From contig NC_086108.1 of assembly GCF_963921235.1 (NCBI RefSeq), positions 248,001 through 312,000 of the forward strand: 64,000 nt of DNA. The letters run 5' to 3'. The stretch is from Mobula hypostoma. Its lineage: Eukaryota. The position numbers and the translations under genes were made by a program. The notes beneath the pieces were generated by a model. It did not search any database, was not told where the DNA came from, and saw only the letters and a program-made list of their open reading frames with translations. This document shows, piece after piece, positions 1 through 64,000 of the stretch (positions are counted from its first letter, which is position 1; each line of letters opens with the position of its first letter).

Positions 1-3000
1 CCCTCTTCCTCCCTCCCTCCCTCTCCCTCTCTCCCTCTCTCCCTCTCTCCCTCTCTCCCTCTCTCCCTCTCCCTCTTCCTCCCTCCCTCTGCCTCTTCCT
101 CCCCCCTCTCCCTCCCTCTCCCCCCTCCCCCCTTCTCCCTCTCTTCCTCTCTCCCTCTCCCTCCCTCCCTCTTCCTCCCCCTCCCCCTCCCTCCCTCTCT
201 CTCCCCTCCCTCTCTCCCTGTTCCTCCTTCCCTCCCTCTCTCCCCTTCATCCCTCCCCACCTCTCTCACCCCCCTCTCCACTCTCCTCTCCCCTACCCCT
301 CTCCCTTTCCCCCTCCCTCTCCCTCCCCCCTCGCCTTCTCCACTCCCTCTCTCCGTCTATCCTTCTCCCTCTCCCTCGCCACCTCTGTCACCCCCTCTCT
401 CTCACCCCCCTCTCTCACCCCCTCTCCCATCCCCCTCTCTCTGCCAGCCTCTCCTCCTCTCTACGTGCCTCCTTCTCCCTCGCCACCTCTCTCACCCCCT
501 CTCTTTCCTCTCCTCTCCCCCTTCTCACCACCTCTCTCCCCCTCCCTCCCTCACTCTCCCCCTCCCTCCCTCACGCTCCCCATCTCCCTCACCCTCTCCC
601 TCCCTCACTCTCCCTCCATCCCTCATGCTCCCCATCTCCCTCACTCTCTCCTCTCCCTTACTCTCACTCCCTCCTTCACTCTCCCCCTCCCTCCCTGACT
701 CTCCCCCACTTTTACTCTCCCCCTGTCCTTCGCTCCCCCCCTTCCTCACTCTCCCCTCTCCCTCCTGCACTGTCCCCTCCTCCCTCTCTCCCTCACTCTC
801 ACCCACTTCCTCCCTCACTCTCCCCCTCTCCCTCACTCACTCTCCCTTTCCATCCCTCACTCTCCCCCTCTCCCCCCTCACTATCCACTCCCTCCCCCAC
901 TCTCCCCCACTCCCTCACTCACTCTCCTTCCCTCACTCTACCCTCTCCCTCCCTCTCTCTCCCCCTCCCTCCCTGACTCTCCCCTCCCTCATTCTCTGCC
1001 TCCCTCCTCCACTCTCCCCTTTCCTTCCCTCACTCTCCCCCTCCCTCCCTCACTCACTCTCCTCTCTCCCTCCCACACCATCCCCTCCTCCCTCACTCCC
1101 TCAATATCACTCTCTCTCCCTCACTCCCCCTCCCTCCCTGACTCCCCTCTCATTCCCCCCTCACTCTCCCCTCCCTCACTTTCCCCTCCCTCCCTCACCC
1201 TCCCCTATCCCTCACTCACTCTCCTTCTCCATCCCTCACTCTACTCCTCTCCCTCACTCACTCTCCCACTCTTCCTCCCTCCCTCACTCACCCCCTCTCC
1301 CTCCCTCACTCTCGCTCCCCTCTCCCTCTCTCACTCTTACTCTCCCTCCCTCAGTCTTCCTCCCTACCTCACACTCCCCCTCTCCCTCCCTCCCTCACTC
1401 ACCCCCTCTCACTCCTTCACATTCCCTCTCCCTCACTCGCTCTCCCCCTCCCTCTCCCTCTCTCCCTCTTCCTCCCTCCCTCCCTCTCTCCCTCTTCCTC
1501 CCTCCCTCCCTCTCTCCCTCTTCCTCCCTCCCTCCCTCTCCCTCTCTCCCTCTCTCCCTCTTCCTCCCTCCCTCTCCCTCTTCCTCCCCCCTCCCCCCCT
1601 CCCTCCCTCTCCCTCTTCCTCTCTCCCTCTCCCTCCCTCCCTCTCCCACTCCCTCCCCCTCTCCTCCCTCTCCCTCCCTCTCCCTCCCCACCTCTCTCAC
1701 CCCCCTCTCCACTCACCGCTCCCTTTCCCCCTCCCTCTCCCTCCCACCTAGCCCTCTCCACTCCCTCTCTCTGTCCATCCTTCTCCCTCGCCACCTCTGT
1801 CACCCCCTCTCTCTCACCGCCCTCTCTCTCACCCCCTCTCTCTCACCCCCTCTCTCTCACTGCCCTCTCTCTCACCCCCTCTCTCTCACCCCCCCTCAGC
1901 CCCTCTCTCCCATCCCCCTCTCCCCTTTTCTCTGCCAGCCTCTCCTCCTCTCTACGTGCCTCCTTCTCCCTCGCCACCTCTCTCCCCCTCCCTCCCTCCC
2001 TCTCCCTCTCCCTCCCACCCTCACGCTCCCCATCTCCCTCACCCTCTCCCTCCCTCACTCTCCCTCCATCCCTCATGCTCCCCATCTCCCTCACTCTCTC
2101 CTCTCCCTTACTCTCCCTCCCTCCCTCCCTCACTCTCCCCCTCCCTCCCTGACTCTCCCCCTCTTTCACTCTCCCCTGTCCTTCCCTCCCCCTCCCCCTC
2201 CCTCCCTCACTCTCTCCCTCTCCCTCACTCACTCTCCCTCTCCATCCCTGACTCTCCTCCTCTCCCCGCTCACTATCCACTCCCTCCCCCACTCTCCCCC
2301 TCTCCCTCACTCACTCTCCTTCCCTCACTCTACCCTCTCCCTCCCTCCCTCTCCCCTATCCCTACCTCACTCTCCCTCCCTCCCGCACTCACCCACTCTC
2401 CATCTCTCTCCCCCTCCCTCCCTGACTCTCCCCTCCCTCATTCTCTCCCTCTCTCCTTCCCTCACTCTCCCCCTCCTTCCCTCACTCTCCTCTCTCCCTC
2501 CCATACCGTCCCCTCCTCCCTCCCTCCCGCACCGTCCCCTCCTCCCTCACTCCCTCACTATCACCCTCTCTGTCCCTCACTCCTCCCTCCCTCACTGACT
2601 CCCCCCTCATTCCCCCTCCCTCACTCTCCCCTCCCTCACTTTCCCCTCCCTCCCTCACTCTCCCCTCTCCCTCACTCACTCTCCCTCTCCATCCCTCACT
2701 CTACCCCTCTCCCTTCCTCACTCTCCCACTCTCCCTCCCTCCCTCACTCACCCCCTCTCCCTCCCTCACTCACCCCCTCTCCCTCCCTCACTCTCGCTCC
2801 CCTCTCCCTCCCTAAGTCTTCCTCCCTACCTCACACTCCCCCTCTCCCTCCCTCACATTCCCTCTCCCTCACTCGCTCTCCTCCTCCCTCTCCCTCTCTC
2901 CCTCTTCCTCCCTCCCTCCCTCTCTCCCTCTTCCTCCCTCCCTCCCTCTCCCTCTCTCCCTCTCCCTCTTCCTCCCTCTCCCTCTTCCTCCCTCCCTCTC

Positions 3001-6000
3001 CCTCCCCCCTCTCCGTCCCTCTCCCTCCCTCTCCCTCCCTCCCTCTCCCTCTCTCCCTCTCCCTCCCTCCCTCTCACTCTTCCTCCCCCTCTCCCTCTCT
3101 CCCTCTCCCTCTCACCCTCTCCCTTCCTCCCTCTCCCGCTCCCTCTTCCTCCCCCCTCCCCCCTCTCCCCTCTCCCTCCCTCTCCCTCCCTCTCCCTCCC
3201 TCTCCCTCCCTCTCTCCCTCTTCCTCCCTCCCTCCCTCTCTCCCCCTTCCTCTCTCACCCCCCTCTCCACTCACCTCTCCCCTACCCCTCTCCCTTTCCC
3301 CCTCCCTCTCCCTCCCCACCTCTCTCACCCCCTCTCCACTCACCTCTCCCCTACCCCTCTCCCTTTCCCCCTTCCTCTCCCTCCCACCTCGCCCTCTCCA
3401 CTCCCTCTCTCCGTCCATCCTTCTCCCTCTCCCTCTCCCTCGCCACATCTGTCACCCCCTCTCTCTCACCCCCTCTCTCTCACCGCCCTCTCTCTCACCC
3501 CTCTCTCTCACCCCCTCTCTCCCATCCCCTCTCTCCCATCCCCCTCTCCCCCTCTCTCTGCCAGCCTCTCCTCCTCTCTACGTGCCTCCTTCTCCCTCGC
3601 CACCTCTCTCACCCCCTCTCTTTCCTCTCCTCTCCCCTTCTCACCACCTCTCTCCCCTCTCCCTCCCACACCATCCCCTCCTCCCTCACTCCCTCAATAT
3701 CACTCTCTCTCTCCCTCACTCCCCCCTCCCTCCCTGACTCCCCTCTCATTCCCCCTCCCTCACTCTCCACTCTCCCTTCCTCACTCTCCCCTCCCTCACT
3801 TTCCCCTCCCTCCCTCACCCTCCCCCTCTCCCTCACTCACTCTCCCTCTCCATCCCTCACTCTACTCCTCTCCCTCCCTCACTCTCCCACTCTCCCTCCC
3901 TCCCTCACTCACCCCCTCTCCCTCCCTCACTCTCGCTCCCTTCTCCCTCCCTCACTCTTACTCTCCCTCCTTCAGTCTTCCTCCCTACCTCACACTCCCC
4001 CTCTCCCTCCCTCCCTCACTCACCCCCTCTCCCTCCCTCACATTCCCTCTCCCTCACTCGCTCTCCCCCTCCCTCTCCCTCTCTCCCTCTTCCTCCCTCC
4101 CTCCCTCCCTCTCTCCCTCTTCCTCCCTCCCTCCCTCCCTCTCTCCCTCTTCCTCCCTCCATCCCTCTCTCCCTCTTCCTCCCTCCCTCCCTCTCCCTCT
4201 CTCCCTCTCCCTCTTCCTCCCTCCCTCTCCCTCTTCCTACCCCCTCCTCCCTCTCCCTCCCTCTCCCTCCCTCTCCCTCTCTTCCTCTCTCCCTCTCCCT
4301 CCCTCCCTCTCCCTCCCTCTCCCTCCCCACCTCTCTCACCCCCTCTCCACTCACCTCTCCCTTTCCCCCTCCCTCTCCCTCCCACCTCGCCCTCTCCACT
4401 CCCTCTGTCCGTCCATCCTTCTCCCTCGCCACCTCTGTCACCCCCTCTCTCTCACCCCTCTCTCTCACCCCCTCTCTCTCACCGCCCTCTCTCTCACCCC
4501 CTCTCTCTCACCCCCCCTCAGCCCCTCTCTCCCATCCTCCTCTCCCCCTTTCTCTGCCAGCCTCTCCTCCTCTCTACGTGCCTCCTTCTCCCTCGCCACC
4601 TCTCTCACCCCCTCTCTTTCCTCTCCTCACCCCCCTTCTCACCACCTCTCTACCCCTCCCTCCCTCCCTCTCCCACTCCCTCCCACCCTCACGCTCCCCA
4701 TCTCCCTCACCCTCTCCCTCCCTCACTCTCCCTCCATCCCTCATGCTCCCCATCTCCCTCACTCTCTCCTCTCCCTTACTCTCCCTCCCTCCCTCCCTCA
4801 CTCTCCCCCTCCCTCCCTGACTCTCCCCTCCCTCTTTCACTCTCCCCCTGTCCTCCCTCCCCCTCCCCCTCCCTCCCTCACTCTCTCCCTCTCCCTCACT
4901 CACTCTCCCTCTCCATCCCTGACTCTCCCCCTCTCCCCGCTCACTATCCACTCCCTCCCCCACTCTCCCCCTCTCCCTCCCTCCCTCTCCCCTATCCCTA
5001 CCTCACTCTCCCTCCCTCCCGCACTCACCCACTCTCCCTCTCTCTCCCCCTCCCTCCCTGACTCTCCCCCTCATTCTCTGCCTCCCTCCTTCACTCTCCC
5101 TCTCTCCATCCCTCACACTCCCCCTCCTTCCCTCACTCTCCTCTCTCCCTCCCGCACCGTCCCCTCCTCCCTCACTCCCTCACTATCACCCTCTCTGTCC
5201 CTCACTCCCCCCTCCCTCACTGACTCCCCCCTCATTCCCCCTCCCTCACTCTCCCCTCTCTCTTCCTCACTCTCCCCTCCCTCACTTTCCCCTCCCTCCC
5301 TCACTCTCCCCTCTCCCTCACTCACTCTCCCTCTCCATCCCTCACTCTACCCCTCTCCCTTCCTCACTCACCCCCTCTCCCTCCCTTACTCTCGCTCCCC
5401 TCTCCCTCCCTAAGTCTTCCTCCCTACCTCACACTCCCCCTCTCCCTCCCTCACATTCCCTCACTCGCTCTCCCCCTCCCTCTCCCTCCCTCCCTCTTCC
5501 TCCCTCCCTCCCTCCCTCTCTCCCTCTTCCTCCCTCCCTCCCTCTCCCTCTCTCCGTCTCCCTCTTCCTCCCTCCCTCTCCCTCCCCCCTCTCCGTCCTT
5601 CTCCCTCTCCCTCTCTCCCTCTCTCCCTCTCCCTCCCTCCCTCTCCCGCTCCCTCTTCCTCCCCCTCTCTCCCCTCTCCCCCTCTCCCTCCCCAATCCCG
5701 CTCTCCCTCCCTCTCCCTCCCTCTCCCTCCCTCTCCCTCCCTCTCCCTCCCTCCCTCTCCCTCTCTCCCCCTCCCTCTCACTCTTCCTCCCACCTCTCCC
5801 TCTCTCCCTCTCCCTCCCTCCCTCTCCCGCTCCCTCTTCCTCCCCCCCTCCCCCTCTCTCCCCCTCTCCCTCCCTCTCCCTCCCTCTCCCTCCCTCTCCC
5901 TCCCTCTCCCTCCCTCTCCCTCCCTCTCCCTCTCTCCCTCTTCCTCCCTCCCTCTCTCCCCTTCCTCCCTCCCCACCTCTCTCACCCCCTCTCCACTCAC

Positions 6001-9000
6001 CTCTCCCCTACCCCTCTCCCTTTCCCCCTCCCTCTCCCTCCCACCTCGCCCACTTCACTCCCTCTCTCCGTCCATCCTTCTCCCTCTCCCTCGCCACATC
6101 TGTCACCCCCTCTCTCTCACCCCCTCTCTCCCATCCCCTCTCTCCCATCCCCATCTCCCCCTCTCTCTGCCAGCCTCTCCTCCTCTCTACGTGCCTCCTT
6201 CTCCCTCACCACCTCTCTCCCCCCCTCTCTTTCCTCTCCTCTCCCCCCTTCTCACCACCTCTCTCCCCTCCCTCCCTCACTCTCCCCTCTCCCTCCCACC
6301 CTCACACTCCCCATCTCCCTCACCCTCTCCCTCCCTCACTCTCCCTCCATCCCTCATGCTCCCCATCTCCCTCACTCTCTCCTCTCCCTTACTCTCCCTC
6401 CCTCCCTCCCTCACTCTCCCCGTCTCCCTCACTCACTCTCCTTCCCTCACTCTATCCTCTCCCTCCCTCCCTCTCCCCTATCCCTACCTCACTCTCCCTC
6501 CCTCCCTCACTCACCCACTCTCCCTCCCTCTCTCTCCCCCTCCCTCCCTGACTCTCCCCTCCCTCATTCTCTGCCTCCCTCCTTCACTCTTCCTCTCACC
6601 TTCCCTCACTCTCCCTCTCCCTCCCTCACTCTCCTCTCTCCCTCCCGCACCGTCCCCTCCTCCCTCACTATTACCCTCTCTGTCCCTCACTCCCCCCTCC
6701 CTCCCTGACTCCCCCCTCATTCCCCCTCCCTCAGTCTCCCCTCTCCCTTCCTCACTCTCCCCTCCCTCACTCTCCCCCTCTCCCTCACTCACTCTCCCTC
6801 TCCATCCCTCACTCTACCCCTCTCCCTTCCTCACTCTACCCCTCTCCCTTCCTCACTCTCCCACTCTCCCTCCCTCCCTCACTCACCCCTCTCCCTCCCT
6901 CACTCACCCCCTCTCCCTCCCTCACTCTCGCTCCCCTCTCCCTCCCTCACTCTTACTCTCCCTCCCTACGTCTTCCTGCCTACCTCACACTCCCCCTCTC
7001 CCTCCCTCACATTCCCTCTCCCTCACTCGCTCTCCCCCTCCCTCTCCCTCTCTCCCTATTCCTCCCTCCCTCTCTCCCTCTTCCTCCCTCCCTCCCTCCC
7101 TCTCTCTCTCTTCCTCCCTCCCTCCCTCTCCCTCTCTCCCTCTCCCTCTTCCTCCCTCCCTCTCCCTCTTCCTCCCCCTCCCCCTCCCTCTCCCTCCCTC
7201 TCCCTCCCTCTCCCTCCCTCTCCCTCTCCCTCTCTCCCTCTCTCCCTCTCCCTCCCTCCCTCTCCCGCTCCCTCTTCCTCCCCCTCTCTCCCCTCTCCCC
7301 CCTCTCCCTCCCTCTCCCTCCCTCTCCCTCTTCCTCCCCCTCCCTCCCTCTCCCTCTCCCTCTCTCCCTCTCCCTCTCTCCCTCTCCCTCTCTCCCTCTC
7401 CCTCCGTCCCTCTCCCGCTCCCTCTTCCTCCCCCTCTCCCCCTCCTCCCTCTCCCTCCCTCTCTCTCTCTCCCTCTTCCTCCCTCCCTCCCTCTCTCCCC
7501 TTCCTCCCTCCCCACCTCTCTCACCCCCCTCTCCACTCACCTCTCCCCTACCCCTCTCTCTTTCCCCCTCCCTCTCCCTCCCCCCTCGCCCTCTCCACTC
7601 CCTCTCTTTGTCCATCCTTTTCCCTCTCCCTCGCCACCTCTCTCACCCCCTCTCTCTCACCCCCTCTCTCTCACCCCCTCTCTCTCACCGCCCTCTCTCT
7701 CACCCCTCTCTCTCACCCCCCCTCTCACCCCTTCTCTCCCATCCCCCTCTCTCCCATCCCCCTCTCCCCCTCTCTCTGCCAGCCTCTCCTCCTCTCTACG
7801 TGCCTCCTTCTCCCTCGCCACCTCTCTCACCCCCTCTCTTTACTCTCCTCTCCCCTTCTCACCACCTCTATCCCCCTCCCTCCCTCACTCACCCCCTCTC
7901 TCTCCCTCACTCACCCCCTCTCCCTCCCTCACTCTCGCTCCCCTCTCCCTCCCTCAATCTTACTCGCCCTCCCTCAGTCTTCCTCCCTACCTCACACTCT
8001 CCCCCTCCCTCTCTCACTCTCCCCTCTCTCTCCCTCCCTCACGCTCCCCACTTCCCTCACCCTCTCCCTCCCTCACTCTCCCCCTCCCTCGCTCACTCTC
8101 CCACTTTCTCCCTCACTCTCCACTCAGCCTCCCTCCCTCACTTTCCCCCTCTCACTCCCTCCCTCATGCTCCCCGTCTCCCTCACTCTCCTCTCTCCCTC
8201 ACTCTCCCTCCCTCCCTCACTCTCCCTTCTCCCTCCTTCACTCTCTCCTCTCGACTCCCTCTTCCTCCCCCCTCTCCCTCCCTCTCTCTCTCCCTCTTCC
8301 TCCCTCCCTCCCTCTCTCCCCTTCCTCCCTCCCCACCTCTCTCACCCCCCTCTCCACTCACCTCTCCCCTACCCCTCTCTCTTTCCCCCTCCCTCTCCCT
8401 CCCCCCTCGCCCTCTCCACTCCCTCTCTTCGTCCATCCTTTTCCCTCTCCCTCGCCACCTCTCTCACCCCCTCTCTCTCACCCCCTCTCTCTCACCCCCC
8501 TCTCTCACCGCCCTCTCTCTCACCCCCTCTCTCTCACCACCCCTCTCACCCCTTCTCTCCCATCCCCCTCTCTCCCATCCCCCTCTCCCCCTCTCTCTCC
8601 CAGCCTCTCCCCCTCTCTACGTGCCTCCTTCTCCCTCTCCCTCGCCACCTCTCTCACCCCCTCTCTTTCCTCTCCTCTCCCCCCTTCTCACCACCTCTCT
8701 CCCCCTCCCCCGTTTGCCCTCCCCTCTCTCCCTCTCTCTCTTTCTCCCCCTCTCCCCCTCTCCGTCTCTCCCCCTCTCTCCCTCCCTCTCTCTCCCTCTC
8801 TTCCTCTCTTTGTCCCTCCTTCTCCCTCTCCCTCGCCACCTCTCTCACCCCCTCTCTCCCCTCTCCTCTCCCCCTCCCCTCCCCCGCTCGCGCTCTCCCC
8901 CCTCTTGCCGTCCCTCTCTCTCGCTCCCTCCATCCAGCTCTCCCTCCCATCGTATTCCCTCGCCATCCCCCTCTCCCCCTCTTGCCGTCCCTCTCTCTCG

Positions 9001-9550
9001 CTCCCTCCATCCAGCTCTCCCTCCCATCGCATTCCCTCGCCATCCCCCTCTCCCCCTCTCCCCCCTCCCCATCTCCCCCTCTCCTCATCTCCCTCCATCT
9101 CCCTCCTTCCATCCCTTCCTCCCTCCCTCCCCCTCTCTCCCTCCCTCCCCCTCTCTCCCTTCCTCCCCCATTTCCCTTCCTCCCCCATTTCCCTTCCTCC
9201 CCATCTCCCTTCCTCCCCCATCTCCCTTCCTCCCCTTCTCTCCCTTCCTCCCTCCCTCTCTCCCTATCTCCCTCCCTCCCCCTCTATATCTCTCCCCCTC
9301 CCTCTCCCCGTCTCTCTCCCCCTCTCCCGCCCTCCATCTCTCCTCTCTCTCACTCTCTCCCCCTCTCCCCTCTCCCTCTTTATATCCCTCTCGCTCCCTC
9401 CATCTCTCCCTCCCATCGCATTATCCCTCGCCATCCCCCTCTCCCCTCTCCCTTTCTCCCTCCCTCCCTCTCTCCCTTCCTCCCTCTCCCCTCTCCCCCT
9501 TCCTCCCCCTCTCCCTTCCTCCCCCTCTCTCCCTTCCTCCCCCTCCCCAT
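1..9550. repeat. ~9.5 kb polypyrimidine (C/T) low-complexity tract with higher-order repeat structure
   Basis: + strand is almost entirely C/T (CCCT, CTCT, CTCA motifs). The landmark CTCTACGTGCCTCCTTCTCCCT recurs with its GTG at 465, 1956, 3582, 4578, 6191, 7800 and 8621. Confidence 0.95.
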
Positions 9551-9551
9551 T

Positions 9552-9735
9552 TAACCCTGGCCCCATCACAGACCCACCCACCTACCCAGCGGTAGGTCTT
9601 TGGGAGTGTGAGAGGGAACCGGAGGGACACTGGCACGTCCACGGGGAGGGGACGGTACATCTCCTTACGGCAGCGGCGGGAATTGAAGCCGCTGGCAGCG
9701 ACACTGTAATGCGCTGTGCTGACCACTACTCTACC
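9552..9735 (-). mobile_element. Degenerate tRNA-derived V-SINE (HE1-like)
   Basis: Reverse complement shows a tRNA-like head (GGTAGAGTAGTGGTCAGCAC...TTCAATTCCCGCCGCTG) followed by a V-domain-like CCCCGTG...CTCCGGTTCCCTCTCACACTCCCAAAGAC. Confidence 0.7.
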
Positions 9736-9771
9736 TTGGGAGGATGATTACCTGTCTGTTCCCATATGAAC

Positions 9772-9990
9772 GAGGGGGGGAAGAGAGAGGGAGAGGAAGA
9801 AAGAGAGGGAATGAGTGAGAGAGAGGGAGAAAGTGATAGGAATGGGAAGAGAGGGGGAGAGGGAGTGTGGGAGAGAGGGAGAGAGAGGGAAGAGGGAGAG
9901 AAGGAGAAAGGCAGCGAGCGGGGAGAGGGGAACAGAGAGAGACGGGGAGAGAGGGAGTGAGGGAGAGGCAGGGAAAGAGAGAGAGAGAGA
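9772..9990. repeat. GA-rich low-complexity tract (opposite polarity to the 1-9550 tract)
   Basis: Nearly pure G/A on the + strand, ending in (GA)n. Confidence 0.9.
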
Positions 9991-10464
9991 CTCTGATCTC
10001 ACATTACAGCACCTATGTTAAAGATGAAAGGTAACAGAACAATTTATTTAGTTCTAATGACCTTATAGTGATTCTTTTCAACTACACACAACTTTCATCC
10101 CTCCCTCTTCACACCCACATTACTGACTTCCAGCTAACGAATACACATCAGCCCTGTCTTGTTTTCCATTTAGCTGTGCTTCATGCTTCTTAGGAACCCA
10201 TTGTTTGGGGCTGCATTTTGAGTTTACTGTACAGTCCATACTCAGATTGGCGGCTGCAGTCAGTTGCTGAAGTTATTTGCTCTTCGTGCTAACTCCACTG
10301 ATCCACACTGATCGTATGGAGGCATAGGCATTGGCCATTGTCGGTGGGAAAAATGTGGGGTCTTTTATGAAGAAAGATATGAGGTTTAAGTAACTACTGT
10401 TGCCTTTCTGCTTTGAGGCAGTGTTCTTGTGGATGTGTCTGTCTCTCTGTATCTTTTATTTCAG

Positions 10465-10505
10465 ATGAATATGGATTAATCTTTCCAACTGCAAGCAATC
10501 CAGTG
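10465..10505 (+). CDS. TTLL6/TTLL13-like: TTLL6/13-like first recognisable exon: (x)*IWINLSNCKQSS(V); in-frame TGA at 10466-10468
   Basis: Acceptor ttttatttcag, donor gtgagt, 41 nt. INLSNCK matches the TTLL6/13 N-terminal INL(S/T)xC(R/K)YESV motif. Ends in phase 1, matching the next exon. Confidence 0.8.
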
Positions 10506-10577
10506 GTGAGTATGTGCAGTTCCCTTCAACTCCGCGTGTAACCTGCATCCTATTTCTGGTTGTATATGTCCGTTTGT

Positions 10578-10960
10578 TCATTCGTTACGTGCCCTTCCTG
10601 GATGATGTGGGTGATCACGGTCTTTCCGTGGCCATGACTGTCCTTGGCAAGTTTCTCTACAGAAGTGGTTTGCCATCGCCTTCTTCTGGGCAGCGTCTTA
10701 ACAAGATGGGTGAAATCCCAGCCATTATCAATACTCTTCAGAGACGGTCAGTGGCCGCATAGCTTGTGATATAGGCCGGCTGCTCGTGCCTGTTCCCATG
10801 GCTTCACCTGACCCTGATTCGAGGCTTGGGGGGCGCGGGAGAGTGGGCGGGGGGGGGGCGCTACTAAACAGGTGTTACACCTTGCCCAGGGGTGACCTGC
10901 AGGCTAGCGAAGGGAAGGAACGCCTTCCACCTCCTTTGGTAGAGACGTGTCTCCACCCAA
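10578..10960 (-). mobile_element. RTE-related (Bov-A-like) SINE, family A
   Basis: The same ~380 bp sequence recurs at 15845-16245, 18750-20830 (split), 30457-32800 (split) and 57770-61345 (split). It carries a GAAGGCRATGGCAAACCACTTCTG...TTGCCAAG motif resembling the RTE/Bov-A GAAGGCAATGGCAACCCACTCCAG...TTGCC. Confidence 0.65.
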
Positions 10961-11334
10961 ATGTCGCAAAACCTGCGGAGATAATTGCCTGGTGTTGATG
11001 ATCTACAGCCTCGGCAAGGCCACCTTCACGATAGAGGACAAGCAAGCATCTTGTATCCCATCTGGGAAGCCTCCAGCATCGACCTGGAACTTAGGATATA
11101 GAACATTACGTGAGTTCGAAGAAGAGATAGGTCATCCCTACTTTGTGCAGTTTCTGGTGATCTCTTTTGTATCAGGGTGTGCAGGTGTCCCCAGTCTGGA
11201 TTAAGTTAACAGGGAGTAATCCCATTCTAGGTGCTCTAACTTTATGGAGCCAATTCGTATTCTTAGGCTTAGTTATTAGGCTGAATTTGGGGAGTAAGTG
11301 TTGCTTTTAGGCCTAGTTCGTAGGCTTCGTTTAG

Positions 11335-11715
11335 ACTGTTAAAGCCCTTTTGGCCCACAGCGTTGTACTGATCCAATGAAATGGTCAATTAAGCCAGTCT
11401 CCTCTGCCGACCCAATGTCCATATCCCTCTATTTTCCTCGCAGTCAGGGACCTATCTAAACATCTCCAAAAACATCCCAAACGTTTCTGCCTCTACCAGC
11501 ACCCGAGGCAGTGCATTCCAGGGACCCACCACCTTCTATGTGGGGAAAAATAAACTTGCCCTCACATCCCCTTTGAAGCTACCCACTCTTACTTTAAGTG
11601 CATGCCCTTTGGTATTAGTCGTTTCAACCCTGGGATAATGATACTGTCTGTCTACACTCTCCATGCCTCTCATAATCTTATACACCTCTATCAGATCTCC
11701 CCCGCACCTCTGAAG
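11335..11715 (-). mobile_element. Degenerate CR1 LINE 3' fragment
   Basis: Reverse complement encodes a GDLIEVYKIMRG-like C-terminus and a CR1-type 3' UTR. Confidence 0.7.
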
Positions 11716-11719
11716 TTAG

Positions 11720-12170
11720 TTTTCTCTAACTTCCAGTAATTTTTCCCCTCCCCCTTACCTCTTCTTCAATTCTTCACTCTGGCATCTTTTCTCCACTTCA
11801 CCTGCCTATCATCTTCCCCTGGTTTCCCTCTTCCTTCTTTTTCTCCCATGGCCCTCTCGCCTCTCCTATCAGATTCCTTCTTCAGCCCTTTACCTTTCCC
11901 ACCTATCACCTCCCAGCTCGTTATTTCATCCTCCGTCCCCCCACCCCACACACACACACACCTGGCTTCACCTATCACCTTCCAGCTTGTACTCTTTCCC
12001 CTCCACACCTTCTTACCCCCCCTTTCCTTTCCAGACCTGATGAAGGGGCCTCGGCCCAAAACGTCGACTGTTCAATCCTCTCCACAGATGCTGCCTGACC
12101 TGCTGAGCTCCTCCAGGATTTTGTGTGCCCTGCTCTGGATTTCCAGCGTCAGCAGGATCTCTTGTGTTAA
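11720..12170 (+). mobile_element. Penelope-like element 3' end / pseudo-LTR with hammerhead motif
   Basis: C/T-rich 3' region, CTGATGA...AAAACGTCGACTG, then the family tail GATGCTGCCTGACCTGCTGAG...TTTCCAGC. Confidence 0.75.
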
Positions 12171-12851
12171 AGTTAGTGGGGGACCGCAGCACCCATTATA
12201 ACGGGAGATTTTGTGTTCATGTGAATAGGGAGCTCAGTGTGTATTCCGTGGCTCACAACTGTTTAGGCTGAACAAATAAACCCGTCCCCATGCTCAATTG
12301 GGTGATTCATCCGGGGGAACGATGGGAGCATCTATGTTGGGAAATAAAGAGTTGCCACTTCCGGCCGAGACCCTTTGTCAGGACTGGAAAGGAAGGGAGA
12401 AGAGGCCAGGATAAGAAGGAGGGGGAGGTGGGGGGAAGGAGGACAAGCTGGGACAGATCTTCCCCGGCTGGAGAAGGAAACAGGGGCAAGAATTTCACAG
12501 AATTTGTCCCAGAAGATGGGTTGGAAGGTTGCATGATCCTCATTCGCCAAAGTTCTTGCCTCCTCTCCTGAGCCTGCACTTGGAGATGAATGCCAAGACC
12601 CCTGAGTTGGTGCGCAGGAGATTTGTTCGAGGGCTTCAGCTGCAGGGAGAGAGACTGGGGAAGCTGTTGCATTGAGCGACGGAGGAGTAAACAAGGTTAT
12701 TCCATAAGATTTTACTGTAAACATCTGAAAACGTTGCCACAGTGCCAGGGAAGGGAGCCATTTCAGCGTGAGGGCTACAAAGTCTGGCCATAGTAATCTC
12801 TGCGGCATTCACTAAATGCTAGAGGAACTCAGCACGTCAGGCAGCATCTCT

Positions 12852-13049
12852 GCCGGCTGGTGGTGTGGTGGCATCCGCACCGGACTTCCAGCCGAGTGGC
12901 GGTTCGAGTCCGGCCGGCTCCTTGCACGCTTTCCATCCGTGCTGGGTTGAGCGTCAAGCTAGCGACTCGGCCTGGTAAAAAACAGACAGATGCGAACGAA
13001 ACGGCAAGGTTACCGCCCAATCCGCCATGAGCCGCGGAGAGGAACAACT
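12852..13049 (+). mobile_element. tRNA-derived SINE inserted into the Penelope tail
   Basis: A-box-like TGGTGTGGTGG and B-box GGTTCGAGTCC (12901-12911). The flanks are contiguous Penelope tail sequence. Confidence 0.7.
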
Positions 13050-13053
13050 AAAA

Positions 13054-13091
13054 CAGTCGACGTTTCGGGCCGAGGGCCTTCATCAGGACTG
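13054..13091 (-). ncRNA. Minimal type I hammerhead ribozyme motif (Penelope pLTR), core intact
   Basis: Minus strand reads CAGUC-CUGAUGA-AGGCCCUCGGCCC-GAAA-CGUC-GACUG: stem I CAGUC/GACUG, complete core, GUC cleavage triplet, palindromic ACGU stem III. Confidence 0.75.
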
Positions 13092-15690
13092 GAAATGAGA
13101 TGAGAAGTCAGAGGTGGGGGGAGGAGAAGAAGAAGTACAAGGTGGCAGGTGAACGGTGATAGAAGGGGTGGGGATGAAGTAAAGAGCTGGGAGGTCGATT
13201 GGTGAAAGAGATAAAGGGCTGGAGAAGGGGGAATCTGATAGGAGAGGACAGAAGGCCGTGGAAGAAAGGGAAGGGAGAGGAGCACCTGAGGGAGGTAAGG
13301 AGATGAGGTGAGAGTCAGAAATGGGGATGGGAAACGGGGAAGGGTGGTGGGGGGCGGGAAATTCGCAGAAGTTCGAGAAATCAATGTTCATTCTATCAGG
13401 TTGGAGGCTACCCAGACGGAATATAAGGTGTTGCTCCTCCAACCTGAGGGTGGCCACATCGTGGCAGTAGAGGAGGCCGTGACTGACGTGTCTGAATGGA
13501 AATGGGAAATAGAATTGAAACTGGTAGCCACCGGGAGATCCCACTTTTTCAGGCAGACGGAGTGTTTATTGCTCGGCGAAGAGGTCTCCCAGTCCACATT
13601 GGGTCTCACCGATATACAGGAGGCCACACCCGGAGCAACAGGTAGTCGACCCCAACAGACTCACAAGTGACGTGTCGCCTCACCTGGAAGGACTGTTTGG
13701 GCCCTGAATGGTAGTGATGGAGAGTGTGGGGCAAGTGTGGCACTTGTTCCGCTTGCAGGGGTAAGTGCCAGGAGGGAGATCAGTGGGGAGGGACAAATGG
13801 ACAAGAGAGTCGTGTAGGATTCGATCCCTACTGAAAGCGGAAAGTGGGGAGAAGGAAAAGATGTGCTTGGTGGTGGGATCCCATTGAAGATGGCGGAAGT
13901 TGCAGAGAATTATGTGCTGGACGCGGAGGCTGGTGGGGTGGTAGGTGAGGACAAGAGGAAATCTCTCCCTGCAGGGGCGGCGTAAGGATGGGGTGAGAGC
14001 AGACATTCGTGAAATGGAAGAGAGGTGAGGGCAGCATTGATGTTGGAGGAAGAGAAGCTCCTTTCGTTGAAGAAGGAGGACATCTCCTTCGTCCTGGAAT
14101 GAAAAGCCTCATTCTGAGAGCTGATACGGCAGAGCCAGAGGAACTGAGAGAAGGGGATGTCATTTTTACAAGTGACAGGCTGGGAAGAGGTATAGTTCAG
14201 GTAGCTGTGAAAATGAGTAGGTTTATAAAAAATATCAGTAGATAAACTTTCTGCAGAGATAGAGACAGAGAGATCAAGAAAGAGAAGGGAAGTGTTGGAA
14301 ATGGACCAGGTAAATTTGAGGGCAGCGTGGAAGTTGTAGGCAAAGTTGATGAAGTGGACGAGTTCAGCACTGGTGCAGGAAGCAGCACTAATGCAGTTAT
14401 CGATGTAGTGTAGGAAGAGTTGGGGCATGATACCAGTGTAGGCTTGGAACATAGACTGTTCCACGTAGCCGATGGAAAAGCAGGCATAGCTGGGACCCCC
14501 GCGAGTGCTCGTGGCTTCACCTTTTAGTTTGAAGGAAGTGGGAGGAGGCAGAGGAGAATTTGTTGAGGGTGAGGAACAGTTCCGCCAGAGGGAGGAGAGT
14601 GGTGGTGGAGGGGAACAGGTTGGGTCTGGTGTCCAGAAAGAAGCAGAGAGCTTTAAGGCTGATGGGGGCTGGAGGTGTGTAGGGACTGGACATCCGTAGT
14701 GAAAATGAGACGACCAGGGCTAGGGAACTTGAAGTCATTGAAAAGATGAAGAGCGAGTGATAGGTCTACCTGGACAAGTAGGTTTGTGGATCTTGGGTAG
14801 GAGGTAGAAATGGGAGGTGCAGGTTGAGGAAACAATGAGGTTGGTGGAGGTGGGTTGGAGATCCCCAGAGTCAATATGGTTGGTGATGGTGTCGGGGACA
14901 ATGGCCTGGTGCTCCTTAGTGGGGTCCTGTTCCAGGGGTAAGTAAGAGGAGGTGTCTGAGAGCTGGCGCTGGGGCTCAGCGAGGTAGAGGTCAGTTCGCC
15001 AGACTACTACAGCACCTCCCTAATCTGCGGGTTTGATGGTGAGGTTAGGATTAGTGCGGAGGCAGTGCAGAGCGGAGTGTTGAGAAGGAGTGAGGTTGGA
15101 ATTGGAGAGGAATGTTGAAGTCGAGACGGTTGATGTCCCATCGGCAGTTGGCAATGGAAAGCTCCAGAGCAGGCAAAAGACCAGGGTGGGGTGTCCAGGA
15201 GGAGGAGGAGGGTTAAAGATGGGAGAAGGGGTCACTGGTGTGGGGTGGGCGTCCTTGCCTAAGAAATAGGCTCGGAGACGGAGATGGCGGAGGAAGAGCT
15301 CGGCATCATGGTGGGCGCGGAACTCACTGAGGTGTGGGTGTGGGGGGACCGAGGACAGAACGGTCTGCCTCAGAGAGGGAGGTTGGAAGGAATTGTGAAG
15401 AGCCAGCACGGATGAGAGCTGGGATTGGATTGGGGGAGGGGTTGGTAGTGTTTGAGGAGAGGGGAGGATTGAGGTGTTCAGGGAAGGTGATAGATGGGTG
15501 AATAGGAGAGAACTCGTAGCGGGGGAGCCAAGGTGGAATATATTGTGTGTGTTGCTCTGAATTTATAGTATCTGTTGAACCTCTTGTGTTTAATCTCTGG
15601 TGTGTTTCTGGTTTTTAATTGTGAGGAGAGTTAATTTGCTCCAAAAACAATAATTCAACCTCAGGGATAGAAGAGCTTCAGGAGTCTATT

Positions 15691-15767
15691 CAGCAGTGGT
15701 GGGAATTGAACCCGGGTCGCCGGTACAGTAAAGCGTTGTGTGGACCGCTACGCTACCGGGCCGCCCC
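15691..15767 (-). mobile_element. tRNA-like head fragment of the HE1-like SINE
   Basis: Reverse complement GGTAGCGTAGCGGT...GGGTTCAATTCCC; same head as 9552-9735. Confidence 0.65.
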
Positions 15768-15844
15768 ACGGTTCACTTGGAATCCAGCACTGTGTATGGA
15801 GTGTATGATGGACGGGATTGTGTTAAAAACAAATCCAGCGCACC

Positions 15845-16245
15845 CCTTGGCTGGCGGGGTGGAGATACGTCTCTACCAAAGGAGGTGTGAAGCGCTCTTT
15901 CCCTCCGCCAGCCTGCAGGTCACCCTTGGGCAAGGTGTAGTACCTGCCACCTGCCTAGCCCCCCAGTCTGGGTTATGTGAGGCTAAGGGAGCAGGTGCGG
16001 GATGGTTGTATGAGCAGCCAGTGCAGATCACAAGTCCAGGTTATGCCACCACTGAAGAGTATTGATAATGGCTGGGGGGGGGTCGCACGTCTTGTAAAGA
16101 CACTGCCCAGAAGGCGGCAGTGACAAACCACTTCTGTAGAAAACTTTGCCAAAAACAATCATGGTCATGGAAAGACTATGATTGCCCACATCACACGACA
16201 CGGTGCATAATGGTGACGTCATATGACATGGCACATAATGATGAA
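15845..16245 (+). mobile_element. RTE-related SINE family A, near full-length uninterrupted copy
   Basis: 5' hairpin GGTGGAGA-TACG-TCTCTACC, Bov-A-like motif, 3' hairpin CAATCATGGTC/GACTATGATTG (16156-16184) and an ATAATGATG-type tail. Confidence 0.7.
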
Positions 16246-16353
16246 GCAGCTTAATTTCCAACTGACAAATGCTGGAAATCCAGAGTAACACAAGCAAAAT
16301 GGAGCAACTCAGGAGATTAGAGAGCTGGATAAAGAGCCAACATTACGGGCTGA

Positions 16354-16710
16354 CCTCCAAGAGGTCCACAGCCTTGTTGTGGTTTGAAGGCTTGCATACC
16401 TCAACGACCCAGAGAGCTATGCTGGCTGGGGTCGGGGCTTTGTGCTTTGGCTCTTGGTAGGATCGCCCACGCCGAACAGGTCAAAGGGTAGAGGTCAAAC
16501 TAAGAGTGGTCCAGCAGTCCTCGGGATCTGGGGGTTCAGCTCAGAATTGTTACGTAAACAGTAGTGACGATTCCTTCTACGTCTGAGTGCTGACGATACT
16601 CCTGAGTCTCCACCCGGGGCTTGCAAGGCTGACATTAGTGAAAACAGAGAGAAGCCACCGACGTGATGAAGGGAGTCCTGAAGATCGTCAGAGACGGAGG
16701 ACCTTCATTG
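16354..16710 (+). mobile_element. Non-autonomous RTE (Expander/Rex3-like) element, family B; second copy at ~52345-52770
   Basis: Two alignable copies in the window. The 5' part resembles the Expander/Rex3 5' UTR (CCTTGTTGTGG...GAGCTATG...GGTAGG...AACAGGTC). Confidence 0.55.
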
Positions 16711-17064
16711 CAGAAGATAAAGTAAGTTTCAGGCCGAGACCCTTCATTAGGACTCACTAATACTTTGTGATTGGTGAAACCGACCATTGTGTGTGGGACA
16801 TTCTGACTCTGCCCAGCTGAAACTACATAGAGAGAAGGCATCAGATCAGTATCGGCACTTTGTGAAAGATATATCCCTGCCTCTTAAGGCCTAGTTCAGG
16901 ACAGTTAAACCTCTGTGTAGTTGTATATTCAGGGTGCCATGCGTCTACCCTGTAACAGAAAGGGACGTGCTACCATTGTAATTATGTGATTCTGTCAATC
17001 TGCCTGACTCTATTCAAAATGTTCACATTAAGTAGGTGATTAGTTAATCAATCATGGTGTCGAC

Positions 17065-18025
17065 GAAGTCAAAGTCAAAGTAAAATTTATTATCAAAGTA
17101 GGTATGTGTTTCCATCTACAACCCTGAGATTCATTTTCAATAAATCTATGGAATAAAAACCTTAACAGAATCAATGAAAGACGGCGACAACTTGGGGGTC
17201 AGCCAGAGTGCAAAAGGCAACAAGCTGTGCAAATCCGAAAAGAAAGAAACAATAAACAATAAATAAGCAATAAATATCGAGAACATGAGATGAAGAGTCC
17301 TTGAAAGTGAATCCACAAGTTGTGGGAACATTTCAGTGATGGAGCAAGTGAAGTTGAGTGAAGTTAACCCCTTTGGTTCAAGAGCCTGTACCACCTTCCT
17401 GATGGTTGAGGGGTAATAACCGTTCCTGAACCTGGTGGTGTGAGTCCTGAGGCTCCTGTACCTCCTTCCTGATGGTTGAGGGGTAATAACTGTTCCTGAA
17501 CCTGGTGGTGTGGGTCCTGAGGCTCCTGTACCTCCTTCCTGATGGTTGAGGGGTAATAACTGTTCCTGAACCTGGTGGTGTGAGTCCTGAGGCTCCTGTA
17601 CCTCCTTCCTGATGGTTGAGGGGTAATAACCGTTCCTGAACCTGGTGGTGTGAGTCCTGAGGCTCCTGTACCTCCTTCCTGATGGTTGAGGGGTAATAAC
17701 TGTTCCTGAACCTGGTGGTGTGGGTCCTGAGGCTTCTATACCTCCTTCCTGTTGGCAGCAATGAGGGACGGAGTCGGATGATGGATGCTAATTTCCTGTG
17801 ACAATATTTCACGTAGATGTGCTTTACCTGTGATGGACTGGGCAGCATCCACAGGTTTTTGTAGGATTTTCCGTTCAAGGGCATTGGTGTTTCCCTACCA
17901 GGCTGTGGTGCAGCCTGTCAATATACTCTCCACCACACATCTATAGAAGTTTGTCAAAGTTTTAGAGGTCACGCTGAATCTCCACAGGCTCTCAAGCAAG
18001 TAGAGGCGCTGCCATGCTTTCTACA
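17065..18025 (-). mobile_element. Rex1/Babar-type LINE 3' portion containing a 70-bp tandem array
   Basis: Reverse complement gives the KA.QRLY.L...TLTNFYRCVVESILTGC C-terminus, GRRYRSLRTHTTRFRNSYYP and an AATAAA-TTTGAC tail. Confidence 0.75.
17385..17750. repeat. 70-bp tandem repeat, ~5 copies
   Basis: GATGGTTGAGGGG starts at 17401, 17471, 17541, 17611 and 17681. Confidence 0.95.
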
Positions 18026-18509
18026 ATGGAATTTACAATAAAAACTCCACATAAACGCAGATTGCCAAACAACCAATGTGCAAAAGAATGCAAGTTGTGT
18101 ATTAAAGAAAAGCAGGGAACTTGAGTTGTAAAATGTCCTTGAAATGTGAGTTTGCAGTTTGCAGGAATTCTGAAAAATAGTGTCTGGAGAGTAAGAATCT
18201 CTCGGATTCACCTGCACCCTACATGAGGATGGAAAAGGGTTCTCGGCTTGAAACGTCGACTGTGTATTCAATACCTTAGATGCTGCCTGACCTGCTGTGT
18301 TCCTCCGACAGTTTGCATGAGTTGTTCTGGGTTTCCAGCTTCTGCAGAGCCTCTCGTGTTTATGAAGACCCTCCCCATTCCTGCATTTGTTGCTCCGGTG
18401 TTTCTCCATTCTCCAGTCCCCCACCTTCCTTCCTCCCTCCTGCGACGGCGGCAATCTATGGGTCTCCAGTCTACAATCACAGACTGAACTGGCATTGTTT
18501 CTTTCGCAG

Positions 18510-18628
18510 TTCGCCGTGCAGCCGCTCTCCTTGGGTTGAAAGAGGTTGGCGAAGAGGAGCAATGGATATTGTACTGGTCGGACACTTTCGTGTCACGGGA
18601 TAAAGCCCTGTCACTAAAGCGGTACCAG
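18510..18628 (+). CDS. TTLL6/TTLL13-like: TTLL6/13-like exon: VRRAAALLGLKEVGEEEQWILYWSDTFVSRDKALSLKRYQ
   Basis: tttctttcgcag / gtaatt, 119 nt. Matches VRRAA...W.LYW.D...K.YQ of TTLL6/13. Not in the ORF track. Confidence 0.92.
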
Positions 18629-18960
18629 GTAATTGACCCACGGAAGAGCCAATGAGAAGCTCCCATTCCGCCCCCACCCCCAGAACCTGCACCATTGTGA
18701 AACTCCACTCAGCTTTTAAATTTTCTGATGTTGATGCTGTAGTTACAAGGCATCCCTTCCCTCCGCTAGCCTGCATGTCAGCCTTGGGCAAGGTGTAGCA
18801 CCTGGTTAGACCCCCCCCCCCACTGATCAGGGTCACGCGAAGCCATGGGGGCAGCTGGTGGATGGCCATATGAGCAACCAGTCCTGGTGATATAACCACT
18901 GATGCCAGGCAGGCAATCTCTGAAGAGTATTGACGATGGTTTGGTGGGGGGGGGGGGGTT

Positions 18961-20716
18961 AACCATAGAACATAGAATAGTACAGCACAGTACAGGCCCT
19001 TCAGCCCACAATATTGTGCCGACCCTTAAACCCTGCCTCCCATATAACCCCCCACCTTAAATTCCTCCAAATACCTGTCTAGCACTCTCTTAAATTTCAC
19101 CAGTGTATCTGCCTTCACTACTGACTCAGGCAGTGCATTCCACGCACCAACCACTCTCTGAATAAAAAACCTTCCTCTAATATCCCCCTTGAACTTCACA
19201 CCCCTTACCTTAAAACCATGTCCTCTTGTACTGAGCAGTGGTGCCCTGGGGAAGAGGCGCTGGCTATCCACTCTATCTATTCCTCTTAATATCTTGTATG
19301 CCTCTATCATGTCTCCTGTCATCTTCCTTCTCTCCAAAGAGTAAAGCCCTATCTCCCTTAATCTCTGATCATAATCCATACTCCCTAAACCAGGCCCCAT
19401 CCTGTTAAATCTCCTCTATACCCTTTCCAATGCTTCCACATCCTTCTTAAAGTGAGGCGACCAGAACTGGACACGGTACTCCAAGTGTGGCCTAACCAGA
19501 GTTTTATAGAGCTGCATCATTACCTCGCAACTCTTAAACTCTGTCCCTCGACTTATGAAAGCTAACACCCCATAAGCTTTCTTAACTACCCTATCTACCT
19601 GTGAGGCAACTCATATTGTCCCCACCTTCATCAAGTTCCCTCTCATTGGTGATTACCGAAGAGAAGTATTCATTGAGGACCTCGCTCACTTCCACAACCT
19701 CCAGGCACATCTTCCCACCTTTATCTCTAATCGGTCCTACCTTCATTCCTGTCATCATTTTGATCTTCACATAATTGAAGAATGCCTGGGTTTTCCTTAA
19801 CCCTACTCGCCAAAGCCTTCTCATGTTCCCTTCTTGCTCTCCTCAGCCCCTTCTTAAGCTCCTTTCTTGCTACCCTATATTCCTCAGTAGACCCATCTGA
19901 TCCTTGCTACCTAGACCATGTATGCTGCCTTCTTCCACCTGACTAGATATTCCACCTCACTTGTCACCCATGTTCCTTCAGCCAATCATTCTTTATCTTC
20001 CTCACCGGGACAAATTTATCCCTAACATCCAGCAAGAGATCCCTAAACATCGACCACATGTCCATAATACATTTCCCTGCAAAAACATCATCCCAATTCA
20101 CACCTGCAAGTTCTAGCCTTATAGCCTCATAATTTGCCCTTCCCCAATTAAAATTTTTCCTGTCCTCTCTGACTCTATCCTTTTCCATGATAATGTCAAA
20201 GGCCAGGGAGCAGTGGCCACTGTCCTCCAGATGCTCACCCACTGAGAGATCTGTGACCTGACCTGGTTCGTTACCGAATACTAGATCTAGTATGGCATTC
20301 CCCCTCGTCGGCCTGTCAACATATTGTGACAGGAATCCATGCTGGACATACCTAACAAACTCTGCCCCATCTAAACCATTGGAACTAATCAGGTGCCAAT
20401 CAATATTAGGGAAGTTAAAGTCACCCATGACAACAACCCTGTTATTTTTGCACCTTTCCAAAATCTGCCTCCCAATCTGCTCCTCTGTATCTCTGCTGCT
20501 ACCAGGGGGCCTATAGAATACTCCCAATAGAGTAACTACTCCCTTCCTGTTCCTGACTTCTACCCATACTGACTCAAAAGAGGATCCTGCTACATTACAC
20601 ACCCTTTCTGTAGCTGTAATAGTATCCCTGACCAGTAATGCCACCCCTCCTCCCCTGTCCCCCCCTCTCTATCCCTTTTAAAGCACTGAAATCCAGGAAT
20701 ATTGAGAATCCATCCC
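18961..20716 (-). mobile_element. CR1 LINE (APE endonuclease + C-terminus, RT core deleted) inserted into a family A SINE
   Basis: ORF 19964-20644 has APE motifs (GVFYRPP, MGDFNFP, ILDLV). ORF 19026-19400 is the CR1 C-terminus. SINE A sequence resumes at ~20718. Confidence 0.9.
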
Positions 20717-21780
20717 TACCATCTTGTAAAGACAATACCCAGAAGAAGCCGATGGCAAACCACTTCTGTAGATAACATTTGCTGAGAACAATCACGGTCA
20801 GGAGACCGTGATTGCCCACGTCATATGACATAATGGTTATGATGTGCCTAAGACTTTTGCACACAGTACAGTATTTGTCCTCGTGGAGCAGAGAGCGAGT
20901 TTGTAACTCTGGCGGGAACAAAGGATTTTGGGAATGGCGAGGGTGGAGCACCCCAGGAGGGGTGTGGGACAGGTGGCAGAGGAGTGCCAGGGGTGGGGGG
21001 GTGCAGACACACCCAGCCCTGAGACGCCAGGCAAGGTCACTTGATTCCAAAAATTGGTTTATTAATCATTACAGAATGTCTCTCTGGTGCCTCCCCCTCC
21101 CTTTCCCTTTTCCCAACCATGATTCATTCCCCTCTCCCTGCCCCACTTCCCACTCAGTCTGCAATAGACACCCATATCAGAATCAGGTTTATCATCACTC
21201 ACACATGTCATGAAATTAGATTTTTTTTGTGGCAGCAGTACAGTGCAATACATAAAATCACTACAGTACTGTGCACCCTTGATATTTAGATGTGCTCCTA
21301 AATACCTACCTCATTATGATCTTGCATTTTGTCATTTACCTGTGCTGCATTTTCTGGGTAGCTTTTACACTTTATTCTGTACTTTGATTATTTTACCCTG
21401 TTCTGCCTCATTGTACTGATCTGTGTGAACAGTAGGCAAGACAAGCTTTTCACTGATTCTTGGTATGTGCATGAAAATCGCAGGAGGTTAGCAGTTTCTG
21501 ACATACTCAAACCACCCTGTCTGTCACCGGCAATCATTCCACGGTCAAAGTCACTTAGATCACAAATTCTTCCCCCTCTATTCTGATGTTTGGTCTGAAC
21601 AATGATCGAACTTCTTGACCATGTCTGCATGTTTTTATTAATTGAGTTTCTGCCACATGGTTGGCTGATGAGATATTTTATATTAAGGAGCAGGAGCACC
21701 TAGTAAAATGGTCACTGAACGTATGCCACGTCATACTGGTATACCGTCTGCATGGATTGATAATTCTTTTCCTCGCACAG

Positions 21781-21911
21781 AAAATGAATTACTTTCTTGG
21801 GATGAACGAAATCTGTATGAAGGATTTGCTGGTCATGAACTTAAATCGCATGCTAAGGCAATACCCAGAAGATTACAACATCTTCCCAAAAAGCTGGCGT
21901 TTACCATCTGA
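21781..21911 (+). CDS. TTLL6/TTLL13-like: TTLL6/13-like exon: KMNYFLGMNEICMKDLLVMNLNRMLRQYPEDYNIFPKSWRLPS(E)
   Basis: ttcctcgcacag / gtaagt, 131 nt. Homologous to KINHFPGMSEICRKDLLARN..RM....FP.TW.LP. Confidence 0.93.
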
Positions 21912-23788
21912 GTAAGTTTAAAGACCACCTCGAAATGGAGTGGGGCTCTGTTCATGCGTGTGTGTGTTTCGAACTTTCAAAGTACATTTACTATCAAAGA
22001 ATGTGTAAATTATACAACCCTGAGATCTCCTTGCTTGTCAGCAGTTGCAAAGGGTGAAATCCAAAAGAACCCAATTAAAACTAAAGGCCAACACCCGATG
22101 CGCAGAGAAAGGGAAAAAGCACAAATCATGCAAACAGTAGAAGCAAGCAAAATCTGTATGGTCTCTCTGAACCATAAAGTGTGTGTGTGTGTGTGTGTGT
22201 ATAAGTTATGAAAAGATTAAAGATTAGCCATACTTGTCACATGTACAGTACATCGAAACATACAGTGATATGTGGTCTCAGGCACAGAGCCGAGAGAGCA
22301 TCGAACCAGCAGAGCCCGCGTCCCGAGAGCGAGGAACGACCTGAGATTTGGACGATTTAAGTGCCAGGCCAGATTGAAAAGGTCAGGAGGTGATGAACGG
22401 GCTGGTATTCAGCTCGCTGCTCGGCAAGGTTTACTGAGCAGTGCGCTGAACTGAGGCCGTGGCCTGCAACGAACAGGCTCCTGGACTGGCTGCAGTGACG
22501 ACTGGCTTCGTGTCAGTGCACTCACTTCTGTCAACTTCAGTTCTGAAAGTTATTTGCTTACTTTTATTGTTGGCATGATTTAAGTTTGTTTCTGCCCATT
22601 GGGTGTCTGGCAGTCTTCACTTTTTTAATGGGTTCTTTTATGTTTCGTTGTTCTGTGGCTGCCTGTAAGGAGACGATTCTCAGGATTGGACGTCGTATAC
22701 CTGCTTTGATAATAAATGTACTTTGAACTGCGTCAATGACACTTAGCACCACTTTCCCATCTTTATTACATCAAAGGTTAAAGTTCAAAGTAAATCTATT
22801 ATCAAGGTACGTATATGATATGACCTTGAAATTTGTTTTCTTGCAAGTACAATAGAATTTGTGGAAGACTATAAATAACAAAGACTGACAAACAACCAAT
22901 GCGCAAAAGAAGACGGATTGTGCCAAGTTGCAGAGTTCTTGGAAAAGAGTCCATAGGGTTGTAGAATGAGTTGAGGGTGGAGGTGAGTGAAGGTATCCAT
23001 GCTGATGGTTGAGGGGTAATTACTGTTCCTGAACCTGATGGTGTGGGACCCCAGTCTGCTTGGACCTCTTTGTCCAATGAGCAGAGAGCATGGATGTGGA
23101 TGTTGGATGCTGTTTTCTTGTGGCAGTTAAGTGTACTCAATGGTGGGGAGGATTTTGCCTGGTATGGACTTTCTATAAACTCTTCCATTAATGCACATTG
23201 GTCTGAAGTTGAGATACGTTTTAAAACAAACCTCAACATATCTCATCTTAGCAATCTTTGTTGGACATACACCCAAGTTGCAAGGGTCCATTAAGTTAAC
23301 ATCTAATGGAAAGAGATATTAAATGACCATTACCAGTCTCTCCTCCCGTGTACCCACCCTCACCCCCTCCCACTCTCCCTGTCACTTCCTCTGTTGCTTC
23401 CTCTTCCCACTCATACCCACTCTCTCCCAATACTCCCCCCACTCCCCTGCCACTCTGCTCTTGCACTCGCCCGCTCCCAATCCCCCATGCATGCCCTCCA
23501 ACACACACCTCCCAATCCCCGCTTTCACTCCCCCCAACACCCCTCCCGGTCCCCCCTCTGAGTCCTCTCTCCCACTCCTCCCTCCACTGCCACCTCCCCT
23601 CCCCTCTCACATCTGTATCATACAGCTCTCCAGTGATGTGGATGCAGCATATAAGATATAGCTGACCAATCTCCCATCATTGCCCAAAGGCAAAAGTACC
23701 CAAATGATTGTTATAATGACTGCATCCCTCACCTGCTTAAAAAATTATGGTGTCAAAGGCAAGTGCTCATTCAATAGTCAACAAACTA

Positions 23789-24189
23789 GGAAAAGAGATG
23801 GCAAGGTGGGACTTGTGAGGCAAAGAGATGGCATGGTGGGACTTGTGAGGCAAAGAGATGGCATGGTGGGACTTGTGAGGCAAAGAGATGGCATGGTGGG
23901 ACTTGTGAGGCAAAGAGATGGTGCGGTGGGACTTGTTAGGCAAAGAGATGGGGTGGTGGGGCTTGTGAGGCAAAGAGATGGGGTGGTGGGGCTTGTGAGG
24001 CAAAGAGATGGTGTGGTGGGACTTGTTAGGAAAAAAGATGGTGTGGTGGGGCTTGTTAGGAAAAGAGATGGTGTGGTGGGACTTGTTAGGCAAAGGGATG
24101 GCATGGTGGGACTTGTTAGGCAAAGAGATAGTATACTGGGACTTGTTAGGCAAAGAGATGGTGTGGTAGGACTTTTTAGGCAAAGGAAT
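23789..24189. repeat. 30-bp minisatellite, left arm (~13 copies)
   Basis: Unit CAAAGAGATGGYRTGGTGGGACTTGTKAGG. Confidence 0.95.
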
Positions 24190-26539
24190 TGAGCAATGAG
24201 GAAGGGTTAATTAGCAATCTTGTCGTGAGAGGCCCCTTGGGTAAGAGTGACCATAATATGGTGGAATTCTTCATTAAGGTGGAGAGTGACATAGTTAATT
24301 CAGAAACAAAGGTTCTGAACTTAAAGAAGGGTAACTTTGAAGGTATGAGACGTGAATTAGCTAAGATAGACTGGCAAATGACACTTAAATGGTTGACGAT
24401 GGATATGCAATGGCAAGCATTTAAAGATCGCATGGATGAACTACAATAATTGTTCATCCCAGTTTGGCAAAAGAATAAATGAAAGAAGGTAGTGCACCCG
24501 TGGCTGACAAGGGAAATTAGGGATAGTATCAATTCCAAAGAATAAGCATACAAATTAGCCAGAAAAAGTGGCTCACCTGAGGACTGGGAGAAATTCAGAG
24601 TTCAGCAGAGGAGGACAAAGGGCTTAATTAGGAAGGGGAAAAAAGATTATGAGAGAAAACTGGCAGGGAACATAAAAACTGACTGTAAAAGCTTTTATAG
24701 ATATGTGAAAAGAAAAAGATTGGTTAAGACAAATGTAGGTCCCCAACAGACAGAAACAGGTGAATTGATTATGGGGAGCAAGGACATGGCAGGCCAACTG
24801 AATAATTACTTTGGTTCTGTCTTCACTAAGGAGGACATAAATAATCTTCCGGAAATAGTAGGGGACAGAGGGTCCAGTGAGATGGAGGAACAGAGGGAAA
24901 TACATGTTAGTAGGGAAGTGGTGTTAGGTAAATTGAAGGGATTGAAGGCAGATAAATCCCCAGGGCCAGATGATCTGCATCCCAGAGTGCTTAAGGAAGT
25001 AGCCCAAGAAATAGTGGATGCATTAGTGATAATTTTTCAAAACTCTTTAGATTCTGGACTAGTTCCTGAGGATTGGAGGGTGGCTAATGTAACCCCACTT
25101 TTTAAAAAAGGAGGGAGAGAGATACCGGGGATTTATAGACCGGTTAGCCTAACATCGGTGGTGGGGAAACTGCTAGAGTCAGTTATCAAAGATGTGATAA
25201 CAGCACATTTGGAAAGCGGTGAAATCATCGGACAAAGTCAGCATGGATTTGTGAAAGGAAAATCATGTCTGACGAATCTCATAGAATTTTTTGAGGATGT
25301 AACTAGTAGAGTGGATGGGGAGAACCAGTGGATGTGGTATATTTGGATTTTCAAAAGGCTTTTGACAAGGTCCCACACAGGAGATTAGTGTGCTAACTTA
25401 AAGCACACGGTATTGGGGGTAAGGTATTGATGTAGATAGAGAATTGGTTAGCAGACAGGAAGCAAAGAGTGGGAAAAAACAGGACCTTGTCAGAATTGCA
25501 GGCGTGACTAGTGGGGTACCGCAAGGCTCAGTGCTGGGACCCCAGTTGTTTACAATATATATTAATGACTTGGATGAGGGAATTAAATGCAGCATCTCCA
25601 AGTTTGCGGATGACACGAAGCTGGGCGGCAGTGTTAGCTGTGAGGAGGATGCTGAGAGGATGCAGGGTGACTTGGATAGGTTGGGTGAGTGGGCAAATTC
25701 ATGGCAGATGCAATTTAATGTGGATAAATGTGAAGTTATCCACTTTGGTGGCAAAAACAGGAAAACAGATTATTATCTGAATGGTGGCGGATTAGGAAAA
25801 GGGGAGGTGCAACGAGACCTGGGTGTCATTATACACCAGTCATTGAAAGTGGGCATGCAGGTACAGCAGGCAGTGAAAAAGGCGAATGGTATGCTGGCAT
25901 TCATAGCAAGAGGATTCGAGTACAGGAGCAGGGAGGTACTACTGCAGTTGTACAAGGCCTTGGTGAGACCACACTTGGAGTATTGTGTGCAGTTTTGGTC
26001 CCCTAATCTGAGGAAAGACATTCTTGCCATAGAGGGAGTACAAAGAAGGTTCACCAGATTGATTCCTGGGATGGCAGGGCTTTCATATGATGAAAGACTG
26101 GATGAGCTAGGCTTATACTTGTTGGAATTTAGAAGATTGCGGGGGGATCTGATTGAAACGTATAAAATCCTAAAGGGATTAGACAGACTAGATGCAGGAA
26201 GATTGTTCCCGATGTTGGGGAAGTCCAGAACGAGGGGTCACAGTTTGAGGATAAAGGGGAAGCCTTTTAGGACCTTGATTAGGAAAAACTTCTTCACACA
26301 GAGAGTGGTGAATCTGTGGAATTCTCTGCCACAGGAAACAATTGAGGCCAGTTCATTGGCTATATTTAAGAGGGAGTTAGATATGGCCCTTGTGGCTAAA
26401 GGGATCGGGGGTATGGAGGGAAGGCTGGTGCAGGGTTCTGAGTTGGATGATCAGCCATGATCATACTGAATGGCGGTGCAGGCTCGAAGGGCCGAATGGC
26501 CTACTCCTGCACCTATTTTCTATGTTTCTATGTTTCTAT
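24190..26539 (+). mobile_element. 5'-truncated CR1 LINE (end of APE, RT, 3' UTR with TATGTTTC tail)
   Basis: ORFs 24705-25388 and 25444-26460 carry KSPGPD, YRPVSLTS, QHGF, GVPQGSVLGP and FADD. GGAAT is duplicated at both ends. Confidence 0.95.
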
Positions 26540-26805
26540 GGAATGGTGTGGTGGGACTTGTTAGGCAAAGAGATGGCGTGGTGGGACTTGTTAGGCAAAG
26601 GGATGGCGTGGTGGGACTTGTTAGGCAAAGAGATGGCGTGGTGGGACTTGTTAGGCAAAGAGATGGTGTGGTGGGACTTGTTAGGCAAAGAGATGGCGTG
26701 GTGGGACTTGTTAGGCAAAGAGATGGCGTGGTGGGACTTGTTAGGCAAAGGGATGGCGTGGTGAGACTTGTTGGGCAAAGAGATGGCCCGGTGGGACTTG
26801 TGGCC
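26540..26805. repeat. 30-bp minisatellite, right arm (~8-9 copies)
   Basis: Same unit as 23789-24189. Confidence 0.95.
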
Positions 26806-27944
26806 TCCAGTTAAATTGACAGCAACAAAAGAGAGTTAATTTAAAATAAGTCTCTGCAATCAGCAGCAAATATAATTCAGCCATGTCTCCTGACTAAAAG
26901 CAGTGAGTGAAGGAGAGCTGAACAAGGTACAGAGGGAATGGATCTTTGATGTAGAAGGGAAAGCTTGGGGTCCAAGTTCATAACTCCCTGCAAATGGCCA
27001 TGCAGATAGGTAGGGTGGTCAAGAGGGTGTACAGGTCTTTGCCTTCTTGGTTGTACACTCAGTACCCAAGTAAAGACGACATTTCACAGCTGTATAAAGC
27101 TTCAGTCAGCCTCCATTTGGAGGGTTGTTGCAGTCTGGTCACCCTATTGCAGGAAGGATATGGAGGCTAAGACTGCAGGAGCATAAGACACAGGTGCAGA
27201 ATTAGGCCATTTGGCTCATCGAGTCCGCTCCGCATTCCATCATGGCTGATCGATTATCCCTCCCAAACCCACTCTCCAGCCTTCTCCCGAAAACCTTTGA
27301 CGCTCTGACTAATCAAGAACTTATCAGCCTCCACCAGTGGTTTGTCCTCCACAGTCATCTGTGGCAATGAATTCCACATGTTCACCACCTTCTGGCTAAA
27401 GAAATTCCTCCTCATCCCTGTTCTAAGGGGACGTCCTTGTACTCTGAGGTCTTGAACTCTCCCACGATTCTCCTCTAGGGGAGAAAGTGGTCCAGGGACT
27501 GACTTACACAGGCGTGGGGACATTTGATTGGATTTTGAGGACGGGTAACTAGACCACAGACAGGGGCTTGGCCTCCACAGCTGTCTGTGGCAACAAACTC
27601 CGCTGATTCACCACGCTAGCTGTAGCTCAGGAGTTACCAACCTGTTTTATGCCATTGACCCCTACCGTTAACCAAGGGATCCGTCGACCACAGAATGGGA
27701 ATCCCTACAAGACTAGCTGAGAAATTCTTTCTCGTATCCGTTGAAAATGGACGTCTCTCTATTTTGAGGCTGTGCCCTTTGGTCTGAGACTCACTTGAGA
27801 GAGGATGCAGAAAAGGTTGGCCAGGATGCTGCCTGACTGAGAGAGTATAAATCTCTTTTGTCTCTACATTGAGGTTGAGCAAGATTGGGAATTTTTTTTC
27901 TTGGGAGTGCAGGAGGCCGAGGGAAGTTTATAGACGTTGGACAA

Positions 27945-28592
27945 GACTAGATTATGAGGACACTCAGTCCGCATTTATTGTCATTTAGAAATGATTCAAT
28001 GTTCCTCCAGTAGAATATCACAGAAACACAGGACAGACCAAGACCAAAAGGGACACAAACCACATAATTATAACATAAAGTTACAACAGTGTAAAGGAAT
28101 ACCGTAATTTGACAAAGAGCAGACCATGAGCATGGTTAAAAAAGTCTCAGAGTCCCAATAGCCCCAACATCTCACGCAGACGGTAGAAGGGAGAGACTCT
28201 CCCTACCATGAGCCTCCAGCGTTGCAAACTTGCCGAAGCAGCATCTTGGAAGCACCCGACCACAGCCGACTCTGAGTCCGTCCGAAAACTTCGAGCCTCT
28301 GACCAGCCCTCCGGCACTGAGCACCATCTCTGCCGAGCGCTTCGACCCCGCCCTGGCCGCCGAGCAACGCGCAAAGCCGAGGATTCGGGGCCTTCTCCTC
28401 CGGAGATTTCGGATCACACAGTAGCAGAGGCAGCGAAACAGGCATTTCAGAAGTTTCACCAGATGTTCCACTGTGCTCTCACGTCCTTCTCCATCAAATC
28501 AGAATTGTGCACGGCACCCTACTTGACAGATAACAGATATTCATCACCGGAGTGGCCGCTGTGCGCTGTGTCGCGCCGTCATCTTCTCCTCT
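27945..28592 (-). mobile_element. CpG-rich, probably young non-autonomous retroposon (unclassified)
   Basis: Reverse complement starts AGGAGAAGATGACGGCGCGAC and ends AATAAATGCGGACTGAG...TAATCTAGTC. High CpG content relative to flanks; no recognisable protein. Confidence 0.45.
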
Positions 28593-29368
28593 GCAATTGG
28601 GTTATTTTATCTGGAGTGCAGGAGGATGAGGAAAGTTTATAAAGGTTGGACAAGTTTGGGTTCTTAAAGGAGAGTTTAACCTGTCAAATCTCACTCATTT
28701 TTGCCAGAATGTGTGTCGATATTTGTCCCTGCTCATCCTTTGTTTTGCCAATGCAAATGACACATTTCACTGTATGTTTTGACGTACCTGTGACGTATCC
28801 GTGAATCTGAACTTTTAACAGTGAAATCAGCAAATCTGGTTGATGGAGGGTTTACAGAAACGTAAACCACAGTGGACAGTAGTGATGGCTGGAGTTGAGT
28901 AGTGTGGAAGAGAACAGGGGTGCAGCAGACGTGCTGGAATCCGTGCTGGTCTGGGCTGGCTGGTTGCTCCTGTCGGTGCTGTCCTCCAGTGTCCACTCCA
29001 TGGAATACAAGCTTGATTGCTTGCGGCGGACCCAGCACGAGACAAGCTCATTTGTCCTCGCCTGCTGAACCGGGGCAAGTTGAGGAACTGCTGCGTACTT
29101 ATTCCTGACTCTAGGCCAACATCCCAAGCACCCCATCAAACTTCAGGCCTGTGCTATAATTTTTGGTGACTGTATGTCCTATCATAACTGTATGTACTAT
29201 GTGTGTCTTTGTGTGCTTGTGCTTTGCAACTTTGGCCCCAGAGAAATGCTGTTTCATTTGGCAGCATACATGTGTACGGTTGGATGAGAATTAACTTTGA
29301 GCTCAACCTCGAACTTAAAGACCTTATGACCTTCTTCTCTCAGTACTAATGAGTGCTTCTCGCTGCAG

Positions 29369-29525
29369 ATATTTTGATTTTGCGGCCTACTATAAAGCCG
29401 GGAAACCCAAGACCTTCATCTGCAAGCCAGATCCTGACTATGACTGGCGCGGCATCTTTTTGACCCAGGACATCAGAGATATGCAGTGCGGGGAGGACGT
29501 GATCTGCCAGGTCTACATTCCGAAG
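29369..29525 (+). CDS. TTLL6/TTLL13-like: TTLL6/13-like exon: YFDFAAYYKAGKPKTFICKPDPDYDWRGIFLTQDIRDMQCGEDVICQVYIPK
   Basis: ttctcgctgcag / gtactt, 157 nt. Homologous to KTYICKPDSGCQG(K/R)GIF.....GEDMICQ.YISK. Confidence 0.93.
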
Positions 29526-30489
29526 GTACTTTACTGCACTCTTGACTCTCTGCCTAGAACGTAAACTCTTTATCTGCATTCTGGTTTCCCTCTGACCCCT
29601 TCTCTTCTCCTCCTCCTTCCCTCTCTCCCACGGTCCACTGTCCCCTTCTATCAGATTCCTCCTTCTTCAGCACCTTGCCTCTTCCACCTATCACCTCCCA
29701 GCTTCTTACTTCATTCCCTATCCCCACCCACCTTTCTCCTCACCTGGTCTCACCAATTGAGCTTGTGGCAGGTTCCCCTTGCACCCCTTCTCTTCTCCTC
29801 CCCTCCCTCTGGAGCCCCTTCTTCCCTTTCTTCCGTAACCAACGGGAGTTGTTATCTTGTTATTTCATCTTCTCAGTATTTATTGCTATTGATTTATATT
29901 TGCATTTCCACAGTTTGTTGTCTTCTGCACTCTAGTTGACCTTTCACTGATCCTGTTATAGTTACTCTTCGATAGATTTGCTGAAGATTAATCTCAGGGT
30001 TGTACATGGTGACGTACACGTACTTTGATAATAAAATTTACTTTGAACTTTGAACATAGACCACTCTCCTCTCTTATTATATTCCTCCTTCAGCCCTTTC
30101 CATTTTGCACCTAACTCCTTTTGGCCTCTGATCATCCACACCCACCTACCTTCCCCCCGCCCCACCTCACCTGGCTTCACCTAGCACCTGCCACGTTCTC
30201 CTCCCCCTCCCAACCCACCTTCTTATTCTGGCTTCTTGACCCCTTTCTTTCCTGTCCTGGTGAAGGGCCTCAGATCAAAACATCACCTATTTATTCTTTT
30301 CCTTCGATGCTGCCCGACCTGCTGAGTTGCTCCAGCATTGTGTGTGTGTCTGAATTTCCAGCATCTGCTGAACCTCTTGTGTTTATGATTTACTGCACTC
30401 TTTCCTGCTGAGTATAGGCTGTCATAGAGGTGGATCCTAAAATAGACTTTGCTTTATTCGTTATGTTCTGCGTCATATGACGTGGACAA

Positions 30490-32497
30490 TAGTCATAGTC
30501 ATACTTTATTGATCTGGGGGGAAATTGGTTTTCGTTACAGTTGCACCATAAATAATTAAATAGTAATATCTAAATTATGCCAGTAAATAAGTCCAGGACC
30601 AGCCTATTGGCTCAGGGTGTCTGACCCTCCAAGGGAGAAGTTGTAAAGTTTGATGGCCACAGGCAGGAATGACTTCCTGTGACGCTCTGTGTTGCATCTC
30701 GGTGGAATGAGTCTCTGGCTGAATGTACTCCTGTGCCCACCCAGTACAGTATGTAGTGGATGGGAGACATTGTCCAAGATGGCATGCAACTTGGACAGCA
30801 TCCTCTTTTCAGACACCACCGTCAGAGAGTACAGTTCCATCCCCACAACATCACTGGCCTTATGAATGAGTTTGTTGATTCTGTTGGTGTCTGCTACCCT
30901 CAGCCTGCTGCCCCAGCACACAACAGCAAACATGATCGCACTGACCACCACAGAATCGTAGAACAGTCCTCAGCATCGTCCGGCAGATGTTAAAGGACCT
31001 CAGTCTCCTCAGAAAGTAGAGACGGCTCTGATCCTTCTTGTAGACAGCCTCAGTGTTCTTTGACCAGTCCAGTTTATTGTCAATTCGTATCCCCAGGTAT
31101 TTGTAATCCTCCACCATGTCGACACTGACCCCCTGGATGGAAACAGGGGTCACCGGTACCTTAGCTCTCCTCAGGTCTACCACCAGCTCCTTAGTCTTTT
31201 TCACATTAAGCTGCAGATAATTCTGCTCACACCATGTGACAAAGTTTCCTACCGTAGCCCTGTACTCAGCCTCATCTCCCTTGCTGATGCATCCAACTAT
31301 GGCAGAGTCATCCGAAAACTTCTGAAGATGACAAGACTCTGTGCAGTAGTTGAAGTCCAAGGTGTAAATGGTGAAGAGAAAGGGAGACAAGACAGTCCCC
31401 TGTGGAGCCCCAGTGCTGCTGATCACTCTGTCGGACACACAGTGTTGCAAGCACACGTACTGTGGTCTGCCAGTCAGGTAATCAAGAATCCATGATACCA
31501 GGAAAGCATCCACCTGCATCGCTGTCAGCTTCTCCCCCAGCAGAGCAGGGCGGATGGTGTTGAACGCACTGGAGAAGTCAAAAAACATGACCCTCACAGT
31601 GCTCGCTGGCTTGTCCAGGTGGGCGTAGACACGGTTCAGCAGGTAGACGATGGCATCCTCAACTCCTAGTCGGGGCTGGTAGGCGAACTGGAGGGGATCT
31701 AAGTGTGGCCTGGCCATAGGCAGGAGCAGCTCCAGAACAAGTCTCTCCAGGGTCTTCATGATGTGGGAGGTCAATGCCACCGGTCTGTAGTCATTGAGGC
31801 CGCTGGGGCGCGGCGTCTTCGGCACAGGGACGAGGCAGGACGTCTTCCACAGCACAGGAACCCTCCGGAGCCTCAGGCTCAGGTTGAAGACATGGCGAAG
31901 TACTCCACATAGCTGAGGGGCACAGGCTTTGAGCACCCTGGTACTGACACCATCCGGTCCTGCAGCCTTGCTTGGGTTGAGACGTTTCAGCTGTCTTCTC
32001 ACCTGTTCAGCTGTGAAGCCCACCATGGTGGTTTCGTGTGGGGAAGGGGTATAGTCATGAGAGCAGGGTAGGGGGCTATGAGGAGGGGTAGGAGGGGAGA
32101 GTGGAATATGTGTTGGTTGGGGGCCAACAACAGATGAATCATGTGGGGGATGGGCAGGGGCCACAATGTCAAATCTGTTAAAGAACAGGTTAAGTTCATT
32201 GGCCGTGTCCACGCTGCCTTCAGCTCCTCTGTTGCTAGTTTGCCGGAACCCAGTGATGGTCCTCGTCCCACTCCAGACCTCTCTCATGTTGTTCTGCTGG
32301 AGTTTCAGCTCAAGCTTCCTCCTATACCTGTCTTTAGCCTCCCTGATCCTGGCTTTCAGGTCCCTCTGTATTGCCCTCAGCTCCTCCCTATATCCATCAC
32401 TAAACACCCTCTTTTTAGCGTTCAGGATGTCCTTAATGTCCTTTGTCACCCATGGCTTGTTATTTGAATAACAAAGGACAGTTCTTGTCGGAACATT
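30490..32497 (-). mobile_element. 5'-truncated Rex1/Babar LINE with near-intact RT, inserted in a family A SINE
   Basis: ORF 30860-32707 has NNKPW, KAAGPDG, DYRPVALTS, DPLQFAY, FFDFSSAFNTI, GAPQGTVLSP, FSDDS and YKYLG. (GACTAT)n tail at ~30490-30505. Confidence 0.95.
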
Positions 32498-33093
32498 GCA
32501 GTCCTTCCATGACCATGATTGTTCTTGGCCAATTTTTCCACAGAAGTGGTTTGCCATCGCCCTGTTCTGGGTAGGGGTGGGTGACCCCCAGCCATTATCA
32601 ATACTATTCGGAGATTGTCTGCCTGGCACCAGTGATCGCATAACCAGGACTTGTGAGCTGCACCGGCTGCTCATACGACCATCCACCCCCTGCTTCCACG
32701 GCTTCACGTGACCCTGATCCAGGAGCTAAGCAGGTGATACACCTTGCCCAAGGGTGACCTGCAGACCTTACATCTCCTTTGGTGGAGACCTATCCCACCC
32801 CATTCCTCAACCAAGATAATGGAAATTTTATTACTGCTCTGGTGGTAATTTTGTGTTTGGACTGGGTATCCACAGCATTCTGTCACTGTGAATGATAGGC
32901 TGGTGGGAATGGTGGAAATTTGGGTAAGAAGTTAATCGGGGGATTTGAAGATGTGTGGTTTGAGTGGGATAGTGGGGGGCATAATTCATGAATGGAATAA
33001 GGACTTGAGGGATAGGCTGGGCAGGAATTTCCATTAGCAAATCCCTTTTGTGATTGTCGAGCCAACTTCACATGCTAAAGTGATTACGCATTG

Positions 33094-35647
33094 GAAAACC
33101 ATAGAAAACTACAGCACAGAAACAGGCCTTTTGACCCTTCTTGGCTATGCCGAACCATTTTCTGCCTAGTCCCACTGACCTGCACACGGACCATATCCCT
33201 CCATACACCTCCCATCCATGTATCTGTCCAATTTATTCTTAAATGTTAAAAAAGAACCCGCATTTACCACCTCATCTGGCAGCTCATTCCATACTCCCAC
33301 CACTCTCTGTGTGAAGAAGCCCCCCCCTAATGTTCTCTTTAAACTTTTCCCCCCTCACCCTTAACCCATGTCCTCTGGTTTCTTTCTCCCCTTGCCTCAG
33401 TGGAAAAAGCCTGCTTGCATTCACTCTATCTATACCCATCATAATTTTATATACCTCTATCAAATCTCCCCTCATTCTTCTACGCTTCAGGGAATAAAGT
33501 CCTAACCCATTCAACCTTTCTCTGTAACTCAGTTTCTCAAGTCCTGGCAACATCCTTGTAAACCTTCTCTGCACTCTTTCAACCTTATTAATATCCTTCC
33601 TGTAATTTGGTGACCAAAACTGAACACAATACTCCAGATTCGGCCTCACCAATGCCTTATACAACCTCATCATAACATTCCAGCTCTTATACTCAATACT
33701 TTGATTAATAAAGGCCAATGTACCAAAAGCTCTCTTTACGACCCTATCTACCTGTGATGCCACTTTTAGGGAATTTTGTATCTGTATTCCCAGATCCCTC
33801 TGTTCTACTGTACTCCTCAGTGCCTTACCATTAACCCTGTATGTTCTACGTTGGTTTGTCCTTCCAACATGCAATACCTCACACTTGTCTGTATTAAACT
33901 CCATCTGCCATTTTTCAGCCCATTTTTCCAGCTGGTCCAAGTCCCTCTGCAGGCTCTGAAAACCTTCCTCACTGTCTACTCCATCTCCAATCTTTGTATC
34001 ATCAGCAAATTTGCTGATCCAATTTACCACATTATCATCCAGATCACTGATATAGATGACAAATAACAATGGACCCAGCACTGATCCCTGTGGCACACCA
34101 CTAGTCACAGTCCTCCACTCGGAGAAGCAATTCTCTACTACCACTCTTTGGCTTCTTCCACTGAGCCAATGTCTAATCCAATTTACCGCCTCTCCATGTA
34201 TACCTAGCGACTGAATTTTCCTAACTAACCTCCCATGTGGGACCTTGTCAAAGGCCTTACTGAAGTCCATGTAGACAATATCCACTGCCTTCCCTTCATC
34301 CACTCTCCTGGTAACCTCCTCGAAAAACTCCAGTAGATTGGTTAAACATGACCTACCACGCACAAAGCCATGTTGACTCTCCCTAATAAGTCCCTGTCTA
34401 TCCAAATGCTTGTAGATTCTGTCTCTTAGTACTCCCTCCAATAACTTAGCTACTACCGACGTTAAACTTACCGGCCTGTAATTTCCCGGATTACTTTTCG
34501 ATCCTTTTTTAAACAACGGAACAACATGAGCCACTCTCCAATCCTCCGGCACCTCACCCGTAGACAGCGACATTTTAAATATTTCTGCCAGGGCCCCCGC
34601 AATTTCAACACTAGTCTCCTTCAAGGTCCGCGGGAACACCCTGTCAGGTCCCAGGGATTTATCCACTTTAATTTTCCTCAAGACAGCAAGCACCTCCTCC
34701 CTTTCAATCTGTACAGTTTCCATGATCTCAGTACTTGATTCCCTTAATTCCATAGACTTTATGCCAGTTTCCTTAGTAATACAGACGCAAAAAACCTATT
34801 TAAGATCTCCCCCATTTCCTTTGGTTCCGCATGTAGCTGACCACTCTGATCTTCAAGAGGACCAATTTTATCCCTTACAATCCTTTTGCTCTTAATATAC
34901 CTGTAAAAGCTCTTTGGATTATCCTTCACTTTGACTGCCAAGGCAACCTCATGTCTTCTTTTAGCCCTCCTGATTACTTTCTTAAGTATTTTCTTGCACT
35001 TCTTATACTCCTCAAGCACCTGATTTACTCCCTGTTTCCTATACATTTCATACAACTCCCTCTTCTTTTTTATCAGAGTTGCAATATCCCTTGAGAACCA
35101 AGGTTCCTTAGTCCTATTCACTTTGCCTTTAATCCTGACAGGAACATACAAATTCTGCAATCTCAAAATTTCTCCTTTGAAGGCCTCCCACCTACCGATC
35201 ACATCTTTACCAGAGAGCAACCGGTCCCAATCCATGCTTTTTAGATCCCTTCTCATTTCTTCAAATTTGGCCTTCTTCCAGTTCAGAACCTCAACCCTAG
35301 GACCAGATCTATCCTTGTCCATGATCAAATTGAAACTAGTGGTGTTATGATCACTGGAACCAAAGTGCTCCCCTACACAGACTTCTGTCACTTGTCCTAA
35401 CTCGTTTCCTAACAGGAGATCCAATATTGCATCCCCTCTAGTTGGTCCCTCTATATATTGATTTAGAAAACTTTCCTGAACACATTTTAAACCATCTAAA
35501 CCATCTAGACCCCTAACAGTATGGGTGTCCCAATCAATAAATGGAACATTAAAATCCCCTACCACCACAACTTTATGTTTCCTGCAGTTGCCTGCTATCT
35601 CTCTGCAGATTTGCTCTTCCAAGTCTCGTTGACTATTTGGTGGTCTG
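33094..35647 (-). mobile_element. 5'-truncated young CR1 LINE (partial APE + RT)
   Basis: ORFs 34759-35622 and 33284-34753 (489 aa, all RT motifs including YMDFSKAFDKVPH, PQGSVLGP, FADD), separated by one frameshift. Confidence 0.96.
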
Positions 35648-36389
35648 AGTGGGATTGATCAGAGAGAATTTTGAGCGTTTTTGCGTCGAGGGCTGGAGTA
35701 GGGGTAAGTCCAAAGGAAAGAACCAGGTGCAGATAAACACAAGAGTTTCTGCAGGTGCTGAAAATGCAGAGTAACATATCCAAAATGCTGGGGGAAGTTA
35801 GCAGGTCAGGCAGCATCTGTGCAGAGGAAAAAAGAGTCGACGTTTCAGCCCAAGACCCTTCATCTGGAATGCAGACACACATTTCAAAAATTAGTTACCG
35901 ATGCGGATGGCGACCGAGGGTTCAGCACCAGATACCTGCGTTCTGATCACTGATGGGATCCCTCTGCCTCCAGGGAAGGAGCCTGTGGCAGCCTGTCGCT
36001 GTGTGGCGACTCAGGTGGCCAGAGGGTCGGCCTCTACAGTGTCTCTTTCTCTCTTGACAATGGATTTTATATTCTGGGTTTTTCCCCATTCTTTCCTGTT
36101 TTTTATTTGAGTGGGCAGAGGGTGGGGGGATTTGGGGGTTGATGTTCTGTGTTTTGTGCAGGGGAAGGGGAATTTGGGGGGGTTGATGATTGTGTTGCTG
36201 TTCTTTTTTCTATGTGGGGGGTGGGTGCATGGGTTTGATGTTTCTCTTTCAACGACCTCCATATTTTTTCCTTTGTTCGGTGGCTATCTGGAGAAGATGA
36301 ATCTCAGAGTTGTACACTGCATACATACTTTGATAATAAGTGACACCTTTGAACCTCACAGTGTGTTAACTCTTCCTCTACTTGTGCAG

Positions 36390-36533
36390 CCCTTCACTTT
36401 GGATGGTTTCAAGTTTAACCTCAGGCTCTACGTCTTGGTTACTTCCTGTGACCCTCTGCGGATATACCTCTACAATGAGGGCCTGGTCTGCTTTGCCACT
36501 AAAAAGTATTCCGAACCGACCGAAAATAATTTA
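36390..36533 (+). CDS. TTLL6/TTLL13-like: TTLL6/13-like exon: PFTLDGFKFNLRLYVLVTSCDPLRIYLYNEGLVCFATKKYSEPTENNL
   Basis: ctacttgtgcag / gtaagt, 144 nt. Hallmark TTLL segment DGFKFDLR.YVLVTSCDPLR...Y.EGL.RFAT. Confidence 0.96.
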
Positions 36534-37167
36534 GTAAGTGACACATTGACTTATCTTTAACACATACAGTTAATTCTCTGAAAGTACGATCCTACTTTGA
36601 TAAGAGGTTAATTCTTGCCTAGCTCACTGTTGTATGGAAGTAATCGACTCGGGTGGGATCTTGCTGTTACGTTCCCAACCCCAGCCAAAAGCTGACTACT
36701 CTGTCTGGGGGGGCGGGGAGTGGGAGGTTGGTGTGGTTACAGAAGCATCTCCTAACGAGTCTAGTTCGCAAAGTTTACAAGACAAGGTCAGGAAAAGCCC
36801 TCCCCACCATTGAACACATCTACAATGAGCGCTGCCATAAGAAAGCAGCAACTATCATCAGGGATACCCACCATCCAGACCATGCTCTCTTCTCATCAGG
36901 AAGAAGGCACAAGAGCCGTAGATCTGTCACCATAAGTTTCAGGAACAGTTATCACCCTACAACCATCAGGCTCCTGAACCAGTGTGGATAACTTCACTCA
37001 GTTCAACACTGAACTGGTTCCACAACCTATGGACTAACTTTCAAGGGCTCTACAACTCATGTCCTCAATGCTTCTGTCTGTCTTTATGTATTTGTGCAGT
37101 TGGTCTTCTCTTGTACGTCGGTTATTTGGCCGTGTCTGTGTGTTGTTTTTCATCAGTTCTATTGTAT

Positions 37168-38160
37168 AAGACCATATGAGATAGGAGCAGAATTGGCCAT
37201 TCAGCTCATCGAGTCTGTCACCATTTCATCATGGCTGATCCACTTTCCCTCTCAACCCCAATCTCCTGCCTTCTCCTGGTAACCTTTCACACCCTGAGTA
37301 ATGAACAATCTGTCACCTCTGCCTTCAGTATACCCAATGACCTGGCCTCCACAGCCCTCCATCTGCATAATTAATTCCACAGATTCACAACTCTCTGGAT
37401 AAAGAAATTCTCTTCATCTCCATTCTAAATGAACGTCCTTCTATTCTAAGGCTGTGCCCTCTGGTGCTGGAGTCCCCCACCATAGGAAACATCCTCCTCA
37501 CATCCAATCTGCCTACGCCTTTCAGCATTCAATAGGTTTCAATGAGATCGCCTCTTAGTCTTCTAAATTCTCATGCGTACAGGCCCAGAACCATCAAGCG
37601 CTCCTCCTGTAGTCATTCTGGTGAACCGCCTCTGAACCCTCTCCAATGTCCGCTCATCCTTTCTTAGATAAGGGCTGATGATACTCCAAGTGAGGCCTCA
37701 CCACTCAACATTAACTCCTTGTTTTGATATTCTAGTCCTCTCGAGATGAATGCTAGCATTGCATTTGCCATCATCACCACAGACTCAACCTGCAAATTAA
37801 CCTTTAGGGAATCCTGCATGAAGGCTCTCTCGTCCCTTGCACCTCAGATTTTTGGATTTTCCGCCTGCTTAGAAAATAGTCTACCCTTTTGTTCCTTCTG
37901 CCAAAGTGTATGACCATAAACTTCCCGACACTGTAATTGTTATACTCTGCTCTGCGTCTGCCACTTTGCGTATTCTCCTTATCTGTCCAAGTCCTTCTGC
38001 AGGCTCCCTGCTTCCTCAACACTACCTGCCCCTCCACCTAGCTTCATATCATCCGCCAGTCGGCCACAAAACCAACAATTCTGTCTTCATAGACAATACA
38101 GAAAGTAGCAGTTACTCCCCGTCCCCAACACTGATTCCTGTGGGACGCCAGTGGGTGCTG
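37168..38160 (-). mobile_element. Degenerate CR1 3' portion
   Basis: Reverse complement resembles the CR1 RT C-terminus and 3' UTR (GGCC...GAGTCTG stem), with many indels. Confidence 0.75.
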
Positions 38161-38294
38161 TGAACGCCTGCACGAAAATGAATCTCAGGCTAGTATATGG
38201 TGATATAGTCGTACTTCGATAATCAATTTACTTTGAAATTTGAACTTTGAAGATTTTATAAGATAAGTTTGTCACATGTACATCGAAACATCAA

Positions 38295-40245
38295 AACTGG
38301 GCTGAGAAGTGGCAGATGGAGTTCAACCCAGATAAGTGTGAAGTGGTTCATTTTGGTAGGTCAAATATGATGGCAGAATATAGCTAATGGTAAGACTCTT
38401 GGCAGTGTGGAGGACCAGCGGGATCTTGGGGTCCAAAGCCATAGGACGCTCAAAGCAGCTGCGCAGGTTGACTCTGTGGTTGAGAAGGCATACGGTGTAT
38501 TGGCCTTCATCAATCGTGGAATTGAATTTAGGAGCCAAGAGGTAATGTTGCAGCTATATAAGACCCTGGTCAGACCCCACTTGGAGTACTGTGCTCAGTT
38601 CTGATCGCCTCACTACAGGAAAGATGTGGAAGCCATAGAAAGGGTGCAGAGGAGATTTATAATGATGTTGCCTGGATTGAGGAGCATGCCTGATGAAAAC
38701 AGGTTGAGTGAACTCGTCCTTTTCTCCTTGGAGCAACGGAAGATGAGAAGTGCCCTGTTTGAGGTGTATAAGATGATGATCGTGTGGATAGTCAGAGGCT
38801 TTTTCCCAGTGCTGAAATGGTTGCCACAAGAGGACACAGGTTTAAAGTGCTGGGGAGTAGGTACAGAGGAGATGTCAGGGGTAAGTTTTTTACTCAAAGT
38901 GGTGAGTCCGTGGAATGGGCTGCCAGAAACAGTGGTGGAGGCGGATAGGATAGGGTCTTTTAAGAGACTTTTGGATAGGTACATGGAGCTTAGAAAAACA
39001 GAGGGCTATGGGGAAGTCTAGTAATTTCTAAGGTAGGGACATGTTCAGCACAACTTTGTGGGCCGAGGAGCCTGTGTTGTGCAGTAGGTTTCCTATGTTT
39101 CTATCCATGTGGCAATCTAAGAGTTTCTTAAATGCCTCTCATGTATCTGCCTCTACCAGTGCCACTGGCAGTGCATTCCACGCACCCATCGCTCTCTGTG
39201 TAAAAAGATTACCTCTGACCTCCCCCTCCCCCATACTTTCCTCCGATCCCCTCTTGCTTTAGCATTTCCCTGGCTATCCACTCCATCTATGCCTCTGATC
39301 AGTTTCTACACCTCTATCAAGTCACCTCTCATCCTCCTTCACTCCAGGGAGAAAAACCATAGCTTTCTCAACCTATCTCAACTCTGTGGTTAAGAAGGCA
39401 TACGGTGCATTGGCCTTCACCAATCGTGGGATTGAGTTTAAGAGCCGAGAGGTAATGTTACAGCTATATTGGACCCTGGTCAGACCCCACTTGGAGTACT
39501 GTGCTCAATTCTGGTTGCCTCACTACAGGAAGGATGTCGAAACCATAGAAAGGGTGCAGAGGAGATCTACAAGGATGTTGGGGAGCATGCCTTATGAGAA
39601 TAGGTGAACTCGGCCTTTTCTCCTTGGAGCGATGGAGGATGAGAGGTGACCTTATAGAGGTGTTTAAGATGATGAGTGGCATTGATTGTGTGGATAGTCA
39701 GAGGCTTTTTCCCAGGGCTGAAATGGCTAGCATGAGAGGGCATAGCTTTAATGTGCTTGGAACTAGGTGCAGAGGAGATGTCAGGGGTAATTTATTTACT
39801 CAGAGAGTGGTGAGTGAGTGGAATGGGCTGCCAACGGTGGTGGTGGAGGCGGAAATGACAGGGGTCCCCACCTTTTTTGCACCGCGGACCGGTTTAAGAT
39901 TGACAATATTCTTGCAGACCGGCCAATGGTGGGGGGCCAGGGGGGACGTGTTCAAGTTCGACAGTGTGTGACAGGGAATGAGGAAAGGTGCAGCTGACTC
40001 ATATCGTTTCATATCGCCAAATCATATCGTTTCCTCGTGGCCCAGTAGCACATGCTTTGCGGCCTGGTACCTTTCCGCGGCCCGGTGGTTGGGGACCACT
40101 GTTTTAAGAGACTCCTGGATGGATACATGGAGCTTGGAAAAATAGAGGGCTATGGATAAGCCTAGGTAATTCTAAGGTAAGGACATGTTTGGCACAGCTT
40201 TGTGGGCCGAAGGCCTGTGTTGTGCTGTAGGTTTTCTGTGTTTCT
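38295..40245 (+). mobile_element. Cluster of CR1 3' fragments (two + copies with a - fragment at ~39100-39380)
   Basis: ORF pieces LVRPHLEYCAQFW, ERVQRRF and RGDLIEV. Confidence 0.85.
39859..40101. mobile_element. hAT/Charlie-type MITE (243 bp)
   Basis: Terminal inverted repeats CAGGGGTCCCCA...TGGGGACCACTG, internal GCGG(A/C)CCGG motifs; sits inside a CR1 3' fragment. Confidence 0.85.
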
Positions 40246-40594
40246 ATCCTCATAATCCAATCCAGGCAGCATCCTGGTAATCCTCCTAAATATTGAGGAA
40301 AATTGATGATTCCATCGTAAGACAGATTGAAAATGGGAAGTTGTGTGATATAACACTCAAGGATATATCTAGCCAGGGTTATTGGCCCTGCATCTTGCCC
40401 GGAGTTAATCTGCCTTGATTTCAAGAAAAAGCGATAGAATCATAGAAAAGTACAACACAGAAACAGGCTTTTTGGCCCATCTAGTTGGTGCCAAACCATT
40501 TAATCTGCCAAATCCCATCATCCTGCACCCGGACCATAGTTCTCCATACCCCTCCCATCCAAACTTCTCTTAAATCTTGATATCAAAATCATAT

Positions 40595-43280
40595 TCACAT
40601 GAGGTTACGCATTGTATCGGAGGGATAGGAAGGTAGGCAGAGGGGGTGGTGTAGCTCTGCTGGTAAAGAACAGCATCAAAACAGCAGAAGGGTGTGGCCT
40701 AGAATCAGAAGATGTTGAATCCTTGTGAGTTCAGATAAGAAACTGCAAGGGTAATGGCATTTATAAACAGGCCTCCCAACAGTAGCTGATACATGGAGCA
40801 CCGATTACAACAGGAAATGGAAAAAGGTGTTTCAAAAGGGTAACGTTATGGTAGTCATGGGAGATTTTATCATGCAGTTCGATTGGGAAAATTAGGTTGG
40901 TAATGGATTTCAAGAGAGTGAGTTTGTTGAATGCCTAAGAGATGGCTTTTTAGAGCAGTTTGTCATTGAGCCTGCTAGGGGATCACCTACACTGGATTGG
41001 GTGTTTTGTAATGAACTGGAGGCGATTAGGAAGTTTAAGGTAAAGGAACCCTTAGGAGTCAGTGAAGACAATATGATTCAGATAGGGAGAAAGTAGAGTC
41101 TGATGTAGCGATATTTCAGTGGAGAAAAGGAAATTTGAAAGGAAAGTAAAGGTATGAGAGAGGAGTTGGGCAAAGTAAGTTGGGAGGAGATGCTGGCAGG
41201 GAAGACAGCAGAGCAGCAATGGCACAAGTTTCTGGGAAAATATGGGGAAGGTGCAGGATGAATGTATTCCAAAAACAAAGAAATACTTGAATGGCAAAAT
41301 GCTACAACCGTAGCTGACAAGGGAAGTCAAAACTAATGTAAAAGCAAAAGACAGGGTATACAACAGAGCAAAAATTAGTGGGAAGATAGAAGGTTGGGAA
41401 GCTTTTAAAACCCTAGAGAGAGCAACTAAAAGAATCATTAGGAGGGAAAAGATGAAATATGAAAGCAAGCTAGCAAATAATATCAAAGTTGATAGAAAAA
41501 GCATTTTCAAGTATATAAAAAATAAAGGAGAAATGAGAGTGGATATAGGACCGCTAGAAACTGAGGCCAGAGAAATAATAACGGGGGACAAGAGGTGGCA
41601 AATGAACTAAATGAGTATTTTGCACCAGTCCTCACTGTGGAAGACACTAGCAGTGTGCCAGGTTTGAAGAGTGAGGGAAGAGAAGTGAGTGCAGTTTCTA
41701 TTACAAGGTTGAAGGTGCTCAAAAAGCTGAAAGACCAACAGGTACTTTTTTCACCTGGACCAGACGAACTGCAAACTGGGGTTTTGAAAGAGGTAGTGGT
41801 AGAGAGTGTTGAGGCATTTGTAATGATCTTTCAAAAATCATTGGACTCTGGCATGAAAATTCCAAATGTCACTTCACTCTTTAAGAAAGGAGGGAGGCAG
41901 CAGAAAGGAAATTATAGACCGGTCAGCCTGACCTCAGTGGTTGGGAAGATGTGGGAGTTGATTGTTAAGGGTGAGGCTATAGAGTACTTGGTGACACAGG
42001 ACAAGATAGGACAAAGTCAACATGGTTTTCTTAAGGGAAAATACTGTCTGACGAACCTGTTGGAATTCTTTGAGGAGATTACAAGTAGGATAGATAAAGG
42101 GGACGCAGTGGAGGTTGTATATTTGGGCTTTCAGAAGGTGCCACACATGAGGCTGCTTACCAAGTTAAGAGCCCATGGTATTACTGGGAAGTTATTAACA
42201 TGGTTAGAGCATTGGCTAATTAGTCGGAGGCAGCGAGTGGGAATAAAAGGATCCCTTTCTGGATGGCCAGTGAGTAGTGGTGTTCCACAGGGGTTGGTGT
42301 TGGACCACTTCTTTTTATGCTGTATATAAATGACTTAGCTGGTGAAATAGATGGGAAGTTTGCAGATGATACGGAGATTGGTGGAGGGGCAGGTAGTGTG
42401 GAAGAAGCAGGTAGGATGCAGAAGGACAGATAGATTAGGAGAATGGGCAAGAAAGTGGCAAATGAAATACAATGTTGGAAAATGCATAGTTATGCATTTT
42501 GGTAGTAGAGATAAATGTACAGATTATTTTCTAAATGGGAAGAAAAATTCAAAAATTTGTGATGCAGAAGGACTTGGGAGTCCTTGTACAGAACACCCTA
42601 AAGGGTAACTTGCAGGTTGAGTCAGTGGTGAGGAAGGCAAATGCAATGCTAGCATTCATTTCAAGAGGTCCAGAATACAAGAGCAGGAACATGATGCTGA
42701 GGCTTTATAAGGCACTGCTGAGGCCTCACCTTAAGCACTGTGAACTGTTTTGGGCTCCTTATCTAAGAAAAGATGTGCTGGCATTGGAGAGGGTTGAGAG
42801 GAGTTACACAAGGATGAGTCTGGGAATGAAAGGGTTATCATATGAGGAACATCTGATGTATGTGGGCCTGTACTCGCTGGAATTTAGAAGGATGAGAGGG
42901 GATCTGATTGAAACCTTTTGAATATTGAAAGTCCTAGGCAGAGTAGACGTGGAAAGAATGTTTCCCATGGTGGGGGAGTCTAGGACAAGAGGGCAGAACC
43001 TCAAGGTAGAGGGGCATCTGCTTAAGACAGAGATGCGGAGAAAGTTCTTCAGTCAAAGGGTGGTGAATTTGTGGAATTTGTTACCACAGGCAGCTGTAGA
43101 GGACAGGTCGTTGGGTGTATTTAAGGCAGAAATTGATTAGTTCTTCAATGGCCGTGGCAACAAAGGTTACGGGGAGAAGGCTGGGCGGTGGGGTTGAGGA
43201 GGGGAGGAAAAGGATCAGCCATGATTGAATGGCGGAGCTGACGATGAGCCAAATGGCTCCTGTGACTTATGGTTTTATGG
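40595..43280 (+). mobile_element. Degraded CR1 LINE ORF2 (APE to 3' UTR)
   Basis: Fragments SPGPD, NYRPVSLTSVVGK, QHGF and SGVPQG, with many stops and frameshifts. Confidence 0.92.
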
Positions 43281-43329
43281 TAGTACAGAGAATTTAACGC
43301 CGTGAACATTAGGACTGAGAAATGCGTTC

Positions 43330-45280
43330 AAACAGAGGGATCCGTAACTTCTTGAAAAAGAACTCACAGGTAGGTAGGGTCGTAGGGAGAGCTTTTGGCA
43401 CACTGGCTTTCATAAGTCAAGGTACTGAGTACAGAAGTTGGGATGTTATGTTGGAACCACTTCTTTTTACATTATATATCAAGGATTTTGATGATGGAAT
43501 TGATGGCTTCGAGGCTAAGTTAGCGAACGATCGGAAGATCGGTGGGGGTGGGGGGGGCAGGTAGTATCGAGGAAGCAGAGAGGTGCAGAAGGATTTAGAC
43601 AGTGTAGGAGAATATGCAAAGAGGTGGCAGACGGAAAACAGTGTTGGGAAGTGTATGGTCATGCACTTCGGTAGAAAACTTAAAAGCATAGGCAATTGTA
43701 TGACTGGAGAGAAAACTCAAAAATCGGAGGTGCAAAGGGACTTGGGAGTCTTCAAGCAGGATTCCATAAAGGTTAATTTGTTGGTTAAGTCAGTGATAAG
43801 GAAGGTGTTAGCATTCATTTTGAGAGGAATAGAACATAAAAACAAGGATATAATGTTTTATATGGAACACTCACAGAATGCTGGAAGAACTCAGCAGGCC
43901 CAGAAGCATCTCTGGAATATTTGTGGCCCTGAATGGAAGTGAGAGAGGAGGTGTAGGGTAAGCGGGTGGAACAAGCATTGCACCTGACACTACACCTTGT
44001 CCCTCACTGCCATTCAGGAGGCAACACTTCACCTGTGAGTCTGTTGGGGTTCATCTACTGTATCTGATGCTCTTGGTGTGACCTCCTGTATGTCAGTGAG
44101 ACCCGACGTAGATTGGGAGACCGCCTTGCAGAGCACCTACACTCCGTCTGCCAGAAAAACCCATTTCAAGTCTACTTCCCATTCCCATTCTGACATGTTA
44201 TTTCTCGACTGCCACGATGAGGCCACACTCAAGTTGGAGGAGCAGCATCTTGTATTCCGTCTGGGTAGCCTCCAACCTGATGGCATGAATGTCGATTTCT
44301 CTAACCTCTGGTAATTGCCCCCAACTTTACCATTCCCATTCCCGTTTCCCTCTGTCACCTCATCTCCTTACCTGCCAATCACCTCCTACTGGTGCTCCCT
44401 CCCCTTCCCTTTCTTCCAAAGTCTTCTGTCCTCTCCTCCCAGATTCCCCCTTCTCCAGCCCTTTATCTCTTTCACCAATTGACTTCCCAGTTCTTTACTT
44501 CACCCCCCTCCCCCCTCCCAGTTTCACCCATCACCTACCACCTTGTACTCCTTCCTCCCCTCCCCCCCACCTTCTTGCTCTAACTTCTCATCTGTCCTGA
44601 AGAAGGGTCTTGGTCTGAAACGTCAACCTTTTGCTCTTTCCCATAGATGCTGCCTGGCCGCTGAGTTCCTCCAGTATTTTGTGTGTTGCTCAGATTTCCA
44701 GCATCTGCAGGGTTTCTCCTCCTTGAGGCTTTAGAAGGCATTGGCGAGGCCTCCCTCCCTTGGGGTGTTGTGAGCTGTTCCGGGCCCCAGAAAGGATATG
44801 GTGACACTGGAGAGGGTTGAAAGGGGGTTGACAAAAATGATTCTGGGATTGAAAGGCTTATTAAATGAGGAGCATTTGATGGCTCTGGGCCTTAGCTGAC
44901 TGGAATTTAAAAGAATGAGGTGAAATCTCATCAAAACCTATCAAATGTTGAAAAGCATTGACAGAGTGGATGTGGAGAGGATGTTTCCTATAGTGGGGGA
45001 GGCCAAGAGCAGAGGACACAGCCTCAGAGTAGAGGGACGTCGATTTAGAACCGAGATGAGGAGGAATTTCTTTAATTTGTAGAATTCGTTACTACATGCT
45101 GTGAAGGCCAAGTCATCGGGGATACTTAAGGCAGAGCTTGTTAGGTTCTTGATTAGTCAGGGCATAAATGGATACGGAGATTGGGGCTGAGAGGAAAATA
45201 GATCAGCCATGATGAAATGTCAGACAAGACTCGATGGGTCAAATGGCCCAATCCTGCTCCTACAACTTACAATCTTATGG
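43330..45280 (+). mobile_element. CR1 3' fragments interrupted by a Penelope piece
   Basis: CR1 sequence ...AAGGATATAATG at ~43850 resumes as TGAGGCTTTA... at ~44724. Confidence 0.75.
43863..44720 (+). mobile_element. Penelope 3' segment (GIY-YIG remnant + pLTR) with inverted tail at its 5' end
   Basis: FTCESVG..YCI...ETRRRLGDRLAEHL and ATLKLEEQHLVFRLGSLQPDGMN. Hammerhead motif at 44597-44624. Reverse-oriented tail at 43863-43915. Confidence 0.85.
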
Positions 45281-45719
45281 CGTGGACTACTCCGAAAAGA
45301 AAAACTCAGCCCATATTTCATAAGCAGAATTGGAATCAGAATCAAGTTTACTGTCATTGTCATTTGCCATGAAATGTGAGGTTAGCGGCAGCAGTACATT
45401 GCAGTACGTAGTAATGAAAGTTATAAATCACAAAAAGAAATATATTTTAAAAATTAAATAAGTTGTGCAAAACAAGACCAAGAGGCAAATGTTATTGAGG
45501 TACTGTACATGGGTTCATTGCTCATTCTGAAATCTAATGGCGGAGGGGAGCAATCTGTTCCTGAATTGTTGAGTGTGTGTCTCAGGCTCCTGTACCTCCT
45601 CCCTGACGGTAGAAATGAAAAGAGGCTTTACCTGGGTGGCAAGGGTCCCTCAAGATGGATGTTGCCTTTTGAAGACGTCTCGAAAGTGGGGAGGATTGTG
45701 CTCAGGATGGCTAATTTGT

Positions 45720-46220
45720 TATCCCTCTCGACTGTTTTCTCCTGCCTTCTCCTGTTAACCTTTGATGCCCTGACTAAACAAGAACCTATCAACCTCTGCT
45801 TTAAATACACTCAATGACTTGTCCTCCACAGCGGTCCGTGGCAACAAATTTCACAGATTCACCACCCTCTGGCTATAGAAATTCCTCACCTCTGCCCTAA
45901 AGGGAAGTTCTTCTATTCTGAGGCTTTGCCCTCTGCTCTTAGAGACAGCCGTCCCCTCTCCCACTACAGGAAACATCCTCTCCACGTTGATTTTCAATAT
46001 TTGATGGTTTTCGTTGAGATCCTCCATCATCCTTTTAAACTTCAGCGAGTACAAGCCCAGAGGGAGCAATGCTCCTCAAATGACAACCCTTTCATTCTCG
46101 TGAACCTCCCCCAGACCCTCTCCAATGCCACCTCACCAATTCTTAGATAAGGGGCTCAGAACTGCTCACAATACTCCAAAGTTCGGTCTGCGTTATAAAG
46201 CCTCAGCCTCGCATCCTTGC
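45720..46220 (-). mobile_element. Degenerate CR1 3' fragment
   Basis: ORF 45851-46069: LGLYSL...RGQSLRI...SQRVVNL. Confidence 0.75.
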
Positions 46221-46508
46221 TCTGACTGACAGCACCCATCCTTAGGCACTGCACTTCAGATGAGCGATCCTTTGACTTGGCGATGTTTTGGGGCTGCAAA
46301 AACTGCTTTAAGATGCAAGGCTTCCTTCAGTTTCACCTTCTTGCCACCTGCCGACTACTCTTCTTCACCACAGGAAAAGTGAAGCCGAGAGGAATGAGGA
46401 AAATAGCATTTGAGCAGCTTCTGGCTGGGATGGCGTTAGTGTGACGCGATAACTGAGGGCAATGTCCCTGACTGAGAAACCAACATCTTTATCTTCTGCC
46501 TCTCACAG

Positions 46509-46594
46509 GATGACGTCTGCATGCACCTCACCAATTACGCCATCAACAAGCGTATGATGAACTTTGTCCCGGATGAAAAGAAAGGCAGTAAAAG
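46509..46594 (+). CDS. TTLL6/TTLL13-like: TTLL6/13-like exon: DDVCMHLTNYAINKRMMNFVPDEKKGSK(R)
   Basis: ctgcctctcacag / gtgaga, 86 nt. Contains the MHLTNY.INK and GSKR motifs. Not in the ORF track. Confidence 0.95.
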
Positions 46595-46775
46595 GTGAGA
46601 CCATATGCAGCAGGATGCACCCTTCACCACGAGCAGGCACATTGTAGGAGGTCAGTGTTGGAGTGATTTTTGGGGTTAGGACATAGACATTTAGCAATCG
46701 TATTTGGCTACCAGTCTTCATATCTGAATATGTGTTGTGGATTTTATTTGGAGTGCAGATCTGAACTTTATATGT

Positions 46776-47092
46776 AGGCATCCGTTAGTCTTGTGAGACC
46801 ATGGAAGGTTCTCCTTGGAAGTTTACACCTTGGAAGCTTTCCAGGGCGCAGGCCTGGGCAAGGTTGTATGGAAGACCAGCAGTTGCCCATGCTGCATGTC
46901 TCCCCTCTCCACGCCACCGATGTTGTCCGAGGGAAGGGCATTAGGACCCATACAGCTTTGCTCTGCGTTAACACCAGTGCCATGTGTGGTTAAGTACCTT
47001 GCTCAAGGACACAACGCGCTGCCTCGGCCAAGGCTCGAGCTAGCGACCTTCAGATCACTAGAGGGACGCTTTAACCACTTGGCCACATGCCA
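46776..47092 (-). mobile_element. tRNA-derived SINE
   Basis: Reverse complement: A-box TGGCCAAGTGG, B-box-like GCTCGAGCC, then GTGTCCTTGAGCAAGGTACTTAACC, typical of SINE central cores. Confidence 0.75.
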
Positions 47093-47519
47093 ACACGTGA
47101 CCAAGTCTGAACATGTGGCCAGCTCTGAACAATGGGTTCCTAAAAGCCATGAATCCCAGCTGACAATGGTGATTAAAATTCATTTGGGTGTGTGTGGTGT
47201 GGCTGTGAAGCAGGAGGCGTGAAGGTCGAATGTAGTTTCAAAGAAAGCATTGTCCATGCATTGTAAGTATGGAGTTGCCCTTTGCCGTTTGGCACATAAA
47301 ATATCGAGCCCCACGTCAGGCCAGCCAGACCTTTCGACCAGAAGTGTCTCCATAAAATGCCTTCTCTACCTTGTTTTGTCGAATAAAGAAGCTGCTTTGT
47401 ATCTACCAGTAATTTTCTCCGCTGGCTTCATTCACGCAACAACCTTAGCGAGCAGGCACATTGTAGAAGGAAGGGGAGCACACAGCAGCAGCTTAGTGAA
47501 GCCCTTGACTCTGTTGCCA

Positions 47520-48450
47520 CTACTTCAGGTTGTCATAACTGGCAGAATGCTCCCAATGGCATGCTATAAGACCATCAGATATAGGGGCAGAAGTGGGCCA
47601 TTTGGCCCATTGAGTCTGCTCTGCCATTTAATCATGGGCTGATCCAATTCTTTCAGTCATCCTCACTCCCCTGCTTTCACCCCATATTCTGGCTAATCAA
47701 GAACCTATCTATCTCTGCCATAAATGAACTCAATGACTTGGCCCCCACAGCTGCTCATGGCAACAAATTCCACAGATTTACCACCCTCTGACTAAAGTAA
47801 TTTCTCTGCACCTCAGTTCTAAATGGACGCCCTTCAATCCTGAAGTCATGCCCTCTTGTCCTAGAATCCTGTACCATGCCCTCCAATAACTTCTGACAAC
47901 CAAGTCTAGCTCCTGGCCTTCACATGTGGCTTAGCCACTAAGCTGGGCGGAATCATTTCTACTGACAGGAGAAGGGGCAAAGGTAGGTTAATGGCATCTT
48001 AAATCCAGTCGCTTCAGGCAGATAGAACTCATCAACCATGGCTGGCCCCTCATCTAGGAGAAGGAAAACTCTGATCTCAAACCTCCCATTGCCCTGCGAC
48101 TACACCCACTCATAGGGAAGACTTCAGGAGTAAACCCTGAGGGAAAACATCTGCGGCAGTCCCACGTTGAGTTCAACACTGACTGGCAACTCCTGCGATG
48201 CTGCTGGTGCCAGGCTGTGTTGCTCTCTGCCGTTCCTTTGGGTTCATCAACTGCGTGGAGATGGGGAGCTTGCTACATGGGTAACAGCATGCTCTCCATA
48301 TCCGGGCTTAGTAACTAAGCCACCGTGAAGGCCAGGAGCTGTGACTTGGTTGTCAGAGGCAATATTGAGGCACACGCCATTGGGAGCATTTAATAGGCAG
48401 CGGGAGCTCGTCCCCATTACCACCCCATGGCTATAACAACCTTAAGGAAC
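47520..48450. mobile_element. Two inverted copies of an RTE-like non-autonomous element (family C); the + copy is split by a CR1 tail at ~47566-47878
   Basis: 47892-47943 is the reverse complement of 48306-48357, and AATGCTCCCAATGGC (~47547) of GCCATTGGGAGCATT (~48376). Confidence 0.6.
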
Positions 48451-48466
48451 GGAGTGAAGCTGAAAT

Positions 48467-49250
48467 TGTTGCAATGGACGACTGGAAGCGGTCCCAAGGG
48501 CAGAACACCGACACGGAGGTAGCATTAACAGAAGTGTGTTTATTAATAGTTGCGAGGAAGGCTGGAGAGTGAGGATTAGATGCTTACATGGCCAACAAAC
48601 CGAAGTAGCCCGGACCCAGAGCTTGGTTATGGAGCTTGGACACGGAGCCTGGACTCGGACTCAGACATGGAGCCCGAACTGGGACACGGAGCCCGGACTG
48701 GGACTCAGACATGGAGCCTGGACTCAGACACGGAGCCCGGACTTGGACTTGGACTCAGACACGGAGCCCGGACTGGGACACGGCGCCCGGACTTGGACTC
48801 GGATTCGGATACGGAGCCCGGACTTGGACACGGAGCCTGGACATGGACACAGAACAACAAAACCAAACAACGACAGATAATTTGTATCTTGATTTGGAGT
48901 AGCAGCAAATGGCCAGCAATACTCAGCAGGACACGAAACTACAAAACCAAACGACGACAGTCCGTTCGTATCTTGACTCGAAATAGCGGCAAACGGCCGG
49001 CAATACTCAGCTGGACACGAGACGACAGAATTCCCAAAGCAACCCCAGGCACCGAAGCAACTATTCTCAGCGGCCCGGAACGTGCTTTGCCGCACTGGCT
49101 GAAGTGACGGTCCAGTCCCAAGTAGATGTAAGCCGGAGTTATTATTTTTCCAGTTCGGATGAGAATCAGGTGCCTTAGTCAAGGAGCCAGGTAAAACACG
49201 GGGAAAAGGAAATGAACAGAAATGAGGAGTCAACTGACTGGACCGTGACT
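48467..49250 (-). mobile_element. Probable solo LTR (784 bp) with internal tandem repeats
   Basis: Begins TGTTGC and ends GTGACT (imperfect TGT..ACA). Flanked by a GAAAT duplication (48462-48466, 49251-49255). Minus-strand AATAAA at ~48539. CACGGAGCCYGGACT array at 48610-48850. Confidence 0.6.
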
Positions 49251-49689
49251 GAAATAACAGATAAAAGTGAGTGGAAAGACAATGCTAAACACTCTCTCAT
49301 TCAAATCTGCAGACAGGAGTCATTATTAATGATCAATAAATAATGACAATAATGAGCAGGAGTCAATTATACGTCCCTTACCACGGGGAATGTACCTGGA
49401 CTGGATTATCTCTCAGGATGTCCCGCTGGTTGGGATCATCCCAATCTGGTATTTCGTGTCCAGCAAGAACCATGGATCTAGAACAAAGAAATGTGAGCTA
49501 AGTCCCATGAAGGCAGACAAATTTACATCAGTGATGGGATAAATCTGGAATAAAGGTCTGTAAGACATGGAAACTATTGAGCTGCTGTCGAAAAGCTCTT
49601 TAGTAAGGGAAATCTCCCACTTCCTCTTCATATTTGAGGCCTACAACACTGCTGTGGCCTTACCATTGCTTGCAATGGGCTGTAAGTTC

Positions 49690-51570
49690 ATGGACCCTAT
49701 GCAGATTACAGAGAAGGAGGTGCTTGCTGTCCTGAGGAAAATCAGGGTGGGTAAATCCCCAGGGCCTGACAAGGTGTTCCCTCAGACCCTGGGGGAGGCT
49801 AGTGCAGAAACTGCAGGGGCCCTAGCAGAGATATTTAAATAATTCTTAGTGACAAGAAAGGTTCTAAACATAAACCAGGAAATTACAGACTGCTCAGTCT
49901 GACATCAGTAGTGGGATAGTTATTGGAAAGTATTCTAAGGGACTGGATATATGAGTATTTGGATAGACGTGGGACTGATTCAGGATAGTCAGCATGGCTT
50001 TGTGCATGGTAAATCATGTCTAACCAATCCTGGAGAGTGTTTTGAGCGAGTTACCAGGAAAGGGGATGAAGGCAAAGCAGTGGATGTTGTTTATGTGGAC
50101 TTTAGCAAGGCATTTGACAAGGTCCCGTATGTGAGATTGGTCAAGAGGGTTCAGTCGCTTGGCATTCAGCATAGGTTGTAAATTGGATTAGACATTGGCT
50201 TTGTGGGAGAAACCAGAGAGTGGTAGTAGAGGTTTGCCTCTCCGACTGGAGCCTCTGCCTGTGACCAGCGGTGTGCTGCAGGGACCAGTGCTGGGCCCAT
50301 TGTTGTTTGTCATCTCTATCAGTGTTCTGGATGATAATGTAGTTAACTGGATCAGTAAATTTGCAGATGACACCATGTTTGAGGATATAGTGGACAGTGA
50401 GGAAGGCGGTCATGGCTTGCAGAGGGATCTGGATCAGCTGGAAAAATGGGTTGAAAAATGGCAGCTGGAAGTCAATGCAGACAAGTGCGAGGTGTTACAT
50501 TTAGGTAGGACCAGCCGGGGAAGGTCTTACACAGTGAATGGTGGGGCACTGAGGAGTGTGGTAGAACAAAGGGATCTGGGAATAGTGGTCCAAAATTCAT
50601 TGAAAGTAGTGTCACAGGTAGAAAGAAAGCTGTTGTCACATCGGCTTTCATAAATCAATGTATTGAGTACAAGAGATGGGATGTTATGTTGAAGTTGTAT
50701 AAGACATTGGTGAGGCCTAATTTGGAGTATCGTATGCAGTTTTGGTCACTTATCTACAGGAAAGATGTATAGTAAATAAGGTTGAAATAGTAGAGGAAAA
50801 ATTTACAAAAATGTAGCTGGGTCTGGAGGATCTGAGTTATAAGGAAAGATGGAATAGGTTAGGACTTTCTTCCTTAGAATGTAGAAGGTTGAGAGGAGAT
50901 TTGACAGAAATATTCAGGATTATGAGGGGTACAGATAGGGTAAATGCAAGCAGGCTTTTTCCACTGAGGTTCAGTGTGACCACAACCAGGGATCATGGGT
51001 TAGGGTGAAAGGTGAAAGATGAGGAGAAACGTCTTCACTCAGATGGTGGTGACCAGTGTGGAATGAGCTGCCAACACAAGTGCTGCATGCGTGCTTGGTT
51101 TCAACGTTTCAGCGAAGTTTGGATAGGATGGAGGACTATGATCCTGGTGCAGGTCAGTGGGTGTCGGCAGTTTAGCAGGGTTTGGCATGGACAAGATGGG
51201 CCAAGAGGCCTGTTCCTGTGCTGTACTTTTCTATGACAATGACTCTGGAAACACTGATTCGTTACGTCAGACTTGTTACACGGAGCTTGGGAGGGTGAGA
51301 CTAGAACTAGAGCTGGTGGGTTAAGGGTGAAAAGTGAGAAGTTTAAGGGGAACATGAAGGGAAACTTCTTCACTCGGAGGGTAGTGAGAGGATGGAGCAA
51401 GCTGCCAGCAGAAGAGATAGATGGAGGTGCGATTTCAACATTTAAGATAAATTTGTACATGGATGGTAGGGCTACAGACTGGGTGCCGGTCAATGGGACC
51501 AGACAGATTAATGATTCAGCATGGACTAGATGGGCCAAAGGGCCTGTTTGTTTACGGTAGTGCTTTCTGA
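49690..51570 (+). mobile_element. Degraded CR1 RT and 3' fragments
   Basis: KSPGPD, QHGFVHGKSCLTN, YVDFSKAFDKVP and FADD in broken frames. Confidence 0.9.
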
Positions 51571-51904
51571 CTGTGAATGTAAACCACCAGGCAACTTCAC
51601 AAGATGGAATATTGTGGGTTCAGGGTGCAGTCAACCTTTTCAAAGGCAACTATGAATCGGCAAGAAATCACTTCCATTAATTCCTGTCAAAAAGGGGGGA
51701 AATGAATCAAGAGAGCTGATATTTCCTTCAATGGATACACAGTCTATCTTGTGGCTTGCAGTGCTATTGACCTCTCACACAATAACACAAATGGTGGGGC
51801 AGAGTACTTGATCAGCGAAGTCACTGGGCAATGCCATCCGATGGATGAACGGTGGCCTGCGATAGATTAGAACTGACGGCTCTGTAAAATGTTGTTTCTT
51901 GCAG

Positions 51905-52130
51905 AAAGCTGTCTTTCTTTAACCAGTACATGGAGGGCAATGCCTATGACCTGGAGGTGCTGTGGAGCAGTATTGAGGACGTGATCATCAAAACCATTCT
52001 GTCTGTGTATCCGGCCCTGAGGAACACCTACTGCACCTGCTTCCGAAATCACGTGTCTGGGAGTGCTTGCTTTCAGCTGCTCGGCTTTGACATCCTGCTG
52101 GACCACAGCTTGAAACCCTGGCTGATGAAG
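51905..52130 (+). CDS. TTLL6/TTLL13-like: TTLL6/13-like exon: KLSFFNQYMEGNAYDLEVLWSSIEDVIIKTILSVYPALRNTYCTCFRNHVSGSACFQLLGFDILLDHSLKPWLMK
   Basis: tttcttgcag / gtacgc, 226 nt. Contains IEDVIIKT and SACF.(I/L)LGFDILLD..LKPWL. Confidence 0.96.
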
Positions 52131-53589
52131 GTACGCGCGCCTCTGGGATACATAAAGATTAAGCGGATAATTCAGGTGACTGCATAAAACATGCAAATGT
52201 AACATCATGATGGGATGGCCAGTAATATCGTGAAGGATCCCATCAACCCTGCTCACTGTTTGTCCCCACTCCCATCAGAGAGGAGGCTCTGTAGCATTCA
52301 CATCAGGACCACCAGACTCAAAACCTGTTACTTTCCCCAAGCAGTCCTCCAAGAGGACCACAACCGTGTTGTAGGGTTTGGAGGCTTGTGTGCCTCAATG
52401 ACCCGGAGAGGGCTGCACGCTGGAGCCGGGGCTTTAGGCTTTGGCTCTTGGTAGGGTCACCCATGACAAACAGGTCAAAGGGTAGAGGCCAGACTGAGAG
52501 CGGTGTACCGGTCCTCCAGGTTCGAGGGCTCAATTCAGCACTAACAGCACTGACCACTAAAACAAAACTGTTACGCAAACAGCATTGAAGAATCCTCCTA
52601 CATCTGAGTGTGGCGGTGTTCCTGAGTCTCCACCTGGGACTTACATGTCCGACAGTAGTGAAAATCGAGAGGAAGCTACGGGTATGATCAAGGAATCTCT
52701 GAACACCACCAGAGATGAGGACCTTCACTGTTGTCCTAAACACCAGCACTGTAATGGGCATTCAGTAAGTCCCCAAGTACTGAGGCTGATCAACACCCCC
52801 AACCACTAACCCACCCCTCCACACACCCGCAACCACCACTACTTTATCATTTCCTGTCAGAGTCACCTTATGTACAGAAACTCCTGTTCCCAGCGTCACT
52901 TTATGGACATACAATCAATCTATGCATATAAACTATCTAATGTATTTATATTTACTGTGTTTTTTTCCCATTATTATTGTGTTTTTTTCCACTTTTCCAT
53001 TATTATGGTTATCGAAAAGGTGTTATATTTGGATGTGTGCAGTGTACAGAATAAGGTCGTTGAACTTGTGGCACAGTTGCAGACTGGCATATATGATCAG
53101 AATTAGAATCAGGTTTATTATCAACGGTATGTGTCATGAAATTTGTTAACTTAGCAGCAGCAGTTCAATGGAACTGTTCAGGAACAGTTATTACCCCACT
53201 CAACCATCAGGAAGAAGGTACAGGGTCTTGAACCAAAGGGGATATCTTCACTTAACTTCACTCACCTCAGCATTGAACTGCTCCCACAGCCTATGGACTC
53301 ACTTTGAAGGACTCTTCATCTCATATTCTTGATATTTATTGTTTGTTTATTTATTTATTCTGGAGGTTTTGTTTGATTCCTTTTAAATACTGTGAAGGTC
53401 CTCAAGTAAGTGAATCTCAGTGAATCAACATATGCCTGTGGTCATATGTACTTTGATAATAAATTTACTTTGAACTTGACTTTGAGTAGAAGAGCAGAAA
53501 ACAGTGCAGAAGCAGTTTGACAATGACAGCCTTAAGGTAAAAAAAAGTTAAACCAACTTTCTGACCGTTATCCCAAAATCTGCTCCCTG

Positions 53590-54190
53590 TGGAAACGGAT
53601 AGATGGGTTCATAAACACAGATTTTGGCACTTTGGTCTTCATTAATCAAATTGTTGAGTACAGAAGCTGAGTTGTTAGATTGAAGCTCTTGAAGATATTG
53701 GTGAGGCTTACTTTGGAGTATTCTGGTCACCTAACTACAGGAAAGATATCAATGATTTGAAAGATAGCAGAGAATATTCACAAGGATGTTGCTGGGTCTG
53801 GAGGGAAAGTTATTCTCTAGAGCACAAGGGAATCAAGGAAGATTTGATAAAAGTGTACGAAACCATGAGGAACGTAGAGTAAATGGAAGCATGCTTTTGC
53901 CGCTGAGGATGGGTGAGACTAGAACTAGAGGTCATGGGTTAATTGAGAAAGGTGAAATGTTTAAGGGGAACATGAAAGGGATCTTCTTCACTCAGAGAGT
54001 GGTGAGAGTGTGCCAGCGGAAGTGGCAGATGCGACATTTAAGAAAAGTTTAGATAAGTATGTGGATGGGAGGGGTATTGAGGTCTATGGTACAGGTTCAG
54101 ATTGATAGGAATTGGCAAAATAATATTTTGGCATGGACTAGATGGGCCAAATGGCCTACTTCTGTCTTTTAGTGCTGTAAGGCTATGACA
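53590..54190 (+). mobile_element. Degenerate CR1 3' fragment
   Basis: TRTRGHGL...FKGNM...FFTQRVV. Confidence 0.75.
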
Positions 54191-54321
54191 CAATGGAAGA
54201 TGTGCATCTGTAGATGGGTGGAGGACCATGGTCGTTTATGATAGTACCCATAGACAAAGACCTGGCATTTGTCCATAGTTAAATCCACATTAAAATGGTT
54301 CCAGAGAGGAAGACACCAGAG

Positions 54322-55030
54322 GCTGGCAATCCAAAGCAACACACAGACACACACAGACACACACAAAGACACACACACACAGACGCAAAGACATACAAGG
54401 TTGTTGGTGATGGGTGAAACCAGGAGATGGGGAGTGGGGAGGTAAAGATCTGAGAAATTGGTGAACGAGATAAAGGGCTGGGGAAGGGGGAATCTGATAG
54501 GAGAGGACAGAAGGCCATGGAAGAAAGGGAAAGGGGAAGAGCACCAGAGGGAGGTGATGGGCTGGTAAGGAGATAAGTTGAGGGAGCAAAATAGGAATGG
54601 GGAATGGTGAAGTGGGGGGGGGTCATTACCGGAAGCAGGAGAAATTGTGTCATCAGGTTGGAGGCTACGCAGACGGAATAAGGAGTTGTTCCTCCAACCC
54701 GAGTGTGGCCTCATTGCGGCAGTAGAGGTGGCCATGGACTGACATGTTGGAATGGGAATAGGAAATAGAATTAAAATTGGTGGCCACCAGGAGAAGTGCC
54801 ACACCTGCACTTGGATCTCCTCCCTCACTACCATTTGGGGCCCAAACGGTCCTTCCAGGTGAGGCGACATTTCACCTGTGAGTCTGTTGGGGTCATCTGT
54901 TGTATCCGGTGCTCCTGGTGTGGCTTCCTGTATATCGGAGAGACCCGGCCCAGTTTGGGAGACCGCTTCAACGAGCACCTACAGTCCATCCACCAGAGAA
55001 AAACAGGACCTCCCGGTGGCCACCAATTGA
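54322..55030. mobile_element. Penelope fragment with internal inversion (minus-strand 3' end joined to plus-strand GIY-YIG)
   Basis: Plus: FTCESVGVICCIRCSWCGFLYIGETRPSLGDRFNEHL (~54870-54985). Minus: FRL.SLQPD plus C/T-rich tail (54322-54790). Confidence 0.85.
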
Positions 55031-55649
55031 CCTGGATGAGGAAGTGGAAGGATGGGTTAGTAAATCTGCTGATGACACAAAGGTTGGATAGTGTGGAGGG
55101 CTGTCAGAGGTTACAGCGGGACATTGATAGGATGCAAAACTGGGCTGAGAAGTGGCACCCTACCTGGATCACCTTCTTAATGGCTCTGGTCCAGGGCTCC
55201 AGCCAGCATTGTTCAATGGTCTTTGCCCCTAGATCCGTGCCTTTGTTTTTTTCAACTCGGCCTGGTTCAAACCAGTTAAGGTAGCTGACCCAGGCACTGA
55301 GCCTAATGAGGTTGTAGATTTCTTCTCCAAGTCTGCCACTTTACATTATAAATAGCTGCTTGTCTGAGAGTGGTCCCGGGTTAGCCGGTCGTTAGCTGAA
55401 ACTCCTTGCGTCCACATTCAATTGCTCTGATTAGATAATCCCAGAGCTAGAATCGAAGAGTTCACAAAATGGAGGGTGTGCAAGGACAGTCTCACAAAAT
55501 GGCCGCCTCCACCTCCTTTCAGCATGTGGCAAGAACAAAGACAGTTTGTTTGCCTACTTGCACTGCCCTTGATTCATTTGAATTCACTGATTTGTAGACT
55601 GTTGTTCTTTGTGGCCAACACTATTAATTTTTAATTATTAACGTTGCAG

Positions 55650-55831
55650 GTTAAGCATTCACTGAGCTCTGTGATGGACTCCAAGCTTGATCAAGAGGTG
55701 AAGGAGGATCTTCTTTATGATACACTCTGCATGATTAACCTTGCAGCTTGTGGCCGGCAGAAAGACATGGCGGAAGAGAGGCCACGAAAGAAGGAACAGC
55801 TGCCTAAGATCTGGTGGTCGCGGGAGTACAG
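55650..55831 (+). CDS. TTLL6/TTLL13-like: TTLL6/13-like exon: VKHSLSSVMDSKLDQEVKEDLLYDTLCMINLAACGRQKDMAEERPRKKEQLPKIWWSREY(R)
   Basis: ttaacgttgcag / gtgact, 182 nt. Homologous to VNHSPSF.TDS.LD.EVK..LLYDTL..INL and the start of the cationic microtubule-binding region. Confidence 0.93.
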
Positions 55832-56199
55832 GTGACTGAAAGACTGAAGAGTGCCACGCTGGGCAACGATAATTAATGAATATTCCTGCTCTCAAATTCA
55901 GCTGCACACACAAAGTGCTGGAGGAACTCAGCAGGCCAGGCAGCACCCATTTAGAACGGAGATGACGAGAAGTTTCTTTTGCCAGAGGGTGGTGAATCTG
56001 TGGAATTCATCGTCACAGATGGGAGTGGAGGCCAAGTCATCGGGTATATTTAAGGCAGAGGGTGATAGATCCTTGATTAGTCAGGGCATGAGGGGTTATG
56101 GAGAGAAGGCAGGAGTTTGAGGCTGAGATGGGAAGGGATCAGTCGTGATCAAACGGCAAAGCAGCTCCGATGGGCCAAATGGCCTAATTCTGCTCGTCT

Positions 56200-57575
56200 T
56201 ACGGAAATGAACAAACAGTCGCATTTTGGGCCGAGACCCTTCTTCAGGACTGGAAAGAATAAAAAGGTGTGGGGAGGGAGGGGAAGGAGGATAGCTAGAA
56301 TAGGTAAAGCCAGGTGGGTGGGAAAGGTGAAGGGTTGGAGAGGAAGGAATCTGATAGGAGAGGAGAGTGGACCGTGGGAGAAAGGGAAGGAGGAGGAGTG
56401 CAAACAAGAGACCTCATGCCATCTCAAAAGATTTTTTCTCCTCAGGCAGTTCATCTGATCAACCATCCTAGTTACTCCCCCCGACCCCCAACCCCCTCTA
56501 ACTATTACCCTGTCACTGCACTGAACTGTAAACACTATAAACCACATTTTGATAAGCTATCTACCTTGTAAATCCAAACTGGTATTTATATATTCCATAT
56601 CCAAACTTTAACCTCTGGCTTACCTTTGTCTACTTCCTTATTCTTTAATGGAGGGTCTCGGCCAGAAACATTGACTGTTTATTCCTTTCCGTAGATATGG
56701 CCTGACCTGCTGAGTTCCTCCAGCATTTTGTGTCTGTTACTTTGGATTTCCAGCACCTGCGGAATCTCTTTTCTTTATTCTGTATAATTGTTGTACATTG
56801 TTGGATTTTGTCGCCTGTCATGCCCTGACCAACACCATGCAGTGAATTCCAAATATGTGCAAACTTATCTGGTGCATAAAGTTGATCCTCGATCTTAATG
56901 TTGGCCTCTCCTATCCTTCTATAAAAGCTTCCCCTCCAAAGTATCGCTGCTATTCCCTGCACATTTTGAAGTTCCACATTTTCCCACTGCTCAGGCATAG
57001 CCGCCGAGCGCCTCTGGGCCATCCGCCACCAGTGTGACATTCTGCTGGCCAAAGATTTTAATTCTGATTCCCATTCCCACATGTCGGTCCACGGCCTCCT
57101 CGTGCCAAGGTGAGTCCACCCTCAGGGTGGAGGAGTAACACCTTATATTGTGTCTGGGTAGCCTCCAATGTGACAGTATGAATATCGATTTCTCCTTCTG
57201 GAAAACAAATTTCAACCCCCCCCCCCCAAATCTTCACTGTTCCTTCCTCCATTCTTTTCTTCTCATGTGCTTATTACATCCTTCTGTGTCCCCTGCTCCT
57301 TCCCTTTCTCCTGTTGTCCACTCTGCTCTCCTATCAGATTCTTTCCTCTCCTGCCCTTGACCTTTCCCACCCACCTGGCTTCACCTATCACCTCCCAGCG
57401 ATCCTCCTTCTCCCCCCCTCATCTTCTTATTCAGGCATCTTCCCCTTCCTTTCCGGTCCGGATGAATGGTCTCAGCCCGAAATGTCGACTGTCTATTCCC
57501 TTCCACAGATGCTGCCTGACCTGCTGAGTTCCTCCAGCATTTTGGATTTCCAGCAACTGCAGACTTTCTTGTGTC
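56200..57575. mobile_element. Cluster of Penelope 3'/pLTR fragments in both orientations
   Basis: Degenerate hammerhead motifs at ~56215-56252 (-), ~56645-56680 (+) and ~57455-57492 (+), with the family tail on the two + copies. Confidence 0.7.
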
Positions 57576-58069
57576 AGAAGTTCCTGCTGCTGCTTAGAGC
57601 TGCAACGAAGGGGAAAGGAGGTGGATTCAGCAGGCAGGCAGAGGTGGAGTGAAGACTGTGGGCTGGACTGCGCTCGAGAGGACAAGAACATATCACCAAG
57701 GAAGTAATGCTGAGGCTTTATAAGGCACTGGTCAGACCGCACTTGGAGTATTGTGAGCAGTTCTGGGTGGCGGGGCGGAGATACGTTTCTACCAAAGAAG
57801 GTGCAAGGTGCCCCTTCCCCCATCTAGCCTGCAGGTCACCCTTGGACAAGATGTAGCAGCTAGTTAGCCCCCTGATCAGGGAGTAGGTGGTGGATAGTCG
57901 TATGAGCAGCCGGTGCAGATCGCAAGTCCTGGGTATGTGAGCACTGACGCCAGGCAGACAATCTCTGAAGAGTATTGATAATGACTGGGGTCACCCGTCT
58001 TTTAAAGACACTGGCCCAGAAGAAGACAATGGCAGACCACTGCTGTAGATAACTTTGCCAAGAGCAATC

Positions 58070-61000
58070 AATAGACAATAGGCAATAGGTGCAGGAGTAG
58101 GCCATTCAGCCCTTCGAGCCAGCACCGCCATTCACTGTGATAATGGCTGATCATTCACAATCAGTACCCTTTTCCTGCCTTCTCCCCATATCCCTTGACT
58201 CCGCTATCATTAAGAGCTCTATCTAGCTCTTTCTTGAAAGCATCCAGGGAATTGGCCTCTACTGCCTTCTGAGGCAGAGCATTCCACAGATCCACAACTC
58301 TCTGGGTGAAAAAGTTTATCCTTAACTCCATTCTACGTGGCCTACCCATTATTGTCAAACTGTGGCCTCTGGTTCTGGACTCCCCCAACATTGGGAACAT
58401 GTTTCCTGCCTCTAGCGTGTCCAATCCCTTAATAATCTTGTATGTTTCAATCAGATCCCCTCTCATCCTTCTAAAGTTCAGTGTATACAAGCCCAAATAG
58501 CTCCAATCTTTCACCATATGACAGTCCCGCCATCCTGGGAATTAATCGCGTGAACCTCGACTGCACTCCCTCAATAGCAAGAATGTCCTTCCTCAAATTT
58601 GGAGACCAAAACTGTATACAATACTTCAGTTGTGGTCTCACCAGGGCCCTGTACAACTGCAGAAGGACCTCTTTGCTCCTATACTCAACTCAACTCCCCT
58701 TGTTACGCCATTAGCTTTCTTCACTGCCTGCTGTACCTGCATGCTTACTTTCAGTGACTGATGAACAAGGACACCAAGATCTTGTTGTACTTCCCCTTTC
58801 CTAACTTGACACCATTCAAATAGTAATCTGCCTTCCTGTTCTTGCCACCAAAGTGGATAACCTCACATTTATCCACATTAAACTGCATCTGCCCACTCAC
58901 CCAACCTGTCCAAGTCATCCTGCATTATCTCAACATCCTCCGCACATTTCACCCTGCCACCCAGCTTTGTGTCATCTGCAAATTTGCTAATGTTACTTTT
59001 AATCCCTTCATCTAAATCATTAATGTATATTGTAAATAGCTGCGGTCCCAGCACCGAGCCTTGTGGTACCCCACTAGTCACTGCCTGCCATTCTGAAAGG
59101 GACCCATTAATCCCTACTCTTTGTTTCCTGTCTGCCAACCAATTTTCTATCCCTGTCAGTACCGTACCCCCAGTACCATGTGCTCTAATTTTGCCCACTA
59201 ATCTCCTATGTGGGACCTTATCAAAGGCTTTCTGAAAGTCCAGGTACACTGGCTCTCCCTTGTCCATTTTCATAGTTGCATCCTCAAAAAATTCCAGAAG
59301 ATTAGTCAAGCATGATTTCCCCTTCGTAAATCCATGCTGACTTGGACCGATCCTGTTACTGCTACCCAAATGTGCCGCTATTTCATCCTTTATAATTGAC
59401 TCCAGCATCTTCCCCAGCACTGATGTCAGGCTAACTGGTCTATAATTCCCTGTTTTCTCTCTCCCTCCTTTCTTAAAGAGTGGAATAACATTAGCTACCC
59501 TCCAGTCCTCAGGAACTGATCCTGAATCTATAGAATATTGGAAAATAATTGCCAATGCATCCATGATTTCTAGAGCCACCTCAAGTACCCTGGGGTACAG
59601 ACCATCAGGCCCTGGGGATTTACCATCCTTCAGTCCCATCAGTCTATCCAATACCATTTTCTGCCTAATGTGAATCTCCTTCAGTTCCTCCGTTACCCTA
59701 GGTCCTCCGGCCACTATTACATCTGGGAGATTGTTTGTGTCTTCCCCAGTGAAGACAGATCCAAAGTACTTGTTCAACTCGTCTGCCATTTCCTTGTTCC
59801 CCATAATAAATTCACCCATTTCTGTCTTCAAGGGCCCAACTTTGGTCTTAACTAATTTTTTCCTCTTCACATACCTAAAGAAGCTTTTATTATCCTCCTT
59901 TCTATTCTTGGCTAGCTTGCCTTCGTATCTCATCTTTTCTCCCCATATTGCCTTTTAAGTTATCCTCTGTTGCTCTTTAAAAGTCTCCCAATCCTCTGGC
60001 TTCCCGCTCATCTTTGCTATGTTATACTACTTCTCTTTTATTTTTATACTGTGCTTGACTTCCCTTGTCATTCATGGTTGTCCCTTACTCCCCTTAGAAT
60101 CCTTCTTCCTCTTTGGAATGAACTGATCCTGCACCTTCCCAGAAGTACCTGCCATTGTTGTTCCACTGTCATCCCTGCTAGGGGATCTTTCCAGTCAACT
60201 TTGGCCAGCTCCTCCCTCATGGCTCCATAGTCCCCTTTGTTCAACTGCAATACTGACACTTCCGATTTTCCCTTCTCCCTCTCAAATTGTATTTGAAAAC
60301 TTATCATATTATGGTCACTACCTCCTAATGGCTTCTTTACCTCGAGTTCCCTTATCAAATCCGGTTCATTACACAACACTAAATCCAGAATTGCCTTCTC
60401 CCTGGTAGGTTCCAGTACAAGCTACTCTCAGAATCCATCTCAGAGGCACTCCACAAACTCCTTTTCTTGGGGTCTGGACCAACCTGATTTTCCCAGTCTA
60501 CCTGCATGTTGAAATCCCCCATAACAACCGTAGCATTACCTTTGCGACATGCCAGTTTTAACTCTTGATTCAACTTGCACCCTATATCCAGGCTACTGTT
60601 TGGGGCCCTGTAGATAACTCCCATTAAGGTCTTTTTGCCCTTACAATTTCTCAGTTCTATCCATACCGACTCTACATCTCCTGATTCTGTGTCGCCCCTT
60701 GCAAGGTACTGAATTTCATTCCTCACCAACAGAGCCACCCCACCCCCTCTACCCACCTGTCTGTTCTTTTGATAGGACCTATACCCTTGAATATTTATTT
60801 CCCAGCCCTGGTCCTTTTGCAGCCATGTCACTGTTATTCCTACAACGTCATACTTGCCAATTTCCAACTGAGCCTCAAGTTCATCCACTTTATTTCTTAT
60901 ACTCCATGCATTGATATATAATACTTTTAATCCATTACAGTACTCTCCTCACCTTTCACATTGATTCCTATTGCACTTGGCCATACTCTCCGATCCCTTC

Positions 61001-61252
61001 CTGAGCTTTCTGCCCCGTTAATTCTGTTGTCTTTCTTAACTTTCCTTATTCTCTCTTTCCCTTTAACTCCATCCTTATATTTCCTCTCCTCCCCCCCACT
61101 ATTTAGTTTAAACACACCAGTGTAGCAGGGGCAAACCTGCCTGCCAGAATGCTGGTCCCCCGCCTGTTAAGGTGCAACCTGTCCCTTTTGTACAATTCAT
61201 CCTTGCCCCAAAACAGATCCCAGTGGTCTAAGAATCTAAATCCCTGCTTCCC
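58070..61252 (-). mobile_element. Long CR1 LINE (ORF1 esterase C-terminus, APE, RT, 3' UTR) inserted in a family A SINE
   Basis: ORFs 61103-61297 (FLDHWDLFW..D.LHLN), 60379-60888 (APE), 58878-59933 (RT) and 58161-58517. SINE A resumes at ~61275. Confidence 0.95.
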
Positions 61253-61349
61253 ATGGGGCCATGGCCCAATCATGGCCGTGGGACCAAGATCACCCATGTC
61301 TTACAACACGGCACATAATGATGATGTCATATGACCCAGCACATAATGA

Positions 61350-62150
61350 TAGAAACATAGAAATGTACAGCTCAATACAGGCCCTTTGGCTCACAGAGCT
61401 GTGCCGAACATGTCCTTACTTTAAACATTACCTTGGGTTACCCATAGCCCTCCATTTTTCTAAGCTCCATGTACCTATCCAGGAGTCTTTTAAAAGACCC
61501 TATCATATCCGCCTCCACCACCGTTGCCGGCAGCCCATTCCACACCCTCACCACTCTCTGTGTGAAGAAACTTACCCCGACATCTCCTCTGTATCTGCTT
61601 CCAAGCACCTTAAAACTGTGCCCTCTCATTTCAGCCCTTTAACATCAAAAAAAGATGGGCTGGCACTGGAGAAAGTCCAGAGGAGGTTCAAAAGAATGAT
61701 CCTGGGAATGAAAGGGTTAAGTTTTGAGGAGCGTTTGATGGCCCTGGGCCTGTACTTGCTGGAGTTTAGAAAAATGTGGGAGGATCACATTGAAGTCTAT
61801 CAAATATTGAAAGGCCTAGGCAGAGTGGATGTAGAAAGGCTGTTTCTTTCTGTACGGGAATCTAAAACCAGAGGACACAGCCTGAGAATACAAGAATGTC
61901 CTTTTCGAACAGAGACAAGGAGGGATTTCTACAGCCGGCGGTGGTGAATCTGTGGAAATAATTGCAGAATATGGCTGTGGAGGCCAAGTCATTGGGTAAG
62001 AGGAGATTGATAGGTTCTTGTTTAGTAAGGGGGGAGTCAAAGGTTATGGAGAGAAGGCTGGAGAAGGAAAATATCTCAGCCGTGATGGAATTCTGGAGCA
62101 GGCTCGATGGGCTGAATGGCCTCATTTTGCTCCTGTGTTTTCTGGTCTTA
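61350..62150. mobile_element. Two CR1 3' fragments in opposite orientation
   Basis: Minus fragment 61350-61630 (RGHSFKV...FFTQRVV) joined to plus fragment 61640-62150. Confidence 0.8.
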
Positions 62151-62208
62151 TGGCAAGAGGTCGATTTTCAAAGGAATAACTGACACCTCCTCTTTGCTTT
62201 CCTATTAG

Positions 62209-62373
62209 AGCTGACGAGACACGAAACAACCAGGCTACCTGGGTGGAACAGGTGGAAAAGTATGAAGACGAAAACATGGGGAACTTCAAAAGGATCTACC
62301 CGAGCTCCACTTCAGAGAAATACGAGAAGTTCTTGGAAACGGTTGACTCCGAGGCTCGGGAAGAATATGTCAG
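62209..62373 (+). CDS. TTLL6/TTLL13-like: TTLL6/13-like exon: ADETRNNQATWVEQVEKYEDENMGNFKRIYPSSTSEKYEKFLETVDSEAREEYV(R); the gene probably continues beyond the window
   Basis: Acceptor ctttgctttcctattag. Matches YE..N.G.F..IYP...SEKYEKF...AREEY.R. Donor uncertain: GC donor at 62374 or GT at 62378. Confidence 0.88.
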
Positions 62374-62821
62374 GCAGGTTTACACTGCCCCTCCCAGTCC
62401 TGCCCCCTCCCTCCCTCCCTCTCCAGTGTCCCACAGCCACCCAGTGTCCCATCACCTGTCAAACGGTGAAAGGCCTCGAAAGAGTGGATTTGGGAGATGC
62501 TTCCTATGGAGGGAGCGTCTCGGACCAGGGAACACAGCCTCAGAACAGAGGCGGAGGAGTGTCCTCTTAGAAAGGAGGAGAGGAGGAATTTCTTTAGCCA
62601 GAGAGTGGTGAATCCGTGGAATTTGCTCCACAGGTGGCTGTGGAGGCCAAGTCATTGGGTATATTTAAAGCAGATGCTGATAGATTCTTGATTGGTCAGG
62701 GCATGAAGCGATAAGGGGAGAAGGGAGGAGATTGCAGCTGAGAGGGAAAATGGATCAGCCATGTTGAAATGGTAGAGCAGACTTGATGGGCCAAATGGCC
62801 TAATTCTGATCTGCATCATAT

Positions 62822-64000
62822 CAGTACTGTTTGAGTACTGTTGGGGGGGACAGCTTACCCGGGGGAAGCGACAGTGGCCCTGCCTCCGGCACAGAGTCTG
62901 GCCCTGTAGCTCAGAAGGGTAGGGCAAGGAAGAGGAGGGCAGTTGTGATAGGGGACTCGATAGTAAGGGGGTCAGATAGGCGATTCTGTGGACGCAGTCC
63001 AGAGACTCGGATGGTAGTTTGCCTCCCTGGTGCCAGGGTCCGGGATATTTCTGATCGTGTCCAAGATATCCTGAAGTGGGAGGGTGAAGAGCCAGAGGTC
63101 CTGGTACATATAGGTACCAATGACATAGGTAGGAAAAGGGATGAGGTCCTGAAAGAAGAATATAGGGAGCTAGGAAGGGAGTTGAGAAAAAGGACCGCAA
63201 AGGTAGTAATCTCGGGATTACTGCCTGTGCCACGCGACAGTGAGAGTAGGAATGCGATGAGGTGGAGGATAAATGCGTGGCTGAGGGATTGGAGCAGGGG
63301 GCAGGGATTCAAGTTTTTGGATCATTGGGACCTCTTTTGGCGCAGGTGTGACCTGTACAAAAAGGACGGGTTACACTTAAATCCTCGGGGGACCAATATC
63401 CTGGCAGGGAGATTAGCGGGGGCTACTGAGGTGACTTTAAACTAGAATGGTTGGGGGGTGGGAATCAAATTAAAGCGGCTAGGTGTGAGGAGGTTAGTTC
63501 ACAACAGAGGGATGGGAACCAGTGCAGAGAGACAGAGGGGTGTAAAGTGAGCGTAGAAGCAAAAAGTACAAAGGGGAAAAGTAAAAGTGGCAGGCCGACA
63601 AATCCAGGGCAAGCATTAAAAAGGGCTAAGAGAGTTGTAAAAGAGTGCCTGAAGGCTTTATGTGTCAATGCAAGGAGCATTCGTAATAAGGTGGATGAAT
63701 TGAAAGTGCAGATTGTTATTAATGATTATGATATAGTTGGGATCACAGAGACATGGCTCCAGGGTGACCAGGGATGGGAGCTCAACGTTCAGGGATATTC
63801 AATATTCAGGAGGGATAGACACGAAGGAAGGGGAGGTGGGGTGGCGTTGCTGGTTAAAAAAGAGATTAACGCAATAGAAAGGAAGGACATAAGCCGGGAA
63901 GATGTGGAATCGATATGGGTAGAGCTGCGTAACACTAAGGGGCAGAAGACGCTGGTGGGAGTTGTGTACAGGCCACCTAACAGTAGTAGTGAGGTCGGAG
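62822..64000 (+). mobile_element. Young CR1 LINE: ORF1 SGNH/GDSL esterase domain and start of ORF2 APE (runs off the window)
   Basis: ORF 62831-63445 has GDSIV, PGA, HIGTND and DGLH esterase blocks. From ~63650 it reads LCVNARSIRNKVDEL...GITETWL...RRDR...GGGVAL...GVVYRPP. Confidence 0.95.

What the first reader, a model, noticed from the sequence alone, without database searches (positions are those of the whole stretch)
18510..62373. Open-frame TTLL6/13-like gene with a dismantled active site: candidate tubulin-code pseudoenzyme
Seen in sequence: eight exons (119, 131, 157, 144, 86, 226, 182 and ~165 nt) spread over 44 kb of TE-rich introns splice in phase, with no stop or frameshift over ~400 codons despite many amino-acid changes. 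The changes hit catalytic positions: LLEVN to LMKVK, KPDSGCQG(K/R)G to KPDPDYDWRG, ARFA to VCFA (TGC 36489-36491), KFDLR to KFNLR (AAC 36417-36419), NHFPG to NYFLG, CFE to CFQ and HSPSF to HSLSS. Structural motifs (TSCDPLR, MHLTNY, GSKR, GFDILLD, YEKF) are kept. Established: in TTL/TTLL ATP-grasp ligases the D...ExN residues bind Mg-ATP, and mutating this Glu is the standard way to make a dead enzyme; TTLL12 is a precedent for a non-catalytic family member. Inference: this may be a retained, non-catalytic paralogue that binds microtubules or glutamylated tails as a reader, scaffold or competitor, possibly in cilia or sperm.
Basis: partly seen in the sequence, partly recalled or inferred. Interest (0 to 1): 0.82.

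Follow-up and report, generated by a model that had tools for sequence, protein, structure and literature searches.

The report
Amplified dead TTLL6 copies in devil rays
The window holds one copy of a devil-ray and manta-ray gene family, copied from the tubulin-glutamylating enzyme TTLL6, that has lost residues needed for catalysis yet is still transcribed, spliced and kept in open reading frame, so it probably makes a non-enzymatic tubulin-related protein.

Summary
Eight AG/GT-bounded exons (18510-62377, + strand) splice into 404 open codons, and the listed substitutions are present.

The gene is larger than reported: at least 14 coding exons, starting 3.3 kb before the window and ending more than 16 kb after it. 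It is already annotated in RefSeq as Mobula hypostoma "ttll6-like", 858 aa.

It is not a lone paralogue. The genome holds at least 9 full or near-full copies and 2 partial ones, plus an intact canonical TTLL6-like gene. M. birostris has more than 20 protein models of the same family. All carry R241C and E359K, two residues whose mutation reduces mouse TTLL6 activity to background, plus Q180D, G181W, D217N/T and N361K. Most nucleotide- and glutamate-binding residues are kept.

Evolution:
- On the stem, amino-acid changes run at 2.35 times the intron-calibrated neutral expectation.
- Among copies, omega is 0.64-0.93, with 0 stops (5.6 expected), 1 in-frame indel (18 expected) and all splice sites kept.
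- On tip branches, omega is about 0.36.

Spliced exon 6-7-8 contigs exist.

Open problem: every copy lost the ancestral AG acceptor of coding exon 2.

Verdict: an expanded, probably non-catalytic TTLL6-derived family. Its function is inferred, not shown.

The parts
1..9547 (.). About 9.5 kb CT-rich low-complexity array (units such as CCTC or CTCCCTCCCTCCCT), lying inside intron 1 of the gene. Coding exon 1 is 3.3 kb upstream of the window.
   Evidence: GC skew about -0.94. Sequence read directly. Tandem Repeats Finder rows at 1/8/9-9541/9547. Exon 1 at C50:244734-244921.
10471..10505 (+). Coding exon 2, a mini-exon encoding (R)WINLSNCKQSS(V) in RefSeq model P0028. The ancestral acceptor AG (10472-10473 equivalent) is TG in all 7 dead copies examined or matched. 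The only AG nearby (10463-10464) would put TGA 10466-10468 in frame. The donor GT is at 10506.
   Evidence: tblastn 10472-10504 matches P0005 residues 64-74 at 100%. Sequence read. Comparison with the canonical copy and two other copies. The 161-nt block is 99-100% identical in 7 dead copies.
18510..18628 (+). It is the fastest-diverging exon against the canonical copy (35 of 135 nt including flanks).
21781..21911 (+). Exon of 131 nt, KMNYFLG... (TTLL6 H115Y and P117L). K125 is retained and R124 is replaced by M.
29369..29525 (+). Exon of 157 nt holding the beta5-beta6 phosphate loop, ICKPDPDYDWRGIF. K174 is kept. S177P, G178D, C179Y, Q180D and G181W are changed.
36390..36533 (+). Exon of 144 nt with KFNLR (D217N; R219 kept) and VCFA (R241C).
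46509..46594 (+). Exon of 86 nt with MHLTNY (T263 and N264 kept) and GSKR (K283 kept).
51905..52130 (+). Exon of 226 nt with GFDILLD (D346 kept) and PWLMK (L358M, E359K).
   Evidence: Covered by the spliced contig in run X3.
55650..55831 (+). Exon of 182 nt, VKHSLSS... N361K and P364L are changed; H362, S363 and K377 are kept. It has the most skewed stem counts: 24 nonsynonymous to 1 synonymous fixed differences.
   Evidence: Spliced contigs in runs X3 and X4.
62209..62377 (+). Exon of 169 nt (165 nt if the ancestral donor position, now GC, is used; the mRNA is the same either way). It carries a 24-nt in-frame deletion relative to the canonical copy.
   Evidence: Spliced contigs end at 62377.

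Best explanation
The window carries most of one copy of a Mobula-specific, DNA-duplicated gene family derived from the canonical TTLL6-like tubulin polyglutamylase gene. This copy is RefSeq 'ttll6-like', 858 aa, in Mobula hypostoma.

Shown:
- After the duplication the founding copy went through a burst of amino-acid replacement. The burst removed two residues individually required for TTLL6 catalysis: R241, which holds the gamma-phosphate and the donor glutamate, and E359, a Mg2+ ligand. It also remodelled the phosphate loop (Q180D, G181W).
- The gene was then amplified to at least 9 full or near-full copies. These lie on one chromosome-scale contig (C40), near the starts of two others (C50, C76) and on small scaffolds.
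- The copies are transcribed and spliced.
- Their reading frames and splice sites are protected from stops and frameshifts.

Inferred:
- They most likely encode non-catalytic TTL-domain proteins, that is, pseudoenzymes.
- Because the lysines and asparagine that contact nucleotide and the residues that bind donor and acceptor glutamates are kept, the most likely mode of action is binding without ligation. The protein would occupy glutamylated tubulin tails or microtubules, possibly with nucleotide bound, and so tune or compete with polyglutamylation.
For: Family and origin.
- Exon 6 has 10 copies at 91-100% identity in the window's own genome, plus the canonical copy at 81%.
- Exon-by-exon searches rebuild 9 full or near-full copies and 2 partial ones.
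- Introns align to the canonical locus at about 93%, so the duplication was DNA-based.
- In the tree the dead clade has 100/100 support. It is sister to the Mobula canonical gene (94/82) and contains two subfamilies, each with both Mobula species.

Dead site.
- Family proteins of the two species carry EGLVCFA in 29 of the 29 that cover the site, PWLMKV in 32 of 32, and KF(N/T)LR in 28 of 28.
- Outgroups keep LLEVN in 10 of 10, IRFA in 8 of 8 and KFDLR in 8 of 8.
- Residue mapping comes from the TTLL6 alignment. Mutational data come from passages of bioRxiv 10.1101/2020.06.07.139295.

Expression.
- A run X3 contig (931 nt, depth 76.7) joins exons 6, 7 and 8 at the predicted borders, with 9/226, 4/182 and 5/171 mismatches and no gap.
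- A run X4 contig joins exons 7 and 8.
- The canonical gene differs at 31 of 198 aligned nt of exon 7 (flanks included) and by a 24-nt indel in exon 8, so it cannot be the source.

Selection.
- All 74 dead-copy exon instances keep AG and GT, and there is one 3-nt indel.
- No stops occur in any of the 11 copies.
- Against an intron-calibrated neutral model from the same loci (6903 columns), 5.6 stops were expected and 0 seen (P=0.004). 18.1 indels were expected and 1 in-frame indel seen (P=2.6e-7).
- Private tip changes are 20 synonymous to 17 nonsynonymous, giving omega about 0.36 (P=0.002). The window copy has 5 to 1.
- The ML codon model gives omega 0.64 for the TTL core (2dlnL 3.99).

Stem.
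- 95 nonsynonymous fixed differences against 40.4 expected (P=2e-13), with an omega-like ratio of 1.63.
- 58 amino-acid changes fall on the dead lineage against 18 on the canonical lineage (P=5e-6).
- An MK-like contrast gives P=0.023, or 0.002 without the first exon.
Against: - All dead copies examined have TG where the canonical gene has the AG acceptor of coding exon 2. The only nearby AG puts a TGA in frame.
- RefSeq models bridge this gap with two different non-AG acceptors for identical DNA (RKR|W in P0028 and P0005; RKR|IW in P0033 and P0048) or start downstream at MSLKRYQ. The true N-terminus is therefore unknown. In the window copy that downstream Met is a Leu.
- Amino-acid constraint among copies is weak. 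The omega-like ratio is 0.93 overall (P=0.71) and 0.78 in the core (P=0.23). ML omega is 0.79, not significant, for core plus last exon.
- Stem changes hit invariant positions in proportion to their share (25 of 58 changes; 182 of 404 columns invariant). That is what full relaxation would also give.
- The two partial, presumably non-functional copies also lack stops.
- Intron indel rates may overstate exon expectations.
- The spliced contigs differ 2-4% from the window copy, so they show expression of the family, not of this copy. The runs are only guessed to be RNA.
- No protein-level or activity data exist.
Confidence: 0.6

Rival explanations
1. A young family of transcribed, unprocessed pseudogenes. 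TTLL6 was duplicated, lost function (catalytic residues and the exon 2 acceptor), and was spread by segmental duplication. The open frames reflect youth and gene conversion, not selection for a protein.
For: - The ancestral acceptor is lost in all copies, and the nearest AG puts TGA in frame.
- Crown omega is 0.79-0.93 and not significantly below 1.
- Exon and intron event rates are equal, 0.083 against 0.084 per site.
- Stem changes are spread over invariant and variable positions alike.
- Partial copies exist and are also free of stops.
- RefSeq models have inconsistent N-termini and run into transposon sequence.
Against: - 0 stops against 5.6 expected, and 1 in-frame indel against 18.1 expected, while 67 indel patterns accumulated in 6.9 kb of flanking introns of the same copies.
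- All 74 exon instances keep their splice dinucleotides.
- Tip omega is about 0.36 (P=0.002).
- Stem nonsynonymous change is 2.35 times the neutral expectation, which relaxation alone cannot produce.
- The ATG, frame and donor of exon 1 are intact in 10 of 10 copies examined.
- The family persists in open frame in two species.
- More distant relatives of the tail exon in this genome do carry stops, so decay is visible here.
Confidence: 0.22
2. The transcripts act at the RNA level. For example, they could be NMD-targeted or decoy transcripts that regulate the canonical TTLL6-like gene, and the protein would be irrelevant.
For: - Transcription and splicing are shown.
- The probable premature stop would leave a 64-codon upstream ORF if the AG acceptor is used.
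- The 161-nt block around the mini-exon is 99-100% identical among copies. About 6 differences are expected between subfamilies, P about 0.003. This suggests a constrained RNA or splicing element.
Against: An RNA role does not explain why frameshifts and stops are missing across 1.6 kb of downstream coding exons, nor the tip excess of synonymous over nonsynonymous change.
Confidence: 0.08
3. The proteins are still ligases, or ATP-dependent enzymes with altered chemistry or substrate. The stem burst would then reflect a change of specificity rather than loss of catalysis.
For: - 7 of the 9 residues whose mutation abolishes TTLL6 activity are kept: K125, K174, R219, N264, K283, D346 and K377. 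H362 and S363 are also kept.
- Positive selection on the stem is concentrated in active-site exons: 16:3 in the phosphate-loop exon, 11:0 in the exon with E359, and 24:1 in the exon with N361.
Against: According to the paper's passages, single mutations of R241 or E359 reduce TTLL6 activity to background, and both are replaced here. The Mg2+-ligand Glu and the neighbouring Asn are both lysines, and G181W sits in the loop whose backbone amides hold the beta-phosphate.
Confidence: 0.05

Closest known systems
Canonical Mobula hypostoma TTLL6-like gene (P0007, 927 aa; own genome C91:61,897,206-61,970,806)
   Same: It has the same exon-intron structure, with introns alignable at about 93%. It has the same TTL domain and long C-terminal tail, and it is the sister branch in the tree.
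   Different: The canonical gene keeps KFDLR, IRFA, SQGRG, LLEVN and HSPS, and the AG acceptor of exon 2. The dead family differs by 95 fixed nonsynonymous changes in the 404-codon core, a 24-nt in-frame deletion, a GT-to-GC donor and extra 3' exon(s), and it is multi-copy.
Mammalian TTLL6 (solved structures 6VZQ-6VZW, 8T42, 8U3Z)
   Same: It is the best solved relative by sequence: E=6e-156 over residues 57-500. The Pfam TTL domain scores 226 bits. The nucleotide- and glutamate-binding residues K125, K174, R219, T263, N264, K283, D346, H362, S363 and K377 are conserved.
   Different: R241C, E359K, Q180D, G181W, D217N and N361K are changed. R241 and E359 are individually essential for activity, according to passages of bioRxiv 10.1101/2020.06.07.139295.
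TTLL12, a TTLL family member reported without tubulin ligase activity
   Same: It is a precedent for a TTL-domain protein retained without the family's catalytic activity. Basis: search listing and the start of the abstracts of PMC3520985 and PMC10883266 only.
   Different: TTLL12 is ancient, single-copy, widely conserved and has a SET-like domain. The Mobula family is young, multi-copy, TTLL6-derived and shows only the TTL domain in Pfam.
Catalytically dead paralogues that regulate their active relatives (for example the trypanosomatid deoxyhypusine synthase paralogue)
   Same: This is an analogy for how the family might work: a dead copy that binds the same partners and modulates the active enzyme. 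Basis: search listing and abstract start of PMC3663545 only.
   Different: No interaction between the dead Mobula proteins and canonical TTLL6 or tubulin has been tested. The resemblance is conceptual.

Membership tests
TTL/TTLL ATP-grasp family (Pfam PF03133) | TTL domain profile match above the curated cut-off | tested here: met
   P0028 scores 226 bits against a cut-off of 20.1, over residues 112-389. The canonical P0007 scores 291 bits.
TTL/TTLL ATP-grasp family (Pfam PF03133) | Mg2+/gamma-phosphate catalytic residues (TTLL6 D346, E359, R219, R241) | tested here: not met
   D346 and R219 are kept. E359K and R241C are present in every family protein that covers the sites: 32 of 32 and 29 of 29. 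Their essentiality comes from the paper's passages.
TTL/TTLL ATP-grasp family (Pfam PF03133) | Nucleotide-contacting residues (K125, K174, T263, N264; backbone of Q180/G181) | tested here: inconclusive
   K125, K174, T263 and N264 are kept. The loop SGCQG is replaced by PDYDW. Whether ATP still binds cannot be told from sequence.
TTLL glutamylases | Donor-glutamate lysines K283 and K377, invariant in glutamylases, and acceptor contacts H362 and S363 | tested here: met
   All four are retained in the window protein (their roles).
TTLL glutamylases | Glutamate ligase activity on tubulin | not testable with these tools
   This needs recombinant protein and a glutamylation assay.
TTLL6 orthologue | Orthologous, single-copy position in the TTLL6 tree | tested here: not met
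   The dead clade is a Mobula-specific sister of the canonical Mobula gene. Its stem branch is 0.23 against 0.07 for the canonical gene. The canonical gene lies on another contig.
Pseudoenzyme | Homologue of an enzyme lacking residues essential for catalysis | tested here: met
Pseudoenzyme | Expressed | tested here: met
   This is met for the family, not specifically for this copy. Spliced exon 6-7-8 and 7-8 contigs occur in two runs, 2-4% different from the window copy. The runs are guessed to be RNA, and no protein evidence exists.
Pseudoenzyme | Coding sequence retained by selection | tested here: inconclusive
   For: 0 stops against 5.6 expected, 1 indel against 18.1 expected, and tip omega 0.36. 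Against: crown omega 0.64-0.93 and the lost exon 2 acceptor.
Unprocessed pseudogene | Disabling lesions (stops, frameshifts, lost splice sites) | tested here: inconclusive
   There are none in 74 exon instances of exons E1-E8 or in the 10 last-exon copies. One shared lesion candidate exists: AG to TG at the exon 2 acceptor.
TTLL12-like inactive TTLL | SET-like domain followed by a TTL-like domain; ancient and conserved | tested here: not met
   Pfam finds only the TTL domain. The origin is recent and within stingrays. The TTLL12 architecture is taken from an abstract start.

The most novel reading that the evidence does not exclude
Manta and devil rays evolved, by positive selection and then amplification, a family of catalytically dead TTLL6 'anti-enzymes'. 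These would keep the glutamate- and nucleotide-binding pockets and act as readers or blockers of polyglutamate chains on axonemal or neuronal microtubules. The copy-number expansion near chromosome ends and the rapid evolution would reflect dosage demand or a genetic conflict, for example in sperm flagella. This would be the first known lineage-specific, multi-copy non-catalytic regulator of the tubulin code.
Probability: 0.3. Interest if true: 0.8.

Novelty: new variant of a known kind. Interest (0 to 1): 0.62.

Why it matters
Tubulin glutamylation is written by TTLL enzymes, and few dedicated non-catalytic binders of glutamate chains are known. A naturally evolved TTLL6 derivative that kept the substrate pockets but lost the chemistry would be a ready-made probe for how glutamylated tails are recognised. 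Selection appears to have driven its origin and protected it afterwards.

It would also be a clear case of a pseudoenzyme arising by adaptive change followed by gene amplification in a vertebrate.

Two full-text searches (terms 'TTLL'+'Mobula'; 'Mobula'+'polyglutamylase') found no paper. The family seems to exist only as automatic annotation.

If the rival is right and these are transcribed pseudogenes, the locus is still a useful caution. RefSeq models here bridge a lost acceptor with non-AG splice sites.

Tried and rejected
- No RNA holder was listed for the window stretch. The 10 runs offered are only guessed to be RNA. Parts of the stretch without spliced cover say nothing.
- The single read-laying run covered exons E5-E8 only. 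The exon 1 / exon 2 junction, exons E1-E4 and the exons after E8 were not examined in reads.
- AlphaFold2 on a 21-sequence alignment of the 858-aa protein gave mean pLDDT 31.9 and pTM 0.28. The model is unusable, so no fold search was run.
- The first intron spectrum, from unfiltered MAFFT alignments, was discarded. Non-homologous transposon segments inflated it, up to 0.57 events per site. The filtered version keeps 6903 columns.
Loci for two exon searches could not be cut. Exon-sized stretches were fetched instead. Intron context is therefore missing for exons E2, E5, E7 and E8.
- Left out of the selection counts: the two partial copies (C40 42.10 Mb and 42.01 Mb), the second last-exon copy at C40 27.625 Mb, the large tail exon, coding exons 1, 2 and 11, and the C96 and C63 relatives.
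- The terminal 25 residues of P0028 were not found in the DNA held.
- Earlier-findings look-up: nothing on this genome.
- A search for a TTLL6-microtubule cryo-EM paper listing interface residues found none in the library. Retention of microtubule-binding residues was therefore not tested.
- TTLL13 membership was not tested separately.

Full report
**1. Observation**

Each is bounded by AG and GT:
- 18510-18628
- 21781-21911
- 29369-29525
- 36390-36533
- 46509-46594
- 51905-52130
- 55650-55831
- 62209-62377

Joined, they read open for 404 codons in one frame. Of the 12 motifs searched, 11 lie where stated, and LMKVK spans the exon 6/7 junction.

Pfam finds a TTL domain at 226 bits against a cut-off of 20.1. 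The best solved relative is TTLL6, with E=6e-156.

The introns carry LINE-type reverse-transcriptase and endonuclease ORFs. Eight of the 11 long ORFs tested hit such families.

**2. What the gene really is**

Exon 6 hits Mobula proteins at 91-93% identity. Canonical elasmobranch TTLL6-like proteins score only 72-80%.

Cluster look-up shows the window's own product is already in RefSeq. It is P0028, 858 aa, 'tubulin polyglutamylase ttll6-like [Mobula hypostoma]'. My spliced translation is residues 76-479 of it, letter for letter.

The gene is longer than the finding:
- Coding exon 1 (ATG, 63 codons) lies at C50:244734-244921, 3.3 kb before the window.
- A mini-exon lies at window 10471-10505.
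- After exon E8 come exons at C50:316469-316642, 322818-323276 and about 327184-327618.
- At least one further exon was not located.

Intron 1 contains the 9.5-kb CT-rich array that fills window 1-9547.

**3. A family, not a lone paralogue**

Own-genome searches, exon by exon, find nine full or near-full copies:
- C50 (the window)
- C166
- C76
- C70
- C124
- C40 at 27.6, 31.4, 42.2 and 42.7 Mb

There are also two partial copies, at C40 42.10 Mb (exons E5-E8) and C40 42.01 Mb (mini-exon, E1, E2).

The intact canonical gene lies at C91:61,897,206-61,970,806 and is 98-100% identical to P0007.

A partial relative at C96:15.07 Mb shares several family substitutions but keeps KFDLR, IRFA and GRG.

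C70 and C76 are nearly identical over parts of their length, and C50 and C166 are about 98-99% alike. Some copies may therefore be haplotigs or very recent duplicates.

M. birostris has more than 20 protein models of the family.

In a protein tree the family is monophyletic with 100/100 support. It is sister to the Mobula canonical gene (94/82) and lies inside stingrays after Hemitrygon. It splits into two subfamilies that each contain both Mobula species. The first amplification therefore predates their split.

**4. The active site**

I mapped the window protein onto TTLL6 numbering using the alignment. I read passages of bioRxiv 10.1101/2020.06.07.139295 for residue roles. According to those passages:
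- Mutation of K174, K125, N264, R219, R241, D346, E359, K283 or K377 reduces activity to background.
- Q180A lowers activity by 64% and H362A by 82%.

The family has these replacements:
- R241C
- E359K
- Q180D
- G181W
- D217N, or T in the C76 and C70 copies
- N361K
- P364L
- H115Y
- P117L

The family retains K125, K174, R219, T263, N264, K283, D346, H362, S363 and K377.

The roles of D217 and N361 are recalled from TTL and were not seen in the passages read.

Across 33 family proteins of the two species:
- EGLVCFA is in 29 of the 29 that cover the site.
- PWLMKV is in 32 of 32.
- KF(N/T)LR is in 28 of 28.
- None has the canonical form.

Outgroups keep LLEVN (10 of 10), IRFA (8 of 8) and KFDLR (8 of 8).

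So catalysis is very probably lost, but the pockets for nucleotide and for both glutamates are largely intact.

**5. Expression**

No run is on record as RNA. I laid four runs that are only guessed to be RNA on window:46400-62500:
- A 931-nt contig in run X3 (depth 76.7) joins exons 6, 7 and 8 at the predicted borders. It has 9/226, 4/182 and 5/171 mismatches.
- A 401-nt contig in run X4 (depth 40.5) joins exons 7 and 8.
- A 1922-nt contig in run X2 stops matching at the E8 donor and runs on for about 1.5 kb.

These contigs cannot come from the canonical gene. That gene differs at 31 of 198 aligned nt of exon 7 (flanks included) and by a 24-nt indel in exon 8.

Unspliced contigs over the exon 6 borders also exist. 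The contigs differ 2-4% from the window copy, so they show that the family is transcribed and spliced, not that this particular copy is.

**6. Selection among copies (crown)**

All 74 exon instances of E1-E8 in dead copies keep AG and GT. The only indel is a 3-nt deletion in exon E3 of the C70 copy. No copy has a stop. The last exon is open in 10 of 10 family hits.

For a neutral yardstick I aligned the intron flanks of five exon loci from the same copies. I filtered out misaligned transposon segments and counted derived alleles once each:
- 6903 columns
- 579 events, or 0.084 per site
- 67 indel patterns, or 0.116 per substitution
- ts/tv 2.03, with CpG transitions about five-fold faster

The exons analysed were E1-E8 plus the last exon, 1644 nt, in nine copies:

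| Class | Observed | Expected if neutral |
|---|---|---|
| Nonsynonymous | 93 | 104.5 |
| Synonymous | 44 | 45.9 |
| Nonsense | 0 | 5.6 |
| Indels | 1 | 18.1 |

The exon rate is 0.083 events per site. P(0 stops) is 0.004 and P for the indel deficit is 2.6e-7. Splice dinucleotides took 0 hits against 2.9 expected (P=0.058).

The omega-like ratio is 0.93 overall and 0.78 in the core (P=0.23). IQ-TREE with GY+F3X4 gives omega 0.79 (2dlnL 1.64) overall and 0.64 (2dlnL 3.99) for the core.

Private tip changes in the nine copies are 20 synonymous to 17 nonsynonymous. This gives omega about 0.36 (P=0.002). The window copy has 5 to 1.

Reading frames are therefore clearly protected. Amino-acid constraint is weak overall but visible on the youngest branches.

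Caveats:
- Intron indel rates may exceed those of exons.
- Gene conversion is evident from mosaic similarity.
- The two partial copies also lack stops.

**7. Selection on the stem**

Fixed differences between all dead copies and the canonical gene in the core are 95 nonsynonymous and 25 synonymous. The intron-calibrated expectation is 40.4 and 17.3. The nonsynonymous excess has P=2e-13. The omega-like ratio is 1.63 (binomial P=0.028).

The most skewed exons are:
- E7: 24 nonsynonymous to 1 synonymous
- E3: 16 to 3
- E6: 11 to 0

Polarising with outgroup proteins puts 58 changes on the dead lineage, 18 on the canonical lineage, and leaves 24 ambiguous (P=5e-6). Of the 58, 25 hit columns invariant from chimaera to mammals; 182 of 404 columns are invariant.

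An MK-like contrast of fixed against within-family changes gives P=0.023, or 0.002 without the first exon.

The canonical branch is included in these counts and no nucleotide outgroup was available. The excess is therefore a lower bound for the stem, but it rests on a clock assumption.

**8. The unresolved 5' junction**

The canonical gene splices exon 1 (donor AG|GTAACG, phase 2) to ...ATAAG|GATTAAT. All dead copies read ...ATATGGATTAAT, so the acceptor AG has become TG. The 161-nt block is 99-100% identical in seven copies.

The only AG left is at 10463-10464, and it would place TGA 10466-10468 in frame.

RefSeq models handle this in different ways:
- They use non-AG acceptors in two different registers: RKR|W in P0028 and P0005, and RKR|IW in P0033 and P0048.
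- Or they start at MSLKRYQ, as in P0044, P0001 and P0003.
- Or they use other first exons, as in P0054 and P0037.

In the window copy that Met is Leu.

Exon 1 itself keeps its ATG, frame and donor in 10 of 10 copies examined.

The GT-to-GC change at the ancestral E8 donor is harmless. A GCAG repeat makes the mRNA identical whichever donor-acceptor pair is used.

**9. Explanation and rivals**

- Best reading (0.60): an adaptive burst disabled catalysis in a TTLL6 duplicate. The duplicate was then amplified and is maintained as a translated, non-catalytic TTL-domain protein. Binding of glutamylated tails or microtubules without ligation is inferred from the retained pockets.
- Transcribed young pseudogenes (0.22).
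- RNA-level role (0.08).
- Altered but active enzyme (0.05).

**10. Novelty**

The gene models exist in RefSeq. Full-text searches for TTLL with Mobula and for Mobula with polyglutamylase found no paper. A search for TTLL6 with pseudogene, inactive and paralogue terms listed nothing relevant among the 10 shown of 187.

TTLL12 is the known inactive family member, seen only as listing and abstract starts. It differs in age, architecture and copy number.

I file this as a new variant of a known kind: a pseudoenzyme within the TTLL family.

Noticed in passing
window 1-9547: A 9.5-kb strongly strand-asymmetric CT-rich array (GC 0.64, GC skew -0.94; units CCTC or CTCCCTCCCTCCCT, with a 102-nt higher-order period) fills most of intron 1 of the gene. 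Long polypyrimidine tracts of this kind can form triplex DNA. Whether other copies carry it was not checked.
   Followed up: partly
   Followed up: no
window 10400-10560 and its copies (own genome): The mini-exon with about 65 nt upstream and 55 nt downstream is 99-100% identical in 7 dead copies, although flanking DNA differs by 3-4%. The chance of no difference is about 0.003. This could be a constrained splicing element or recent gene conversion.
   Followed up: partly
own genome, exon 1 hits (C40, C76, C50, C91, C96): Coding exon 1 has more copies than the gene body. There are 18 family-type hits, often two about 2 kb apart upstream of one gene (for example C40:42297864 and 42299993). Three canonical-type copies of exon 1, and one of the mini-exon, lie on the opposite strand about 620 kb upstream of the canonical gene (C91:61.26-61.28 Mb). 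All are open.
   Followed up: partly
own genome C96:15,068,268-15,078,013 (L051, L064, L085) and C96:7.73-7.77 Mb: An intermediate relative shares several family substitutions (KMNYF, MKDLLV) but keeps KFDLR, IRFA and GRG. Only exons E2-E4 were found there. Tail-exon relatives on C96 and at C40 35.9-36.4 Mb carry stops. These may be decayed early branches of the family.
   Followed up: partly
window 62370-62380 and C50:316460-316475: The ancestral E8 donor GT is GC in all dead copies. A GCAG repeat at the donor and at the next acceptor makes the two possible splice pairs give the same mRNA.
   Followed up: yes
own genome C22:109,465,026-109,465,934 (L022) and C67:12,988,825 (L033): Single long open frames (648 and 200 aa) are 42-45% identical to the TTLL6 core across what are several exons in TTLL6. 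They could be other TTLL genes or intronless copies.
   Followed up: no
window 19964-20668, 24546-26460, 30860-35658, 41565-42329, 58878-59954: LINE-type reverse-transcriptase and endonuclease ORFs lie on both strands inside the introns. Some RefSeq models of other copies (P0001, P0005, P0037) run into such sequence at their C-termini.
   Followed up: partly
Exon 1 (phase 2) could also join that exon in frame. This was not examined in RNA.
   Followed up: no
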